Assembly: GCF_031769215.1 (NCBI RefSeq)
Contig: NW_026781965.1
Location: 3,658,001 to 3,722,000, forward strand
Direction: 5' to 3'
Length of the DNA stretch: 64,000 nt
Source of the DNA: Ylistrum balloti
Lineage: Eukaryota
Part shown: positions 1-64,000 of the stretch, one piece after another
Layout of the letters: every line of letters begins with the position of its first letter
How positions within the stretch are numbered: position 1 is the first letter of the stretch
The notes under the pieces: model-generated
Database searches by the model: none
Seen by the model: the letters and a program-made list of their open reading frames with translations, nothing else
What the model was told of the DNA's origin: nothing
Position numbers and translations under genes: made by a program

Positions 1-1759
1 TACACAGTATCGTACATGTTAAGTGTATCGCCACTCCACTACACAGTATCATCGATGTTAAGTGTATCGTCACTCCACTACACAGTATCGTACATGTTAA
101 GTGTATCGCCACTCCACTACACAGTATCATCGATGTTAAGTGTATCGTCACTCCACTACACAGTATCGTACATGTTAAGTGTATCGTCACTCCACTACAC
201 AGTATCGTACATGTTAAGTGTATCGTCACTCCACTACACAGTATCGTACATGTTAAGTGTATCGCCACTCCACTACAAAGTATCATACATGTTAAGTGTA
301 TCGTCACTCCACTACACAGTATCGTACATGTTAAGTGTATCGTCACTCCACTACACAGTATCGTACATGTTAAGTGTATCGTCACTCCACTCCACAGTAT
401 CATACATGTTAAGTGTATCGCCACTCCACTACACAGTATCGTACATGTTAAGTGTATCGCCACTCCACTACACAGTATCATCGATGTTAAGTGTATCGCC
501 ACTCCACTACACAGTATCATCGATGTTAAGTGTATCGTCACTCCACTACACAGTATCGTACATGTTAAGTGTATCGTCACTCCACTACACAGTATCGTAC
601 ATGTTAAGTGTATCGTCACTCCACTACACAGTATCGTACATGTTAAGTGTATCGCCACTCCACTACACAGTATCATACATGTTAAGTGTATCGTCACTCC
701 ACTACACAGTATCGTACATGTTAAGTGTATCGCCACTCCACTACACAGTATCATCGATGTTAAGTGTATCGTCACTCCACTACACAGTATCGTACATGTT
801 AAGTGTATCGTCACTCCACTACACAGTATCGTACATGTTAAGTGTATCGCCACTCCACTACAAAGTATCGTACATGTTAAGTGTATCGTCACTCCACTAC
901 ACAGTATCGTACATGTTAAGTGTATCGTCACTCCACTACACAGTATCGTACATGTTAAGTGTATCGTCACTCCACTACACAGTATCGTACATGTTAAGTG
1001 TATCGTCATTCCACTACACAGTATCGTACATGTTAAGTGTATCGTCACTCCATCATACATGTTAAGTGTATCGTCACTCCACTCCACAGTATCATACATG
1101 TTAAGTGTATCGTCACTCCACTCCACAGTATCATACATGTTAAGTGTATCGTCACTCCACTACACAGTATCATACATGTTAAGTGTATCGTCACTCCACT
1201 ACACAGTATCGTACATGTTAAGTGTATCGTCACTCCACTACACAGTATCGTACATGTTAAGTATATCGTCACTCCACTACACAGTATCGTACATGTTAAG
1301 TGTATCGACACTCCACTACACAGTATCGTACATGTTAAGTGTATCGTCACTCCACTACACAGTATCGTACATGTTAAGTGTATCGTCACTCCACTACACA
1401 GTATCGTACATGTTAAGTGTATCGCCACTCCACTACACAGTATCGTACATGTTAAGTGTATCGCCACTCCACTACACAGTAACGTACATGTTAAGTGTAT
1501 CGTCACTCCACTACACAGTATCGTACATGTTAAGTGTATCGTCACTCCACTACACAGTATCGTACATGTTAAGTGTATCGTCACTCCACTACACAGTATC
1601 GTACATGTTAAGTGTATCGTCACTCCACTACACAGTATCGTACATGTTAAGTGTATCGTCACTCCACTACACAGTATCGTACATGTTAAGTGTATCGTCA
1701 CTCCACTACACAGTATCGTACATGTTAAGTGTATCGTCACTCCACTACACAGTATCGTA
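1..1759. repeat. 39-bp minisatellite, ~45 copies, runs off window start
   Basis: Unit tacacagtatcgtacatgttaagtgtatcgtcactccac is repeated head to tail. The 13-aa periodic ORFs (16..1065, 1037..1774 and others) follow from the 39-bp period. Confidence 0.97.
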
Positions 1760-1920
1760 TATATCAAGTGGTAGTCAGAATTTTACATTATCATTTTTAT
1801 ATTACAAAAGGACATACAATAGACATACTTAACAATGCGTTAAGACGGCGTCGGTGTTGTTTAAGTTCTCCACATAATACATTTAAATACATGGTATATA
1901 CACACACTGTATATATAAAT

Positions 1921-1993
1921 ACCTCCGCTAGGAATCGAACCCCGGACCTCTGGCTTACTAGTCTGACGTTCAACCAATCGAGCTAAAGAGAAA
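1921..1993 (-). mobile_element. tRNA-derived element (SINE head or tRNA-Thr(AGT)-like pseudogene)
   Basis: Minus strand has an A box TAGCTCGATTGG, an anticodon-like arm cagactAGTaagccag and a B box GGTTCGATTCC. Acceptor and T stems contain mismatches, so it is not a functional tRNA. Confidence 0.55.
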
Positions 1994-2049
1994 TTCTCTC
2001 TAGCCGAGTAGTATATTGAGGTAAGTATTTTACCAGGGTTACATATATA

Positions 2050-2998
2050 AAAGGTAAATATCCTAAAATCCTAAATCATTAATTGTTCATTTGCCAAAAG
2101 CATGTGAAATCCTTTGTACAGATAACTACTCGGTTTTAAAGAGACGACATAAAAAACTGGCCGTAGAATGTAATTTTTATTAGATATTTCAACAGTGCGC
2201 AGGCCATTCAGTTAAACGGTAAAAATAATTTGAAACTTGGCTGTCCGTTTTTAATATGGTGTCTTCGAGGAGAGTCAGTCCTAAGTCCTGTATATTTGGC
2301 AATATTGAGATTTGAAAGTTTAATTCGTCAGAGCGTGTCGTTCTCATTTTAGACTCTAACCTATCTGACTGCTATGCTACCATCTCCGTGTACTTAAAAA
2401 TCCATCTTGAGCACCACACACTGGAGTATTTTCCTGTCTTTGGCAGAGCGCAACGACGACTTGTGTCTGGTTTAGGCATCTACCAACCGTTTTTAAAAAA
2501 CAGTATTTTACAATCTTTTACTTCCCGTAAGCAATAAGCAACTCTGGATATTGAAACAAGATAAAATATTAAAGGTAATCGGTGACGTTTTAATTCTTGT
2601 GAGGTTGTGGATTTCAAATTTCCAAATTCTTATTCATTTTCAATGTCTTTCGATTAGGAATTTTGAAGAAACCTGTGCGTGAATGCTACAGTATATAACT
2701 TAGCCACAACTCCGATCATTTCTGAATTGATAAGACCCGATTGATTCTCCGTGAGTGTTTTCTTTCCGTGAACAAATTATGAAACCGAAAGCATTTGTCT
2801 GATTTCCATAAATCTGTTGCTGTATTCATACCAAGAAACTAGATAGCCACGTATGTGGTCAGTTTGAACGTTAGCCATAGGAACTGGATATATTGTGGAG
2901 GGCAATATTTCATTATAAAATACTATATCAAGCATCAATTGACAAGTTCGTGTTCCTAAAATATCTGCTATTAACAGTAAAACTACAAAGTGAAACAT
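2050..2998 (-). pseudogene. Decayed secreted LRR-protein (TLR-ectodomain-like) relic 1
   Basis: Signal-peptide-like start MFHFVVLLLIADILG. LRR-like pieces LVSWYEYSNRFMEI, LKSTTSQELKRH and GLRTVEISNKN are broken by stops and frameshifts. Homologous in the same frame to 11430-12000. Confidence 0.4.
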
Positions 2999-5900
2999 AT
3001 CGTGTTTTCAAAAAAATCACTGCAGCAACAGCTCTATAAATAACACCACAGACTGCACGGTCATTGTTATACTTTATGGTCATGTCCGATGAATTGTGAT
3101 ATTCAACATCCTTCCTCCTGTCAAGTTACTTGTAGCTGTAGTTGAATCTATTTGTAACTATCGAAACCACGTATGTTTTCGATTCAGTTGGTTACAACAT
3201 TAAATGAGATCAATGTTGTGAGGGCCCGACAAAGCTTCTTTATTCATCACTCTGGTATCTTATATAAGTATAAAAAATGATATAAATCAATTAATTTGCA
3301 TAATAGAGTCACGTGAAAAACCCGGAGGGAAACAACAATTGAATGAACAATAATCATAAACCAAAATCAGATTTTAAAAAAAACTAGAACAAAATATGAA
3401 CAAAAGAAATATTTACACGTAGACTCATCAAACAGTACAAGGAAAATTAGACCAGGTGTTCCGGAAGAGTAAACGTCTTTTGCTTCATGACGATACCCAC
3501 CATAAGCTCAATAGTAAAACCTCATATCTAAGTGGTCAACCCAGAGGAATGTGGCATACAAGTCCAAAGCCTTATTCCTACATGGTGATCCAAAACTTTA
3601 ATTTGACATATGTAATGTTGCTGGACTTTCCCATCAAGGTCGTCTAGATAGCCCAATATCTCTATGTATGACTTTACCACTGACAATGGGGTATTTTCTT
3701 AGTTTCTTCCCGAGATCACTATTGAAAAATAGAAAAATAATTTGTGTGACTTTTTCCTGCTACACGAGGTTGTGTGTTAACTTTGAAGTGTATGCCCTAC
3801 TGAGATGTATAAACCAGTCATGACTTAGTAGATAAAGTATATATACCAGGATACCTTCAAACTATAAACATAAAAAAACGGGGAAAAATCTACATGAACG
3901 GTGTGTGATTGCGCAATCAAAACCAGTCTGTCAATACACAAATCTACATTTTAATGGTATTTCTGGTAACTACAACCGGACACGTGCAGTGATCAGATCG
4001 GATTTCGAAGAATTACGTCAATATTGAAAACACATGCACATCGTGCAATGCTGTGTGCAGAGGTGAGACTCGAGTCCTTTTTGACGGAGATCAGTTTCCG
4101 TTAGACAAAGTAAACATTTTATCGCGAGATTACGTGATTAGTCTACATTGTTACATGCTAGCGATTAACAATACCCCCGTGTTCAATATAATACTACACC
4201 AATACCATATACATGTACATGTACTACTCCGGGTCTGGACTAATGTTTTTCATGGAAAACGACTCCAACCATACACTCCAATTCCGTAATTTAGTTTATG
4301 GAAAACTTATGATTGCTACATACCCCGCACCCGTTTAAAAACTTGCGCAAGTGGTTTTTTTCCAGTAAATGACTTATCGGATGAGAAAGTACCCCAAAAA
4401 TTTTGATTAAGTCTAATATTGTATAAAAAACATCGATACAAAACCAGTTTAGATTAGAGTTGACTCAGATAATGAATTTATCTGCAGCAAACCTCAGATG
4501 CGACTTTAGAAGACCAAAATTGATTGAAAATAATGTAACAATGTAGACGTGGAGGTGCATTTTACCTAGAATTAAATCAATTTTGTAATTCTCATATCCT
4601 TAGCATTGCCTATTATTCTGAAAAAATATAAAGAAATAATTGAATCCTTACACCAGTTTTTTTATCTGTTAATAGCCAATGGAAAACCGAAGAAATAATT
4701 CCCTGTAACCTTAAAGTTCACTTTGTAGAGCTTTGAAGTATATTTTATCAAAACTATGGGATTAACAGAACTGATATGAGTTATGTAAGATTGGTACAAA
4801 ATGCGAATTTAGATTAGCTAAGTAGAGTCGAACAAGGAGTTAAACTGCACCATACCGCTGTTACGTCCTAAACCTTGAAGACAACTGAAGAAAAATCCAA
4901 AACAACCAGGAAAAATCTAGATAGGGAGGTACGCTTGGCCAATAGGTCAGTAAATATTGTAGTTTTTTTTTTGTAAAATAACACAAAATTGTACTATTAT
5001 GTATAATTAGCTGCGAGATTCTGGTTAGAAAGGCAATTTTATTTTATTTACTTGATCTCTAACAACATATATGTTTGAACTCATTTGAATAGTGGCTGGT
5101 TTCAAAATATGCACAACTCATGGATTTGTCCATTATAGATACTTAGCCCTACATACGAAACAAAGAACAACTAAACATAGGTGTGGTGTCGTTTTATTTA
5201 TTATAGGGCTCTACGGTACCTTAGTTTGTACTGAAACCTGCTATTAGTTTCTGAGTGTTTTGGCAAGCCTTTGATTTAAACGAATTCTATAAATCAATCA
5301 ATCTTGAGGAATATTGTGGTTTGAACTACTTATCGTACTTAACCGTGAGTTGCTGTACTACACCACTAAAGTATTTCTTACCGAGAAAAAATATATATAT
5401 CGATCTGTTTGATCGACATTCTTCTAACCGCCGATGTCGTTCTCCTGATCAATCTCATTGTTTGTGGAATTCTACACACGTACATGAAATGTCTGTTTTC
5501 TTCGAAAGGGCCAGAATACTTCCAAATAAGGCGCTAGTGATGTTGATTTCTTGGTGTCACACGTAGCGAATTTCAGAGAAGCAGTATACTGATCATCAGG
5601 TGGAATGATGTAATGACGGGGTGCATGAAGCATTTTATCAAAAAAACAAAAGTTTTATTTTGGATACCACGACAATACAAGTAAGGACATACTTATAAAC
5701 CAGATCTTTTATGGGACATAGTCTGTTAATATCGGTTTGTTCTTTATTGACGAAAATAGTGATTATACTCTATCACATCAAAACTCATGTTTGATTTACA
5801 TACAACATGTAATAGTTCGGACCGTTCAACTGGCACCTTCGGTCTCCATATAAAACAGCGTTTTCCTAAAAATTGCCACTGAAGTCAGTTATCAGCATGA

Positions 5901-6032
5901 CTATGAATTCCTGAAACCATTCCCTGATTCCAAGAAAAAGCCCTGCCCAAGCACTGATATATCAGTAATCGAATTACTGGAAACAATTAAATGCCAATTT
6001 TCTTAAGACATGGAATCACATAAGCAATGTTT

Positions 6033-6882
6033 ACAGTCTGAGGTGTCGGTCTCTCCCTGACAATTGATAAATACCTAGACAATAGACATGGCGTGTATAT
6101 ATACAGTCTGACAGGCTGAGGTGTCGGTTTCTCCCTGACAATTGATAAATACCTAGACAATAGACATGGCGTGTAGTAACTGGTGTATATCTACAGGCTG
6201 AGGTGTCGGTCTCTCCCTGACAATTGATAAATACCTAGACAATAGACATGGCGTGTAGTAACTGGTGTATATATACAGTCTGACAGGCTGAGGTGTCGGT
6301 TTCTCCCTGACAATTGATAAATACCTAGACAATAGACATGGCGTGTAGTAACTGGTGTATATCTACAGGCTGAGGTGTCGGTCTCTCCCTGACAATTGAT
6401 AAATACCTAGACAATAGACATGGCGTGGTAGTAACTGGTGTATATATACAGTCTGACAGGCTGAGGTGTCGGTCTCTCCCTGACAATTGATAAATACCTA
6501 GACAATAGACATGGCGTGTAGTAACTGGTGTATATCTACAGGCTAAGGTGTCGGTCTCTCCCTGACAATTGATAAATACCTAGACAATAGACATGGCGTG
6601 GTAGTAACTGGTGTATATATACAGTCTGACAGGCTGAGGTGTCGGTTTCTCCCTGATAACTGATAAATACCTAGACAATAGACATGGCGTGGTAGTAACT
6701 GGTGTATATATACAGTCTGACAGGCTGAGGTGTCGGTTTCTCCCTGATAACTGATAAATATCTAGACAATAGACATGGCGTGGTAGTAACTGGTGTATAT
6801 CTACAGGCTGAGGTGTCGGTCTCTCCCTGACAATTGATAAATACCTAGACAATAGACATGGCGTGGTAGTAACTGGTGTATA
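6033..6882. repeat. 82/91-bp tandem repeat, ~10 units
   Basis: Core ggctgaggtgtcggtytctccctgacaattgataaatacctagacaatagacatggcgtg. Successive spacings are 82, 90, 82, 91, 82, 91, 91 and 83 bp. Confidence 0.95.
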
Positions 6883-6959
6883 GCTGGGCAACAGAAATCA
6901 CTTATTGTCTACAGGCTGAGGTGTAGTTTTCTCTACATTAACTGACTTATATCTTGGTC

Positions 6960-7663
6960 ACAGAAATCCCATAGAAAGTGTCTCTAGGTCCGGCTGTTCC
7001 TAGGCGACAGAAATCCCATAGAAAGGGTCTATAGGTCCGGGTGTTTCTAGGCGACAGAAATCCCATAGAAAGGGTCTATAGGTCCGCGTGTTTCTAGGCG
7101 ACAGAAATCCCATAGAAAGGGTCTATAGGTCCAGGTGTTTCTAGGCGACAGAAATCCCATAGAAAGGGTCTATAGGTCCGGGTGTTTCTAGGCGACAGAA
7201 ATCCCATAGAAAGGGTCTATAGGTCCGGGTGTTTCTAGGCGACAGAAATCCCATAGAAAGGGTCTATAGATCCAGGTGTTTCTAGGCGACAGAAATCCCA
7301 TAGAAAGGGTCTATAGGTCCGGGTGTTTCTAGGCGACAGAAATCCCATAGAAAGGGTCTATAGGTCCGCGTGTTCCTAGGCGACAGAAATCCCATAGAAA
7401 GGGTCTCTAGGTCCAGGTGTTTCTAGGCGACAGAAATCCCATAGAAAGGGTCTATAGGTCCAGGTGTTTCTAGGCGACAGAAATCCCATAGAAAGTGTCT
7501 ATAGATCCAGGTGTTTCTAGGCGACAGAAATCCCATAGAAAGTGTCTATAGGTCCAGGTGTTTCTAGGCGACAGAAACCCCATAGAAAGGGTCAATAGGT
7601 CCGGGTGTTTCTAGGCGACAGGAATCCCATAGAAAGTGTCTATAGGTCCAGGTGTTTCTAGGC
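6960..7663. repeat. 47-bp minisatellite, ~15 copies
   Basis: Unit gacagaaatcccatagaaagggtctataggtccgggtgtttctaggc. Confidence 0.96.
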
Positions 7664-8115
7664 AACTGACATCAAACTTCATAGACATAATGCACTGCAA
7701 GGGTTATCATTTTCATCTGTTTTCCCACAATTTCACGAATGGAATAAAACTAATATAAATAATTAATTGAACCATTTATCCGGATATTGCATCCGGTTTG
7801 TATCACGACCTTGGTAAACCTCTGAAAATTCAAACTATTAAGAAAAAAACTTCACTCCATTGTGAAGTTGTATGAGACTTTTAATGATGTTACATGCTGT
7901 TACATGCCTGTAAAACAGTAATTAGGTATTAACTGTGGTAAACAACTTCCACACTTGTTTGATAACCAAATTTACATTTAAATCACACGTCAAACGAGTT
8001 AAGTGACTAGAATTGAAACAGATACTCCTGTATAAGTATAAATGTATAGACATCAACACGTTTCCGTATTCCTGTCAGTGATTCCGAACTATTCTGTCGC
8101 ATTTACATACGCCAG

Positions 8116-8408
8116 TACGTGAAGTTTCGATATGACTACACTAACAGTCTTTCTGAAGACGTATACTATTCTTTATGTGGTGATTTTTACAAAAAAAAAG
8201 CTAGCTTCTTTGTAAGATAAAATCTTCCGTTAATGTTTAGTGAGGCTCAAGTCATGAATGGAACGTTAGTTGTAAAAAAAAAGTCTCAAGTGATATATCT
8301 AATCCGTACGAGAAAAGGCGACCACCTGTAACGACCCAAATCGGTTGGGTTCATGTGTTAATCGTTAATTTGACTTCTTCACACATTTTGTTGCACACAC
8401 TTAAAGTT
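8116..8408. repeat. Interspersed duplicate, copy 1 (copy 2 at 16795-17157)
   Basis: Near-identical sequence starting tacgtgaagtttcgatatgac. Both copies lead directly into the same 40-bp satellite. Confidence 0.92.
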
Positions 8409-10989
8409 CTGATAAAACATATACACGTTGTTATATCTGACAATCCTATTATAAAACTACCCACACGTTGCTCTGTCTGACAATCCTATGATAGAACTAC
8501 CTTCACGTTGCTATATCTGACAATCCTATGACAAAACTACCTACACGTTGTTGTTATATCTGACAATCCTACGATAAAACATATACATGTTGTTATATCT
8601 GACAATCCTATCATAGAACTACCTACACGTTGTTGTTATATCTGACAATCCTATGATAAAACTACCTTCACGTTGCTATATCTGGCAATCCTATGATAAA
8701 ACATATACATGTTGTTATATCTGACAATCCTATGATAAAACATATACATGTTGTTATATCTGACAATCCTATGATAAAATAGGCGCGCGCGCGCGCGCGC
8801 GCGCGCGCGCGCGCGCGCTGATCATATACATGTTGTTATATCTGACAATCCTATCATAGAACTACCTACACGTTGTTATATCTGACAATCCTATGATAAA
8901 ACATATACACGTTGCTATATCTGACAATCCTATGATAAAACTACCTTCACGTTGCTATATCTGGCAATCCTATGATAAAACATATACACGTTGCTATATC
9001 TGACAATCCTATGATCATGTTGTTATCACACATTTTGTAAAACATATACACACTATATCTGACAATCCTATGATAGAACTACCTACACGTTGTTGTTATA
9101 TCTGACAATCCTATGATAAAACATATACACGTTGCTATATCTGACAATCCTATGACAAAACTACCTACACGTTGTTGTTATATCTGACAATCCTATGATA
9201 TCTGACAATCCTATCATAGAACTACCTACACGTTGTTGTTATATCTGACAATCCTATGATAAAACTACCTTCACGTTGCTATATCTGACAATCCTATGAT
9301 AAAACATATACATGTTGTTATATCTGACAATCCTATGATAAAACATATACATGTTGTTATATCTGACAATCCTATGATAAAACATATACATGTTGTTATA
9401 TCTGACAATCCTATCATAGAACTACCTACACGTTGCTATATCTGACAATCCTATGATAAAACATATACATGTTGTTATATCTGACAATCCTATCATAAAA
9501 CTACATACACGTTGCTATATCTGACAATCCTATCATAGAACTACCTACACGTTGCTATATCTGACAATCCTATGATAAAACATATACATGTTGTTATATC
9601 TGACAATCCTATCATAAAACTACCTACACGTTGCTATATCTGACAATCCTATGATAGAACTACCTACACATTGCTATATCTGACAATCCTATGATAAAAC
9701 ATATACATGTTGTTATATCTGACAATCCTATGATAAAACTACCTTCACATTGCTATATCTGACAATCCTATGATAAAACATATACATGTTGTTATATCTG
9801 ACAATCCTATGATAAAACTACCTTCACGTTGCTATATCTGACAATCCTATGATAAAACATATACATGTTGTTATATCTGACAATCCTATGATAAAACTAC
9901 CTTCACGTTGCTATATCTGACAATCCTATGATAAAACATATACATGTTGTTATATCTACCTACACGAACTACCTACACGTTGTTATATCTGACAATCCTA
10001 TGATAAAACATATACACGTTGCTATATCTGACAATCCTATGATAGAACTACCTACACGTTGTTATATCTGACAATCCTATGATAAAACTACCTTCACGTT
10101 GCTATATCTGACAATCCTATGATAAAACTACCTTCACGTTGCTATATCTGACAATCCTATGATAGAACTACCTACACGTTGGTATATCTGACAATCCTAT
10201 GATAGAACTACCTACACGTTGCTATATCTGACAATCCTATGATAAAACTACCTACACGTTGCTATATCTGACAATCCTATGATAAAACTACATACACGTT
10301 GCTATGTCTGACAATCCTATGATAAAACTACATACACGTTGCTATGTCTGACAATCCTATGATAAAACTACATACACGTTGCTATATCTGACAATCCTAT
10401 GATAAAACTACATACACGTTGCTATGTCTGACAATCCTATGATAAAACATATACACGTTGCTATATCTGACAATCCTATGATAAAACTACATACACGTTG
10501 CTATATCTGACAATCCTATGATAAAACCACATACACGTTGCTATGTCTGACAATCCTATGATAAAACTACCTACACGTTGCTATGTCTGACAATCCTATG
10601 ATAAAACTACATACACGTTGCTATGTCTGACAATCCTATGATAGAACTATCTACACGTTGCTATATCTGACAATCCTATGATAGAACTATCTACACGTTG
10701 CTATGTCTGACAATCCTATGATAAAACATATACATGTTGTTATATCTGACAATCCTATGATAAAACTACCTTCACGTTGCTATATCTGACAATCCTATGA
10801 TAGAACTATCTACACGTTGCTATGTCTGACAATCCTATGATAAAACTACATACACGTTGCTAGGTCTGACAATCCTATGATAGAACTATCTACACGTTGC
10901 TATATCTGACAATCCTATGATAAAACTACATACACGTTGCTATGTCTGACAATCCTATGATAAAACTACATACACGTTGCTATATCTGA
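8409..10989. repeat. 40-bp minisatellite, ~63 copies
   Basis: Unit tatctgacaatcctatgataaaactacctacacgttgcta with variants, interrupted by (GC)18 at 8783-8818. Confidence 0.96.
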
Positions 10990-11154
10990 TATCATAGGAA
11001 ATATCGTATTCATTATATCATTAACCTGAATAGGTTGAATGTCTGGTAAATGCGTGCGGATGTACTTCGATTTTTTTATGAACGTATATACTCTTTTAGA
11101 CTCCTCATAGATTTGATGTAAGTAAGATGATTTGATCATGTTGTGTGTCTCCCT

Positions 11155-11428
11155 AGTTTCCCTAGTAAAGCCGAATCTGAAACGTATTCATGACGATGTA
11201 CGTAAACAGACACACCTTTTACTGCCAGTTTCCCTAGTAAAGCCGAATCTGAAACGTATTCATGACGATGTACGTAAACAGACACACCTTTTACTGCCAG
11301 TTTCCCTAGTAAAGCCGAATCTGAAACGTATTCATGACGATGTACGTAAACAGAGACACACCTTTTACTGCCAGTTTCCCTAGTAAAGCCGAATCTGAAA
11401 CGTATTCATGACGATGTACGTAAACAGA
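11155..11428. repeat. 72-bp tandem repeat, ~3.8 copies
   Basis: Unit begins agtttccctagtaaagccgaatctgaaacg. It explains the 24-aa periodic ORF 11132..11383. Confidence 0.95.
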
Positions 11429-11429
11429 C

Positions 11430-12000
11430 TTTCATTTTGCGTTTTCTTAATTTACCGAAACATTAACCAACCTCAGGATGTATGACATGAGATATTTAAG
11501 TTACTAGTTTCGTTTTAATTCATGTGAGGTTTTAGAGCTGCATAGTCCTAAGTCAGATTCATTTTCTAAATATACGTGACATTGGAAACGAAAGAATTTG
11601 TAACAATAGCAATATAACGTGTATATCGTATTTTATTTTTTAGAAAAAACTTTATAAGAATTTTCACTTCCAATAATTGTAAGGCATTGATGAAGCCAGT
11701 GTAGATTTTATGTAGATTAAGTAAGAATAAATTCCGAACACTTCCGAATCGATAATCTTGTAGCTTATTAGGGTCCTTTTCTATGAAAGAATAACGAAAC
11801 CGAAAGTGTTTCTTGGATTTCTGTAAATCTATTGCTGTAGTTATATATAGAAACTAAATAGGCACTTGTTGGGTCAATCTGCACGTGTGCCTACTGCGTT
11901 CAGAGATCAAGTAGCGGTTATCGGGTCAGGACACATTGTCAACAGCTACTGGTGATTGTAAATATACCTACTATTTAGGAAAAAGTCAAAAACTGAAATA
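11430..12000 (-). pseudogene. Decayed LRR-protein (TLR-ectodomain-like) relic 2
   Basis: YLVSIYNYSNRFTEIQETL fits LxxLxLxxNxLxxLPxxL. ENESDLGLCSSKTSHELKRN aligns with relic 1. Many in-frame stops. Confidence 0.4.
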
Positions 12001-14233
12001 TATCGTTTAAAAAAACAGCAACATATTTGCCATAACATTGAATGTACAAAAGCCACACAAGTTAAGAACACTTTTAATACGCATTTAGAATAAGTTAAAG
12101 CCAAACAATAAATTTAACTACATCATACGGATGTGTCGACTTTCTCTGTGCCTGACATTTTGAAAGCTAGGGGACCCAGGAATGATCGAAAGAAATGTAA
12201 AAATTTAGACGAGGAATTGAACGAACCGCATAATAAGATAAAAATGTCGTTATTTCTCTATATCTGATAATTTAACATCAAATACATGCTTTATATTCTA
12301 AACCGTGCTATTATTCAAATAAACCAAAGCGAGACTAGTAACAAACCCGTGCTATTCAGCAACTGATGTACAGATGATAAAAATAGTTCAATATACAAAT
12401 TTATGGGAACCACGCATGTTTTCGATTCATTTGGTCACAACGTGTAATGACGCGACAGGAACATGGCCGTGTATAATAGTGTTGGTCTATGGGTGACCCA
12501 TGGTAACCATGGTGATAGGCCCCTACAAAACTTCCTCTACCGCTGGATCACACTGGTATCAAACAATGATAACATCAACTAACTCACACAATAGAATCAC
12601 GTGATAAAACGGACACACGGACAGAAACAACAATCAACAAAGTGATGTTTTTTGTTTGCTCAGTAGCTTTAGCTTGGATTGATGAACAACACATTTTGAC
12701 AATAGGACACTAACGTAAAGATGGCAAATTCGAGGAATTCAATTTTCCATACGACTTGTACAGTCAGAAGGATAAAGATGTTATCGAACGTTATATTGAA
12801 AAAAAAATTAGAAAATCTGATACATGTACTTTGAAATTGAAAAATCACGGAAAAACGGTCTTTGTAACGGTCGTAACAAGGCAGGGTTATAAACCCCATG
12901 ACAGTCCATACTATTACAAAGACTAAGTATTAAGGAAGTGTTTCACCAAAAGGAAGGGGTATTTTGACCATATAGGTGGCTCATAATTATTCCATGCTAT
13001 GTTGCTGAGCTCCCCATCACTTACGATACAAGGAGTGATAAAGAGAGCCCAATGTTAAAACCAATCAGGTTATTTCATCGTGAGAACACTGATGGAAAAT
13101 CCAATATTTCTCTTTTTTTTCTTTTGAAGAGTTACAGAAAGTTATATATCTAATCTGAGGTGTGATTTTCTATAGTGTTTCTGTGCTGAGTATGGTCTAT
13201 CAAAAATACAGATACATTTTACTCCGTACATAAAATATGGCGGTTTAAATTGTAACTTCAGTGTATAGTGTCTAGTTGGTTAATCAAGGCTGATTTGTCA
13301 ATAGATACTCTGAAAACATAATCCTTTTCCAGGTATCAGCACATTAATTGTATAAAAGCACGTGTGGTTCTAAATTGACGTCGATGAGCTAGGTTTTCTC
13401 AGAAATACACCCTGGTTGAAAGCATATGTACATCCTGCATTTGATGGTCCAATCGCTAGATTCTTATCGATTATTTCTGATATAAATTTCCGTATAAAAT
13501 TGTAAACATGTTATCGACTTAACGTATTGAAGTCTGTACTGTTGTAATAGGGTTGTAATTAACAGTAACCCTCATTGATTAAACTACATAGATTAAAACA
13601 TCTTTGATTAAATTTTCAAGAAAAAAACACGTTTACACAATTCAAGTGTTACATAGAAAACAACCTGAATCCTTATTATATATCCCGTATTGGGTAGAAT
13701 ACTTCCTCTATTGATAAAGTCGGGTCAAAAGGTCAACTGTCGGACGAGACACTATCTACGAAGTCATGTGCCTTTATTTTGTACAATTGTCGAAACTGCA
13801 GGTCGAGACACTGCTAGTGGACTGTGAGTCCCTGAATGTCAATGTAACTAGCCGGCCAGGTTTGAACAAAAACCAAATGGTGGCACGGTTCAGAATATAC
13901 ACATGTACCAGAAATTATCAGACATAATGAAAATGACGAAATTTATTGAAGTATGGAGCTCGTTCACCTTCATTTTGGACATTTTTTAAATACCATATTT
14001 TATTCAGTCGCTTTCTCACATGGATGCATCACTGATATGTTCTAGAAGGTCGAAACAGCTGTAGGATTCATTGACTGACCTTCCTGTGTCTAATTCTCGT
14101 TTTATATCTAAAGGTGCTATTCACATATAAGGCTTTTGTACAACCCTCATCATTATATGTCTCAAATAGGAAAAAATCGATCCTTGAACACCTCAAGCAT
14201 TATCCCACGCCCTGCATCGGATAGAAATCTACT

Positions 14234-16281
14234 TCACTGATCTAAGTCGCCAAACCAATTAAGGGCTGGTGTCAGTAATGATATACCTGATTCGCCGACA
14301 GCCAAGGTGATATAACCGTAGTGATACTTCCCGGTCAGTCTAGGTGATACTTCTGTGTGGAAGGGAGACAAATACAACAAGGCTTTCCTGGAATTAAACA
14401 TAAACAGTGTTGCTACTGGTTGATTGTTAAACAAAGATATTTTTAATTTTTTTTTCCAGATAGTTCCTGCCTGGACCATATAATTCCTGGAAACATGTCT
14501 TTATTTGTACCTCAATCTCCGTTTAAAGGGAGGTAACCTCATGTTTATTGGAACATCTATATCGGTTAGTTTTCAATTGAGAGCAAGTTATAGACTGCGG
14601 CGTCTTAATGGTTGTATCATGCATTCTTCTTTTGTCATATAAATTTTGCAGAAATTATTAGTTTTAACAATATTTTAATTCTATTTTAAAACAATATTAC
14701 ACATATACGTTTCACGTACTGGGTGAGAAAGCAAACTCACAGACTATCATTTCCTTCCTCCGTGTATATATAATATTGTTGAAATCGAATGAAAACATCT
14801 TTTTAACTAAACTAAAGAACATATTGAATAAAAGCATGTGAAAATGACAATTTACTAGCATTTACTGATGATGTCATTCAACAAAAGCATGAAATGATAT
14901 TATTTTTTTAATTCGGACATGTATAACTTGAATGCCGAAATCGCCGTAACAGTTAATCAATGATAATTAATTTGACAACGTACAAACACAACAGATTTTT
15001 AGGTGAAAGTTTCAACAGTTGATAGTGGAAGAACTAGTAATTGTTGTCCGCTGTGCTCATCTTAATTTGCAGGGAAGCCAGTGGTAATTTTAGCTGCGTC
15101 CTATATAACGGAACATCCCTTATCTAAGTGTGGACGTATCATATCAGATCTGGTGTCAACAGAAATTTGACAGAAATTTTAAAGGAAAATTAACCAAAAA
15201 GTTAGAAAAATTCACACGGTGTAAGTTATCATATTGAACAGCGTGATAAGCTATCAATTATTCACATCAATTATACGGTTTATATACAAAACCAAAAGTT
15301 ACATATTTAAAAGATAGGGATGGCCTTTTTCGTTGACTAGATAGTAAGATGTCAGAGTGTCACTTCACTGGTAAGTAATGATAATATTAGGTAAATAATT
15401 AAAACTAAAGTCGGAATCAAACACAAACGGATCATGTCCGTACTTCGTATATATTGGGGAATGGTGAGCTTATAGATTTTGGAGTATCGACTTGTTTGTG
15501 ACCCATATTGAACGTTAACCTTATAGTACAGGCATTGTAGTACTGATACATATTACTGTATGTGAAAAAAACACATGTATAAGGCATCATTTCTTAAAAT
15601 GGCAAGACGGACATGACCATGCGTTCAGAAAGTGCGATATCCGGATTCCTTTGCCTCGCTAATCTAGGTAAACAAATATACAAAAGACACAAATGTGAAT
15701 AGCATCCTTCAATACAATTTTGAATTACATAAAGAATAGCCAAATAAAATGTTTTGGGATTTTTAAGTACTTTTATGGGCCTAAAGAAATGAAAGAGGCC
15801 CCGGTTAGTGTGTAGAAGACTCTATTGTGACTGATTAGGCATGTTAGATTGAAATGTTTCTGGTCCGGAGTAGTCTCGTGACATCTAGATAAAGAACTTG
15901 TACAACGTGAACTACAACTCTCAATACCAATCTGTAATGAGTCACGCTGAATCATACAGCTCTTCCTCCGCTTATGAAAGGTAAGAAGCGCTATGGGCCT
16001 AGAGAATTAAAAGATACAAGGAATGAGGATTGTTTCTACTTCAGAGAAATAGAAATTTACACTACCTGTATATTGAAATATGGCTGTTGCTGAAGTCACT
16101 TAGGTCCCAGTTTCAAGGTATATGTCGCAGATAAAAATTCAGTACATGGAAACAGAACGTAAGTAGGGTAGGAGTGTTTCACCGTTTTCATCTTTGTGTG
16201 GTTGCCCTTTCTCAGTAAATTATCTTTATCGCTGAGCGACTTTTTCCGGGTTAGAAATCTTCCCAATAGAAAATAAAACAT
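14234..16281 (-). pseudogene. Toll-like receptor-like pseudogene (relic 3)
   Basis: Motifs occur in TLR domain order on the minus strand. LRR-like: DFSNSHISI (~16085), SFNSLGP*RFL, NLTCLISHNRVFYTL, SFISLGP*KYLKIPKHFI. LRRCT-like: GNDSL*VCFL (~14740). Juxtamembrane: FKRRLRY (~14515). TIR-like: NSRKALLYLSP (~14375). Many stops and frameshifts. Confidence 0.5.
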
Positions 16282-16794
16282 TCCTGCAGTTTGTTGATGA
16301 GGTAGAGTTGCTGTTAGATAAGAAAAACAGGATGTTCAAGACTTCATGAGTTGATAAATTCTGTAATCTATTGATTGATTTCGATTTCGTAGTCTTAATA
16401 GGACCGTAAACTTAATTCAGAAGTGGTATTTTATTCACACAATAAAATGGCTAATTATTACGAGATAATTATATCAAGACAATTATCTTTTCAAACGTGG
16501 TATATGTCGACATAGTATGTATATAAAGGTATGTTTCCAAGAAAGAGCTTACCTCAGTACTAGTGTTGTGGACATAGAATTTACAAACAAACTACAATAT
16601 CAAATTATTGAAAAACAACCTAATTAGCATATTCATACACAAATGATATCACATTATAGATCATGATAGAACAATATCGCCACACCACTGCGCTACACAG
16701 GGAGTCTGAAACCCGAAGTCTATTTATGAACACGTTTTCCCTTATATTCTGACTAACGACGTTCTCAGTAATTCAGCATTAAAGCGAACTCGGC

Positions 16795-17157
16795 TACGTG
16801 AAGTTTCGATATGACTACACTAACAGTCTTTCTGAAGACGTATACTAGTCTTTATGTGGTGATTTTTACAAAAAAAACGCTCGCTTCCTTGTAAGATAAA
16901 ATCTTCCGTTAATGTTTAGTGAGGCTCAAGTCATGAATGGAACGTTAGTTGTAAAAAAAAGTCTCAAGTGATATATCTAATCCGTACGAGAAAAGGCGAC
17001 CACCTGTAACGACCCAAATCGGTTGGGTTCATGTGTTAATCGTTAATTAACCATCAAGAAATACGACATAAAACCTAACCACACATTGACATTTGACTTC
17101 TTCACACATTTTGTTGCATATGTAGTCATGAGGTTAAAGGTTAGCACACTTAAAGTT
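16795..17157. repeat. Interspersed duplicate, copy 2
   Basis: Matches 8116-8408 but carries two extra segments that copy 1 lacks. Confidence 0.92.
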
Positions 17158-17618
17158 CTGATAAAACATATACATGTCGTTATATCTGACAATCCTATGA
17201 TAGAACTACCTACACGTTGCTATATCTGACAATCCTATGATAGAACTACCTACACGTTGCTATATCTGACAATCCTATGATAGAACTACCTACACGTTGC
17301 TATATCCGACAATCCTATGATAGAACTACCTACACGTTGCTATATCCGACAATCCTATGATAGAACTACCTACACGTTGCTATATCCGACAATCCTATGA
17401 TAAAACTACCTACACGTTGCTATATCTGACAATCCTATGATAAAACTACCTACACGTTGCTATATCTGACAATCCTATGATAAAACTACATACACGTTGC
17501 TATATCTGACAATCCTATGATAGAACTACCTACACGTTGCTATATCTGACAATCCTATGATAAAACTACCTACACGTTGTTATTTCTGACAATCCTATGA
17601 TAGAACTACCTACACGTT
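17158..17618. repeat. 40-bp minisatellite, second array (~11 copies)
   Basis: Same unit as 8409-10989, more homogeneous. Confidence 0.96.
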
Positions 17619-17767
17619 AATTAAATGGATATTAATCAAGTCTAGTGTTTGGATGGAAGCCATCCCGATCATTATCACAAGTCCTGTGGCCATAAGCCAA
17701 GCTGTACATGGAAATCCAGGACTTACTCACAAATTAATATATCAAAAGGCATGCTGACGATCCTTCA

Positions 17768-17906
17768 NNNNNNNNNNNNNNNNNNNNNNNNNNNNNNNNN
17801 NNNNNNNNNNNNNNNNNNNNNNNNNNNNNNNNNNNNNNNNNNNNNNNNNNNNNNNNNNNNNNNNNNNNNNNNNNNNNNNNNNNNNNNNNNNNNNNNNNNN
17901 NNNNNN
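17768..17906. other. Assembly gap (139 N)
   Basis: Run of N. Confidence 1.
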
Positions 17907-18070
17907 TTTAAAGGAAGACAACCTCAGCTAAAATACGTTTATAAGTCTGTACTGTGTGGTACTTCCCGTTCCTCAAATCTATATCTTCTTCTCACAAAAA
18001 TATTAAATTAAAGCATAGTGTAATGACAACTAATTTATATCTGATTGTGTTAAGTGATATTGAATATTTA

Positions 18071-18169
18071 AGTACACTAAGGCTTGCCCTGTTTCAGTAC
18101 ACTAAGGCTTGCCCTGTTTCAGTACACTAAGGCTTGCCCTGTTTCAGTACACTAAGGCTTGCCCTGTTT
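18071..18169. repeat. 25-bp tandem repeat x4
   Basis: agtacactaaggcttgccctgtttc at 18071, 18096, 18121 and 18146. Confidence 0.96.
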
Positions 18170-18172
18170 AAG

Positions 18173-21100
18173 CGCTGTGGGGTGTCGAATACTGATTTAT
18201 TTATAAAAAAAAACACGGACGCTGTGGGGTGTCGAATACTGATTTATTTAAAAAAAAACATGGACGCTGTGGGGTGTCGAATACTGACTTATTTATAAAA
18301 AAACACGCGGACGCTGTGGGGTGTCGAATACTGACTTATTTATAAAAAAACATGGACGCTGTGGGGTGTCGAATACTGACTTATTTATAAAAAAAACACG
18401 AACGCTGTGGGGTGTCGAATACTGATTTATTTATAAAAAAAACACGGACGCGGTGGGGTGTCGAATACTGACTTATTTATAAAAAAAAACACGCGGACGC
18501 TGTGGGGTGTCGAATACTGACTTATTTCTAAAAAAAACGCGGACGCTGTGGGGTGTCTAATACTGACTTATTGATAAAAAAAAACACGGACGCTGTGGGG
18601 TGTCCAATACTGATTTATTTATAAAAAAAACATGGACGTTGTGGGGTGTCGAATACTGACTTATTTATAAAAAAAACGCGGACGCTGTGGGGTGTCGAAT
18701 ACTGACTTTTTTCTAAAAAAAACGCGGACGCTGTGGGGTGTCTAATACTGACTTATTGATATAAAAAAAACATGGACGCTGTGGGGTGTCTAATACTGAC
18801 TTATTTATAAAAAAAACGCGGACGCTGTGGGGTGTCGAATACTGACTTATTTATAAAAAAAAAAAAAAACTTATTTATACTGAAAAAAAATGGACGCTGT
18901 GGGGTGTCGAATACTGACTTATTTATAAAAAAAAAAACGCGGACGCTGTGGGGTGTCGAATACTGACTTATTTATAAAAAAACGCGGACGCTGTGGGGTG
19001 TCTAATACTGACTTATTTATAAAAAAAAAACGCGGACGCTGTGGGGTGTCTAATACTGACTTATTTATAAAAAAAATGGACGCTGTGGGGTGTTGAATAC
19101 TTACTTATTTATAAAAAAAACGCGGACGCTGTGGGGTGTTGAATACTGACTTATTTATAAAAAAAAAAACACGGACGCTGTTGGGTGTCGAATACTGTCT
19201 TATTTATAAAAAACACGAACGCTGTGGGGTGTTGAATACTGACTTATTTATAAAAAAAACGCGGACGCTGTGGGGTGTCGAATACTGACTTATTTATAAA
19301 AAAAACACGCGGACGCTGTGGGGTGTCGAATACTGACTTATTTATAAAAAAAAAAAAACACGCGGACGCTGTGGGGTGTCGAATACTGACTTATTTATAA
19401 AAAAAACACGCGGACGCTGTGGGGTGTCGAATACTGACTTATTTATAAAAAAAACACGCGGACGCTGTGGGGTGTCGAATACTGACTTATTTATAAAAAA
19501 AAAAAAAAAAACGCGGACGCTGTGGGGTGTCTAATACTGACTTATTTATAAAAAAAAAACGCGGACGCTGTGGGGTGTCGAATAAAATAAAAACGGACGC
19601 TGTGGGGTGTCGAATAATACTGACTTATTTACGCTGTGGGGTGTCGAATAAAAAAAAAAAACACGGACGCGGTGGGGTGTCGAATACTGACTTATTTATA
19701 AAAAAAACACGCTGACGCTGTGGTGTGTCGAATACTGACTTATTTATAAAAAAAAACATGCGGACGCTGTGGGGTGTCGAATACTGACTTATTTATAAAA
19801 AAACGCGGACGCTGTGGGGTGTCTAATACTGACTTATTGATAAAAAAAAAACGCGGACGCTGTGGGGTGTCGAATACTGACTTATTTATAAAAAAAAAAA
19901 CGCGGACGCTGTGGGGTGTCGAATACTGACTTATTTTTAAAAAAAAAACACGCGGACGCTGTGGGGTGTCTAATACTGACTTATTTATAAAAAAAACACG
20001 GACGCGGTGGGGTGTCGAATACTGACTTATTTATAAAAAAAACACGCGGACGCTGTGGGGTGTCGAATACTGACTTATTTATAAAAAAAAACGCGGACGC
20101 TGTGGGGTGTCGAATACTGACTTATTTATAAAAAAAAAACACGCGGACGCTGTGGGGTGTCGAATACTGACTTATTTATAAAAAAAAAAACACGCGGACG
20201 CTGTGGGGTGTCGAATACTGACTTATTTATAAAAAAAAACATGGACGCTGTGGGGTGTCGAATACTGACTTATTTATAAAAAAACATGGACGCTGTGGGG
20301 TGTCGAAAACTGACTTATTTATAAAAAAAACACGAACGCTGTGGGGTGTCGGAAAAAACGCGGACGCTGTGGGGTGTCGAATACGGACGCTGTGGGGTGT
20401 CTAATACTGACTTATTTATAAAAAAAACGCGGACGCGGTGGGGTGTCGAATACTGACTTTTTTCTAAAAAAACGCGGACGCTGTGGGGTGTCTAATACTG
20501 ACTTATTTATAAAAAAAAACACGCGGACGCTGTGGGGTGTTGAATACTTACTTATTTATAAAAAAAACGCGGACGCTGTGGGGTGTTGAATACTGACTTA
20601 TTTATAAAAAACGCGGACGCTGAGGGGTGTCGGATACTGACTTATTTATAAAAAAAACATGGACGATGTGGGGTGTCGAATACTGACTTATTTATAAAAA
20701 AAAAACGCGGACGCTGTGGGGTGTCGAATACTGACTTATTTATAAAAAAACATGGACGCTGTGGGGTGTCGAATACTGACTTATTTATAAAAAAACACGA
20801 ACGCTGTGGGGTGTCGAATACTGATTTATTTATAAAAAAAAACACGGACGCTGTGGGGTGTCGAATACTGACTTATTTATAAAAAAAAAAACATGCGGAC
20901 GCTGTGGGGTGTCGAATACTGACTTATTTATAAAAAAAACGCGGACGCTGTGGGGTGTCGAATACTGACTTATTTATAAAAAAAAACACGAGGACACTGT
21001 GGGGTGTCGAATACTGACTTATTTATAAAAAAAACATGGACGCTGTTGGGTGTCGAATACTATTTATTTATACTGACTTATTTATAAAAAAAGGGTCTCT

Positions 21101-23040
21101 GTGGTGTGTCTGATTCTGACTTATTTATAAAAAAACATGGACGCTGTGGGGTGTCGAATACTGACTTATTTATAAAAAAAAACACGCGGACGCTGTGGGG
21201 TGTCTAATACTGACTTATTTATAAAAAAAACGCGGACGCTGTGGGGTGTCGAATACTGACTTTTTTCTAAAAAAACGCGGACGCTGTGGGGTGTCTAATA
21301 CTGACTTTTTTCTAAAAAAACGCGGACGCTGTGGGGTGTCTAATACTGACTTATTTATAAAAAAACACGCGGACGCTGTGTGGTGTCGAATACTGATTTA
21401 TTGATAAAAAAAACCACGGACGCTGTGGGGTGTTGAATACTGACTTATTTATAAAAACACGCGGACGCTGTGGGGTGTCGAATATTGACTTTTTTCTAAA
21501 AAAACGCGGACGCTGTGGGGTGTCTAATACTGACTTATTGATAAAAAAAACACGCGGACGCTGTGGGGTGTCGAATACTGACTTATTTATAAAAAAAAAC
21601 ACGCGGACGCTGTGGGGTGTCGAATACTGACTTATTTATAAAAAAAAACACGCGGACGCTGTGGGGTGTCGAATACTGACTTATTTATAAAAAAAAAAAC
21701 ACGCGGACGCTGTGGGGTGTCGAATACTGACTTATTTATAAAAAAAACGCGGACGCTGTGGGGTGTCTAATACTTATTTATTTGGGGTGTCGAATTGACT
21801 TATTTATAAAAAAACACGGACGCTGTGGGGTGTCGAATACTGACTTATTTATAAAAAAAAACGCGGACGCTGTGGGGTGTCGAATACTGACTTATTTCTA
21901 AAAAAAACGCGGACGCTGTGGGGTGTCTAATACTGACTTATTTATAAAAAAAACCACGGACGCGGTGGGGTGTTGAATACTGACTTATTTATAAAAACAC
22001 GCGGACGCTGTGGGGTGTCTAATACTGACTTATTTATAAAAAAAAACACGCGGACGCTGTGGGGTGTCGAATACTGACTTATTTATAAAAAAAAACATGG
22101 ACGCTGTGGGGTGTCGAATACTGACTTATTTATAAAAAAAACACGCGGACGCTGTGGGGTGTCGAATACTGACTTATTTATAAAAAAAAACACACGGACG
22201 CTGTGGGGTGTCGAATACTGACTTATTTATAAAAAAAACGCGGACGCTGTGGGGTGTCGAATACTGACTTATTTCTAAAAAAAACGCGGACGCTGTGGGG
22301 TGTCTAATACTGACTTATTTATAAAAAAAATGGACGCTGTGGGGTGTCGAATACTGACTTATTTATAAAAAAACATGGACGCTGTGGGGTGTCGAATACT
22401 GACTTATTTATAAAAAAAAAACACGGACGCTGTGGGGTGTCGAATACTGACTTATTTATAAAAAAAACGCGGACGCTGTGGGGTGTCTAATACTGACTTA
22501 TTTATAAAAAAAACACGCGGACGCTGTGGGGTGTCGAATACTGACTTATTTATAAAAAAAAACACGCGGACGCTGTGGGGTGTCGAATACTGACTTATTT
22601 ATAAAAAAAAACGCGGACGCTGTGGGGTGTCGAATACTGACTTACGCTGTGGGGTGTCTAATACTGACTTATTTATAAAAAAAAACACGAACGCTGTGGG
22701 GTGTCGAATACTGATTTATTGATAAAAAAAAACACGGACGCGGTGGGGTGTTGAATACTGACTTATTTATAAAAACACGCGGACGCTGTGGGGTGTCTAA
22801 TACTGACTTATTTATAAAAAAAAAACGCGGACGCTGTGGGGTGTCGAATACTGATTTATTTATAAAAAAAAACACGGACGCTGTGGGGTGTCGAATACTG
22901 ACTTATTTATAAAAAAAAACACGAACGCTGTGGGGTGTCGAATACTGATTTATTGATAAAAAAACACGGACGCGGTGGGGTGTTGAATACTGACTTATTT
23001 ATAAAAAAAAATGGACGCTGTGGGGTGTCGAATACTGACT
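18173..23040. repeat. ~50-bp satellite with variable poly-A, roughly 95-100 copies
   Basis: Unit cgcggacgctgtggggtgtcgaatactgacttatttat(a)n-ca. Confidence 0.97.
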
Positions 23041-23782
23041 TGCTCATCGAAAAACCATAAATGATGACTGTTTAGAATTCTTGTTTATTTAATTAAATGA
23101 TAAACGCGGACGTGTTTTTTTCGAAAGCTAATTTAATATGACCACTGACTAACTTTTGTAGTACACATACACTTTTCTCATAAACAACATCAGCAACCAA
23201 CTTTTTTCGCAGATTGATTCACACAGCCTGTCGTTTATGATGACTTCTACAGAATTTAATCACTTATGTCAACAATACACTAAGCTAACTTGGAGACAAT
23301 TGCTGTATTTCCGACTATGATCAGGGCATAGTGTCATGTATTGATATAGTTATTTTATTGATAAAGATGGGGATTGGATAACGGGTGTCAACTTTGTCAA
23401 TGCTCTCCTGAATATTGTGTATTGACAATCTGTCTCTTTGGCAAACAGAAGTAATATATTGCCGCTTGTGTTTTACACATTAAAGCATCCTGAGGCAAAG
23501 TTCGAATTATATCTGTCCAGAAAAACAACATATTGCATCTGAAGGCAAATGTGGGAGGGCAGCATAAGCTGTAGGTCTTCTATCTGGGAAAGACAGTCAG
23601 CGATTGAATGAGTCACGCTGATGATGTGAGACCAACAGCAGGTTGAGGAGTCAATTGATGGAAGTTTTATCGCTATCTGATTACCAGAGGACATACTGTA
23701 CATTTCGTTCTCCTCCAGTCGGACGGTCCATTGATGCTCTTCATTGGCTGTTGAAGCTAAAGTTTTTTTCAACGACTCAACA

Positions 23783-25108
23783 ATGCACGGAAAGCTCACT
23801 TGTTTTGTATACTTATTTTGGCTTGCTGGAAGAAATGTGACTTCTGTTATGCTTCCAGAAACACAAAAGCTGTACAAACAGTTGTTTCGGAACTACACCG
23901 TGGAGCTCCGGCCAGTTCTTAACCAGAGTAAACCCGTGGAGGTCCGAGTTTCAATGGGAATAATGTCAATCAACGACTTGGATGAACTGTCAGGTACAAT
24001 TACTCTGACTGTGATATTCCATTCAATATGGAAAGAAGAAAGATTTACGTGGAATCCTGAACTATTGGGCGGTCTGAAATCACTAACCCTTCCTCAGGAA
24101 TCCGTGTGGTTGCCGGAAATGGTTCTCACCACTGCAGCAGACGACACAGTGCATATCTCTACAAAGGGCAATTTCAAGGTGCGCGTGGATTTCACGGGTC
24201 TTATGAACTGGTGGAGGATTGGAATCATCAAGTCAGCATGTGTAGCGGATGTGACGTATTTTCCGTACGATTTCCAAAAGTGCCATGTAGTTCTGTCGCC
24301 TTTTGGGTACCAGACGGAAGAGATAAGCATAGTTGCCATAAGGGATACGATTTCGTTTGATCACTTCTCTAACAATGGTCAATGGAAAGTAAAATCGTCG
24401 TCGGTCAAGGTCAATTCCCTACCCATGACGAAGGACAAGATAGAAGACAGTGTAGTATTTGCTAACTTTACGCTAGAAATTGAGAGAAAGTCGTTGTACT
24501 TTGTCGTGTCCGTGATAATCCCAATAGCATTACTTGCTCTACTCAACCCATGTGTGTTCGCTCTCCCTATAGAATCTGGCGAACGGGTATCCTTCGCTAT
24601 AACCGTATTGTTGTCATTCGCGGTATTTGAGTCTATGGTCAGCGATTACATGCCTCAGGGGTCGGACCCAATGTCGTTGCTCTCTCTATTCTTGGTAATA
24701 ACACTGTTGAACAGCACACTTATCACAATAACAACCATCCTGCTTCATGCTATGTACCACAAGGATGATACCGACGCCGTACCGGAATGGTTGGTTCAAA
24801 TGCATCTTTTTATTCGACAATGTACACCATCACGAAAAATAAATCCAGCGTACCCGAGACCTGAAGACAAGGAAACCATCTCCGAAATGTCCGACTCGGA
24901 CAGAAAGTCACAATACGGGCACACGGAAAAATCAGAATCCAAAATGGCTACCAGTATCAACGACGTGGACACGGGTATGAGGTCAGCCTCCGAAGATTCG
25001 GCTATAAATTGGAGACAAATAACGGAAACGTTTGATCGTATATTCCTTGTAGTGTTTCTCTTGTTCAATTTTCTTTTTTGTTTAGTGTTTTTCTTGTATA
25101 TATCTTAG
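23783..25108 (+). CDS. nAChR-like Cys-loop ligand-gated ion channel subunit G1 (441 aa, intronless CDS, non-alpha)
   Basis: The track ORF opens on TTG at 23744. First ATG is 23783 (MHGKLTCFVYLFWLAG, signal-like). Cys loop CVADVTYFPYDFQKC, four TM segments, M2 GERVSFAITVLLSFAVF, no vicinal Cys. Confidence 0.95.
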   Translation: MHGKLTCFVYLFWLAGRNVTSVMLPETQKLYKQLFRNYTVELRPVLNQSKPVEVRVSMGIMSINDLDELSGTITLTVIFHSIWKEERFTWNPELLGGLKSLTLPQESVWLPEMVLTTAADDTVHISTKGNFKVRVDFTGLMNWWRIGIIKSACVADVTYFPYDFQKCHVVLSPFGYQTEEISIVAIRDTISFDHFSNNGQWKVKSSSVKVNSLPMTKDKIEDSVVFANFTLEIERKSLYFVVSVIIPIALLALLNPCVFALPIESGERVSFAITVLLSFAVFESMVSDYMPQGSDPMSLLSLFLVITLLNSTLITITTILLHAMYHKDDTDAVPEWLVQMHLFIRQCTPSRKINPAYPRPEDKETISEMSDSDRKSQYGHTEKSESKMATSINDVDTGMRSASEDSAINWRQITETFDRIFLVVFLLFNFLFCLVFFLYIS

Positions 25109-25329
25109 AAATACAAATTGTTCAATATATCAGACGACGATGAAATTTCAAAGATGTGAAACAAAGCCTTTTGTGGAACATATTTCAGATTTCGGATAGT
25201 GCCCTTGTTGTGTGTGAAGACTAACGTTTTCGTGAACGTCGTAGTTTTATACAAAGCACACCATCTGTAGACGTTTGTAAACTGTCATTAAAAAAGTAAG
25301 TGTATGCGAACGAAATGAAATGTACTATC

Positions 25330-26077
25330 AGTGACTTTGATGTTTTTGCTACTGGATGTTTTGTAAATATCCCGTTAAAGACAAACGATCTTATAGGAGA
25401 CAGGTGTACATTCATCAACTCAAAGACATAATGATTAGCAGTGTTCCTTGGAATAATGGTCTCCATAACCTAAGATATATTAGTGAAGTGTGTAAATACT
25501 TTAATGATAAATTCTGTGAGGCTGTCAAGAAATGTTTCCCACCCAATGAAATGTTAGTGCGATAAGGTGACAAACCCTGGAGGATTGGAATTGATATTAA
25601 ACACGGAGAGAGGCTTTAAAAAAGACGGTGTTAATTACAAAATCCTTTAATTACTTTCAAATTCCCGTCTTATTATCAATCATATTTAATCATTTTTGTA
25701 TATATCATGATTGTTAGAGAATTACCCATGTTATGTCTGTATTAAAACATAGAGATGCAAGTACTTCCTCAGGTTTTATTTTTAAACTGTGGGCTATTGA
25801 CCACGTGATTTAAAAGCACGTGCATACTTCTTTTGTTGAGAATGGATTTATTAATAAATATCAGACAGTGTTTTTATCGAATCATTCTACTGTTTATCTT
25901 ATTGAAGTTCACCATTCAATAATGACTGTGGGAAAATATGAGCTTAATATTGTAACATTCTGTGATTTCTCAAATGCATTTTATCTTGCGTGGCATAAAA
26001 GTCTTCTCCACAAACTGGAGAATGACGTCATTACAAACACGGAATGTCTTACCACGTCATATCGTATGATTTGTTGA
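25330..26077 (+). mobile_element. Degenerate non-LTR retrotransposon (LINE) ORF2 / RT fragment
   Basis: Translates to LINE-type motifs VR*GDKPW, YQTVFLSNHSTVYLIEVHH and FCDFSNAFYLAWHKSLLHKLE (cf. DFSKAFDxVWHxGLLxKL). Broken by stops and frameshifts. Confidence 0.75.
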
Positions 26078-27861
26078 TTGTGTCCATTTGACACTAGTAC
26101 GTCGAAGTTAAATTGGCATTCATTGAAAGAAAAATCTGGGTAAAATGGAGACACTTGTTGGAGACGTCCTGTTATTTTAGTTTATTAAATAGAAACAATT
26201 TCAGTATTCGACAAGTTTTTCTTGGTCAAAGCAGCCGACGTTTTTGAAAATGTTCATTTTTCTATCCATTTTCCTTCATTTATTTCTTTTCCTCCACCAC
26301 CAGTTCACGAGGACCTGTACCGCCAGACGTCGTGTTTTCTTTTTAGGTATTACTACACAGAGGTAGGTCAACTTTGTTTTGAAAAGAATAATATATATGT
26401 AAATTTAGCCACACTACATATATATATACTGTAAATAATAACGAAATCGTGACATATGCTATTTGATAACAATTTCTTTTCTGAGGTATACAGTTGTTTT
26501 GACATTAAACCGTCAGATCGTTTAACCACAGGTGATTAAAGGTACACACATATAGTATAAAAATAGATGTATCCTTACTGTCTCGTTCATCACACGGTTA
26601 CCTCGCCTTATCCGTGTGTCACAGAAGTGGAACTATGGTTTTAAATTGTTAACAACATACGACCTCTAGCTCTTGACGTAATAAAGGGCAAATATTTGCG
26701 GGTAAATTAAGGATATCGTGGTGTTTTGCGTGCCATAATGAGGACAAAATGACAAAATTAATTGTTAGGGGACCGCTTAAATGACAGAGATGTGTCGTCA
26801 GAAGAATCACTTAATTGATTTTTTTAGTCGTTTTATGAACATCAACTGAAATTAGAAACATCGTTTTTACAGCATAGACCTATAACGTACAACTAAACAA
26901 GAAAACCGTGTTCTACTCTGTATTAATCCATACAAAATTTCTTCTAGGAGATTCGATTCACTTCAGGTTTTGTGGATTTATTTTAACGTGAATTCTAACA
27001 CCACCTCAAAACATGGATTTTATGTTGATTGTACTTGATTGATCTCTATAATTAAGATATTATCTTCACAAAATCATGCTTAAATCATAACACAAATATA
27101 TTTTTCGCTGCCCCATGGTCTGGAATTTGTCCAATTTGACAACGGATTGGTGTAGTTTACGCCGACCCTGAGTTTGATGATTACATGTATTCTAAATCAA
27201 AATGCGTCATTAGTAACTTACTGGTTTGATGTTTTTAAATGTCACGTTCAGATTCAAGATTTAAGTTCAAATCACAATGGTCATGTGGAGATAGTATCTA
27301 ACGGTTGGGCACGGCAAATTCAGAGTCCAGATATGTCATTGTTTCCACGGTACAAAACCATTAACAATAACCGAGGTTAAACAAACTTTCCGGATTTGGG
27401 TCCAACATTTGTTTTGAATTCTGATCCCAATTAAAGTCAGTTATCTTGGCATCTAGGGCGACACGTAGAGGTAGCCCTAAACCATGTTTATAACGTTAAT
27501 TGTACTTAGTGGCGCAGTAGGTCAGTGGTTGTTTCCAGAATATAAGATAAGTGTCTTCAGTATATGAGATACACTATGTGTAAATAACCAAAAAGGGCGT
27601 TTTCAAATATGTACAAAAGACCGAAATGATTTGAACTCAGATATTAATTCATGCACATTTACGTCAGAACTGGTATTAGGCGAGGTGAAATAGTTTATAC
27701 ATACGGCCAATCTGTCTTTGATGTTGATGATAGACATTTTTCACTGCACATCTTATCGTCCATATCTGTAGTATTCTAGTCAAAATCGTGACCCAACTTC
27801 AAGTTCTTTATTACATAAAGTCGACTGACTCATCAGATACAGGAAAGTAACAACATAATAC

Positions 27862-29219
27862 ATAACAATATACAAACACATGACTACAGACACAATATAT
27901 ATATAACAATATACAAACACATGACTACAGACACAATATATATATAACAATATACAAACACATTATTACAGACACAATATATATATATAGCAATATACAA
28001 ACACATGACTACAGACACAATATATATATATATATAACAATATACAAACACATTATTACTGACACAATATATATATATAACAATATACAAACACATTATT
28101 ACAGACACAATACTTATATATAACAATATACAAACACATTATTACAGACACAATACTTATATATAACAATATACAAACACATTATTACAGACACAATATA
28201 TATATATAACAATATACAAACACATGACTACAGACACAATATATATATAACAATATACAAACACATGACTACAGACACAATATATATATAACAATATACA
28301 AACACATGACTACAGACACAATATATATATATAACAATATACAAACACATTATTACAGACACAATATATATATATAACAATATACAAACACATTATTACA
28401 GACACAATATATATATATAACAATATACAAACACATGACACAATATATATATAACAATATACAGACACAATATATATATATAACAATATACAAACACATT
28501 ACAGACACAATATATATATATAACAATATACAAACACATGACTACAGACACAATATATATATATATAACACATGACTACAGACACAATATATATATATAT
28601 ACAAACACATTATTACAGACACAATATATATATATAACAATATACAAACACATTATTACAGACACAATATATATATATAACAATATACAAACACATTATT
28701 ACAGACACAATATATATATATATAACAATATACAAACACATTATTACAGACACAATACATATATAACAATATACAAACACATTACTGACACAATATATAT
28801 ATAACAATATACAAACACATGACTACAGACACAATATATATATATAACAATATAAAAACACATTATTACAGACACAATATATATATATACAATATACAAA
28901 CACATTACTGACACATATATATATATAACAATATACAAACACATTACTACAGACACAATATATATATAACAATATACAAACACATTATTACAGACACAAT
29001 ATATATATATATATAACAATATACAAACACATTATTACAGACACATATATATATATATAACAATATACAACACATATGACTACAGACACATATATATATA
29101 TATATAACAATATACAAACACATTATTACAGACACAATATATATATAACAATATACAAACACATTATTACAGACACAATATATATATATATAACAATATA
29201 CAAACACATTATTACAGAC

Positions 29220-29250
<31 letters not shown>

Positions 29251-30684
29251 CAATATACAAACACATATATTACAGACACAATATATATATATATATATAA
29301 CAATATACATATAACAATATACACACATATTACAGACACAATATATATATATATAACACATATACAAACAATATATATACATACAAACACATACAGACAC
29401 AATATATATATAACAATATACAAACACATGACTACAGACACAATATATATATATAACAATATACAAACACATGACTACAGACACAATATATATATATAAC
29501 AATATACAAACACATCATTATAGCCACAATATATATATATAACAATATATATATATACAAACACATGACTACAGACACATATATATATATAACAATATAC
29601 AAACACATGACTACAGACACATATATATATATATAACAATATATATATAAACATATACAAACACATTACAGACACAATATATATATAACAATATACAAAC
29701 ATATCATTACAGACACAATATATATATAACACATATACAAACATATATATAACAATATACAGACACAATATATATATATAACAATATACAAACACATTAT
29801 TACAGACACATATATATATATATAACAATATACAAACACATTATTACAGACACAATATATATATAACAATATAAAAACACATTACAGACACAATATATAT
29901 ATAACAATATACAAACACATGACTACAGACACAATATATATATATAACAATATACAAACACATATATATATAGACACAATATATATATATATAACACATT
30001 ATATATATATATAACAATATACAAACACATATTACAGACACAATATATATATATAACAATATATATATATACACAATATATATATATATAACAATATACA
30101 AACACATTATTACAGACACATATATATATATATAACAATATACAAACACATTATTACAGACGATATATATATATATATAACACATATACAAACACAATAT
30201 ATATATAACAATATACTGACACAATATATATATAACAATATACAAACACATGACTACAGACACAATATATATATATAACAATATACAAACACATTATTAC
30301 AGACACAATATATATATAACAATATACAAACACATTACTGACACAATATATATATATATATAACACATATACAAACACAATATATATATGATATACAGAC
30401 ACAATATATATATAACAATATACAAACACATTATTACAGACACAATATATATATATAACAATATACAAACAATATATATATATATACAGACACAATATAT
30501 ATATATAACAATATACAAACACATGACTACAGACACATATATATATATATATATATAACAATATATATATATATACAAACACATAATTACAGACACATAT
30601 ATATATATAATATATACAAACACATATATATACAAACACAATATATATATATATATAACAATATACAAACACATTATTACAGAC

Positions 30685-30715
<31 letters not shown>

Positions 30716-31571
30716 CAATATACAAACACATGATTACAGACACAATATATATATAACAATATACAAACACATTACTGACACAATATATATATAACAATAT
30801 ACAAACACATGACTACAGACACAAGATATATATAACAATATACAAACACATGACTACAGACACAATATATATATAACAATATACAAACACATGACTACAG
30901 ACACAAGATATATATAACAATATACAAACACATCATTACAGACACATATATATATATAACAATATACAAACACATGACTACAGACACAATATATATATAT
31001 ATATATATATATAACAATATACAAACAATATATATATATATATGACTACAGACACATATATATATATAACAATATACAAACATATCATTACAGACACAAT
31101 ATATATATAACAATATACAAACATATCATTACAGACACAATACATATATAACAATATACAAACACATGACTACAGACACAATATATATATATAACAATAT
31201 ACAAACACATTATTACAGACACAATACATATATATAACAATATACAAACACATCATTACAAACACAATATATATATAACAATATAAAAACACATTATTAC
31301 AGACACAATATATATATATATATATATAACAATATACAAACACATGACTACAGACACAATATATATATATAACAATATACAAACACATTATTACAGACAC
31401 AATATATATATATATAACAATATACAAACACATTATTACAGACACAATACATATATAACAATATACAAACACATCATTACAGACACAATACATATATAAC
31501 AATATACAAACACATCATTACAGACACAATACATATATAACAATATACAAACACCTGTTTACAGACACAAT
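27862..31571. repeat. AT-rich ~41-45-bp satellite with embedded variable (AT)n
   Basis: Unit aacaatatacaaacacat(gac/tat)tacagacacaat(at)n. Source of the many YI/CV-rich ORFs. Confidence 0.97.
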
Positions 31572-31599
31572 TCAGACCCGGAGAGAACAAACTATTGTC

Positions 31600-32330
31600 T
31601 CTACTGATCTCTTAAAACGTAAGCAGCCTTTATATTGAAAGGTTCTACTAGTTAAAATAGTACCTTATCAAAAACTTCTTTCCCAGGTCCATGTAACAAG
31701 GACATTTCAATATAAGATGAAAATCATCTTCTGTATCATTTAAATCACAAATGGTACGTACTCGTAAACTTCTCGGTATATATCTATATCGGCCCTTTTC
31801 GACTTTTGATTTTTGGGATGAAAGTCTTATTTTTGTAATTTCTTTCAAATATTCCTTAGGTATTGCTTTTTTCAGATAGTCTTATAAATCGGGGTCATGA
31901 TGAAGATGGGTATAAATATGTCCTTTCGATGAAGTTCTAATTTTCTCTTTCCAGTCTTGTCTAAATATTTTACTGTGTATCTACATTGTTTTCTGAATAT
32001 AGCCTAAACCTAGTTGATACAATTCGTTTTTAATGTTTAAAACCCATTTATCATTTTTCTCCAACATATCATCATAGCATGATTGTACAGGCTTTTTTGT
32101 ACAGCTTACGATTCCGTAGCACCTGGTCTTCATTATCTGATATCTTACTTCTTTGAGGTTGTATGATAAGTCTGGACAGATATTACAATTGACGTGGTTC
32201 ATTCAGTAATCATTTACTTACTATTTCCAATTGTTTTCGGATTCGATAATCAAGTAACAAGTGCGATGAATTAGGAAAAAAACAGCCGAGAAATCCTAAT
32301 TTAATTGGAAGATCTTTAATAGAAAGAGAT
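31600..32330 (-). mobile_element. Non-LTR retrotransposon ORF2 C-terminal fragment
   Basis: KWVLNIKNELYQLGLGY and IRLSSQKSKVEKGRY..IPR..RVRTICDLNDTEDDFHLILKCPCY, a decayed C-x2-C..EDExH..C knuckle typical of LINE ORF2 3' ends. Confidence 0.75.
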
Positions 32331-32539
32331 CGTTTAAAATCAAAGAGATCAAAAAGATTAAAATAAAATTCATAACATTCAAAATGAATTCAACCTTTGG
32401 GGTGAACATCTATTACACGATACACATATGCAAATAACATACTGAAATGTCTATTGGTGGCTGGGAACAGCGATCACAAGAGACAGAAATCTGGAGAGGG
32501 AAATGAGGAAGAGAGAAAGAAGACGACAAGAGGAACTAC

Positions 32540-33350
32540 ATCAACGGGAAAGAGGAAACCGATGAGAGGCATGACGTCAAATGACAAATGACTAGAGGCA
32601 TGACGTGAAAAGACAAGAGAAAGACAAAAAGGCGATGACGACAGACATGACGTCAAAAGGAAAGACAAAGGGTCGTGACGAAAGAGAGAAAGAGAGACTA
32701 GTAAGCGCTTGCCCCCAAGAGGGAATATACTCAGTAAAGGCAATGGCTAGAAGTGTGACGTCAAGAGAAAATGTGATGACTAGAGGCGCGACATGAAGAA
32801 AGAGATAGGCGATGAGTAAAGATGTGACGTCAAGGGAAAGGCGGTAACTAGAGGGGCGACATGAAGAAAGAGATAGGCGATGAGTAAAGATGTGACGTCA
32901 AGGGAAAGGCGGTAACTAGAGGCGCGACATGAAGAAAGAGATAGGCGACGAATAAAGATGTGACGTCAAGCGAAAGGCGATGACTAGAGGCGCGGCATCA
33001 AAGAGAAAGAAAGGCGACGAATAAAGATGTGACGTCAAGCAAAAGGCGATGACTAGAGGCGTGACATCAAAAAAAAAAAAAAAAAAAAAGGCGATGAGTA
33101 AAGATGTGACGTCAAGCGAAAGGCGATGACTAGAGGCACGACATCAAAGAAAAAGAAAGGCAACGAATATAGATGTGGCGTCGAAAGAAAGGCGATGACT
33201 AGAGGCGTATCACCAGGAGAAATATTTGAATTACATTACTTTCGTGTACATAAAAAATTTGCTATAAGAAACTTGGCGTCCATAGACAGAGAAGAGTGAT
33301 GACAAGTGATGTGACGCCAAGAAAAAGAGAAAGGCGATGATTATAGGCGT
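32540..33350. repeat. ~68-bp purine-rich tandem repeat carrying TGACGTCA motifs
   Basis: TGACGTCA at 32572, 32648, 32756, 32825, 32893, 32961, 33030 and 33107. Spacing in the core is 68-69 bp. Confidence 0.9.
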
Positions 33351-35242
33351 GCCGCTAACGGAAAAAGGAAAAAAGTAGAAACAAGTACGTTTACAACGAG
33401 AAAAGATAACATGAATATTTTGTCTAATATCAACGAAACCTTCTTCCATGTCACCGGTTTATTCTTCCGGTCCTGATCTTTACTGTTTATTTTTTTCTTG
33501 TTAGGCTGGACAGCTTTCTGTATTTGACAAAGACCGGGCTTTTCTATTGTGATGTCTGGTATCACTACAGAGTTGTGCACATGTTTGTTTCGGTGCTGAC
33601 TTTCAGAACGAAACTTGATACTAGATGTCTGCCATTGTTTATCATTAGTTAAACCATTGACCTCGTTTTTTAATTTATTACCGTTGCTTGGTTTGCTCCA
33701 GTGGCCATTCAGTTGACTGGACCTACCCCCGTCACTGGCGTTTGATATTTTCCTTACACTTTCATCTAGCTTGAAAGAGTCGTTTTCCAATTTTACTTTA
33801 CACATATCTATAGGATTGTCCTCACAAAGAAGTACAGGGGAAACCTTCCTTCCGCGTTTTACATTTGAGTTGTTCGAAGAGACTAAGGAACAGCTTGTCT
33901 GCCTCTCTATAACCACAGATTGACTCTCAATAATTTGTTCTGAATCCTCCTTTGTGATTTCCGATTTGAGGGAAAGTTGGCGGTTAATTTCCGGATACAT
34001 ATACCTTATCTCTGAAGCATTGCTGTCTGGACAAGAAGGACTCCTTTGGGGGTCAATGACTACGTTAGTACTAGACACCGACATCTTGTCTGGGGGAACC
34101 ACCGTTATATGTCTTATATGTTGAGTTTGTTTCTTTCTCTTGGTTTTGTTCACAAAACATGATGTAAGCTTTTGTAAAAATATTGGAATGTTTTTGTTAT
34201 CAGACCTGAAATAGAGAAATATTGAGAAAATAGCGGAGATAGAGACTAGTACACTGTATATCATCTGCCACATGAAGAAGTACCCGAGATAAGTCATTCT
34301 GTCCGAGGCCTTCGGTAGAAACGATATGGAATGGATGAAGTAAAACGATAAGGTTATGAATCCTATGGAGACTAATTGTCCGCGACCTTCCTCAGCAGGA
34401 AGCATAAAAGAACACGTGATCAGTATCGTTATCAGTAGGACAGGAAGGAGCAGGTTGATGACGAAATACACAGGTTTACGTGACATCGTTATCTCAAAAT
34501 GTACATTTGAACTTTGACTCGAAAACGTACCGTATACATTTGACTGGTCGACGTTCCATTCTGTGTTTGTGTTTAGGGAACTGATGTCAATATTTTTTCC
34601 GCTTTCCATGATACCAAGTTTTACTTCACTTGGACTGTATCCCACAATACCAAACGAAACATTACATATTTGGACGTCAAAGGGAAAATATTGAACGTTT
34701 GTCCTGCATAAAGATTGTATCGTTATCCTTGGCTTCCAAATGATGTCACCGCTATTGTTAATCAGAATAATATCACTGCCGGTATGTATCCCACTTATAT
34801 CATCAAATGGGTTAGCGACAACGACCGGTGGTACCCACACGTCTGAAGCACGCATGCGAACAGTCTTTGTGTCCTTAAAAATATCTGAATAGTTTTTCCA
34901 AGATAAAAGTTGGTCCGTCCATCTGACTTCTAAATTACCGACGGTATGAAGGACGCCTAATACACAGTCCAGTTTTGCGATGGAGCGAAGAGTTAAACTT
35001 GCTCGTACGTCCACTCTATCTTCTAAATGTCTGACCGGACGAATATATTTACTATAGTTCAAAAAAATATCAGAATCAAATAGCATTTGCATGGTTTGGC
35101 TTGTCACTGTTGTGAGATTTCCGACAGAAATGTATGTACTGAGGACAAAACATGTCAACAGCATTGGCGAGTACAGCACAGAAGGCATCGGGGGCCCGTG
35201 TAGTTCTCCTCCAAAACTCAGCATGCTATTATGGCAAAACAT
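33341..35242 (-). CDS. Highly divergent nAChR-like Cys-loop subunit G2 (up to 633 aa, intronless CDS, long M3-M4 loop)
   Basis: Cys loop CRTNVQYFPFDVQIC, WVPP loop A, RKPVYF pre-M1, four TM segments. The true start may be the ATG at 35188 or 35164, ahead of the hydrophobic signal segment. Confidence 0.93.
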   Translation of the reverse strand: MFCHNSMLSFGGELHGPPMPSVLYSPMLLTCFVLSTYISVGNLTTVTSQTMQMLFDSDIFLNYSKYIRPVRHLEDRVDVRASLTLRSIAKLDCVLGVLHTVGNLEVRWTDQLLSWKNYSDIFKDTKTVRMRASDVWVPPVVVANPFDDISGIHTGSDIILINNSGDIIWKPRITIQSLCRTNVQYFPFDVQICNVSFGIVGYSPSEVKLGIMESGKNIDISSLNTNTEWNVDQSNVYGTFSSQSSNVHFEITMSRKPVYFVINLLLPVLLITILITCSFMLPAEEGRGQLVSIGFITLSFYFIHSISFLPKASDRMTYLGYFFMWQMIYSVLVSISAIFSIFLYFRSDNKNIPIFLQKLTSCFVNKTKRKKQTQHIRHITVVPPDKMSVSSTNVVIDPQRSPSCPDSNASEIRYMYPEINRQLSLKSEITKEDSEQIIESQSVVIERQTSCSLVSSNNSNVKRGRKVSPVLLCEDNPIDMCKVKLENDSFKLDESVRKISNASDGGRSSQLNGHWSKPSNGNKLKNEVNGLTNDKQWQTSSIKFRSESQHRNKHVHNSVVIPDITIEKPGLCQIQKAVQPNKKKINSKDQDRKNKPVTWKKVSLILDKIFMLSFLVVNVLVSTFFLFPLAARL

Positions 35243-35261
35243 TTAGAGGACACCCATAGGG

Positions 35262-35269
35262 TGACGTCA
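35262..35269. promoter_or_regulatory. CRE consensus upstream of G2
   Basis: Perfect TGACGTCA 20 bp upstream of the first ATG. Sequence match only. Confidence 0.3.
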
Positions 35270-35445
35270 TTTCAAATTCCGTCTTCGATATGATTACATG
35301 AGCATTGAGATTGTTCTTTGTAAATAAAAAGGTCGGACAGAAGTTCGAAGCCATAATTGCCGGCTATCAATGGTGTCCGTTACAGGTGTAAGACCCAACA
35401 CCCTACTGATCCTCCGTGTTTACAAAACTCCAGGCATATACTATT

Positions 35446-35459
35446 ATGTGACGTCACAT
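35446..35459. promoter_or_regulatory. Extended CRE palindrome upstream of G2
   Basis: 14-bp perfect palindrome ATGTGACGTCACAT. Sequence match only. Confidence 0.35.
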
Positions 35460-35854
35460 TAACACCTTTCTCCTGCTGCGTCCTACCGTTAAACCTGCCA
35501 GGTGAGGCGTGCGTAATGTCTCCTGATCTACAGGTAGGTATTGTTGATAAAAACCTACCGGGTCAACAAAGGTCGATAAAAATGAAAGATACGGAGTTAT
35601 CATTTCATCACCGGGCGTTTCGGGTATAATTAATGCATTTTTGATCCCAGAGAAAAATCTAGATCTCCGTTATGATACGCATTTTGACGCATTACACACA
35701 AATATGTACGGCTGAACAATGAAAGGAGAAAATCGAACACGAAGCTTGAACCATTCAATATGCTTTTCTTAAACCACGGAGTACACTAAGAGACAACTCC
35801 TAATAAAAAGATAGTTTGACATATCGATTTACATATTCATGAATAAATGAAATA

Positions 35855-38437
35855 ATGGTGTTATGTAGACTAATGGTGATATATAGACTAATGGCGATAT
35901 ATAGACTAATATTGATGTGTAGACTAATGGTGATATGTCGACTAATATTGATGTGTAGACTAATGGTGATATGTCGACTAATGGTGATGTGTAGACTAAT
36001 GGTGATATGTAGACTAATGGTGATGTGTAGACTAATGGTGATGTGTAGACTAATGGTGATGTGTGGACTAATGGTGATATGTCGACTAATATTGATGTGT
36101 AGACTAATGGTGATATGTCGACTAATGGTGATGTGTAGACTAATGATGATATGTAGACTAATGTTGATATGTAGACTAATGGTGATGTGTAGACTAATGG
36201 TGATATGTAGACTAATGGTGATATGTAGACTAATGGTGATGTGTAGACTAATGGTGATGTGTAGACTAATGGTGATGTGTAGACTAATGGTGATATATAG
36301 ACTAATGGTGATATGTAGACTAATGGTGATGTGTAGACTAATGGTGATGTGTAGACTAATGGTGATATATAGACTAATGTTGATATGTAGACTAATGGTG
36401 ATGTGTAGACTAATGTTGATGTGTAGACTAATGGTGATATATAGACTAATGGTGATATGTAGACTAATGGTGATGTGTAGACTAATGGTGATATATAGAC
36501 TAATGGTGATATATAGACTAATGGTGATATATAGACTAATGGTGATGTGTAGACTAATGGTGATGTGTAGACTAATGGTGATATATAGACTAATGGTGAT
36601 GTGTAGACTAATGGTGATATATAGACTAATGGTGATATATAGACTAATGGTGATGTGTAGACTAATGGTGATATGTAGACTAATGGTGATAAATAGACTA
36701 ATGGTGATGTGTGGACTAATGGTGATATATAGACTAATGGTGATATATAGACTAATGTTGATATGTAGACTAATGGTGATGTGTAGACTAATGGTGATGT
36801 GTAGACTAATGGTGATATGTAGACTAATGGTGATATGTAGATAATGTAGACTAATGGTGATGTGATATATAGACTAATGGTGATATATAGACTAATGGTG
36901 ATGACTAATGGTGATATATAGACTAATGGTGATATGTAGACTAATGGTGATGTGTAGACTAATGGTGATATATAGACTAATGGTGATATATAGACTAATG
37001 GTGATATATAGACTAACTTTTATATGTAGACTAATGGTGATGTGTAGACTAATGGTGATATGTAGACTAATGGTGATATATAGACTAATGGTGATGTGTA
37101 GACTAATGGTGATATGTAGACTAATGGTGACTAATGGTGATATAGACTATAGACTAATGGTGATATATAGACTAATGGTGATATGTAGACTAATGTGATA
37201 TATGATATGATATATAGACTAATGTTGATATATAGACTAATGTTGATATGTAGACTAATGTTGATATATAGACTAATGGTGATGTGTAGACTAATGGTGA
37301 TATATAGACTAATGGTGATATATAGACTAATGGTGATATATAGACTAATGGTGATATGTAGACTAATGGTGATGTGTAGACTAATGGTGATATATAGACT
37401 AATGGTGATATGTAGACTAATGGTGATATGTAGACTAATGGTGATGTGTAGACTAATGGTGATGTGTAGACTAATGATATGATATATGGTGATATGTAGA
37501 CTAATGGTGATATATAGACTAATGGTGATATGTAGACTATATGGTGATATATAGACTAATGTGTGGTGATATATAGACTAATGGTGATATATAGACTAAT
37601 GGTGATATGTAGACTAATGGTGATATGTAGACTAATGGTGATATATAGACTAATGTTGATATATAGACTAATGTTGATATGTAGACTAATGTTGATATAT
37701 AGACTAATGGTGATGTGTAGACTAATGATGTGTAGACTAATGGTGATATATAGACTAATGGTGATATATAGACTAATGGTGATATATAGACTAATGGTGA
37801 TATGTAGACTAATGGTGATATGTAGACTAATGGTGATATATAGACTAATGGTGATATGTAGACTAATGGTGATATATAGACTAATGGTGATATGTAGACT
37901 AATGGTGATATATAGACTAATGGTGATGTGTAGACTAATGGTGATATATAGACTAATGGTGATATGTAGACTAATGGTGATATGTAGACAAATGGTGATA
38001 TGTCGACTAATGGTGATATATAGACTAATGGTGATGTGTAGACTAATGGTGATATATAGACTAATGGTGATATATAGACTAATGGTGATGTGTAGACTAA
38101 TTGTGATATGTAGACTAATATATAGACTAATGATATATAGACTAATGGTGATATGTAGACTAATGGGTGACTAATGGTGATATATGGTGATATATAGACT
38201 AATGGTGATATGTAGACTAATTTGATATGTAGACTATGTGTAGACTAATGATATGTAGACTAATGGTGATACTAATAGACTAATGGTGATATGTAGACTA
38301 ATGGTGATGTGTAGACTAATGGTGATATGTAGACTAATGGTGATGTGTAGACTAATGGTGATATATAGACTAATGGTGATATGTAGACTAATGGTGATGT
38401 GTAGACTAATGGTGATATGTAGACTAATGGTGATGTG
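35855..38437. repeat. 18-bp minisatellite, ~140 copies
   Basis: Unit tagactaatggtgat(a/g)t(g/a). Gives the RLMVIC ORFs. Confidence 0.97.
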
Positions 38438-38970
38438 TTGTCTTCTGTCCCTATTGATATACATATACAGACCTTCACTTTTCCTCATGTCCTCTGCTTT
38501 CCTGCTTGACTATACACATTAAATTGTTATTGATATAGCTATAAGGACGGCTTTGATGAAGATGTCATGTATAATCAGGACAAATAACCACCACAAGGAA
38601 GACTTTTACACATTTATTTAATCAATAACGTACCGCGGCATGTACAGGTTGAATGACACGACGGTATTGTAGTGTAACAGGAGGCGGGGGATAGTCTAAA
38701 GTCTCTCTCTGGTGACAATTCAAGCTGATATCCGGGAACACGATTCATACTTTTCAGTTCGAAACATTAATTCTGTAAAATATTCATAAGATATCTTTAG
38801 ATTCTAAGTTAGCTTGCTAGCATGGAACGAGTCCTTCCGGAAAACGTAATCAGATAAGTAAAGTCTTTGATATTGATCTTCCCACCTCCAAGATGTACCA
38901 GAGGTTGTTCTCAAAATATCACGTCTGTGTTCGATATGTTACAGAGCACTACACACAGATGTTTGTACTT

Positions 38971-39708
38971 CTAACCCTCTAGTCCGGCTACAACAAGCGG
39001 GTACATGAAGAAAACCGTGATACCCAGCGACAGGAAGAAAAAGAATATAAAAGAGAATCCGTCCAAAGCCCCGCCCACCATCCTCCATGTAATTCCTCTA
39101 ATGTCTCTATCATCTACTGGCGCCTGGATACTGTCAACTTCGGCGTCGCTGTTGTCATCCTCATCGTCGTTATCGATAATGTCTGTCACTGCGTTCCTAC
39201 TCGCCTTCTTTTTGCTGCACCATTTTTTACATTTTCGGCATGTCATGAATGCAACGAGATGACGTACTCCCTCTGGGGGTGTGGCCTCCTCGTCCTGATG
39301 GTAAACTCTTAATATCAGAATCGTTGCTATTGTAATGAGGGAACTGACGAATAACATCAGAGTGAGGAAGTAACAGAGCAGCGACATTGGTTCAGAGGCT
39401 TTGGGCAAGTTTTCTGCCACCATCGTCAGAAACACAGCGAAAGTCAAGAACGCCGTAATGGCGTAACCGACACGTTCGCCACAGTCAGCCGGAAGTAGAA
39501 ATACCAAACCATTGAGGAGTCCAATAATAAGGATTGGAATGATCATGTTGACTAGGAAATAACCCGGCTTCCGGGAGAGATTTAGAGTGAAGACGACATA
39601 CGACACGTCCGCGATAACGGTACTCATCACAGAAGTCGTATCCAAGCTCCATTCAACATTCTCCATGTAAAGGGACATGTCAATTTCGTTTGATGAATTC
39701 AGGACAAT
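38971..39708 (-). CDS. nAChR-like subunit G3, coding exon 2 (loop C, M1-M4)
   Basis: Acceptor ttttttgtttAG|ATT at 39709/39708 is in frame with track ORF 38971..39678. M2 GERVGYAITAFLTFAVF. Confidence 0.93.
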   Translation of the reverse strand: MVLNSSNEIDMSLYMENVEWSLDTTSVMSTVIADVSYVVFTLNLSRKPGYFLVNMIIPILIIGLLNGLVFLLPADCGERVGYAITAFLTFAVFLTMVAENLPKASEPMSLLCYFLTLMLFVSSLITIATILILRVYHQDEEATPPEGVRHLVAFMTCRKCKKWCSKKKASRNAVTDIIDNDDEDDNSDAEVDSIQAPVDDRDIRGITWRMVGGALDGFSFIFFFFLSLGITVFFMYPLVVAGLEG

Positions 39709-40131
39709 CTAAACAAAAAAAGGTAGTAATAACAATGTAAACCAGCGCAATAAGTTAGCATCAACAGAAACTCGTCATCCGAGTATAAATTATTTCATAT
39801 CCGTGGAGAAATTAACCAAATGATTATCGTTCTTTATTGAACAGTTTTATCGTCTACTTTTAAAATGACGAGGGAGATGAAGTATGCCGTTAATGATAAC
39901 TGTGATTGGTTGAGATCTTACCTCGGGCTTGGGGTTGATATTGTGTTCTAACCTTACACTGACCAGTTGTTAGATGGAAATATGTTACAAGGAAATTTAA
40001 TGTAATCTCATTCTTACAGTTCATCCAGAAAGAGGCCAAATGTCAAAAACGTAGGATTAAGAACCCCCCAGTTAATTGGCCAGATTTATTTGGCCCTTTC
40101 TATGGAGGGATATGACGTAACTGTCTTTTAC
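39709..40131 (-). other. G3 intron (423 nt, phase 0, GT-AG)
   Basis: CAG|GTAAAA ... tttAG|ATT. Splicing restores GYVKDQ|IVLNSSNEIDMS, colinear with the intronless paralogs. Confidence 0.9.
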
Positions 40132-40674
40132 CTGATCCTTCACGTAGCCCAGCGCCGCAAATGTGACATTGCATGACTGTTTGTCGAAAGGATAGAGTGT
40201 GACGTCAACGCCACATGACGTTCGTGCGACTAAGCCGACATTCCAGATAGCATTACCCTCATAGTCGATCCGAATTTTGTATGCTGAGTCCCCAAGTTCC
40301 GTTAGGGAGTCGACAGAGTTGGTGAGAGTGACCGGGGGTTTCCAGAATGTTTCCTGCGGTAACAACAGGTTCTCCATTGGATTGTCATCTACTAGGTTCC
40401 ACGTTAGAAGTTCATTCCTCCACCGTATCACAGCTAATCCCACTATAGCCAAGTTTCCGTTCAACTCATCAAAGTCCGTCACTCCGACCAATGTAAACTC
40501 AATGTCAACGTCTAAATGTTCAATTTGGTATATCTTTGGAAATATTTTGCTATTGTAGCTCCTAAACGGTTCATTGTCCAAGAATTCTTTGAAGTTTGTA
40601 CTTGTAGCAGAGAAAACACTTTCAATATTCCATAAACTAACACAAAGAACGACCACAATCCAGTGACTCGCCAT
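40132..40674 (-). CDS. nAChR-like subunit G3, coding exon 1 (joined protein 426 aa)
   Basis: ATG 40674 (MASHWIVVVLCVSLW, signal peptide). Cys loop CGVDVTLYPFDKQSC. Confidence 0.93.
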
Positions 40675-41452
40675 TTTGAATTCGCTAACCAAATATCATG
40701 ACGTAGAATGAATGTTTGAAAATGTGTTTTACGTGAAATAAGACAATCGACTTCTCTAATGCAGAGACTATATTGCCATACGCGGTTAACATTAGCAAAT
40801 ATGACGATTTTGCGCATGCGTGCGACCTAATTAAATGTTGTAAAGTATATGTACCCATCTGACAATGATATCATTTACGGGTTGTATATAAATCTATGAT
40901 ACCTATCTAACGAACAAAGGCGGTCGTGATACGGAACGCTAGACTCGCCTTGCAATAACACCACTAGGCTTTGGTCAAAGCACCAAGTCTATAACCTTAA
41001 ATATATACTCATTTAAAACAGTTATGAAAATGGCTGCATTGTGATTCTTAAATGAAGACCTACTTGTACAAAATCAGTGAAAAATCGGTTGTATTTTTCA
41101 TTTTTTTTCAGTAAAGGGCCTACAAAATTAAGAAGTGTGACCCGGGTTTGACGTACATATGCTACTGACGGCGATAAACAATACTATGAAATCATATATT
41201 TCGTGGTGTTTGATTTTCGCGGTGTTTTAAAAACTTTTTCGTGGACTCTTGATTTTTCTGTGGATATATGAATTCGCGAGTTGAGAATCTCCTATGACAA
41301 ATAGTAATTTTACAAAGGAACAGAACCCTAAACAACAAACTAGAATTTTACTACAAATGCTTAATAAAGCCTTGAAAATATGTATATCAATATCGTGGAA
41401 GTAAACTTCTTATCTTGTGGCTTTAACTGACTATTGAGGAAATAAACGCAAC

Positions 41453-41742
41453 ATTACACGAGAGCGTACACATAGGTGTATTTATATATATAGCGTTACA
41501 CGATAGTGTACACATAGGTTAAGATATATACAACGTTACACGATAGTGTACACATAGGTTAAGATATATACAACGTTACACGATAGTGTACACATAGGTG
41601 TAGATATATACAGCGCTACACGAGAGTGTACACATAGGTGTAGATATATACAGCGTTACACGATAGTGTACACATAGGTGTAGATATATACAACGTTACA
41701 CGATAGTGTACACATAGGTGTAGATATACACAGCGTTACACG
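41453..41742. repeat. 40-bp minisatellite, ~7 copies
   Basis: Unit cgttacacgatagtgtacacataggtgtagatatatacag. Confidence 0.93.
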
Positions 41743-42997
41743 ACTGTAGTGAACAGAGATACACTGTAGTGAACAGAGACACACTGTAGTGACAGAGACA
41801 CACTGTAGTGAACAGAGACATACTGTAGTGAACAGAGATACACTGTAGTGAACAGAGATACACTGTAGTGAACAGAGACACACTGTAGTGAACAGAGATA
41901 CACTGTAGTGAACAGAGATACACTGTAGTGAACAGAGACACACTGTAGTGAACAGAGACACACTGTAGTGAACAGAGACATACTGCAGAGACACACTGTA
42001 GTGAACAGAGACACACTGTAGTGAACAGAGATACACTGTAGTGAACATTGTACAGAGATACACTGTAGTGAACAGAGATACACTGTAGTGAACATGTACA
42101 GAAATACACTGTAGTGAACAGAGATACACTGTAGTGAACATTGTACAGAGATACACTGTAGTGAACAGAGATACACTGTAGTGAACAGAGACACACTGTA
42201 GTGAACAGAGATACACTGTAGTGAACAGATATACACGGTAGTGAACAGAGACACACTGTAGTGACAGAGACACACTGTAGTGAACAGAAATACACTGTAG
42301 TGAACAGAGACATACTACAGAGACACACTGTAGTGAACAGAGACACACTGTAGTGAACAGAGATACACTGTAGTGAACATTGTACAGAGATACACTGTAG
42401 TGAACAGAGATACACTGTAGTGACAGAGACACACTGTAGTGAACAGAGATACACTGTAGTGAACAGAGATACACGGTAGTGAACAGAGACACACTGTAGT
42501 GAACAGAGATACACTGTAGTGAACAGAGATACACTGTAGTGAACAGAGACACACTGTAGTGAACAGAGACACACTGTAGTGAACAGAGACACACTGTAGT
42601 GAACAGAGACACACTGTAGTGAACAGAGACACACTGTAGTGAACAGAGACACACTGTAGTGAACAGAGACACACTGTAGTGAACAGAGACACACTGTAGT
42701 GAACAGAGACACACTGTAGTGAACAGAGATACACTGTAATGAACATTGTACAGAGATACACTGTAGTGAACAGAGATACACTGTAGTGTACATGTACAGA
42801 GATACACTGTAGTGAACAGAGATACACTGTAGTGTACATGTACAGAGATACACTGTAGTGAACAGAGATACACTGTAGTGAACATTGTACAGAGATACAC
42901 CGTAGTGAACATTGTACAGAGATACACTGTAGTGAACAGAGATACACCGTAGTGAACATTGTACAGAGATACACTGTACACTGTACACTGTACACTG
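41743..42997. repeat. 20-bp minisatellite, ~60 copies
   Basis: Unit cactgtagtgaacagaga(c/t)a. Confidence 0.96.
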
Positions 42998-44323
42998 AAT
43001 GTGTAAATATAATAATAATTCTTGATAATGAAGTATTTGTTTAGAGATCGTAAGATTTGTTGATGAAATGTTATAGGTTATTCTAAAGATATTTGAGAAA
43101 CGATCACAAGTCATAAATTACATATAAGTGGTGTGACCACCGGATTTCGAAAGTTTTAGCTTATTTTTGTGAAATCTGATACTTATTTTGTAAAAGAAAA
43201 AAACCCCACAAAAACTGTACTTTTCACTCGATCATACAATGCGTTCGTTCCCTCTTGAAAACCGAGCGATATCACTTTCTAAATTACACTTCGCCTTTAG
43301 TAGTCATTTCATGTAATTAATCAACAAATATGTGCTATTCTGTATCCCATTCTAGATTTGTAGTGATAGGTGCTTTTCACGTGCGAGTCTTTTAAAGACA
43401 TTTCGAATACAAGTAAGTAAACAACGAAAGGCAAAGACAATCATCGGCGTATAGGATGTGATGAGCCATTCACTGTTCAACATTCTTTTATTGGACTGCA
43501 TCGACCTTCTGTCTATTCGAGAATTTTTTTTTTCGTAAAGTTACAAGTCTGAATACCCCTTTTCAAACTGATAAAATATATAAAACTTTTGGTTATCTGA
43601 AAGATGTTGGTCTATATTATAGAATCCGACTTACCATTTTAATCTTTAAAGTGATAATATAATCATTTTAGACTTCAAGCATTTGTCGTTTACTTTTTAG
43701 TTAGTTTCATGTTATTTCCTTTTGGATCGCTGTGTCTTTCACCAGTTGGTGGTCCTAATGACCTTTTACGTGTTCACGGGCCATAAAGATTGTAATAACA
43801 ATAATAATATTTTTTGTGCCAGTCAACTTTCTGAGATTAACAAAGACAGGGTATTGGTATACAGAAAAGCTTCCCGTCCTTTTTTCCTCTATAATATTTT
43901 CTAATTCCGTAAATATTTTAGACATCTGAAATTACAAGTTATTTAAACAAGAGATATCTATTTTATATTTTGACATGAAAATATTTTTTCTTTTTTTTTC
44001 TCCGTTCGGATTTCCTTTGTCAGCTTTCATTATATAGAAATATGAAGTAAGAACTTGATGACACAAATAGAGAAAACCAAAAATGAAACAACAGAAAAAA
44101 CATTTAATTGACTTTCTCAATAGTACAAATCACAGTTTATCATTGTTTATAATCGATTCAAAGTATGCACGTGTCATTATGTCATTGACCCGATGGGTTT
44201 ATCCTTTATATAGAATATCATGTTCCTTTCACGGTCAACTGGTACTCATTGTTACGTATAATGAGAAACACGCATTTGAGCGATCCAAAGTCACTGATAT
44301 TTCCAGAGCTGAGCTCCTTCTTA

Positions 44324-45115
44324 TTATTCTTCATCGGAGGAAGAGGAGGTCGCAGCTACGGCGAGAGGAATCAAGAACACACATGAAATGACGACGGTCC
44401 CGAAAACGAACAACGAGAAGAAAAATCCGTCCAGTGTGCCCCCGACCACCCGCCATGTTATACCTTTTATATCAGCATTGTTTGGCTTGGCTTTTTTCAC
44501 CTCCGTCTTCCGTTTCCCTTCATCGTCTGAATCTTCCTCCTCTTCCTCCTCCGACGACGATTCTTCTTCCTCTACTTCCTGTCCCGGTTTGGGTTCTTCT
44601 ATAGCCTCCAGCTTTTGTCCACACCACTTCTTACACTTTCTGCAGGTAATGAATGCCACCACGTGTTTTAGCCACATGGGTACTGGGCTGTCATCATCCT
44701 GGTGATACACTCGTAGTGTCATGATAGTAATCACGGTCGATAAGGCGCTCATAATCAACATCAACGTCAGGAAGAAGCATAGCAGAGACATTGGTTCAGA
44801 AGATTTGGGAAGGTTATCAGACACCATGGTCAAAAACACAGCAAATGTGAGGAAAGCGGTGATAGCATACCCAACGCGTTCACCGGAATCAGCCGGGAGA
44901 AGGAATACCAGACCGTTAAGCATACCGAGGATAAGAATGGGAATGATCATGTTAACCAGAAAGTAGCCCGGTTTCCGAGCCAGATTAAGGGAGTAATCGA
45001 GGTAGGAGGCCGAGGCGGAGGAGAGCGCTTCCACGGTGGTGCTAGTCAAAGTCCATTCCACGTTCGGCATGAAAAGATCGGTGTTCATACCTGTACTGGT
45101 AGTGTTTAGTCGAAC
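44324..45115 (-). CDS. nAChR-like subunit G4, coding exon 2
   Basis: Acceptor ctgtttcAG|GTT at 45116/45115 is in frame with ORF 44324..45088. M1-M4 present. Confidence 0.93.
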   Translation of the reverse strand, partial: VRLNTTSTGMNTDLFMPNVEWTLTSTTVEALSSASASYLDYSLNLARKPGYFLVNMIIPILILGMLNGLVFLLPADSGERVGYAITAFLTFAVFLTMVSDNLPKSSEPMSLLCFFLTLMLIMSALSTVITIMTLRVYHQDDDSPVPMWLKHVVAFITCRKCKKWCGQKLEAIEEPKPGQEVEEEESSSEEEEEEDSDDEGKRKTEVKKAKPNNADIKGITWRVVGGTLDGFFFSLFVFGTVVISCVFLIPLAVAATSSSSDEE

Positions 45116-46156
45116 CTGAAACAGTTAACATTATTAATAAGTACCCCGACCCTAGTTGATGCTGTATGTCATACGTGTAACAGTAACGAGCCTAATTAGG
45201 ACTCAAAGTTAATATTAACGAACAGCCGTAAATGTACACTAGCCAAAAGAATACCCCGAGTTGATGCTAATTTTGTCACACCTGTTATCATAAATAAATG
45301 TACTTGATGCTAATTTTGTCACACCTGTTATCATAAAAAAGAATACCCCGAGTTGATGCTAATTTTGTCACACCTGTTATCATAAATGAGCCAAGATGAT
45401 ACCCCGACTTGATGCTAATTTTGTCACACCTGTTATCATAAATGAGCCAAGATGATACCCCGACTTGATGCTAATTTTGTCACACCTGTTATCATAAATG
45501 AGCCAAGATGATACCCCGAGTTGATACTAATTTTGTCACACCTGTTATCATAAATGAGCCAAGATGATACCCAGACTTGATGCTAATTTTGTCACACCTG
45601 TTATCATAAATGAGCCAAGATGATACCCCGACTTGATGCTAATTTTGTCACACCTGTTATCATAAATGAGCCAAGATGATACCCAGACTTGATGCTAATT
45701 TTGTCACACCTGTTATAATAAATGAGCCAAGATGATACCCCGAGTTGATGCTAATTTTGTCACACCTGTTATCATAAATGAGCCTAGATAATACCCCGAG
45801 TTGATGCTGATTTTGTCACACCTGTTATCATAAATGAGCCAAGATGATACCCCGACTTGATGCTAATTTTGTCACACCTGTTATCATAAATGAGCCAAGA
45901 TGATACCCGGACTTGATGCTAATTTTGTCACACCTGTTATCATAAATGAGCCAAGATGATACCCCGAATTGATGTTAATTTTGTCACATCTGTTATCATA
46001 CATGAGCCAAGATAATACCCCGAGTTGATGCTAATTTTGTCACACCTGTTATCATAAATGAGCCTAGATAATATCCCGAGTTGATGCTAATTTTCTCACA
46101 TCTATAACGCTTTCTGAGAGGCACAAAGAAGAGGTAGTGTTATTTAGTTTAGTTAC
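45116..46156 (-). other. G4 intron (1041 nt, phase 0, GT-AG)
   Basis: CAG|GTAACT ... ttcAG|GTT. Same codon position as the G3 intron. Confidence 0.9.
45248..46100. repeat. 56-bp minisatellite inside the G4 intron, ~15 copies
   Basis: Unit ataccccgagttgatgctaattttgtcacacctgttatcataaatgagccaagatg. Confidence 0.96.
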
Positions 46157-46705
46157 CTGTGTGTCTGTGTATCCCCAAGGTGTAAAGGAAATCTTGCAAA
46201 CTTGTTTGTCGAAGGGGTAGTAAGACACGTCTACGGAACAGGCCGACTTGGACACGACGCCAATCTGCCATTCACAAACGCCATCTTTATTAATCCGTAT
46301 TTTATAGGAATTGTCGCCCATTTCAGTGAGAGATTCGACAGAGTTTGAAAGAACCAGAGATGGCCTCCAGAAATTATTCTGTCCCAAAATCACCTCCTGC
46401 ATCGCGTTGATGGAGCTATTCCACATCAGAAGTTCATTCGTCCATGTCAGCACCGTATATCCCACAAGATCTAGGTATCCGTTCAGTTCATTCAACTGTG
46501 TAATTGCTACAAGATAAAACTGCATGTCTACTTCCACTTTATCTGTTTGTGCATTCCGCGGAAAAATCTTCAAGTTGTATGTACTAAAGGGAGGACTGTC
46601 TATCCATGATCGATAATCTGTGGCTGTCTGGGCGTTTAGTAGGTCTACAGTAAACAGAATAGTCACCCAAAACATCATACACTGTATCAGTCGCAACGAA
46701 CCCAT
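46157..46705 (-). CDS. nAChR-like subunit G4, coding exon 1 (joined protein 446 aa)
   Basis: The track ORF opens on TTG at 46735. First ATG is 46705 (MGSLRLIQCMMFWV). Cys loop CSVDVSYYPFDKQVC, loop B TPWGY. Confidence 0.93.
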
Positions 46706-46957
46706 ATCGTATGTTATCGGAATAACACGAAACAAGAAATATCCATCAGAATTCCTTTTCTGTTAGTTTCTCATTTGAAATATGGCGTAGGTGATGTGAT
46801 TTAAAGTATAGTTGGTCGGGTGCTCTCCTGTTAGGTTGAAACAATGTCTTTGAGAGGCAACAGTGCGTGTCAACCAACCTTAAATTAAACATGCGCATTG
46901 ACGACTATATTGTTTTAATAGGACACGATTTAAATAGCTTATACCAAGACGCACATA

Positions 46958-47478
46958 ACCGGTCAGTCGATATTACAATAACACTGATTACGTCCGTGTG
47001 TGACCGGTCAGTCGATATTACAATAACACTGATTACGTCCGTGTGTGATCGGTCAGTCGATATTACAATAACACTGATTACGTCCGTGTGTGAACGGTCA
47101 GTCGATATTACAATAACACTGATTACGTCCGTGTGAGACCGGTCAGTCGATATTACAACAACACTGATTACGTCCGTGTGTGACCGGTCAGTCGATATTA
47201 CAACAACACTGATTACGTCCGTGTGTGACCGGTAAATCGAATAGATAATAACACTGATTACGTCCGTGTGTGAACGGTCAGTCGATATTACAATAACACT
47301 GATTACGTCCGTGTGTGACCGGTAAATCGAATAGATAATAACACTGATTACGTCCGTGTGTGAACGGTCAGTCGATATTACAATAACACTGATTACGTCC
47401 GTGTGAGACCGGTAAATCGAATAGACAATAACACTGATTACGTCCGTGTGTGACCGGTAAATCGAATAGATAATAACA
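46958..47478. repeat. 45-bp minisatellite, ~11 copies
   Basis: Unit accggtcagtcgatattacaataacactgattacgtccgtgtgtg. Confidence 0.95.
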
Positions 47479-47574
47479 TACTATGCCGAAAAGAAACAGA
47501 CGTCGTATATGACCGTTAAATCATAATAAACAGTTTGTGATCGTCAAATCTTAAGAAGATTGTCAAATCAAAAT

Positions 47575-48411
47575 GACGCCTGTTTGTGATCGATAAATCA
47601 CACGACGTCTGTTTGTGATCGATAAATCACACGACGTCTGTTTGTGATCGATAAATCACACGACGTCTGTTTGTGATCGATAAATCACACGACGTCTGTT
47701 TGTGATCGATAAATCACACGACGTCTGTTTGTGATCGATAAATCACACGACGTCTGTTTGTGATCGATAAATCACACGACGTCTGTTTGTGATCGATAAA
47801 TCACACGACGTCTGTTTGTGATCGATAAATCACACGACGTCTGTTTGTGATCGATAAATCACACGACGTCTGTTTGTGATCTATAAATCACACGACGTCT
47901 GTTTGTGATCGATAAATCACACGACGTCTGTTTGTGATCGATAAATCACACGACGTCTGTTTGTGATCAATAAATCACACGACGTCTGTTTGTGATCTAT
48001 AAATCACACGACGTCTGTTTGTGATCTATAAATCACACGACGTCTGTTTGTGATCTATAAATCACACGACGTCTGTTTGTGATCTATAAATCACACGACG
48101 TCTGTTTGTGATCAATACATTACATGACGTCTGTTGGTGATCTATACATCACACGACGTCTGTTTGTGATCGATAAATCACACGACGTCTGTTTGTGATC
48201 TATAAATCACACGACGTCTGTTTGTGATCTATACATCACACGACGTCTGTTTGTGATCGATAAATCACACGACGTCTGTTTGTGATCTATAAATCACACG
48301 ACGTCTGTTTGTGATCGATAAATCACACGACGTCTGTTTGTGATCTATAAATCACACGACGTCTGTTTGTGATCGATACACCCCACGACGTCTGTTTGTG
48401 ATCGATAAATC
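47575..48411. repeat. 29-bp minisatellite, ~29 copies
   Basis: Unit tgtttgtgatcgataaatcacacgacgtc with an internal dyad TGTGAT-N6-ATCACA. Confidence 0.96.
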
Positions 48412-48446
48412 TCGTTTTTTGTGATCTGTAGGTCACACGGATACAA

Positions 48447-49700
48447 TTAATTAGAAACTTGTTGCACTTTGATGTAAAAGACAAGTGACACACATAAATA
48501 GATTATCCAATAAGTCATAAAGAAGATCTTGTCCAACGCTTTCCCGATCATTTCCCCATCATATTCATTTACAGACTTGTCACCAGTCCGGTCTTCACTA
48601 CTCGCGGTGCCGGATTCTCTATTGGTCACAGACATTTTTCCTATTTCGACATCTTTTTTAGGACCGCTGAAATACCCAAACCGACTACAATTTGTTATGT
48701 CCACCAGTGTTTTTAAGTACTTTGGTACTGGTAAATTTCTTTTTTCGAAATGAAACCTTAAATTGAACACAGTGGCAAAAGTTATTGTAGAACTCAGAAG
48801 TAACATAATCAGCATATAGTAGGAAAGAAGAGGCATCGGGAACGAGGCTTGAGGTAAGCTTGCACTCATCAAGCTGAGGAAGACGGCAAATGTGAGGAAG
48901 GCAGCAATAGCATAGCCTACTCGTTCACCGGTATTCGATGGTAACAGAAACACAAGTGTGTTCAGAATCGCCAACAGAAAAATAGGCAGTGCCATGTTTA
49001 TCATGAAAAATGTTGGTTTTCGAGCAAGTGAAATTGTAAATAACAAGAAGGCTTGTCTTCTTACGACCCTCATGCTGACTTCCGTTTCCGTTACATTCCA
49101 CTCTTCACTGCCGACAAATTCATCTGTCAGAAAGCCCGATTCGTGCATGTTGAAATCTATTTCGGTATTGATGTAACTCATTGGAGTTAAAATCAAGGTG
49201 CATTTCTGAACGTCAAATGGGTAGTTTGTAGCATCAACGGCGCACCCCGTCCTACTCACCATCCCGAATGCCCATGTTACGTCTCCAGAAGTCATGTCAA
49301 TGCGAACATTATGGAAACCCTGTCCCAAGGTCGATGCCATTGAATCCACGGAATTGAATATGGAAATTGTTGGAGTCCAAATAAATTCCGATGGAAACGA
49401 GAGTTGTTGAAATATATGATGAGATTTGTTGAATGTTGCGGTGACAAGTTCGTCGTTCCAGTGCATTTGAATGTTACCAACCATGTTTAGATGTCCAGTT
49501 ATCTCGTCAAAGTGGGTAATGGCGGCTATGCTGAAGGACAGCGCTATCTCTACTGGGCGCGACTGGTTATGACGGGGGAATACATTATTACTATACGGAC
49601 ATAAAGAACAAAACGTTCGGTTTACAAAGTCCAGGACGGTGTCCGTCGTTTGTCCGATACACGGGACTGTACACAGGTATATCAATAGAAGCATATACAT
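48447..49700 (-). CDS. nAChR-like subunit G5 (417 aa, intronless CDS)
   Basis: Signal peptide, Cys loop CAVDATNYPFDVQKC, M2 GERVGYAIAAFLTFAVF, four TM segments. Confidence 0.95.
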   Translation of the reverse strand: MYMLLLIYLCTVPCIGQTTDTVLDFVNRTFCSLCPYSNNVFPRHNQSRPVEIALSFSIAAITHFDEITGHLNMVGNIQMHWNDELVTATFNKSHHIFQQLSFPSEFIWTPTISIFNSVDSMASTLGQGFHNVRIDMTSGDVTWAFGMVSRTGCAVDATNYPFDVQKCTLILTPMSYINTEIDFNMHESGFLTDEFVGSEEWNVTETEVSMRVVRRQAFLLFTISLARKPTFFMINMALPIFLLAILNTLVFLLPSNTGERVGYAIAAFLTFAVFLSLMSASLPQASFPMPLLSYYMLIMLLLSSTITFATVFNLRFHFEKRNLPVPKYLKTLVDITNCSRFGYFSGPKKDVEIGKMSVTNRESGTASSEDRTGDKSVNEYDGEMIGKALDKIFFMTYWIIYLCVSLVFYIKVQQVSN

Positions 49701-51054
49701 GTTTCTGTTTCAGCTGCTGCTGACGATGATGAGTATGATGCAGATGGATGTATTTTCGACTTTTTGAAACTGCACTTGAAGTTCTCATTCACCGTGGTAA
49801 GAATGCGCCATGCATTTCACACCATCACACAAAGTGATAAATTTCTCTCTGTTTCACGTATTGTCCGTTAAACTTCCCCTTTACAATCAGCTATTTATTT
49901 GTTCACATTTCAAGTAGAAAATAAATGCCTCTAAATAAAAAGGGAGATTTAAGATTAAATTCTGGAGAAATAAGTGTACCGGAATGATTCGGCTGTGACT
50001 GCGTCTGAACAATGAGCTAATCGTTTATTAATGTAATCTGACAGTCGTTCATTCAGTGCACCCAATTTCTTATCTAACTGGAGAAATTTTATATGTTTAC
50101 GTCAAGTCATTAAACAAGGGTAATAAATATCAAATGTTACTGGAAATATTGAAATCAACGACTACATCTTACCTGTTAAATGACGTCCGCTTCATTTCGT
50201 CTTTTCTGATTGGGTGGCCTTACCTGAATATCCCATCCAGTCGAAGTTACCTATGGAAGACTTCTACACACGTTTGTTATATATCCAACATCACATCCAT
50301 CAACATATACACTGTTCATGTTTCACCGTACAGTAAATTATAACGAACACGGCTACAGCTAATGTACGCTTAGTACGAAGTCGTGTCGTTTTTCCGGTCA
50401 AATGACTATTATGCTCATTGTAAATTTTTTAGAATAAAACGAATTTGGATATAACGAATTCCAATGTTTAGGTCCGCTGGAGCAAAATCTCTCACAAACC
50501 TTTCTGATTAGTACGAGCTGTCATCATAAACTCCCGGTCGGTATAATATTAGGACTCAACGTGGAAATCAAACGAAATACTAGCGGATTGTTTTAAGTTG
50601 CAGTATCTATGTCGTATATATAGTACATTGTACATGCAGTATAACTTTGTATAGAAATTCAATTGTTTTATGATATATATATATGTTTTAATTTGAGAAA
50701 TGTTAGAAGCTACATTGTGTGCATAATATCATTATAGATACCTTTGCATATGTTTGTGTTCAAAACGTCATCCATTCTGTAAGAAGGCGGGTGGGGAGGG
50801 GTTGTAAGGGATAAAATTCTTACAAATTAATACAGATATTAACGTCCTATTAATTGATTTTGTGATATTTTGCTTATTACGAATTTTCAAATGCTTTTAG
50901 CAATAATTCGTAATAACGTTATTGCAAACTACAGTTATGGTTCTCAGAGATTCGTTATAACCGTGTATTACTGTGCTTGTTAACCATCAATATGTGTTAC
51001 ATGTGTGAACAATAATCTGTGTGTAAAATGTTGATACGTTACCTTGTAAAATGT

Positions 51055-53009
51055 TACTGTACACACGTTTTACATGTTATGTACCTGTATACTGTACACA
51101 CGTTTTACATGTAACGTACCTGTATACTGTACACACGTTTTACATGTAACGTACCTGTATACTGTACACACGTTTTACATGTAACGTACCTGTATACTGT
51201 ACACATGTTTTACATGTAACGTACCTGTATACTGTACACATGCATTACATGTAACGTACCTGTATACTGTACAGGTTTTACATGTAACGTACCTGTATAC
51301 TGTACACACGTTTTACATGTAACGTGCCTGTATACTGTACACACGTTTTACATGTAACGTACCTGTATACTGTACACACGTTTTACATGTTATGTACCTG
51401 TATACTGTACACAGGTTTTACATGTAACGTACCTGTATACTGTACACATGTTTTACATGTAACGTACCTGTATACTGTACACATGCATTACATGTAACGT
51501 ACCTGTATACTGTACAGGTTTTACATGTAACGTATCTGTATACTGTACACACGTTTTACATGTAACGTACCTGTATACTGTACACATGTTTTACATGTAA
51601 CGTACCTGTATACTGTACACACGTTTTAAATGTAACGTACCTGTATACTGTACACATGTTTTACATGTAACGTGCCTGTATACTGTACACGTGTTTTACA
51701 TATAACGTACCTGTATACTGTGCAGGTTTTACATGTAAAGTACCTGTATACTGTACACACGTTTTACATGTAACGTACCTGTATACTGTACACGTTTTAC
51801 ATGTAACGTACCCGTATACTGTAAACATGTATTACATGTAACGTACCTGTATACTGTACACACGTTTTACATGTAACGTACCTGTATACTGTGCACGTTT
51901 TACATGTAACGTACCTGTATACTGTACACACGTTTTACATGTAACGTACCTGTATACTGTACACGTTTTACATGTAACGTACCTGTATACTGTACACACG
52001 TTTTACATGGAACGTACCTGTATACTGTACACACGTTTTACATGTTATGTATCTGTATACTGTACACATGTTTTACATGTAACGTACCTGTATACTGTAC
52101 ACACGTTTTACATGGAACGTACCTGTATACTGTACACACGTTTTACATGTAACGTACCTGTATACTGTACACACGTTTTACATGGAACGTACCTGTATAC
52201 TGTACACACGTTTTACATGTAACGTACCTGTATACTGTACACACGTTTTACATGGAACGTACCTGTATACTGTACACACGTTTTACATGTAACGTACCTG
52301 TATACTGTACACGTTTTACATGTAACGTACCTGTATACTGTACACACGTTTTACATGGAACGTACCTGTATACTGTACACACGTTTTACATGTTATGTAT
52401 CTGTATACTGTACACATGTTTTACATGTAACGTACCTGTATACTGTACACGTTTTACATGTAACGTACCCGTATACTGTACACATGTATTACATGTAACG
52501 TACCTGTATACTGTACACGTGTTTTACATATAACGTATCTGTATACTGTACACACGTTTTACATGGAACGTACCTGTATACTGTACACACGTTTTACATG
52601 TTATGTATCTGTATACTGTACACATGTTTTACATGTAACGTACCTGTATACTGTACACGTTTTACATGGAACGTACCTGTATACTGTACACACGTTTTAC
52701 ATATTATGTATCTGTATACTGTACACATGTTTTACATGTAACGTACCTGTATACTGTACACACGTTTTACATGTAACGTACCTGTATACTGTGCACGTTT
52801 TACATGTTATGTACCTGTATACTGTACACACGTTTTACATGTAACGTACCTGTATACTGTACCAACGTTTTACATGTTATGTATCTGTATACTGTACACG
52901 TTTTACATGTTATGTACCTGTATACTGTACACACGTTTTACATGTAACGTACCTGTATACTGTACACGTGTATTACATGTTACGTTCCTATGTTCTGTAC
53001 ACATGTTTT
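51055..53009. repeat. 35-bp (33-bp variant) minisatellite, ~56 copies
   Basis: Unit tacatgtaacgtacctgtatactgtacacacgttt. Confidence 0.97.
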
Positions 53010-53651
53010 TTACCGATTTTCAGTATACATTTAGTTTTAACTTTTAACTATTAGCTTTTCCCACGTGTATATCTTGTTTTGACTGTTTTCGTCACCTAAA
53101 TCGGATGTGTCCTTACACTAGGGTAGGATTCTATAAATCACAGAACTCATTTTCATTACAAGAGAAAATTCAAATCTATTTCTCTGTGAGACAGCCGAAC
53201 AAGACATTTTCCATTGGCATTTGACGTCATTAAGTTTATACTCCTCGTGACACTGGGTAATTTCAATATAGGTTATTACAGACCAGGCATGCTAAGTGAT
53301 AGATATAGAGGTAGAAATGTATTTATATAATGTTCAACCTTTTAAACTTTTAAACATGAAAGGGATTTTGTATTTTGTGTAGGGTGTTACATTAAAGTTG
53401 TGTTATGAAATATATGCAAGATTTCAGCATTAAGGTTCTTACATGCCTGGTTGAAGTGATTCTGTCTTCAACAAATAACAAGTCTACACTCAAAGTATGT
53501 ACAAAACGACTAGTTTATTGTAAATCATTTAATGTTATCTGTATTGAGTTAACTGGAAGTACTCGGCATTGTTTACAGTGAAACCACAGTCCAGGGGTAC
53601 CATACATATTTACCATATTTATATTTATCACAACGACGTCGTTTTTGGCGT

Positions 53652-53895
53652 GTTACAAGTCTTTATACTTCAGTCCCACCAATAGTCTCGTGTAGTTACA
53701 AGTCTTTATACTCCAGTCCCACTAATAGTCTCGTGTAGTTACAAGTCTTTATACTCCAGTCCCACTAATAGTCTCGTGTAGTTACAAGTCTTTATACTCC
53801 AGTCCCACCAATAGTTCGTGTAGTTACAAGCCATCATACTCCAGTCCCACCAATATTTTCGTGTAGTTACAAGGCTTTATACTTCAGTCACAAAA
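53652..53895. repeat. 43-bp tandem repeat, ~6 copies, just 3' of G6
   Basis: Unit gttacaagtctttatactccagtcccactaatagtctcgtgta. Confidence 0.92.
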
Positions 53896-53948
53896 TATTC
53901 TCGAGTACAGATCCTGTAGTCAAAGAATTTTCCGGAAGTACAATGAAA

Positions 53949-55439
53949 TTATGCTCTGGAGAAGAGAGGAACAAGAAACACACTTGAAAGCGCTATACTT
54001 CCGATAGTAAAGACAACAAAGAAAAACTTGTCTAAAGTTTGCGCCACGATTTTCCACGTAACACCATATCTAATTTCCGGTTGTTGATCTTCCTCTTCCT
54101 CGTCACTTTCGTCATCTACGACGACCGCCTGTGTTGGTTGTGACGGCGGTTTCTTAACCTCGTCTAAAGGGTCCAATGCCATCCCTAATCGACTCGGACC
54201 GGCGACCCCTTCCATCCCCAATCGACTCGGAGCGGCGCTGGGGCCCAGGCTCGAGGGCGGACGACTTTTCTCTTCCGGCCCCGCAGCCACTGGCTTTGGT
54301 TTCGGTGGCGGAGCTTTAGGTTCGGGTTTTTCCGGATTTCTGTATTTTTCTTTACATATACGGAAAGTCATTGTAGCCACAAGGGCAGCAACGTAAAATG
54401 GAACAGTAGAATCTTCGTCCTTGTCATGTATCCGGAGAGTAAAAATTGTAACAAGAGTCGACATGCTGCTCATGGCCAACATAGAGGAGAGGTAATAACT
54501 CAACATGGCTAATGGTGCAGAAGTCTTTGGTAAATTCTCTGCCAGAATCGTTAAAAATACGGCAAATGTTAAAAACACATTCACAGCAAAGCCTATTCTT
54601 TCTCCAGCATCGGCAGGTAACACGAAAACGAGACTGTTGAGCAGCCCGACTAGAACTAGAGGACTAATCATGTTCACAATGAAAAACACTGGCCTCCTTT
54701 TCAAATTCAGTACATACCTTCTAAACGGTTTGTTAGATGAGTTATATGTACTCACTGTTGACCCCTGCAAATCCCACTCCTCGTTTTCATCGTAGTACTC
54801 AATGTCCAGTTCGGTGGCCGAATTGTCAAACATGACTTCCTCTGCGTTGTAGTCCCACATGGTAAGAACAAGTTCACAAGCCTGACTATCGAATGGGTAG
54901 TAGGTAGCATCGACCGAACATCCGGTGGCAGTGGTCACTCCGGCTCGCCAATAGTTCTTGGCAGCGGCCAGAATGGTCTTAACGTGATAATTCTTGTCAT
55001 AGATTGGTTTCAGAGCATTCACAGAGTTAAAGATGGTGATGGTTGGGTACCATACGTCTGACTGCAAGGAGTCCATCTCATACGGTACATGGTGACCTGG
55101 GATGTACCTCTGGGTTAGGTACTCGTCCTTCCAGATCACAGTTAGCTTGGCCATTAAGTTCATCACACCTGATACCTCGTCCAGATCGGTAATTTTGTAC
55201 AACTGAAAAGTGACGTCAACGAATATTGTCTCGTTCTGCATCAAACGAGGGAAAACTCGCCTATCGTAGATTGTGGAGTCAAACAGATCCGCTAACATAG
55301 TGGCAAAGTCCGAGGCTGTTGGAACGGGAATGGTCTGACACAGTGAACAGTTGGACTCGATGAGGAACGACCCCCCAGACACACCGGAGATGGCCGTTCC
55401 CACCAGCAGCAGCAGCAGCCTTAAGTACATACTGCTCAT
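53949..55439 (-). CDS. nAChR-like subunit G6 (496 aa, intronless CDS, Pro-rich M3-M4 loop)
   Basis: Signal MSSMYLRLLLLLVGTAISGVSG, Cys loop CSVDATYYPFDSQAC, M2 GERIGFAVNVFLTFAVF. Confidence 0.95.
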   Translation of the reverse strand: MSSMYLRLLLLLVGTAISGVSGGSFLIESNCSLCQTIPVPTASDFATMLADLFDSTIYDRRVFPRLMQNETIFVDVTFQLYKITDLDEVSGVMNLMAKLTVIWKDEYLTQRYIPGHHVPYEMDSLQSDVWYPTITIFNSVNALKPIYDKNYHVKTILAAAKNYWRAGVTTATGCSVDATYYPFDSQACELVLTMWDYNAEEVMFDNSATELDIEYYDENEEWDLQGSTVSTYNSSNKPFRRYVLNLKRRPVFFIVNMISPLVLVGLLNSLVFVLPADAGERIGFAVNVFLTFAVFLTILAENLPKTSAPLAMLSYYLSSMLAMSSMSTLVTIFTLRIHDKDEDSTVPFYVAALVATMTFRICKEKYRNPEKPEPKAPPPKPKPVAAGPEEKSRPPSSLGPSAAPSRLGMEGVAGPSRLGMALDPLDEVKKPPSQPTQAVVVDDESDEEEEDQQPEIRYGVTWKIVAQTLDKFFFVVFTIGSIALSSVFLVPLFSRA

Positions 55440-55957
55440 GTCGTCGGAGTAAACGAGACGACGTTCCTCTGTCTATATAAATTGGTTTGTTCTCCGACGC
55501 AGATGACGGATTGCACGTACTCGCGGAGTCAATGGCACGTAACTAGATTTAAATTGATATGAATGCGTCCTTTGTTCATTTGAACTTAATATAGGGTCAA
55601 ACTCAACGTGTTTTGGATTTAAATCTTTGCGAACATACATTCATTTTGAAATAGTCTTTTGTGTGTATTTGATATAATGCTAACCATTTATTTTCCTGGC
55701 AGATGTCCTATCAACATTTATATATCCAAAATTGTGTTGTAGAGACATTATATACCTTGTTGGAATTATTTTTTTTTCTTTCTCTCTCTTTATCTTTTTA
55801 ACAACTCATTATGAAAAATATGAAATTTATTAATTAAATAACGACAGTTAATCAAATACCTAAACCATTACCAGGATGTTGCTTTCATTCATTGAAAGGT
55901 ATATAATATCAATATTCTTGTGTTAAACTAGTAAAACATATCTGGGTAGGCAATTAA

Positions 55958-56345
55958 CGAGTATATGGGAGGGTTAATACATGAGGGATAGAGAGTATAA
56001 CAAGTGTCTGAGAGAGGGTTAATACTTTAGGGGTAGACAGTATAACACGTGTCTGAGAGAGGGTTAATACATATGGGGTGGACAGTATAACAAGTGTCTG
56101 AGAGAGGGTTAATACATATGGGGTGGACAGTATAACACGTGTCTGAGAGAGGGTTAATACATATGGGGTGGACACTATAACACGTGTCTGAGAGAGGGTT
56201 AATACATGTGGGGTGGACAGTATAACACGTGTCTGAGAGAGGGTTAATACATATGGGGTGGACAGTATAACACGTGTCTGAGAGAGGGTTAATACATATG
56301 AGGTGGACAGTATAACAAGTGTCTGAGAGAGGGTTAATACATGTG
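55958..56345. repeat. 45-bp minisatellite, ~8-9 copies
   Basis: Unit gtataacacgtgtctgagagagggttaatacatatggggtggaca. Confidence 0.94.
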
Positions 56346-57327
56346 TGACATGTGTGTTTGATGGAAAATTTCTAAATATTCAAATACTTATTCGTAATTA
56401 AATTCAAACAAATATGTTAAATACATCCAGATATTGCCGTTTTAAAGAGGCTGATTCGTGGAAGAAACGATGTATTTGTCGTTCACAGAAAGTGATGAAA
56501 GTTTCTTAACCTGTAACTGGAACCCAGGTACACCGGAGAGGAAGCGTGTTCTTATCTTGATTGTTTAAGTTTGTAATTCTTCAACTTGTTTATGTGCATT
56601 TCAAAACATCAATGTATATATTTGTTAAATTTATTTGAATTATTTAAGACTTTTAGTATGATTTCATTTTTACATGAAAGATTGAAAAGACCATTCTCAA
56701 CACCGAGCGAAGCTTATATGCCACCAGTTGAGAGAAAATAGAAAATAAAACACTAATAAATTTAGTTTAATTAATTCTTGAAGAAAATTTGGTTTGCTTG
56801 TGTATATGATGTTGGTCGGCGTCACACCAGATACATTTAATCTTAATTAAAAAAATTTCATTTGTGTAAAATGATCTTTATCTTTAGTAAAAGGATAAAA
56901 GGAATTCAGGAAAGCGAAAATGTTGTAATAGTAGCTTTGATTAACATTAGTTACGGGTAAAGTGCAGAGCACCTATTCTCCATACTATTCATTTCCGGAA
57001 GATTTTTTTCTCGCATGGAAAGTTTTCTTAATTTAAAAAAAAAAATCGCCGATTTACACGTTTTCATATTAAAATCACCATCAGTTTACAAATTAATTTA
57101 AAATCCGTTTTATGTGTGTTCTGTAATAGATAAGCATGGAACTATTCGCTTCAATGCGCATGCGAGTTGTTTTTTTCATTTTTACTGCGGCTATCCTGTC
57201 ATACACACGCAGAAGATATCCTTGTATTACCCTTGATAGTTAACACATTCCACGGGTAGAAATGGGAGAAAATAATATACCGTTATAACACAGTTCTATA
57301 TCATCCTTGGGTGGGGGGAAATATCGA

Positions 57328-59261
57328 ACCAGGACTGGTCTATATTGCCCTGGGATGAGGGTTTATACTGTACCAGGACTGACCTATATTGTCCTGGGGT
57401 AAAGGTTTATACTGTACCAGGACTGGTCTATATTGTCCTGGAATGAGGGTTTATACTGTACCAGGACTGACCTATATTGTCCTGGGGTGAAGGTTTATAC
57501 TGTACCAGCACTGACCTATATATTCCCGGGATGAAGGTTTATACTGTACCAGGACCGGTCTATATTGGCCTAAGGTGAATGTTTACACTGTACCAAGACT
57601 GACCTATATTGTCCCGGGGTGAAGGTTTATACTGTACCAGGACAGGTCTATATTGTCCTGGGGTGAAGGTTTATACTGTACCAGGACTGGCCTATATTGT
57701 CCTGAGGTGAAGGTTTATACTGTACCAGGACTGGTCTATATTGTCCTGGTGTAAAGGTTTATACTGTACCAGGACTGACCTATATTGTCCTTGGATGAAG
57801 GTTTATACTGTACAAGGACTGACCTATATTGTCTTGGGGTGAAGATTTATACTGTACCAGCACTGACCTATATTGTCTTGGGGTGAAGGTTTATTCTGTA
57901 CCAGGACAGGTCTATATTGGCCTACGGTGAATGTTTATTATGTACCAGGACTGGTCTATATTGTCCCGGGGTGAAGGTTTATACTGTACCAGGACTGACC
58001 TATATTGTCCTGGGGTAAAGGTTTATACTGTACCAGGACTGGTCTATATTGTCCTGGGGTGAAGATTTATACTGTACCAGGACTGGTCTATATTGTCCTG
58101 AGGTGAAGGTTTATACTGTACCAGGACAGGTCTATATTGGCCTAAGGTGAATGTTTATTATGTACCAGGACTGGTCTATATTGTCCTGAGGTGAAGGTTT
58201 ATACTGTACAAGGACTGACCTATATTGTCCTGGGGTAAAGGTTTATACTGTACAAGGACTGACAAGGACTGACCTATATTGTCCCTACAAGGACTGACCT
58301 ATATTAGGTAAAGGTTTATACTGTACCAGGACTGGTCTATATTGTCCTGGGGTGAAGGTTTATACTGTACCAGCACTGACTAATATTGTCTTGGGGTGAA
58401 GGTTTATACTGTACCAGGACAGGTCTATATTGCCCTGGGATGAGGGTTTATACTGTACCAGCACTGACCTATATTGTCTTGGGGTGAAGGTTTATACTGT
58501 ACCAGGTTTATACTGTACCAGGACTGGTCTATATTGTCCTGAGGTGAACGTTTATACTGTACCAGGACTGGTCTATATTGTCCTTGGATGAAGGTTTATA
58601 CTGTACAAGGACTGACCTATATTGTCCTTGGATGAAGGTTTATACTGTACAAGGACTGACCTATATTGTCCTGGGGTGAAGATTTATACTGTACCAGCAC
58701 TGACCTATACTGTCTTGGGGTGAAGATTTATACTGTACCAGCACTGACCTATATTGTCTTGGGGTGAAGATTTATACTGTACCAGCACTGACCTATATTG
58801 TCTTGGGGTGAAGGTTTATACTGTACCAGGACTGGTCTATATTGCCCTGAGTTGAAGGCTTATACTGTACCAGGACTGGCCTATATTGTCCTGGAATGAA
58901 GGTTTATACTGTACCAGGACTGGCCTATATTGTCCTGGGGTGAAGGTTTATACTGTACCAGGACAGGTCTATATTGTCCTGGTGTAAAGGTTTATACTGT
59001 ACCAGGACTGGCCTATATTGTCCTGGTGTAAAGGTTTATACTGTACCAGGACTGACCTATATTGTCTTGGGGTGAAGGTTTATACTGTACCAGGACTGGT
59101 CTATATTGCCCTGAGTTGAAGGCTTATACTGTACCAGGACTGGCCTATATTGTCCTGGAATGAAGGTTTATACCACACCATCACTGGTCAATATTGCCCT
59201 GAGTTGAAGGCTTATACTGTACCAGGACTGACCTATATTGTCCTGGAATGAAGGTTTATAC
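57328..59261. repeat. 44-bp minisatellite with internal hairpin, ~44 copies
   Basis: Unit accaggactggtctatattgtcctggggtgaaggtttatactgt, stem CCAGGAC/GTCCTGG. Confidence 0.96.
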
Positions 59262-60096
59262 CACACCATCACTGGTCAATGTTTCAAGGATTTCAAAAAT
59301 CCAACTTTGTTTCCCTATTGTGTCCTGCTTTCAAGCCTTCAAAGGCTAAGTCAAATCGTGTATACAAAATTAAACTCCATTCACCTTAAGTATAGAAAAA
59401 AAACTTTCATCCAAACAAGGATTTTTATAGATTTTCTGACATTGAGTTCTCGCCAAAGGATGCTCTAGACCATTTGGTAAAAATCTCCTCAGTCGTACGG
59501 TGTTTACTAAGTTGAGTGATTGTTTTGTGTTCATATCAGTTGCCTTACATAATCTCCCTTTACCTTATTATCATGTAGAATCACATCATACTTCATCAGT
59601 GTTCCCTGTGTGTGTCGCTTCCATCACTACGTGAAGTTCTGTACAGGTTACAATATTTCTTAGAATCTTTATTTAAAATTACCAATTTAATAAAACAATT
59701 ACTCGTACAACAAAAATACGATAACAGTAATTTATTGATTTGATTATACAACGTAAATCTGTCTACTTCTGCTGTGGACATCAGAGTGTAAACATGAGGC
59801 GGTACAAGGGTTCTATATACATACCAATATGTTTGTCTAAGGTTAGGAAGCTACTCCTAAACGTAGGAGGTAATTAATCGTGTACGCCGACGAATATTAC
59901 TATTATTCAGTAAACTTAATAAACACAACAAAGTTAACACGTTGTATAACAGAATATTTTGATGTCCGCCTTAAAAACGATGACTTCCTTTAACATGGCT
60001 CTTTAATAACCAATCAGCATCATTGCCAGGAGTAAAGAAAGTCGTTACATATAAATTTCCACGGAAGACATAACTGTTCTCTCATGGTCCTTGATT

Positions 60097-61449
60097 TTAC
60101 ATTGTGGCTGCTAACGGTACGAGGAAGAAGAAAGTGATGAGAGCATTCCCAGCCACAAATACGAGGAAGAATAAAAAGTCCAGAGTGGCCGAAATAAGCT
60201 TCCAATCTACACCGTATTTACCTTTCACGATTTCTTTTTCTTCATTTTCCTCGTCATCTACAGCCTCGTCGTCGTCGTCCGGTAACGGCGCCTTTTCGTT
60301 GTCACCAAGGTCGGCCCCAGGGTCAACCATATCTAATGGTGCATTTTTAGAATCTAGAGGATCTGGCGTTTTTATAGCAAATATCTCCATTTCGTCGTCG
60401 TCGTCATCTTCGTCCTTACATATTTTGCAATTTAAGACGGCGACGATGGTGGCCAGTCTGTCCGGTATTTTCTCTTCCTCCTCTGTGTGAAAAACCCGGA
60501 GCGTTGTGATTGTGAAAAGTGCAGTTCCAGCGCTAATACAGGTCATAATCATGAGATACACACATAGGATGGACAACGGCTCCGACGTCCGCGGCAAGTT
60601 CTCAGAAGTCAAAGTCAAATACACTGCAAAGGACATGAAAGCTGTGATAGAATAAGAGATTCTTTCTCCTGTCGCTGGCGGAAGTAGAAAGACAATAGCG
60701 TTAAGGAGACTCAGAATAAGGATTGGAAACACCAAATTCGCGAGAAAGAAGAGAGAACGTCTGGCCAGAGTCAGGGTAAATGTGGCATAATTGATGCTGT
60801 TGACGTCTTCTGTCTCCAGGACAGTTTTCTCAATACTCCATTCTTCGTTATCTCGGTAATTATCCAAATTTACTTCGTTAGACGAGATAGCAAAACGCAC
60901 CTCTGTATTCCTGTATCCCCAATTTGTAAAAGTTACCTTACACTCTTGTTTGTCAAACGGAAAGTTAGAGGCGTCGACATTGCATCCTGTCTTCAGCACG
61001 ATTCCGGGCCACCACTCCATCGCACCAGTAACCTGGTTACAGCGAATCTTGTTGGTTACGTCTCCGACCACTTTAATCTTGGAGACGGAGTTAAATACGG
61101 TGACGGTAGGGACCCATATATTGGAGGAAGAGATGAGAATATCACTGATGTTTCCGTGTATTGCCCAGTTGTACTGGTCTCCTATCAGCTGGTCAGTCCA
61201 TGTTATCTTTAGGATACCGATTAACTCAAGCGTCCCTGCAACCTCGTCGAATTCTTTAATGGACGAAAGATAGAATATCATATCAACGTTTATAACATCA
61301 GCCTGGGTATCCCGCGGGAAAACCTTGCTATTGTAAGCGCCACTTGTGATGGTCGCGGAATAGAAATCCAAAAGCTGTGTGTAATTTGCTCCCAAAGTCC
61401 CGTGAACTATGAGAAACAACAAAGTGACTATCTTGTTCACGGCATCCAT
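60097..61449 (-). CDS. nAChR-like subunit G7 (450 aa, intronless CDS)
   Basis: Signal MDAVNKIVTLLFLIVHGTLG, Cys loop CNVDASNFPFDKQEC, M2 GERISYSITAFMSFAVY. Confidence 0.95.
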   Translation of the reverse strand: MDAVNKIVTLLFLIVHGTLGANYTQLLDFYSATITSGAYNSKVFPRDTQADVINVDMIFYLSSIKEFDEVAGTLELIGILKITWTDQLIGDQYNWAIHGNISDILISSSNIWVPTVTVFNSVSKIKVVGDVTNKIRCNQVTGAMEWWPGIVLKTGCNVDASNFPFDKQECKVTFTNWGYRNTEVRFAISSNEVNLDNYRDNEEWSIEKTVLETEDVNSINYATFTLTLARRSLFFLANLVFPILILSLLNAIVFLLPPATGERISYSITAFMSFAVYLTLTSENLPRTSEPLSILCVYLMIMTCISAGTALFTITTLRVFHTEEEEKIPDRLATIVAVLNCKICKDEDDDDDEMEIFAIKTPDPLDSKNAPLDMVDPGADLGDNEKAPLPDDDDEAVDDEENEEKEIVKGKYGVDWKLISATLDFLFFLVFVAGNALITFFFLVPLAATM

Positions 61450-62083
61450 ACTTTCATCTTATTCTCACGTCTGTAGAGGTATTATTTGGAACGTATTTTT
61501 GTGATATACAAACTGGCCGATACTTGACCACAGTGAGGCTCATCCAAAACGAGACTCTAGTGGTTTATTTGTAAGGCTTTGTAATAAACCCCCGGCATGT
61601 TTCGTCTGATGAACTTAAACAAAAGCCACGATCAGAGGACCACAGCAATGGGTTAAAACATTTGATATGTAAACTGCCCTGATGTTGTATATCGATAAGA
61701 TTGTGCTATTAAATTCAAGATCTCGATAAAAAGATACCTATGTACATGACTTGAGATTGTTAACGAAGATCGTACCCCGCCTTTATAACCGTACATGTCC
61801 ATTGTTTTATCATGGTAGTACATATATATTTTTCATTTGAAATATTGAATGAGGTCAATAGGCAATTAAGCAAACGGACTTACACGTGGCTTTTAGATAT
61901 TTATGGAATATATACAGCACGTCTCTATAATGTTATAATTACGGTTTTAGAATGACAAATATTTGAAAGGTAATTGGCTATTACCGACATGCTTACAAAG
62001 CCCTGTGTAACCCAGTATATTATGCTGACCTTGTGTGTGATGCTGCAACGGTGTGAAGTGGTGGCCCTAATTGTAATATATTG

Positions 62084-62422
62084 GTCCTGTGTGTAATGGC
62101 GATCCTCTTAGCAATGGTGACTCAATGTGTAGTGTTGTCCCTGTGTGTGATGGCGATCCTCTTAGCAATGGTGCCTCAATGTGTAGTGTTGTCCCTGTGT
62201 GTGATGGCGATCCTCTTAGCAATGGTGACTCAATGTGTAGTGTTGTCCCTGTGTGTGATGGCGACCCTCTTAGCAATGGTGACTCAATGTGTAGTGTTGT
62301 CCCTGTGTGTGATGGCGATCCTCTTAGCAATGGTGACTCAATGTGTAGTGTTGTCCCTGTGTGTGATGGCGACCCTCTTAGCAATGGTGACTCAATGTGT
62401 AGTGTTGTCCCTGTGTGTGATG
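62084..62422. repeat. 54-bp minisatellite, ~6 copies
   Basis: 18-aa periodic ORFs in three frames. Unit gatcctcttagcaatggtgactcaatgtgtagtgttgtccctgtgtgtgatggc. Confidence 0.95.
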
Positions 62423-62454
62423 AATGGCCCTTTCTGAAATATTGACCAAATGTA

Positions 62455-63140
62455 CAAGGTTGACCGTATGTGTAATGTTAAGCAGGTAATGCTGACCATG
62501 TATTTTTAATGTTAACTCTTTGTGTAACGATGGCCTTGTCTGTAATGAATTTATGAAATATTGTAATGATGGCCATGTGTGACGTTGATACTGAGTGTAA
62601 CATTGACCTGGTGTGTTATGTTGACCCTATGGTAAATGGTTATGCTGTGTGAAATGTCGATCTTGTGTGAAAAGTCGATTTTGTGATGGTGATCATTTGT
62701 GTAATGTTGACCCTGTGCGTAATGTTGACCCTGTTTGTAATGTTGACCATGTGTGTAATGTTGATACTGTGTGTAACATTGACCTTGTGTGTTATGTTGA
62801 CCCTATGTTTAATGGTTATGCTGTGTGCAATGTCGATCTTATGATGGTGACCATTTGTGTAATGTTGATCCTGTGTGTAATGGTGACCATTTGCGTAATG
62901 TTGATCCTGTGTGTGATATTGACCCTGTGTGTTACATTGACCTGGTGTGTTATGTTGACCCTATGTGCGATGTTGACCCTATGTGCGATGTTGACCCTAT
63001 GTGTAATGTTGACCCTGTGTGTAATGTTGACCATGTGTAAATAGTTATGCTGTGTGCAATGTCGATCTTGTGATGGTGTCCCTTTGTTAAGTGTTAAACC
63101 TGTGGTGATCACGTGTATAATGTTGACCCTGTGTATCATG
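62455..63140. repeat. Degenerate 18-bp minisatellite
   Basis: Unit approximately tgtgtgtaatgttgaccc. Confidence 0.85.
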
Positions 63141-63539
63141 TCACCCTTTCCCTTGTGTTGACCTGTTATGTTTTCTTTACATTAATCCTGTCTGACAGCT
63201 TGACCTCTACCTTGTTATACTAGCAATACTATTTTTACCTTTTCCTTGATTGTCATTCTGACCTTTATCTTTCGTTTCCTGATGAAGTCTACTTTGTGTG
63301 TTATATTGACACTTTCCAGGTGTTTGATGGTAGATAAGTGTAACATGTGTGTAAAATTCCCTCCGGATTTGTGTGAAAGTTGACATTGTTGATATCTATA
63401 ATGTCGTGTTAGGTTTAAAGACTGTGTATCAAGCTGACCTTTACCCTATTTGCGATTTTGTCCATTGACCTTGTGAATCATGTTGACCTTTCCCTTGTAA
63501 GTAAGGTTTCTAGTACCTCTAGTATTTGATATTTACCTT

Positions 63540-63668
63540 ATATATTAGGTGTAAAGTACTTATGTGTGTGCTGTGTTGATATTAACCTGGTATATTAGGT
63601 GTAAAGTACTTATGTGTGTGTTATGTTGAGATTAACCTGGTATATTAGGTTTTAAGTACTTATGTGTA
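63540..63668. repeat. 50-bp tandem repeat, ~2.5 copies
   Basis: tatattaggtgtaaagtacttatgtgtgtg recurs at 63541, 63591 and 63641. Confidence 0.88.
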
Positions 63669-64000
63669 TGGGTTTTGTTGACCTTGATTTTTTTTGTCAT
63701 CTTGACCTTGAATGTCATGTCAGATTATCAATTTGGCCTGTCTGAGGATGACCATTCACACATACATTTTTACACATGAATATGACCTTTTGACCATATC
63801 GTCATTTATAATTTCATACAAAACACAGTGATTATGAATATGTGTACCGTAAGATATCCCATCAGATATCCTAGCAGCTCGACCGACAACGATTACAATT
63901 GTGTGTATATACATAAACAACTAGATATCTATTGAAATATAACAATGTACGTTAATCTGCTGTATGTTTATTTACTAACATGAAGAAACAATGTTGTAAC

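What the first reader, a model, noticed from the sequence alone, without database searches (positions are those of the whole stretch)
23783..61449. Seven-gene array of Cys-loop channels lacking the acetylcholine pocket: candidate chemosensory receptor cluster
Seen: seven intact subunit genes, none with vicinal Cys in loop C. The loop A Tyr position (alpha7 Y93) reads T,A,T,S,F,F,F in G1-G7. The loop B Trp (W149) reads F,V,L,W,M,W,W. The loop D Trp (W55) reads I,N,L,Y,N,K,I. The Cys loop and TM scaffold are intact. Established: these aromatics form the ACh cation-pi box. Cephalopod chemotactile receptors are tandem nAChR-derived channels that lost this box and sense poorly soluble compounds, and expansion of intron-poor nAChR-like genes is reported in bivalves. 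Inference: this is a diversifying non-cholinergic, possibly chemo- or contact-sensory receptor family with unknown ligands, perhaps assembling combinatorially.
Basis: partly seen in the sequence, partly recalled or inferred. Interest (0 to 1): 0.85.

Follow-up and report, generated by a model that had tools for sequence, protein, structure and literature searches.

The report
Old scallop cluster of nicotinic-like channels
Seven neighbouring scallop genes encode nicotinic-receptor-like channel subunits that lack the usual acetylcholine pocket. They form an old, conserved cluster of a kind already described in bivalves, not a fast-diversifying sensory family, and their ligand and tissue are still unknown.

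Summary
The window contains exactly seven intact Cys-loop (pLGIC) subunit genes. Five are single-exon. G3 and G4 share one phase-0 intron.

The host is a pectinid scallop. The nearest relatives I could name are all bivalve proteins, and almost all of them are also non-alpha.

The array is old and stable, not diversifying:
- The G7 and G6 lineages have orthologues in mussels, oysters and ark shells. G1 has one in a pearl oyster.
- Gene order and orientation are the same in Argopecten and match the sampled parts of Pecten.
- Non-synonymous change is far below synonymous change in every gene and domain.
- The six binding-site loops are about as conserved as the rest of the ligand-binding domain.

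A G7 structure model is equally distant (20-24% identity) from alpha7, beta2, 5-HT3A, Alpo4 and the cephalopod receptors CRT1 and CRB1. It shows no special kinship with the cephalopod receptors.

I found no RNA evidence, because the only sequencing run served was DNA. A sensory role is therefore untested.

Tandem intron-poor bivalve nAChR-like arrays with degenerate binding sites and "other ligands" are already published (Jiao 2019; MolluscaGenes 2026). First-stage notes in this scan give the same reading for two other pieces of this genome. This is a new member of a known kind, of modest interest.

The parts
23783..25108 (+). G1, single-exon non-alpha nAChR-like subunit (441 aa). It lies tail-to-tail with G2. 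Pocket D/A/B = I/T/F. Pore G-E-R with 9' Leu.
   Evidence: Pfam LBD 3.2e-45 and TM 5.6e-17. Alignment to alpha3/alpha1. Orthologues: Argopecten 82%, Pecten 87%, Pinctada 54%, with identical loops A and B. The genome's own model (384 aa) starts at an internal Met.
33341..35242 (-). G2, single-exon subunit (633-codon ORF; likely start at 35164). It has a long intracellular loop and a rewritten M2. Pocket N/A/V.
   Evidence: Pfam. M2 reads E-E-G-R-G-Q with a one-residue deletion, and Argopecten keeps the same form. Intact 612-aa orthologous ORF in Argopecten. TM1-3 pN 0.038 against pS 0.68.
40132..40674 (-). G3 exon 1 (signal peptide and most of the ligand-binding domain, ending ..VKDQ).
   Evidence: Donor GT at 40131-40130. 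Pfam LBD.
38971..39708 (-). G3 exon 2 (end of the ligand-binding domain, M1-M4). The intron is 39709-40131. Pocket L/T/L.
   Evidence: Acceptor AG at 39710-39709, in frame. Same intron in Argopecten, where the spliced product equals XP_069123857.1.
46157..46705 (-). G4 exon 1 (ending ..TDTQ).
   Evidence: Donor GT at 46156-46155. Pfam LBD.
44324..45115 (-). G4 exon 2. The intron is 45116-46156 and holds a 56-bp minisatellite. Pocket Y/S/W.
   Evidence: Acceptor AG at 45117-45116, in frame. Minisatellite at 45343-46100. Same intron position in Argopecten G4.
48447..49700 (-). G5, single-exon subunit (417 aa). Pocket N/F/M. It has the fastest-evolving ligand-binding domain after G2.
   Evidence: Pfam. 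70% identical to the Argopecten orthologue. The loop-B position is M here, R in Argopecten and Pecten, and W in deeper orthologues.
53949..55439 (-). G6, single-exon subunit (496 aa). Pocket K/F/W.
   Evidence: Pfam. 88-90% identical to the Pecten orthologue, with TM1-3 pN 0.000. The orthogroup includes an ark-shell segment (support 100/98).
60097..61449 (-). G7, single-exon subunit (450 aa). Pocket I/F/W. Met at 9' of the pore.
   Evidence: Pfam. The orthogroup includes Mytilus, Saccostrea and Tegillarca (support 97/99). AF2 model pLDDT 85.5. pN 0.092 against pS 0.737 versus a related scallop.

Best explanation
This is an ancient, collinear cluster of seven divergent non-alpha subunit genes of the nicotinic-receptor branch of the Cys-loop channel family, in a pectinid scallop. 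It arose by stepwise tandem duplication before the pteriomorph bivalve orders separated. Only the G3/G4 split is younger; among the species sampled I saw both copies only in scallops. The cluster has been kept in the same order under strong purifying selection.

Six genes keep a nicotinic-type cation pore (-1' Glu; 9' Leu, or Met in G7) and the ligand-to-pore coupling elements. G2 has a remodelled but conserved pore.

None can form either face of the classical acetylcholine site, and loop C is too short in G2-G7 to cap it. My best reading is an inference, not a demonstration. The subunits assemble with each other, homo- or heteromerically, into cation channels opened at a remodelled, lidless interface site by a small molecule other than acetylcholine. 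The Phe of loop A and Trp of loop B that were probably ancestral in the G3-G7 clade point to a cationic amine or quaternary ammonium. Whether that ligand comes from the animal or from the water is open.
For: - Family and anatomy: Pfam LBD plus TM in all seven. The nearest solved proteins are nAChR alpha and beta subunits. Cys loop, pre-M1 Arg and the G-E-R pore are present.
- No canonical site: anchored.
- Age and stability: the seven are 23-52% identical to each other. In the careful ML tree the G7 (97/99), G6 (100/98), G1 (100/100) and G2 (97/93) groups all include other bivalve orders.
- Gene order: Argopecten has G6-G5-G4-G3-G2 with G1 convergent, as here. Pecten has the same order for the parts sampled, upstream gene-G7-G6 and G5-G4. 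An unnamed bivalve contig has G7-G6-G5. A Tegillarca fused model runs G7-like, G6-like, G4-like. In Mytilus, the G7-lineage and G5-lineage genes have accession numbers two apart.
- Selection: pN is 0.06-0.25 against pS 0.59-0.74 over whole genes. TM1-3 pN is 0-0.04. Binding loops are 56-93% identical between scallop genera, against 64-91% for the rest of the ligand-binding domain. One other individual differs in G3 by 3 synonymous changes and 1 conservative change.
- Loop-B Trp and loop-A Phe are the common state across the G5-G7 orthogroups.
Against: - I obtained no transcript, tissue or ligand data.
- Assembly partners are not shown.
- Synonymous sites are saturated, so the dN/dS ratios are only rough.
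- The loop-B Trp has been lost in G1, G2, G3 and G5, which argues against one shared cation-pi ligand for all seven.
- Non-alpha subunits that lack binding residues also exist as accessory subunits of ordinary ACh receptors, and this cannot be excluded.
- G1 and G2 belong to different subfamilies from G3-G7, so the seven need not work together.
Confidence: 0.5

Rival explanations
1. Accessory or structural subunits. The seven proteins occupy non-binding positions in heteropentamers whose acetylcholine sites are formed by alpha-type and complementary subunits encoded elsewhere. They would tune conductance, trafficking or desensitisation, as vertebrate beta1, alpha5 and beta3 do.
For: All seven are non-alpha and lack residues of both binding faces. 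The pore and gating scaffold are strongly conserved. Old one-to-one orthology and low gene turnover are typical of synaptic receptor subunits. In C. gigas only 33 of 132 family members are alpha-type, so many non-alpha genes must have some role (PMC6896357).
Against: An accessory position is usually one per pentamer, which fits poorly with seven or more conserved cluster genes. The binding loops are as conserved as the core, and loop-B Trp and loop-A Phe are kept across orders in G6 and G7. That is unexpected if those surfaces were idle. Only 3 of the 156 nearest relatives carry the vicinal Cys pair.
Confidence: 0.25
2. These are peripheral chemo- or contact-sensory receptors analogous to cephalopod chemotactile receptors, detecting environmental compounds at the mantle edge, tentacles, palps or gill.
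For: They show the same broad syndrome as the cephalopod receptors: nAChR-derived, intron-poor, tandem, with the ACh box lost and the pore kept. Bivalve nAChR-like genes are most highly expressed in gill, the main water interface (PMC6896357). A 'CR-like' clade reaching into bivalves has been reported (PMC13174522).
Against: G7 is 22-24% identical to CRB1 and CRT1, the same as to alpha7 and 5-HT3A. All the relatives I could name among the nearest database hits, about twenty, are bivalve proteins. There is no lineage-specific burst and no excess pocket divergence, unlike octopus receptors, whose pocket is reported to be under diversifying selection (PMC11526382). I have no expression data. Conservation does not exclude a conserved sensory ligand, so this reading is weakened but not refuted.
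Confidence: 0.17
3. Decaying or functionless retrogene copies that only look intact.
For: Jiao et al. report that more intron-poor than intron-rich bivalve nAChR genes have no or low expression (PMC6896357). I have no RNA evidence. The Pecten G7 orthologue is split into two gene models.
Against: All seven ORFs are intact. pN is far below pS in all seven genes, and in each domain of the six where I measured it. Orthologues are retained across bivalve orders. Even G2's odd pore is conserved.
Confidence: 0.03

Closest known systems
Expanded intron-poor, tandemly arrayed nAChR-like genes of bivalves (Jiao et al. 2019, BMC Genomics, PMC6896357)
   Same: Bivalve host. Intronless or one-intron genes. 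Tandem arrays of up to 7-12 genes. Most members are non-alpha with unconserved ACh-site residues. Arrays are shared between oyster and pearl oyster and built by stepwise duplication. The authors suggest diverse ligands and environmental monitoring.
   Different: Nothing fundamental. This is one such array in a scallop. What is added here is its conserved gene order across Pectinida, Mytilida, Ostreida and Arcida, and measured purifying selection. I could not check whether it is the same array as their Fig. 5.
Cephalopod chemotactile receptors CRT1 and CRB1 (van Giesen 2020; Allard 2023; Kang 2023, as reviewed in PMC11526382; PDB 9e6b, 8eiz)
   Same: nAChR-derived pentameric cation channels. 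Intron-poor and tandem. The classical ACh-binding residues are lost.
   Different: No special sequence or structural kinship (22-24% identity and Z about 23, against alpha7 at 24% and Z 26.7). The cephalopod genes are lineage-specific expansions with a pocket under diversifying selection. These genes are old orthologues under purifying selection. Sensory expression and hydrophobic ligands are known for the cephalopod receptors and unknown here.
Alpo4, the orphan nAChR-like receptor of the annelid Alvinella pompejana (PMC10338036; PDB 8bx5)
   Same: A lophotrochozoan nAChR-like subunit without the vicinal Cys pair. It has Phe in loop A and Trp in loop B, and does not respond to ACh or serotonin. 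It is similarly distant from G7 (22% identity, Z 23.1).
   Different: Alpo4 keeps the loop-C tyrosines and the loop-D Trp and has a full-length loop C. G2-G7 have none of these.
Vertebrate non-alpha and accessory nAChR subunits (beta1, beta3, alpha5) and the CHRNA5-A3-B4 gene cluster
   Same: These subunits do not contribute to agonist binding, and clustered genes encode co-assembling partners. This comparison rests on established knowledge and was not tested here. The top PDB sequence hits for G7 are muscle beta subunits.
   Different: The vertebrate clusters include an alpha subunit, and the complementary subunits keep the loop-D Trp. This cluster has neither.

Membership tests
Cys-loop / pentameric ligand-gated ion channel superfamily | Extracellular ligand-binding domain (PF02931) followed by a transmembrane region (PF02932) | tested here: met
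   Both domains are above the Pfam cut-off in G1, G2, G5, G6 and G7. In G3 and G4 they are split across the two exons.
Cys-loop / pentameric ligand-gated ion channel superfamily | Cys loop C-x13-C with the FPFD-type motif | tested here: met
   All seven, and their scallop orthologues, have it. The two Cys and the P and D are invariant in the 64-sequence alignment.
Cys-loop / pentameric ligand-gated ion channel superfamily | Beta-sandwich plus a four-helix (M1-M4) fold | tested here: met
   AF2 model of G7, pLDDT 85.5. Z 23-27 to nAChR, 5-HT3 and GABA-A chains. Modelled for G7 only.
nAChR alpha-type subunit | Vicinal Cys pair at the tip of loop C | tested here: not met
   No CC in loop C of any of the seven.
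Canonical acetylcholine-binding interface | Aromatic box: loop A Tyr, loop B Trp and two loop C Tyr on the principal face, and loop D Trp on the complementary face | tested here: not met
   Loop D Trp is absent in all seven. Loop A Tyr is absent in all (Phe in G5-G7). Loop B Trp is present only in G4, G6 and G7. No tyrosine aligns with the two loop-C Tyr positions, and the loop is 6 residues shorter in G2-G7. A conserved Tyr or Phe two residues from the second loop-C Tyr position could be its structural equivalent. I could not check this because the model coordinates are not readable.
Cation-selective nicotinic-type pore | -1' Glu (G-E-K/R) and 9' Leu in M2 | tested here: met
   G-E-R and 9' Leu in G1 and G3-G6. 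G7 has G-E-R with 9' Met. G2 does not meet this feature: its M2 reads E-E-G-R-G-Q with a one-residue deletion.
Bivalve expanded intron-poor tandem nAChR-like genes (Jiao 2019) | Bivalve origin, 0-2 introns, tandem arrangement, nAChR-family domains | tested here: met
   Pectinid orthologues at 82-89% identity. Five intronless and two one-intron genes. Seven genes within 37.7 kb.
Cephalopod chemotactile receptors (CR) | Placement in the CR clade of the nAChR tree | tested here: inconclusive
   No tool could supply a CR sequence for a tree. Indirectly, G7 is 24% and 22% identical to CRT1 and CRB1, the same as to alpha7 and 5-HT3A. Neither CR is among the 60 best PDB sequence hits for G1 or G7. 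All named near relatives are bivalve.
Cephalopod chemotactile receptors (CR) | Lineage-specific expansion with diversifying selection in the pocket | tested here: not met
   The orthogroups predate the bivalve orders. pN is far below pS. Binding loops are no more divergent than the rest of the ligand-binding domain.
Cephalopod chemotactile receptors (CR) | Expression in peripheral sensory epithelium | not testable with these tools
   The single run served (X1) is DNA: one contig spans the G3 intron at flat depth.
Cephalopod chemotactile receptors (CR) | Gating by poorly soluble environmental compounds and not by ACh | not testable with these tools
   This needs electrophysiology.

The most novel reading that the evidence does not exclude
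The cluster, together with the eighth gene seen upstream of G7 in Pecten, encodes the subunits of one or a few dedicated non-cholinergic heteromeric channels. These would have been kept as a co-inherited gene set since before mussels, oysters, ark shells and scallops diverged. They would be gated at a lidless Phe/Trp site by a water-borne or epithelial small cation, such as a quaternary ammonium or amine cue. That would make it a conserved ionotropic chemosensor, not a fast-evolving one.
Probability: 0.2. Interest if true: 0.65.

Novelty: new member of a known kind. Interest (0 to 1): 0.3.

Why it matters
Bivalves carry 100-200 nicotinic-like genes, and the ligands of the great majority are unknown. 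This array is a compact and unusually well-conserved example. Because it has orthologues across four bivalve orders, a ligand found for one species would transfer to many, including farmed scallops, oysters and mussels. The conserved gene order also gives a short, rational list of subunit combinations to co-express. As a discovery it adds little, because both the phenomenon and the 'other ligands / environmental sensing' idea are already published.

Tried and rejected
- RNA evidence. The first sequencing-run run found the machine busy. The repeat returned one run of unknown kind. Laying it on G3 showed a single 2.9-kb contig crossing the intron at flat depth with SNPs, so it is genomic DNA from another individual and not RNA.
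- Logan contigs. Contigs of about 2 kb carrying G6 and G7 orthologues occur in the same runs, with reproducible ends and no tandem repeat at the ends. I considered them as transcripts. However, genomic contigs that break at the flanking minisatellites would look the same, so I do not count them as expression evidence.
- A search of the literature for those run accessions found nothing.
- A tree including cephalopod CRs. The word-indexed searches returned only bivalve proteins and one anemone protein. The exhaustive search returns no names. The CR papers are not held in the library. I used structure-based identities instead.
- Foldseek against the PDB listed only vertebrate nAChRs in its top 50 and did not discriminate.
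- dN/dS ratios. Synonymous sites are saturated (pS 0.58-0.80), so I report pN against pS rather than trusting the ratios.
- The expression table of Jiao et al. covers C. gigas and Pinctada by gene ID only, and could not be mapped to these genes.

Full report
WHAT IS THERE

Six-frame ORF listing and Pfam show seven loci with the neurotransmitter-gated channel ligand-binding and/or transmembrane domains between 23.7 and 61.5 kb. A tblastn of the seven proteins against the whole window finds nothing else of the family.

Five genes are single ORFs: G1 on the + strand, and G2, G5, G6 and G7 on the - strand. G3 and G4 each have two exons joined by a GT..AG, phase-0 intron after a Gln codon at the same alignment position. 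The Argopecten irradians orthologues have the intron at the same place. Splicing the Argopecten G3 gene there reproduces RefSeq XP_069123857.1 letter for letter. All seven spliced CDSs are free of internal stops.

CHECKING THE POCKET CLAIMS

I anchored the numbering with a HMMER alignment of G1 to human alpha3 and muscle alpha1. I then read the same columns in a 163-sequence MAFFT alignment.

- Loop D (alpha7 W55): I, N, L, Y, N, K, I.
- Loop A (Y93): T, A, T, S, F, F, F.
- Loop B (W149): F, V, L, W, M, W, W.
- No gene has a vicinal Cys pair.

Three qualifications follow.

- Loop C is not only Cys-less. From the conserved Trp to the pre-M1 basic pair it is 28 residues in G2-G7, against 34 in a canonical alpha-type relative (P0049). 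G1 has 36.
- The Trp of loop B is kept in G4, G6 and G7. Together with Phe in loop A, it is the common state across the deeper orthologues of G5, G6 and G7. The G3-G7 clade therefore probably started with two of the five box aromatics.
- The pore is nicotinic-type (G-E-R, 9' Leu) in G1 and G3-G6. It has Met at 9' in G7. It is rewritten in G2, with a one-residue deletion.

WHOSE GENES, AND WHAT FAMILY

The best database hits are pectinid: Pecten maximus at 85-88% and Argopecten irradians at 82-88%. The window therefore comes from a scallop.

An exhaustive profile search finds 24,967 cluster representatives at E <= 0.001. I examined 156 single-subunit relatives, drawn from the top hits of that search and from the earlier searches. 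Only 3 have the vicinal Cys pair. Nearly all lack the loop-D Trp and loop-A Tyr, while most keep the loop-B Trp. Every relative that carries a source name is a bivalve protein, apart from one sea-anemone protein that I used as outgroup. The bivalve genera are Argopecten, Pecten, Pinctada, Saccostrea, Ostrea, Crassostrea, Mytilus, Tegillarca, Mercenaria, Ruditapes, Potamilus and Sinanodonta. The nearest solved proteins by sequence are vertebrate nAChR alpha and beta subunits.

AGE AND STABILITY OF THE ARRAY

The seven proteins are 23-52% identical to one another. A careful ML tree (IQ-TREE, LG+C20+F+G4 by PMSF, 45 rows) gives these groupings.

- A G7 orthogroup containing Mytilus, Tegillarca, Saccostrea and scallops (support 97/99).
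- A G6 orthogroup including an ark-shell segment (100/98).
- G5 with a gene from an unnamed bivalve contig (92/71).
- G3 and G4 as a duplication older than the split between this scallop and Argopecten, and younger than the split from the ark-shell gene (99/97).
- G2 on a very long stem, sister to another gene of that unnamed contig (97/93).
- G1 with Pinctada (100/100), outside the clade that holds G2-G7.

Gene order is conserved.

- In Argopecten (CM084268.1) the order is G6, G5, G4, G3, G2 on one strand, then G1 convergent, exactly as here.
- In Pecten maximus the sampled parts run: an upstream eighth gene, G7, G6, and then G5 followed by G4.
- A 48.7-kb contig of an unnamed bivalve carries G7-, G6- and G5-type genes in that order.
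- A fused Tegillarca gene model runs G7-like, G6-like, G4-like.
- In four Mytilus species the G7-lineage and G5-lineage genes have accession numbers two apart or share a contig.

This is a stable, old cluster, not a birth-and-death family.

SELECTION

Against the Argopecten, Pecten or related-scallop orthologues, the proportion of non-synonymous differences is 0.06-0.25 over whole genes. The synonymous proportion is 0.59-0.74. TM1-3 show 0.00-0.04, including G2's unusual pore. Synonymous sites are saturated, so the ratios are rough, but the direction is unambiguous. G2 and G5 have the fastest ligand-binding domains.

The six binding-site loops are 56-93% identical between scallop genera, against 64-91% for the rest of the ligand-binding domain. 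The pocket is therefore not a hot spot. A few pocket positions do vary among scallops.

- The loop-B position of G5 is M here and R in Argopecten and Pecten.
- Loop A of G4 is S here and A in Argopecten.
- Loops A and B of G2 also differ between the genera.

One other individual of the species, the DNA run, differs in G3 by three synonymous changes and one Val-to-Ile change.

RELATION TO CEPHALOPOD RECEPTORS

I could not obtain a CR sequence for a tree. An AlphaFold model of G7 (pLDDT 85.5) was compared with one representative per 40%-identity PDB cluster.

- beta2: Z 27.1, 21% identity.
- alpha7: Z 26.7, 24% identity.
- 5-HT3A: Z 25.4, 23% identity.
- Alpo4: Z 23.1, 22% identity.
- Squid CRB1: Z 22.8, 22% identity.
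- Octopus CRT1: Z 22.6, 24% identity.

G7 is equidistant from all of them. The resemblance to CRs is a shared syndrome (nAChR-derived, intron-poor, tandem, box lost), not demonstrated kinship.

EXPRESSION

This part is not resolved. The only run offered holds 63% of the sampled words of a 10-kb genomic stretch. It lays a single contig across the G3 intron at flat depth, so it is DNA. Contigs of about 2 kb with G6 and G7 orthologues co-occur in runs SRR26445941 and SRR27895283. They could be transcripts, or genomic contigs that break at minisatellites.

WHAT IS KNOWN ALREADY

Jiao et al. 2019 (PMC6896357) describe the following.

- 99-217 nAChR genes per bivalve, with 138 in the Yesso scallop.
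- Mostly intronless or one- to two-intron genes, in tandem arrays of up to 12.
- An array shared by oyster and pearl oyster, built stepwise.
- Only 33 of 132 oyster genes are alpha-type, and only 13 have a complete principal site.
- Highest expression in gill.
- The suggestion of diverse ligands and environmental monitoring.

The MolluscaGenes preprint (PMC13174522) reports divergent clades with substituted binding residues and a CR-like clade reaching bivalves. It explicitly proposes ionotropic chemosensation by such genes. A bivalve tentacle transcriptome study did not examine this family (PMC11682238).

First-stage notes in this scan give the same reading for two other pieces of this genome. 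Two further notes cover G2's pore and the shared G3/G4 intron.

VERDICT

The genes are real, functional non-alpha nAChR-family subunits that cannot make a classical ACh site.

'Diversifying' is contradicted by the evidence. 'Sensory' is untested, and is somewhat less likely for so conserved a cluster than for a lineage-specific one.

My best reading (0.5) is self-assembling cation channels with a non-ACh agonist at a remodelled site. The main rival (0.25) is accessory subunits of ACh receptors.

This is a new member of a known kind.

Noticed in passing
window 1-1770, 6033-7663, 8410-10989, 17181-17618, 18173-23041, 27850-31571, 32754-33208, 35853-38438, 41449-42978, 45343-46100, 46958-48411, 51055-53009, 53652-53907, 55969-56342, 57328-59261, 62086-63038: Almost every spacer between the receptor genes, the G4 intron and the 23 kb upstream of G1 are filled with long minisatellites. 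The unit lengths differ from place to place (18-91 bp, up to about 146 copies). Several create long spurious ORFs, for example 35855-36844 and 41696-43114.
   Followed up: partly
window 33341-35242 (G2); L003:14902-16740: G2's rewritten M2 (E-E-G-R-G-Q, one-residue deletion) and roughly 250-residue intracellular loop are conserved in Argopecten. TM1-3 pN is 0.038. The ORF sits on a very long tree branch (1.8 changes per site). It is not among the called genes of the Argopecten locus although the ORF there is intact. The 633-codon ORF probably starts at its 27th codon (35164).
   Followed up: partly
L002:5363-6742 (Pecten maximus LR736838.1): An eighth subunit gene (459 aa) lies about 3 kb upstream of the G7 orthologue in Pecten. 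It groups with C. gigas XP_034312890.1 and Ostrea genes (support 98/97). The window ends 2.5 kb beyond G7, so the array may continue outside it.
   Followed up: partly
L002:10001-11357: The Pecten maximus G7 orthologue is annotated as two genes (284 and 148 aa), with a frame break between about codons 260 and 300. This is either an assembly error or a pseudogene in that species.
   Followed up: no
window 60097-61449 (G7), M2: The pore's 9' Leu is Met in G7 and its scallop orthologues, but Leu in the oyster, mussel and ark-shell orthologues.
   Followed up: partly
window 23783-23953 (G1, 5' end): The genome's own protein model for G1 (384 aa) and the Argopecten and Pecten models start at an internal Met. 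They lack the signal peptide and the first strands. The full ORF from 23783 aligns with the Pinctada orthologue's N-terminus.
   Followed up: yes
window 48447-49700 (G5), loop B: The loop-B Trp position is Met here, Arg in Argopecten and Pecten, and Trp in the deeper orthologues. This is the one binding-site position that clearly drifts within scallops.
   Followed up: partly
window 17768-17906: A run of N (assembly gap or masked stretch).
   Followed up: no

What the first reader, a model, noticed from the sequence alone, without database searches (positions are those of the whole stretch)
34313..34966. G2 has a rewritten pore and has lost the gating Glu, yet keeps a 633-codon ORF
Seen: the M1-M2 linker LPAEEGR is one residue shorter than LPADCGER of its neighbours. 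Anchoring on F8'-x-T10' and P23' gives G-1' (not E), Q2', I6', I9', F13' and H17'. The beta1-beta2 loop reads LDCV where G1, G3 and G5-G7 have DE and G4 has NE. Established: E-1' sets cation selectivity, 2' and 6' are normally small polar residues, and the beta1-beta2 Glu (E45) pairs with the pre-M1 Arg to couple binding to gating. Inference: G2 may be a non-conducting, gating-silent or selectivity-altering modulatory subunit.
Basis: partly seen in the sequence, partly recalled or inferred. Interest (0 to 1): 0.75.

Follow-up and report, generated by a model that had tools for sequence, protein, structure and literature searches.

The report
Scallop receptor subunit with rewritten pore
One gene in a scallop cluster of nicotinic-type receptor genes is intact and kept by selection in at least three scallop genera, although nearly every pore-lining residue and the usual acetylcholine-binding residues have been replaced; no experiment yet shows what it does.

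Summary
G2 (33341-35242, minus strand) is a single 633-codon ORF for a Cys-loop receptor subunit. Its M1-M2 linker is one residue shorter than its neighbours', with Gly at -1' and Arg at 0'. The pore reads Q2', I6', I9', F13', I16', H17', and the beta1-beta2 loop has Cys where the others have Glu.

- **Not a pseudogene.** Syntenic orthologues exist in Mizuhopecten and Argopecten. dN/dS is 0.20-0.25 overall and 0.02-0.05 in M1-M3, with dS of 0.8-1.5. About 300 bases upstream, including a cAMP-response element, are also conserved.
- **The change is pore-specific.** G2's M2 is 14% identical to 125 relatives, against 34-49% for ordinary members. Its extracellular domain is no more divergent than theirs.
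- **Two of the "losses" are not unique.** Gly at -1' occurs in 7 of 126 relatives and arose several times in bivalves. About a quarter of relatives lack the beta1-beta2 Glu.
- **A Glu remains at -2'**, where the bacterial channel GLIC has its charged ring.
- **"Gating-silent" is not favoured.** The interface between the extracellular and membrane domains is among the best conserved parts, and the ligand-site loops among the least.

Most likely G2 is a pore-modifying accessory subunit. No expression or functional data were obtainable. Other notes of this scan report pore-limited gene conversion in other receptor clusters of this genome, not this feature.

The parts
33341..35242 (-). G2 open reading frame, 633 codons plus stop at 33341-33343. 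The likely true start is Met19, at 35186-35188.
34961..34972 (-). Beta1-beta2 loop LDCV (residues 91-94). Cys93 replaces the Glu45-equivalent. LDCVLGV is identical in all orthologues.
34664..34708 (-). Cys-loop, Cys179 to Cys193 (C-x13-C), intact.
34478..34480 (-). Pre-M1 Arg255, retained; Arg in all 127 relatives.
34403..34471 (-). M1 helix (residues 258-280); 22 of 23 residues identical in three orthologues.
34382..34402 (-). M1-M2 linker LPAEEGR (residues 281-287), one residue short: E-3', E-2', G-1', R0'. Identical in all orthologues.
34313..34384 (-). M2 pore helix from R0' (287) to P23' (310): Q2', I6', I9', T10', F13', I16', H17', S20'.
34289..34315 (-). M2-M3 loop (residues 310-318) with no proline. 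113 of 127 relatives have Pro at 28' or 30'.
34211..34288 (-). M3 helix (residues 319-344); 24 of 26 residues identical in three orthologues.
33449..34210 (-). Long intracellular M3-M4 domain (about 254 residues). Mostly disordered in the model and fast-evolving (dN/dS 0.3-0.4), with short conserved islands.
33344..33448 (-). MA/M4 helix (residues 599-633).
35243..35541 (-). Conserved upstream block, 75-81% identical across three scallop genera. It holds a perfect cAMP-response element (TGACGTCA) at 35449-35456, a second at 35262-35269 and a TATA-like run at 35316-35330. Probably the promoter.

Best explanation
G2 is an intact, intronless, nicotinic-type Cys-loop receptor subunit that selection has maintained. 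In the data searched it is found only in scallops.

It probably branched from a bivalve group of subunits that had already lost the -1' residue of the M1-M2 linker. It then went through a burst of change that replaced almost every pore-lining residue of M2, the beta1-beta2 Glu and the M2-M3 proline. It has been held nearly constant since.

It has none of the aromatic residues of a canonical acetylcholine site, and its ligand-site loops drift freely. Its membrane domain and the interface between the extracellular and membrane domains are strongly conserved.

Inferred mechanism: G2 is an accessory, non-ligand-binding subunit that co-assembles with ligand-binding partners. There it contributes a more hydrophobic pore wall (I6', I9', F13', I16'), no outer acidic residue (S20') and an inner Glu moved to -2'. 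This would lower conductance, alter permeation and stabilise the closed state.

Shown here: gene integrity, orthology, selection, the residue pattern and the register. Inferred: co-assembly and the effect on current.
For: - **Family and fold.** Pfam ligand-binding domain 5e-39; the membrane domain is just over its cut-off. The model superposes on Torpedo and human nicotinic receptor chains at about 2 A rmsd over about 330 columns.
- **Orthologues and synteny.** Mizuhopecten yessoensis has the G3 orthologue upstream of the G2 orthologue. Argopecten irradians keeps the order G6-G5-G4-G3-G2 with an intact 612-codon ORF.
- **Selection.** dN/dS is 0.20-0.25 overall and 0.02-0.05 in M1-M3, where synonymous sites are near saturation (pS 0.49-0.69). 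The neighbour G3 has dS 1.03 over the same species pair, so the divergence time is the same.
- **Pore-specific rewriting.** M2 identity to the family is 0.14, against 0.34-0.49 for ten control members. Extracellular-domain identity is 0.26, against 0.25-0.29.
- **Burst, then stasis.** The stem is 0.97 changes per site and the crown 0.13-0.18.
- **Conservation by element.** M1 0.96, linker 1.00, M3 0.92, pre-M1 0.90, M2 0.82, beta1-beta2 loop 0.78, Cys-loop 0.73, against loop C 0.42, loop F 0.36 and the intracellular domain 0.27.
- **No canonical ligand site.** Loop A Tyr is Ala, loop B Trp is Val, loop C Tyr and the paired Cys are absent, and the position five residues before the conserved beta2 Trp, which I count as the alpha7 loop D Trp, is Asn.
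- **Literature.** GLIC has its charged ring at -2'. GLIC mutants at Ser6' (Gly, Val and even Thr) reach the surface but give no current, while mixed pentamers conduct at reduced conductance (PMC3590989).
- **Regulated gene.** The upstream block with a cAMP-response element is conserved.
Against: - No RNA evidence. No RNA run for this species is indexed, and the control stretch over G5-G6 found none either.
- No gene is called at the G2 orthologue's place in the Argopecten record, and G2's protein is absent from the protein collection although this genome's G7 is present.
- Within-species differences are almost all non-synonymous: 7 to 1 in this species, and 6 plus a two-codon indel to 0 in Argopecten. 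This could mean recently relaxed constraint. None lies in M1-M3 or the domain interface, and four of the six Argopecten changes are G>T, which may be sequencing damage.
- Partners, assembly and currents are untested.
- Strong conservation of the lumen-facing residues would fit a homomeric channel equally well.
Confidence: 0.5

Rival explanations
1. G2 forms its own homomeric channel, or pairs only with close kin. It would be gated by an unknown non-cholinergic stimulus, as octopus chemotactile receptors and other orphan nicotinic-like receptors may be, and the unusual pore would give special permeation or gating.
For: All lumen-facing positions (-2', 2', 6', 9', 13', 16', 20') are invariant in the orthologues, and the domain interface is highly conserved. 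The gene is intronless, tandemly clustered and lacks acetylcholine-site residues, as reported for cephalopod chemotactile receptors (PMC13174522, PMC10338036). The annelid orphan Alpo4 also has an extra hydrophobic constriction, Met16'.
Against: Loop C, loop F and the loop A and D pocket positions are among the least conserved parts, which is unexpected for a specific ligand site. A ring of five Ile6' plus Phe13' would probably not wet: in GLIC, changing Ser6' to Gly, Val or Thr abolished current.
Confidence: 0.25
2. G2 is a non-conducting subunit that acts as a dominant-negative or as a trafficking or scaffolding partner. Its main output would be the long intracellular domain rather than ion flow.
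For: A four-ring hydrophobic pore wall and no outer acidic ring. An unusually long intracellular domain, about 254 residues, with short conserved islands that include basic-x-Ser sites. No orthosteric-site residues.
Against: The intracellular domain is the fastest-evolving part (dN/dS 0.3-0.4; 27% of its columns invariant), while M1-M3 and the linker are nearly frozen. That is hard to explain if the pore did not matter.
Confidence: 0.15
3. G2 is a gene that has recently been released from constraint and is beginning to decay.
For: Within-species differences are 13 non-synonymous to 1 synonymous when the two species are pooled. This fits neutrality (p 0.15) and does not fit the long-term ratio (p 4e-4). 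No gene model is on record for it in two annotated scallop genomes.
Against: Four intact ORFs of 612-635 codons in three genera, with no stop or frameshift. M1-M3 dN/dS is 0.02-0.05. The promoter block is conserved. No polymorphism lies in M1-M3 or the domain interface. The sample is tiny and may include errors.
Confidence: 0.05
4. G2 is an anion-selective nicotinic-type subunit, like those described in the snail Lymnaea.
For: No Glu at -1', Arg kept at 0', and no acidic residue at 20'.
Against: The linker is shorter, not longer. There is no Pro-Ala-Arg motif, and two Glu sit at -3' and -2'. A 2026 preprint treats PAR-type motifs as the anion signature in molluscs (PMC13174522).
Confidence: 0.05

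Closest known systems
Expanded intronless nicotinic-receptor-like genes of bivalves (Jiao et al. 2019, PMC6896357)
   Same: An intronless gene in a tandem array of receptor-like genes in a bivalve, with a divergent ligand-binding domain. That paper reports 99-217 such genes per bivalve genome.
   Different: The paper does not mention the pore (0 hits for 'pore', 'selectivity' or 'TM2'). G2's M2 is far outside the family range.
Bivalve short-linker subunits with Gly at -1' (for example Crassostrea gigas XP_034312890.1 and Pinctada imbricata KAK3106357.1)
   Same: The same one-residue-short M1-M2 linker ending in Glu-Glu-Gly-Arg, and similar M2-M3 and M3 motifs. They are the nearest group in the tree (SH-aLRT 77).
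   Different: They keep an ordinary M2 (small 2', Leu9', Val13'; 6' is Thr or Gly), and all but P0035 keep the beta1-beta2 Glu and an M2-M3 proline. G2 has lost all three.
Vertebrate accessory and structural nicotinic subunits (muscle gamma/epsilon with Gln at -1'; alpha5, beta3) - from my own knowledge
   Same: Subunits that contribute no principal agonist face, or lack the -1' Glu, yet set the conductance and gating of heteromers.
   Different: Those keep a canonical polar 2' and 6', Leu9' and Val13' pore. G2 does not. G2's co-assembly is untested.
GLIC, the bacterial proton-gated pentameric channel (PMC3590989)
   Same: The charged Glu ring is at -2' rather than -1', with Ile at 9' and 16'.
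   Different: GLIC has Thr2' and Ser6', which are essential for conduction. G2 has Gln2' and Ile6'. GLIC has no Cys-loop and no intracellular domain (my own knowledge).
Alpo4 of Alvinella and the octopus chemotactile receptors (PMC10338036, PMC13174522)
   Same: Lophotrochozoan nicotinic-like orphans; the chemotactile receptors and Alpo4 are described as lacking the common signature ligand motifs. Alpo4 has an extra hydrophobic constriction in the upper pore (Met16'), and no agonist has been found for it.
   Different: Alpo4 keeps Glu-1', Thr2' and the aromatic box. Whether G2 belongs to the chemotactile-receptor clade was not tested.

Membership tests
Cys-loop (pentameric ligand-gated channel) superfamily | Extracellular ligand-binding domain followed by a four-helix membrane domain | tested here: met
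   Pfam PF02931 at 5e-39. PF02932 scores 29.0 bits against a cut-off of 28.1. The model has helices M1-M3 and M4. Foldseek matches nicotinic receptor chains at E about 1e-28.
Cys-loop (pentameric ligand-gated channel) superfamily | Two cysteines 13 residues apart (the Cys-loop) and an invariant pre-M1 Arg | tested here: met
   Cys179, Cys193 and Arg255 are invariant columns.
Acetylcholine-gated nicotinic receptor, alpha type | Adjacent cysteines and two tyrosines in loop C | tested here: not met
   HMMER alignment to Torpedo alpha: Tyr190 is Gly, Cys192-Cys193 are Phe-Ser, and Tyr198 falls in a gap.
Acetylcholine-gated nicotinic receptor, any agonist face | Aromatic box: loop A Tyr, loop B Trp, loop D Trp | tested here: not met
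   Ala143 and Val200 stand at the loop A Tyr and loop B Trp positions. Asn103 stands at the position I count as the loop D Trp. Loop B Trp is present in 91 of 127 relatives.
Cation-selective nicotinic-type pore (GEK/GER motif) | Glu at -1' before the basic 0' residue | tested here: not met
   Gly at -1'. Glu occupies -1' in 118 of 126 relatives. Glu is present at -2' and -3'.
Anion-selective Cys-loop pore (PAR motif) | Pro-Ala-Arg at -2' to 0', with a longer linker | tested here: not met
   The linker is Glu-Gly-Arg and one residue shorter.
Bivalve short-linker clade | Groups with these subunits in a tree built without the linker columns | tested here: inconclusive
   Sister to P0013, P0021, P0030, P0035 and P0042 with SH-aLRT 77 on a long stem. 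One clade of all 11 short-linker sequences is rejected (AU p 0.003).
Cephalopod chemotactile receptors | Membership of that clade, and gating by contact chemicals | not tested
Only the shared traits were seen: intronless, clustered, no acetylcholine-site residues.

The most novel reading that the evidence does not exclude
G2 is a scallop-specific regulatory pore subunit whose transcription is switched on through its conserved cAMP-response element. Once made, it inserts a hydrophobic, low-conductance wall into receptors built from its cluster neighbours. That would be an activity-dependent brake on a whole family of ligand-gated channels, or a channel with a permeation mechanism not seen in animal Cys-loop receptors.
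Probability: 0.12. Interest if true: 0.75.

Novelty: new variant of a known kind. Interest (0 to 1): 0.45.

Why it matters
The rules for conduction and gating in this channel family come from a few vertebrate and bacterial members: a Glu ring at -1', polar 2' and 6', Leu9', Val13', and the beta1-beta2 Glu paired with the pre-M1 Arg.

G2 breaks most of these rules at once. Its membrane domain has nevertheless stayed nearly unchanged while synonymous sites approached saturation. Expressing it, alone and with its neighbours, would test how far those rules can bend. It would also give a first functional handle on the very large, unstudied receptor expansion of bivalves.

It remains one divergent member among hundreds. 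Without current recordings the interest is moderate.

Tried and rejected
- **Mid-M2 gap.** HMMER and MAFFT put the one-residue gap inside M2. I rejected this as an alignment artefact. The model's M2 helix is unbroken, and the short-linker relatives align without an internal gap.
- **Pseudogene.** Rejected on dN/dS, synteny, four intact ORFs and the conserved promoter.
- **Gene conversion as the cause of M1-M3 conservation.** Other notes of this scan report this process elsewhere in the genome. It does not apply here: the conservation is between species, and synonymous sites in M1-M3 differ as much as elsewhere (pS 0.49-0.69).
- **Expression.** Both run searches found only one run. Its contigs cover the flanks at the same depth, so it is genomic DNA. 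Nothing can be said about expression.
- **One origin for all short linkers.** Rejected by the AU test.
- **Wider orthologue search.** A word search limited to M1-M3, and a search of 1.84 billion representatives, found no relative above 34% identity outside scallops.
- **ESM Atlas feature search of M1-M3.** It returned only the generic membrane-domain family.
- **Lymnaea anion-channel paper (PMC6725845).** Not held, so it is cited from memory only.
- **Pentamer model and pore-radius profile.** Not possible: the structure tool folds single chains and returns no coordinates.
Full report
**What is in the window.** A protein-against-DNA search finds seven Cys-loop receptor genes:
- G1 at 23.7-25.1 kb on the plus strand;
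- G2 at 33341-35242, G3 at 39.0-40.7 kb, G4 at 44.3-46.7 kb, G5 at 48447-49700, G6 at 53949-55439 and G7 at 60097-61449, all on the minus strand.

G3 and G4 each have one phase-0 intron at the same place. The other five are single ORFs. G2 is a 633-codon ORF. Pfam finds the ligand-binding domain at 5e-39. The membrane domain scores only 29.0 bits against a cut-off of 28.1, while the neighbours score 63-81 bits. G2 is 25-28% identical to its neighbours. Earlier notes of this scan call the animal a saucer scallop; I did not verify the species. The run of N at 17768-17906 was left alone, and nothing looked human.

**Checking the observation.** Every residue claim holds.
- The linker LPAEEGR (residues 281-287) is one residue shorter than LPADCGER in G3 and the GER linkers of the other neighbours.
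- Counted back from the invariant Pro23' (Pro310), G2 reads E-3', E-2', G-1', R0', G1', Q2', I6', F8', I9', T10', F13', I16', H17', S20'.
- The beta1-beta2 loop reads LDCV where the neighbours have DE or NE. HMMER aligns Cys93 with Glu45 of Torpedo alpha.
- The finding's ends, 34966 and 34313, are exactly the Cys93 and Pro310 codons.

**Register.** HMMER and MAFFT both place the missing residue inside M2. A helix could not tolerate that without turning its lower half. Two results place the deletion in the M1-M2 loop instead.
- The AlphaFold2 model (119-sequence alignment, block-mean pLDDT about 85-95 across the membrane domain) has M1 at 257-280 and one unbroken M2 helix at 287-306 starting at Arg287. 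The model superposes on Torpedo and human nicotinic receptor chains at about 2 A over about 330 columns.
- Several bivalve relatives have the same short linker ending Gly-Arg followed by an otherwise ordinary M2. They align to G2 with no gap inside M2 and share F8', T10', S12', Y14', L22' and P23'.

**How unusual the pore is.** I compared G2 with its 126 closest single-domain relatives, out of the best 150 hits from a search of 1.84 billion representative proteins.

| Position | Usual residue (count of 126) | G2 residue (count of 126) |
|---|---|---|
| -1' | Glu 118 | Gly 7 |
| 2' | Gly or Ser 113 | Gln 0 |
| 6' | Thr 108 | Ile 3 |
| 9' | Leu 121 | Ile 2 |
| 13' | Val 115 | Phe 3 |
| 16' | Thr or Ser 99 | Ile 0 |
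| 17' | Ile 61 | His 0 |
| 20' | Asp or Glu 72 | Ser 19 |

The change is specific to the pore. G2's M2 is on average 14% identical to the family, against 34-49% for ten control members. Its extracellular domain is 26% identical, the same as theirs at 25-29%. "Rewritten pore" is therefore a fair description.

**Parts of the finding that are less special than they look.**
- *Gly at -1'.* Gly at -1' with a linker one residue short occurs in 7 of 126 relatives, among them proteins of Crassostrea gigas, Pinctada imbricata, Argopecten irradians and Sinanodonta woodiana. A tree built without the linker columns puts G2 next to five of them, weakly (SH-aLRT 77). Three others sit elsewhere, one with 99% support. 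A single clade of all eleven is rejected (AU p 0.003). This deletion has therefore arisen several times in bivalves.
- *A Glu remains nearby.* Glu285 sits at -2' and is invariant in all orthologues. In the cation channel GLIC the charged ring is at -2' (PMC3590989). The inner charge may be displaced rather than lost.
- *The beta1-beta2 Glu.* It is missing in 31 of 127 relatives, most often replaced by Ala. Cys there is rare, at most 2 of 127.

**It is a living gene.** The protein collection of 5.8 billion clusters holds two orthologues:
- XP_021374449.1 of Mizuhopecten yessoensis, 635 residues, 62% identical;
- a 614-residue protein from a public run, 55% identical.

In Mizuhopecten the gene lies downstream of the G3 orthologue, which is 92% identical in protein. 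In Argopecten irradians the order G6-G5-G4-G3-G2 is kept, and the G2 orthologue is an intact 612-codon ORF, 98.7% identical to the public-run protein.

| Region (pairwise Nei-Gojobori) | dN/dS |
|---|---|
| Whole gene | 0.20-0.25 |
| Extracellular domain | 0.18-0.21 |
| M1-M3 | 0.02-0.05 |
| Intracellular domain | 0.29-0.41 |

dS is 0.8-1.5. The neighbour G3 has dS 1.03 and dN/dS 0.047 over the same species pair. G2 is therefore the same age as G3 but evolves several times faster in protein outside its membrane core. Synonymous sites inside M1-M3 are as diverged as elsewhere, so the protein conservation there is selection, not recent copying.

In the tree the G2 group sits on a stem of 0.97 changes per site, with a crown of only 0.13-0.18. 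That is a burst followed by stasis.

**Where the constraint lies.** Share of columns identical in three orthologues:

| Element | Identical |
|---|---|
| M1-M2 linker | 1.00 |
| M1 | 0.96 |
| M3 | 0.92 |
| pre-M1 | 0.90 |
| M2 | 0.82 |
| beta1-beta2 loop | 0.78 |
| Cys-loop | 0.73 |
| Loop C | 0.42 |
| Loop F | 0.36 |
| Intracellular domain | 0.27 |

All lumen-facing positions are invariant except 17', which is His in two genera and Tyr in Mizuhopecten. The canonical agonist-site residues are all missing: loop A Tyr is Ala, loop B Trp is Val, loop C Tyr is Gly, the paired Cys are Phe-Ser, and the position I count as the loop D Trp is Asn. Those positions also vary between orthologues.

So selection guards the channel and the domain interface, not a ligand pocket. 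This argues against a decoupled, gating-silent subunit. It fits a subunit that takes part in the pore and in the gating motion but does not bind the agonist.

**Likely mechanism (inferred).** The best fit is an accessory subunit of heteromeric receptors. It would contribute a long hydrophobic wall (I6', I9', F13', I16'), no outer acidic residue, and an inner Glu one position lower. The GLIC work offers an analogy. Mutants at Ser6' (to Gly, Val or Thr) reach the surface but give no current, while mixed pentamers conduct at about half the conductance. By that analogy, five G2 subunits would probably not conduct, and one or two in a heteromer would lower conductance and favour the closed state.

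Rivals are a homomeric channel for an unknown stimulus, a non-conducting partner that works through its long intracellular domain, an anion-selective subunit, and recent decay. They are weighed in their own sections.

**Regulation.** About 300 bases upstream of the start codon are 75-81% identical across the three genera (86-90% in the core), although synonymous sites are only 35-50% identical. The block holds:
- a perfect cAMP-response element (TGACGTCA, 35449-35456) at about the same distance from the start codon in all three species, 207-280 bases upstream;
- a second one at 35262-35269, which is a half-site in the other species;
- a TATA-like run at 35316-35330.

The public-run contig for the Argopecten orthologue begins about 15 bases downstream of that run. 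This would fit a transcript start but proves nothing. The element occurs 14 times in the window against 0.7 expected, and eight of these lie just downstream of G2.

**Open points.**
- No RNA run for this species is indexed. A control search with G5-G6 was equally blank. The one run found is genomic DNA. Expression is therefore unknown.
- G2's protein is absent from the protein collection, although this genome's G7 protein is there. No gene is called at the Argopecten orthologue's place.
- Within-species differences are nearly all non-synonymous: 7 to 1 here, and 6 plus an in-frame two-codon indel to 0 in Argopecten. They lie in the intracellular domain, the signal peptide, extracellular-domain positions outside the interface elements, and M4. 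Pooled, this departs from the long-term ratio (p 4e-4) and fits neutrality. The sample is tiny, and four of the six Argopecten changes are G>T, a pattern typical of sequencing damage.

**What is known.** Jiao et al. 2019 (PMC6896357) described the bivalve expansion of intronless, tandem nicotinic-like genes but did not examine the pore. A 2026 preprint (PMC13174522) sorts molluscan subunits into GEK-type and PAR-type pores; G2 is neither. The annelid orphan Alpo4 (PMC10338036) has an extra Met16' constriction and no known agonist, but keeps Glu-1', Thr2' and the aromatic box. I found no functional study of a bivalve member of this expansion.

**Verdict.** G2 is a new variant of a known kind: a conserved, pore-rewritten orphan subunit. 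It is worth a recording experiment but is not a new class of system.

Noticed in passing
window 32572-33207: Just downstream of G2's stop codon lies a 68-base tandem repeat (6.5 copies, 32754-33207). Each unit carries a perfect cAMP-response element, TGACGTCA. Eight of the window's 14 copies lie at 32572-33107, against 0.7 expected in the whole window. Mizuhopecten has one copy 163 bases past its stop codon.
   Followed up: partly
window 35853-38438; L001:5310-9450: An 18-base minisatellite of about 146 copies lies between G3 and G2, starting about 610 bases upstream of G2. The matching interval in Mizuhopecten holds a similar array (about 70% identity). In the window it reads as a 329-codon ORF of repeated CRLMV-like units, which is an artefact of the repeat.
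   Followed up: partly
window 33341-35242; L003:14905-16743: G2's protein is absent from the protein collection, although this genome's own G7 protein is present. No gene is called at the intact Argopecten irradians orthologue. Only Mizuhopecten has a gene model for it.
   Followed up: partly
window 33441-35124; L003 against L002: Within-species differences in G2 and in its Argopecten orthologue are almost all non-synonymous (7 to 1, and 6 plus a two-codon indel to 0). Silent diversity is very low. Four of the six Argopecten changes are G>T.
   Followed up: partly
window 39679-40150 and 45089-46130: G3 and G4 share a phase-0 intron at the same position, after GY-x-x-x-Q, with GT and AG ends. 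The other five genes have no intron. Another finding of this scan already covers this.
   Followed up: partly
window 27850-31571: An AT-rich tandem array with a 41-43-base period and about 85 copies. GC is about 0.20, with strong strand skew. It lies between G1 and G2.
   Followed up: no
window 16-1832 and 41449-42978: Further minisatellites that read as long false ORFs: repeated MLSVSSLHYTVSY units at 16-1832, and 20- and 40-base units at 41449-42978.
   Followed up: no
G2 residues 379-386 and 558-564 (window about 33551-34107): The fast-evolving intracellular domain holds short islands conserved across genera. They include two similar Val-Val-Pro-Asp-type motifs and Arg/Lys-x-Ser sites that look like kinase targets.
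   Followed up: no
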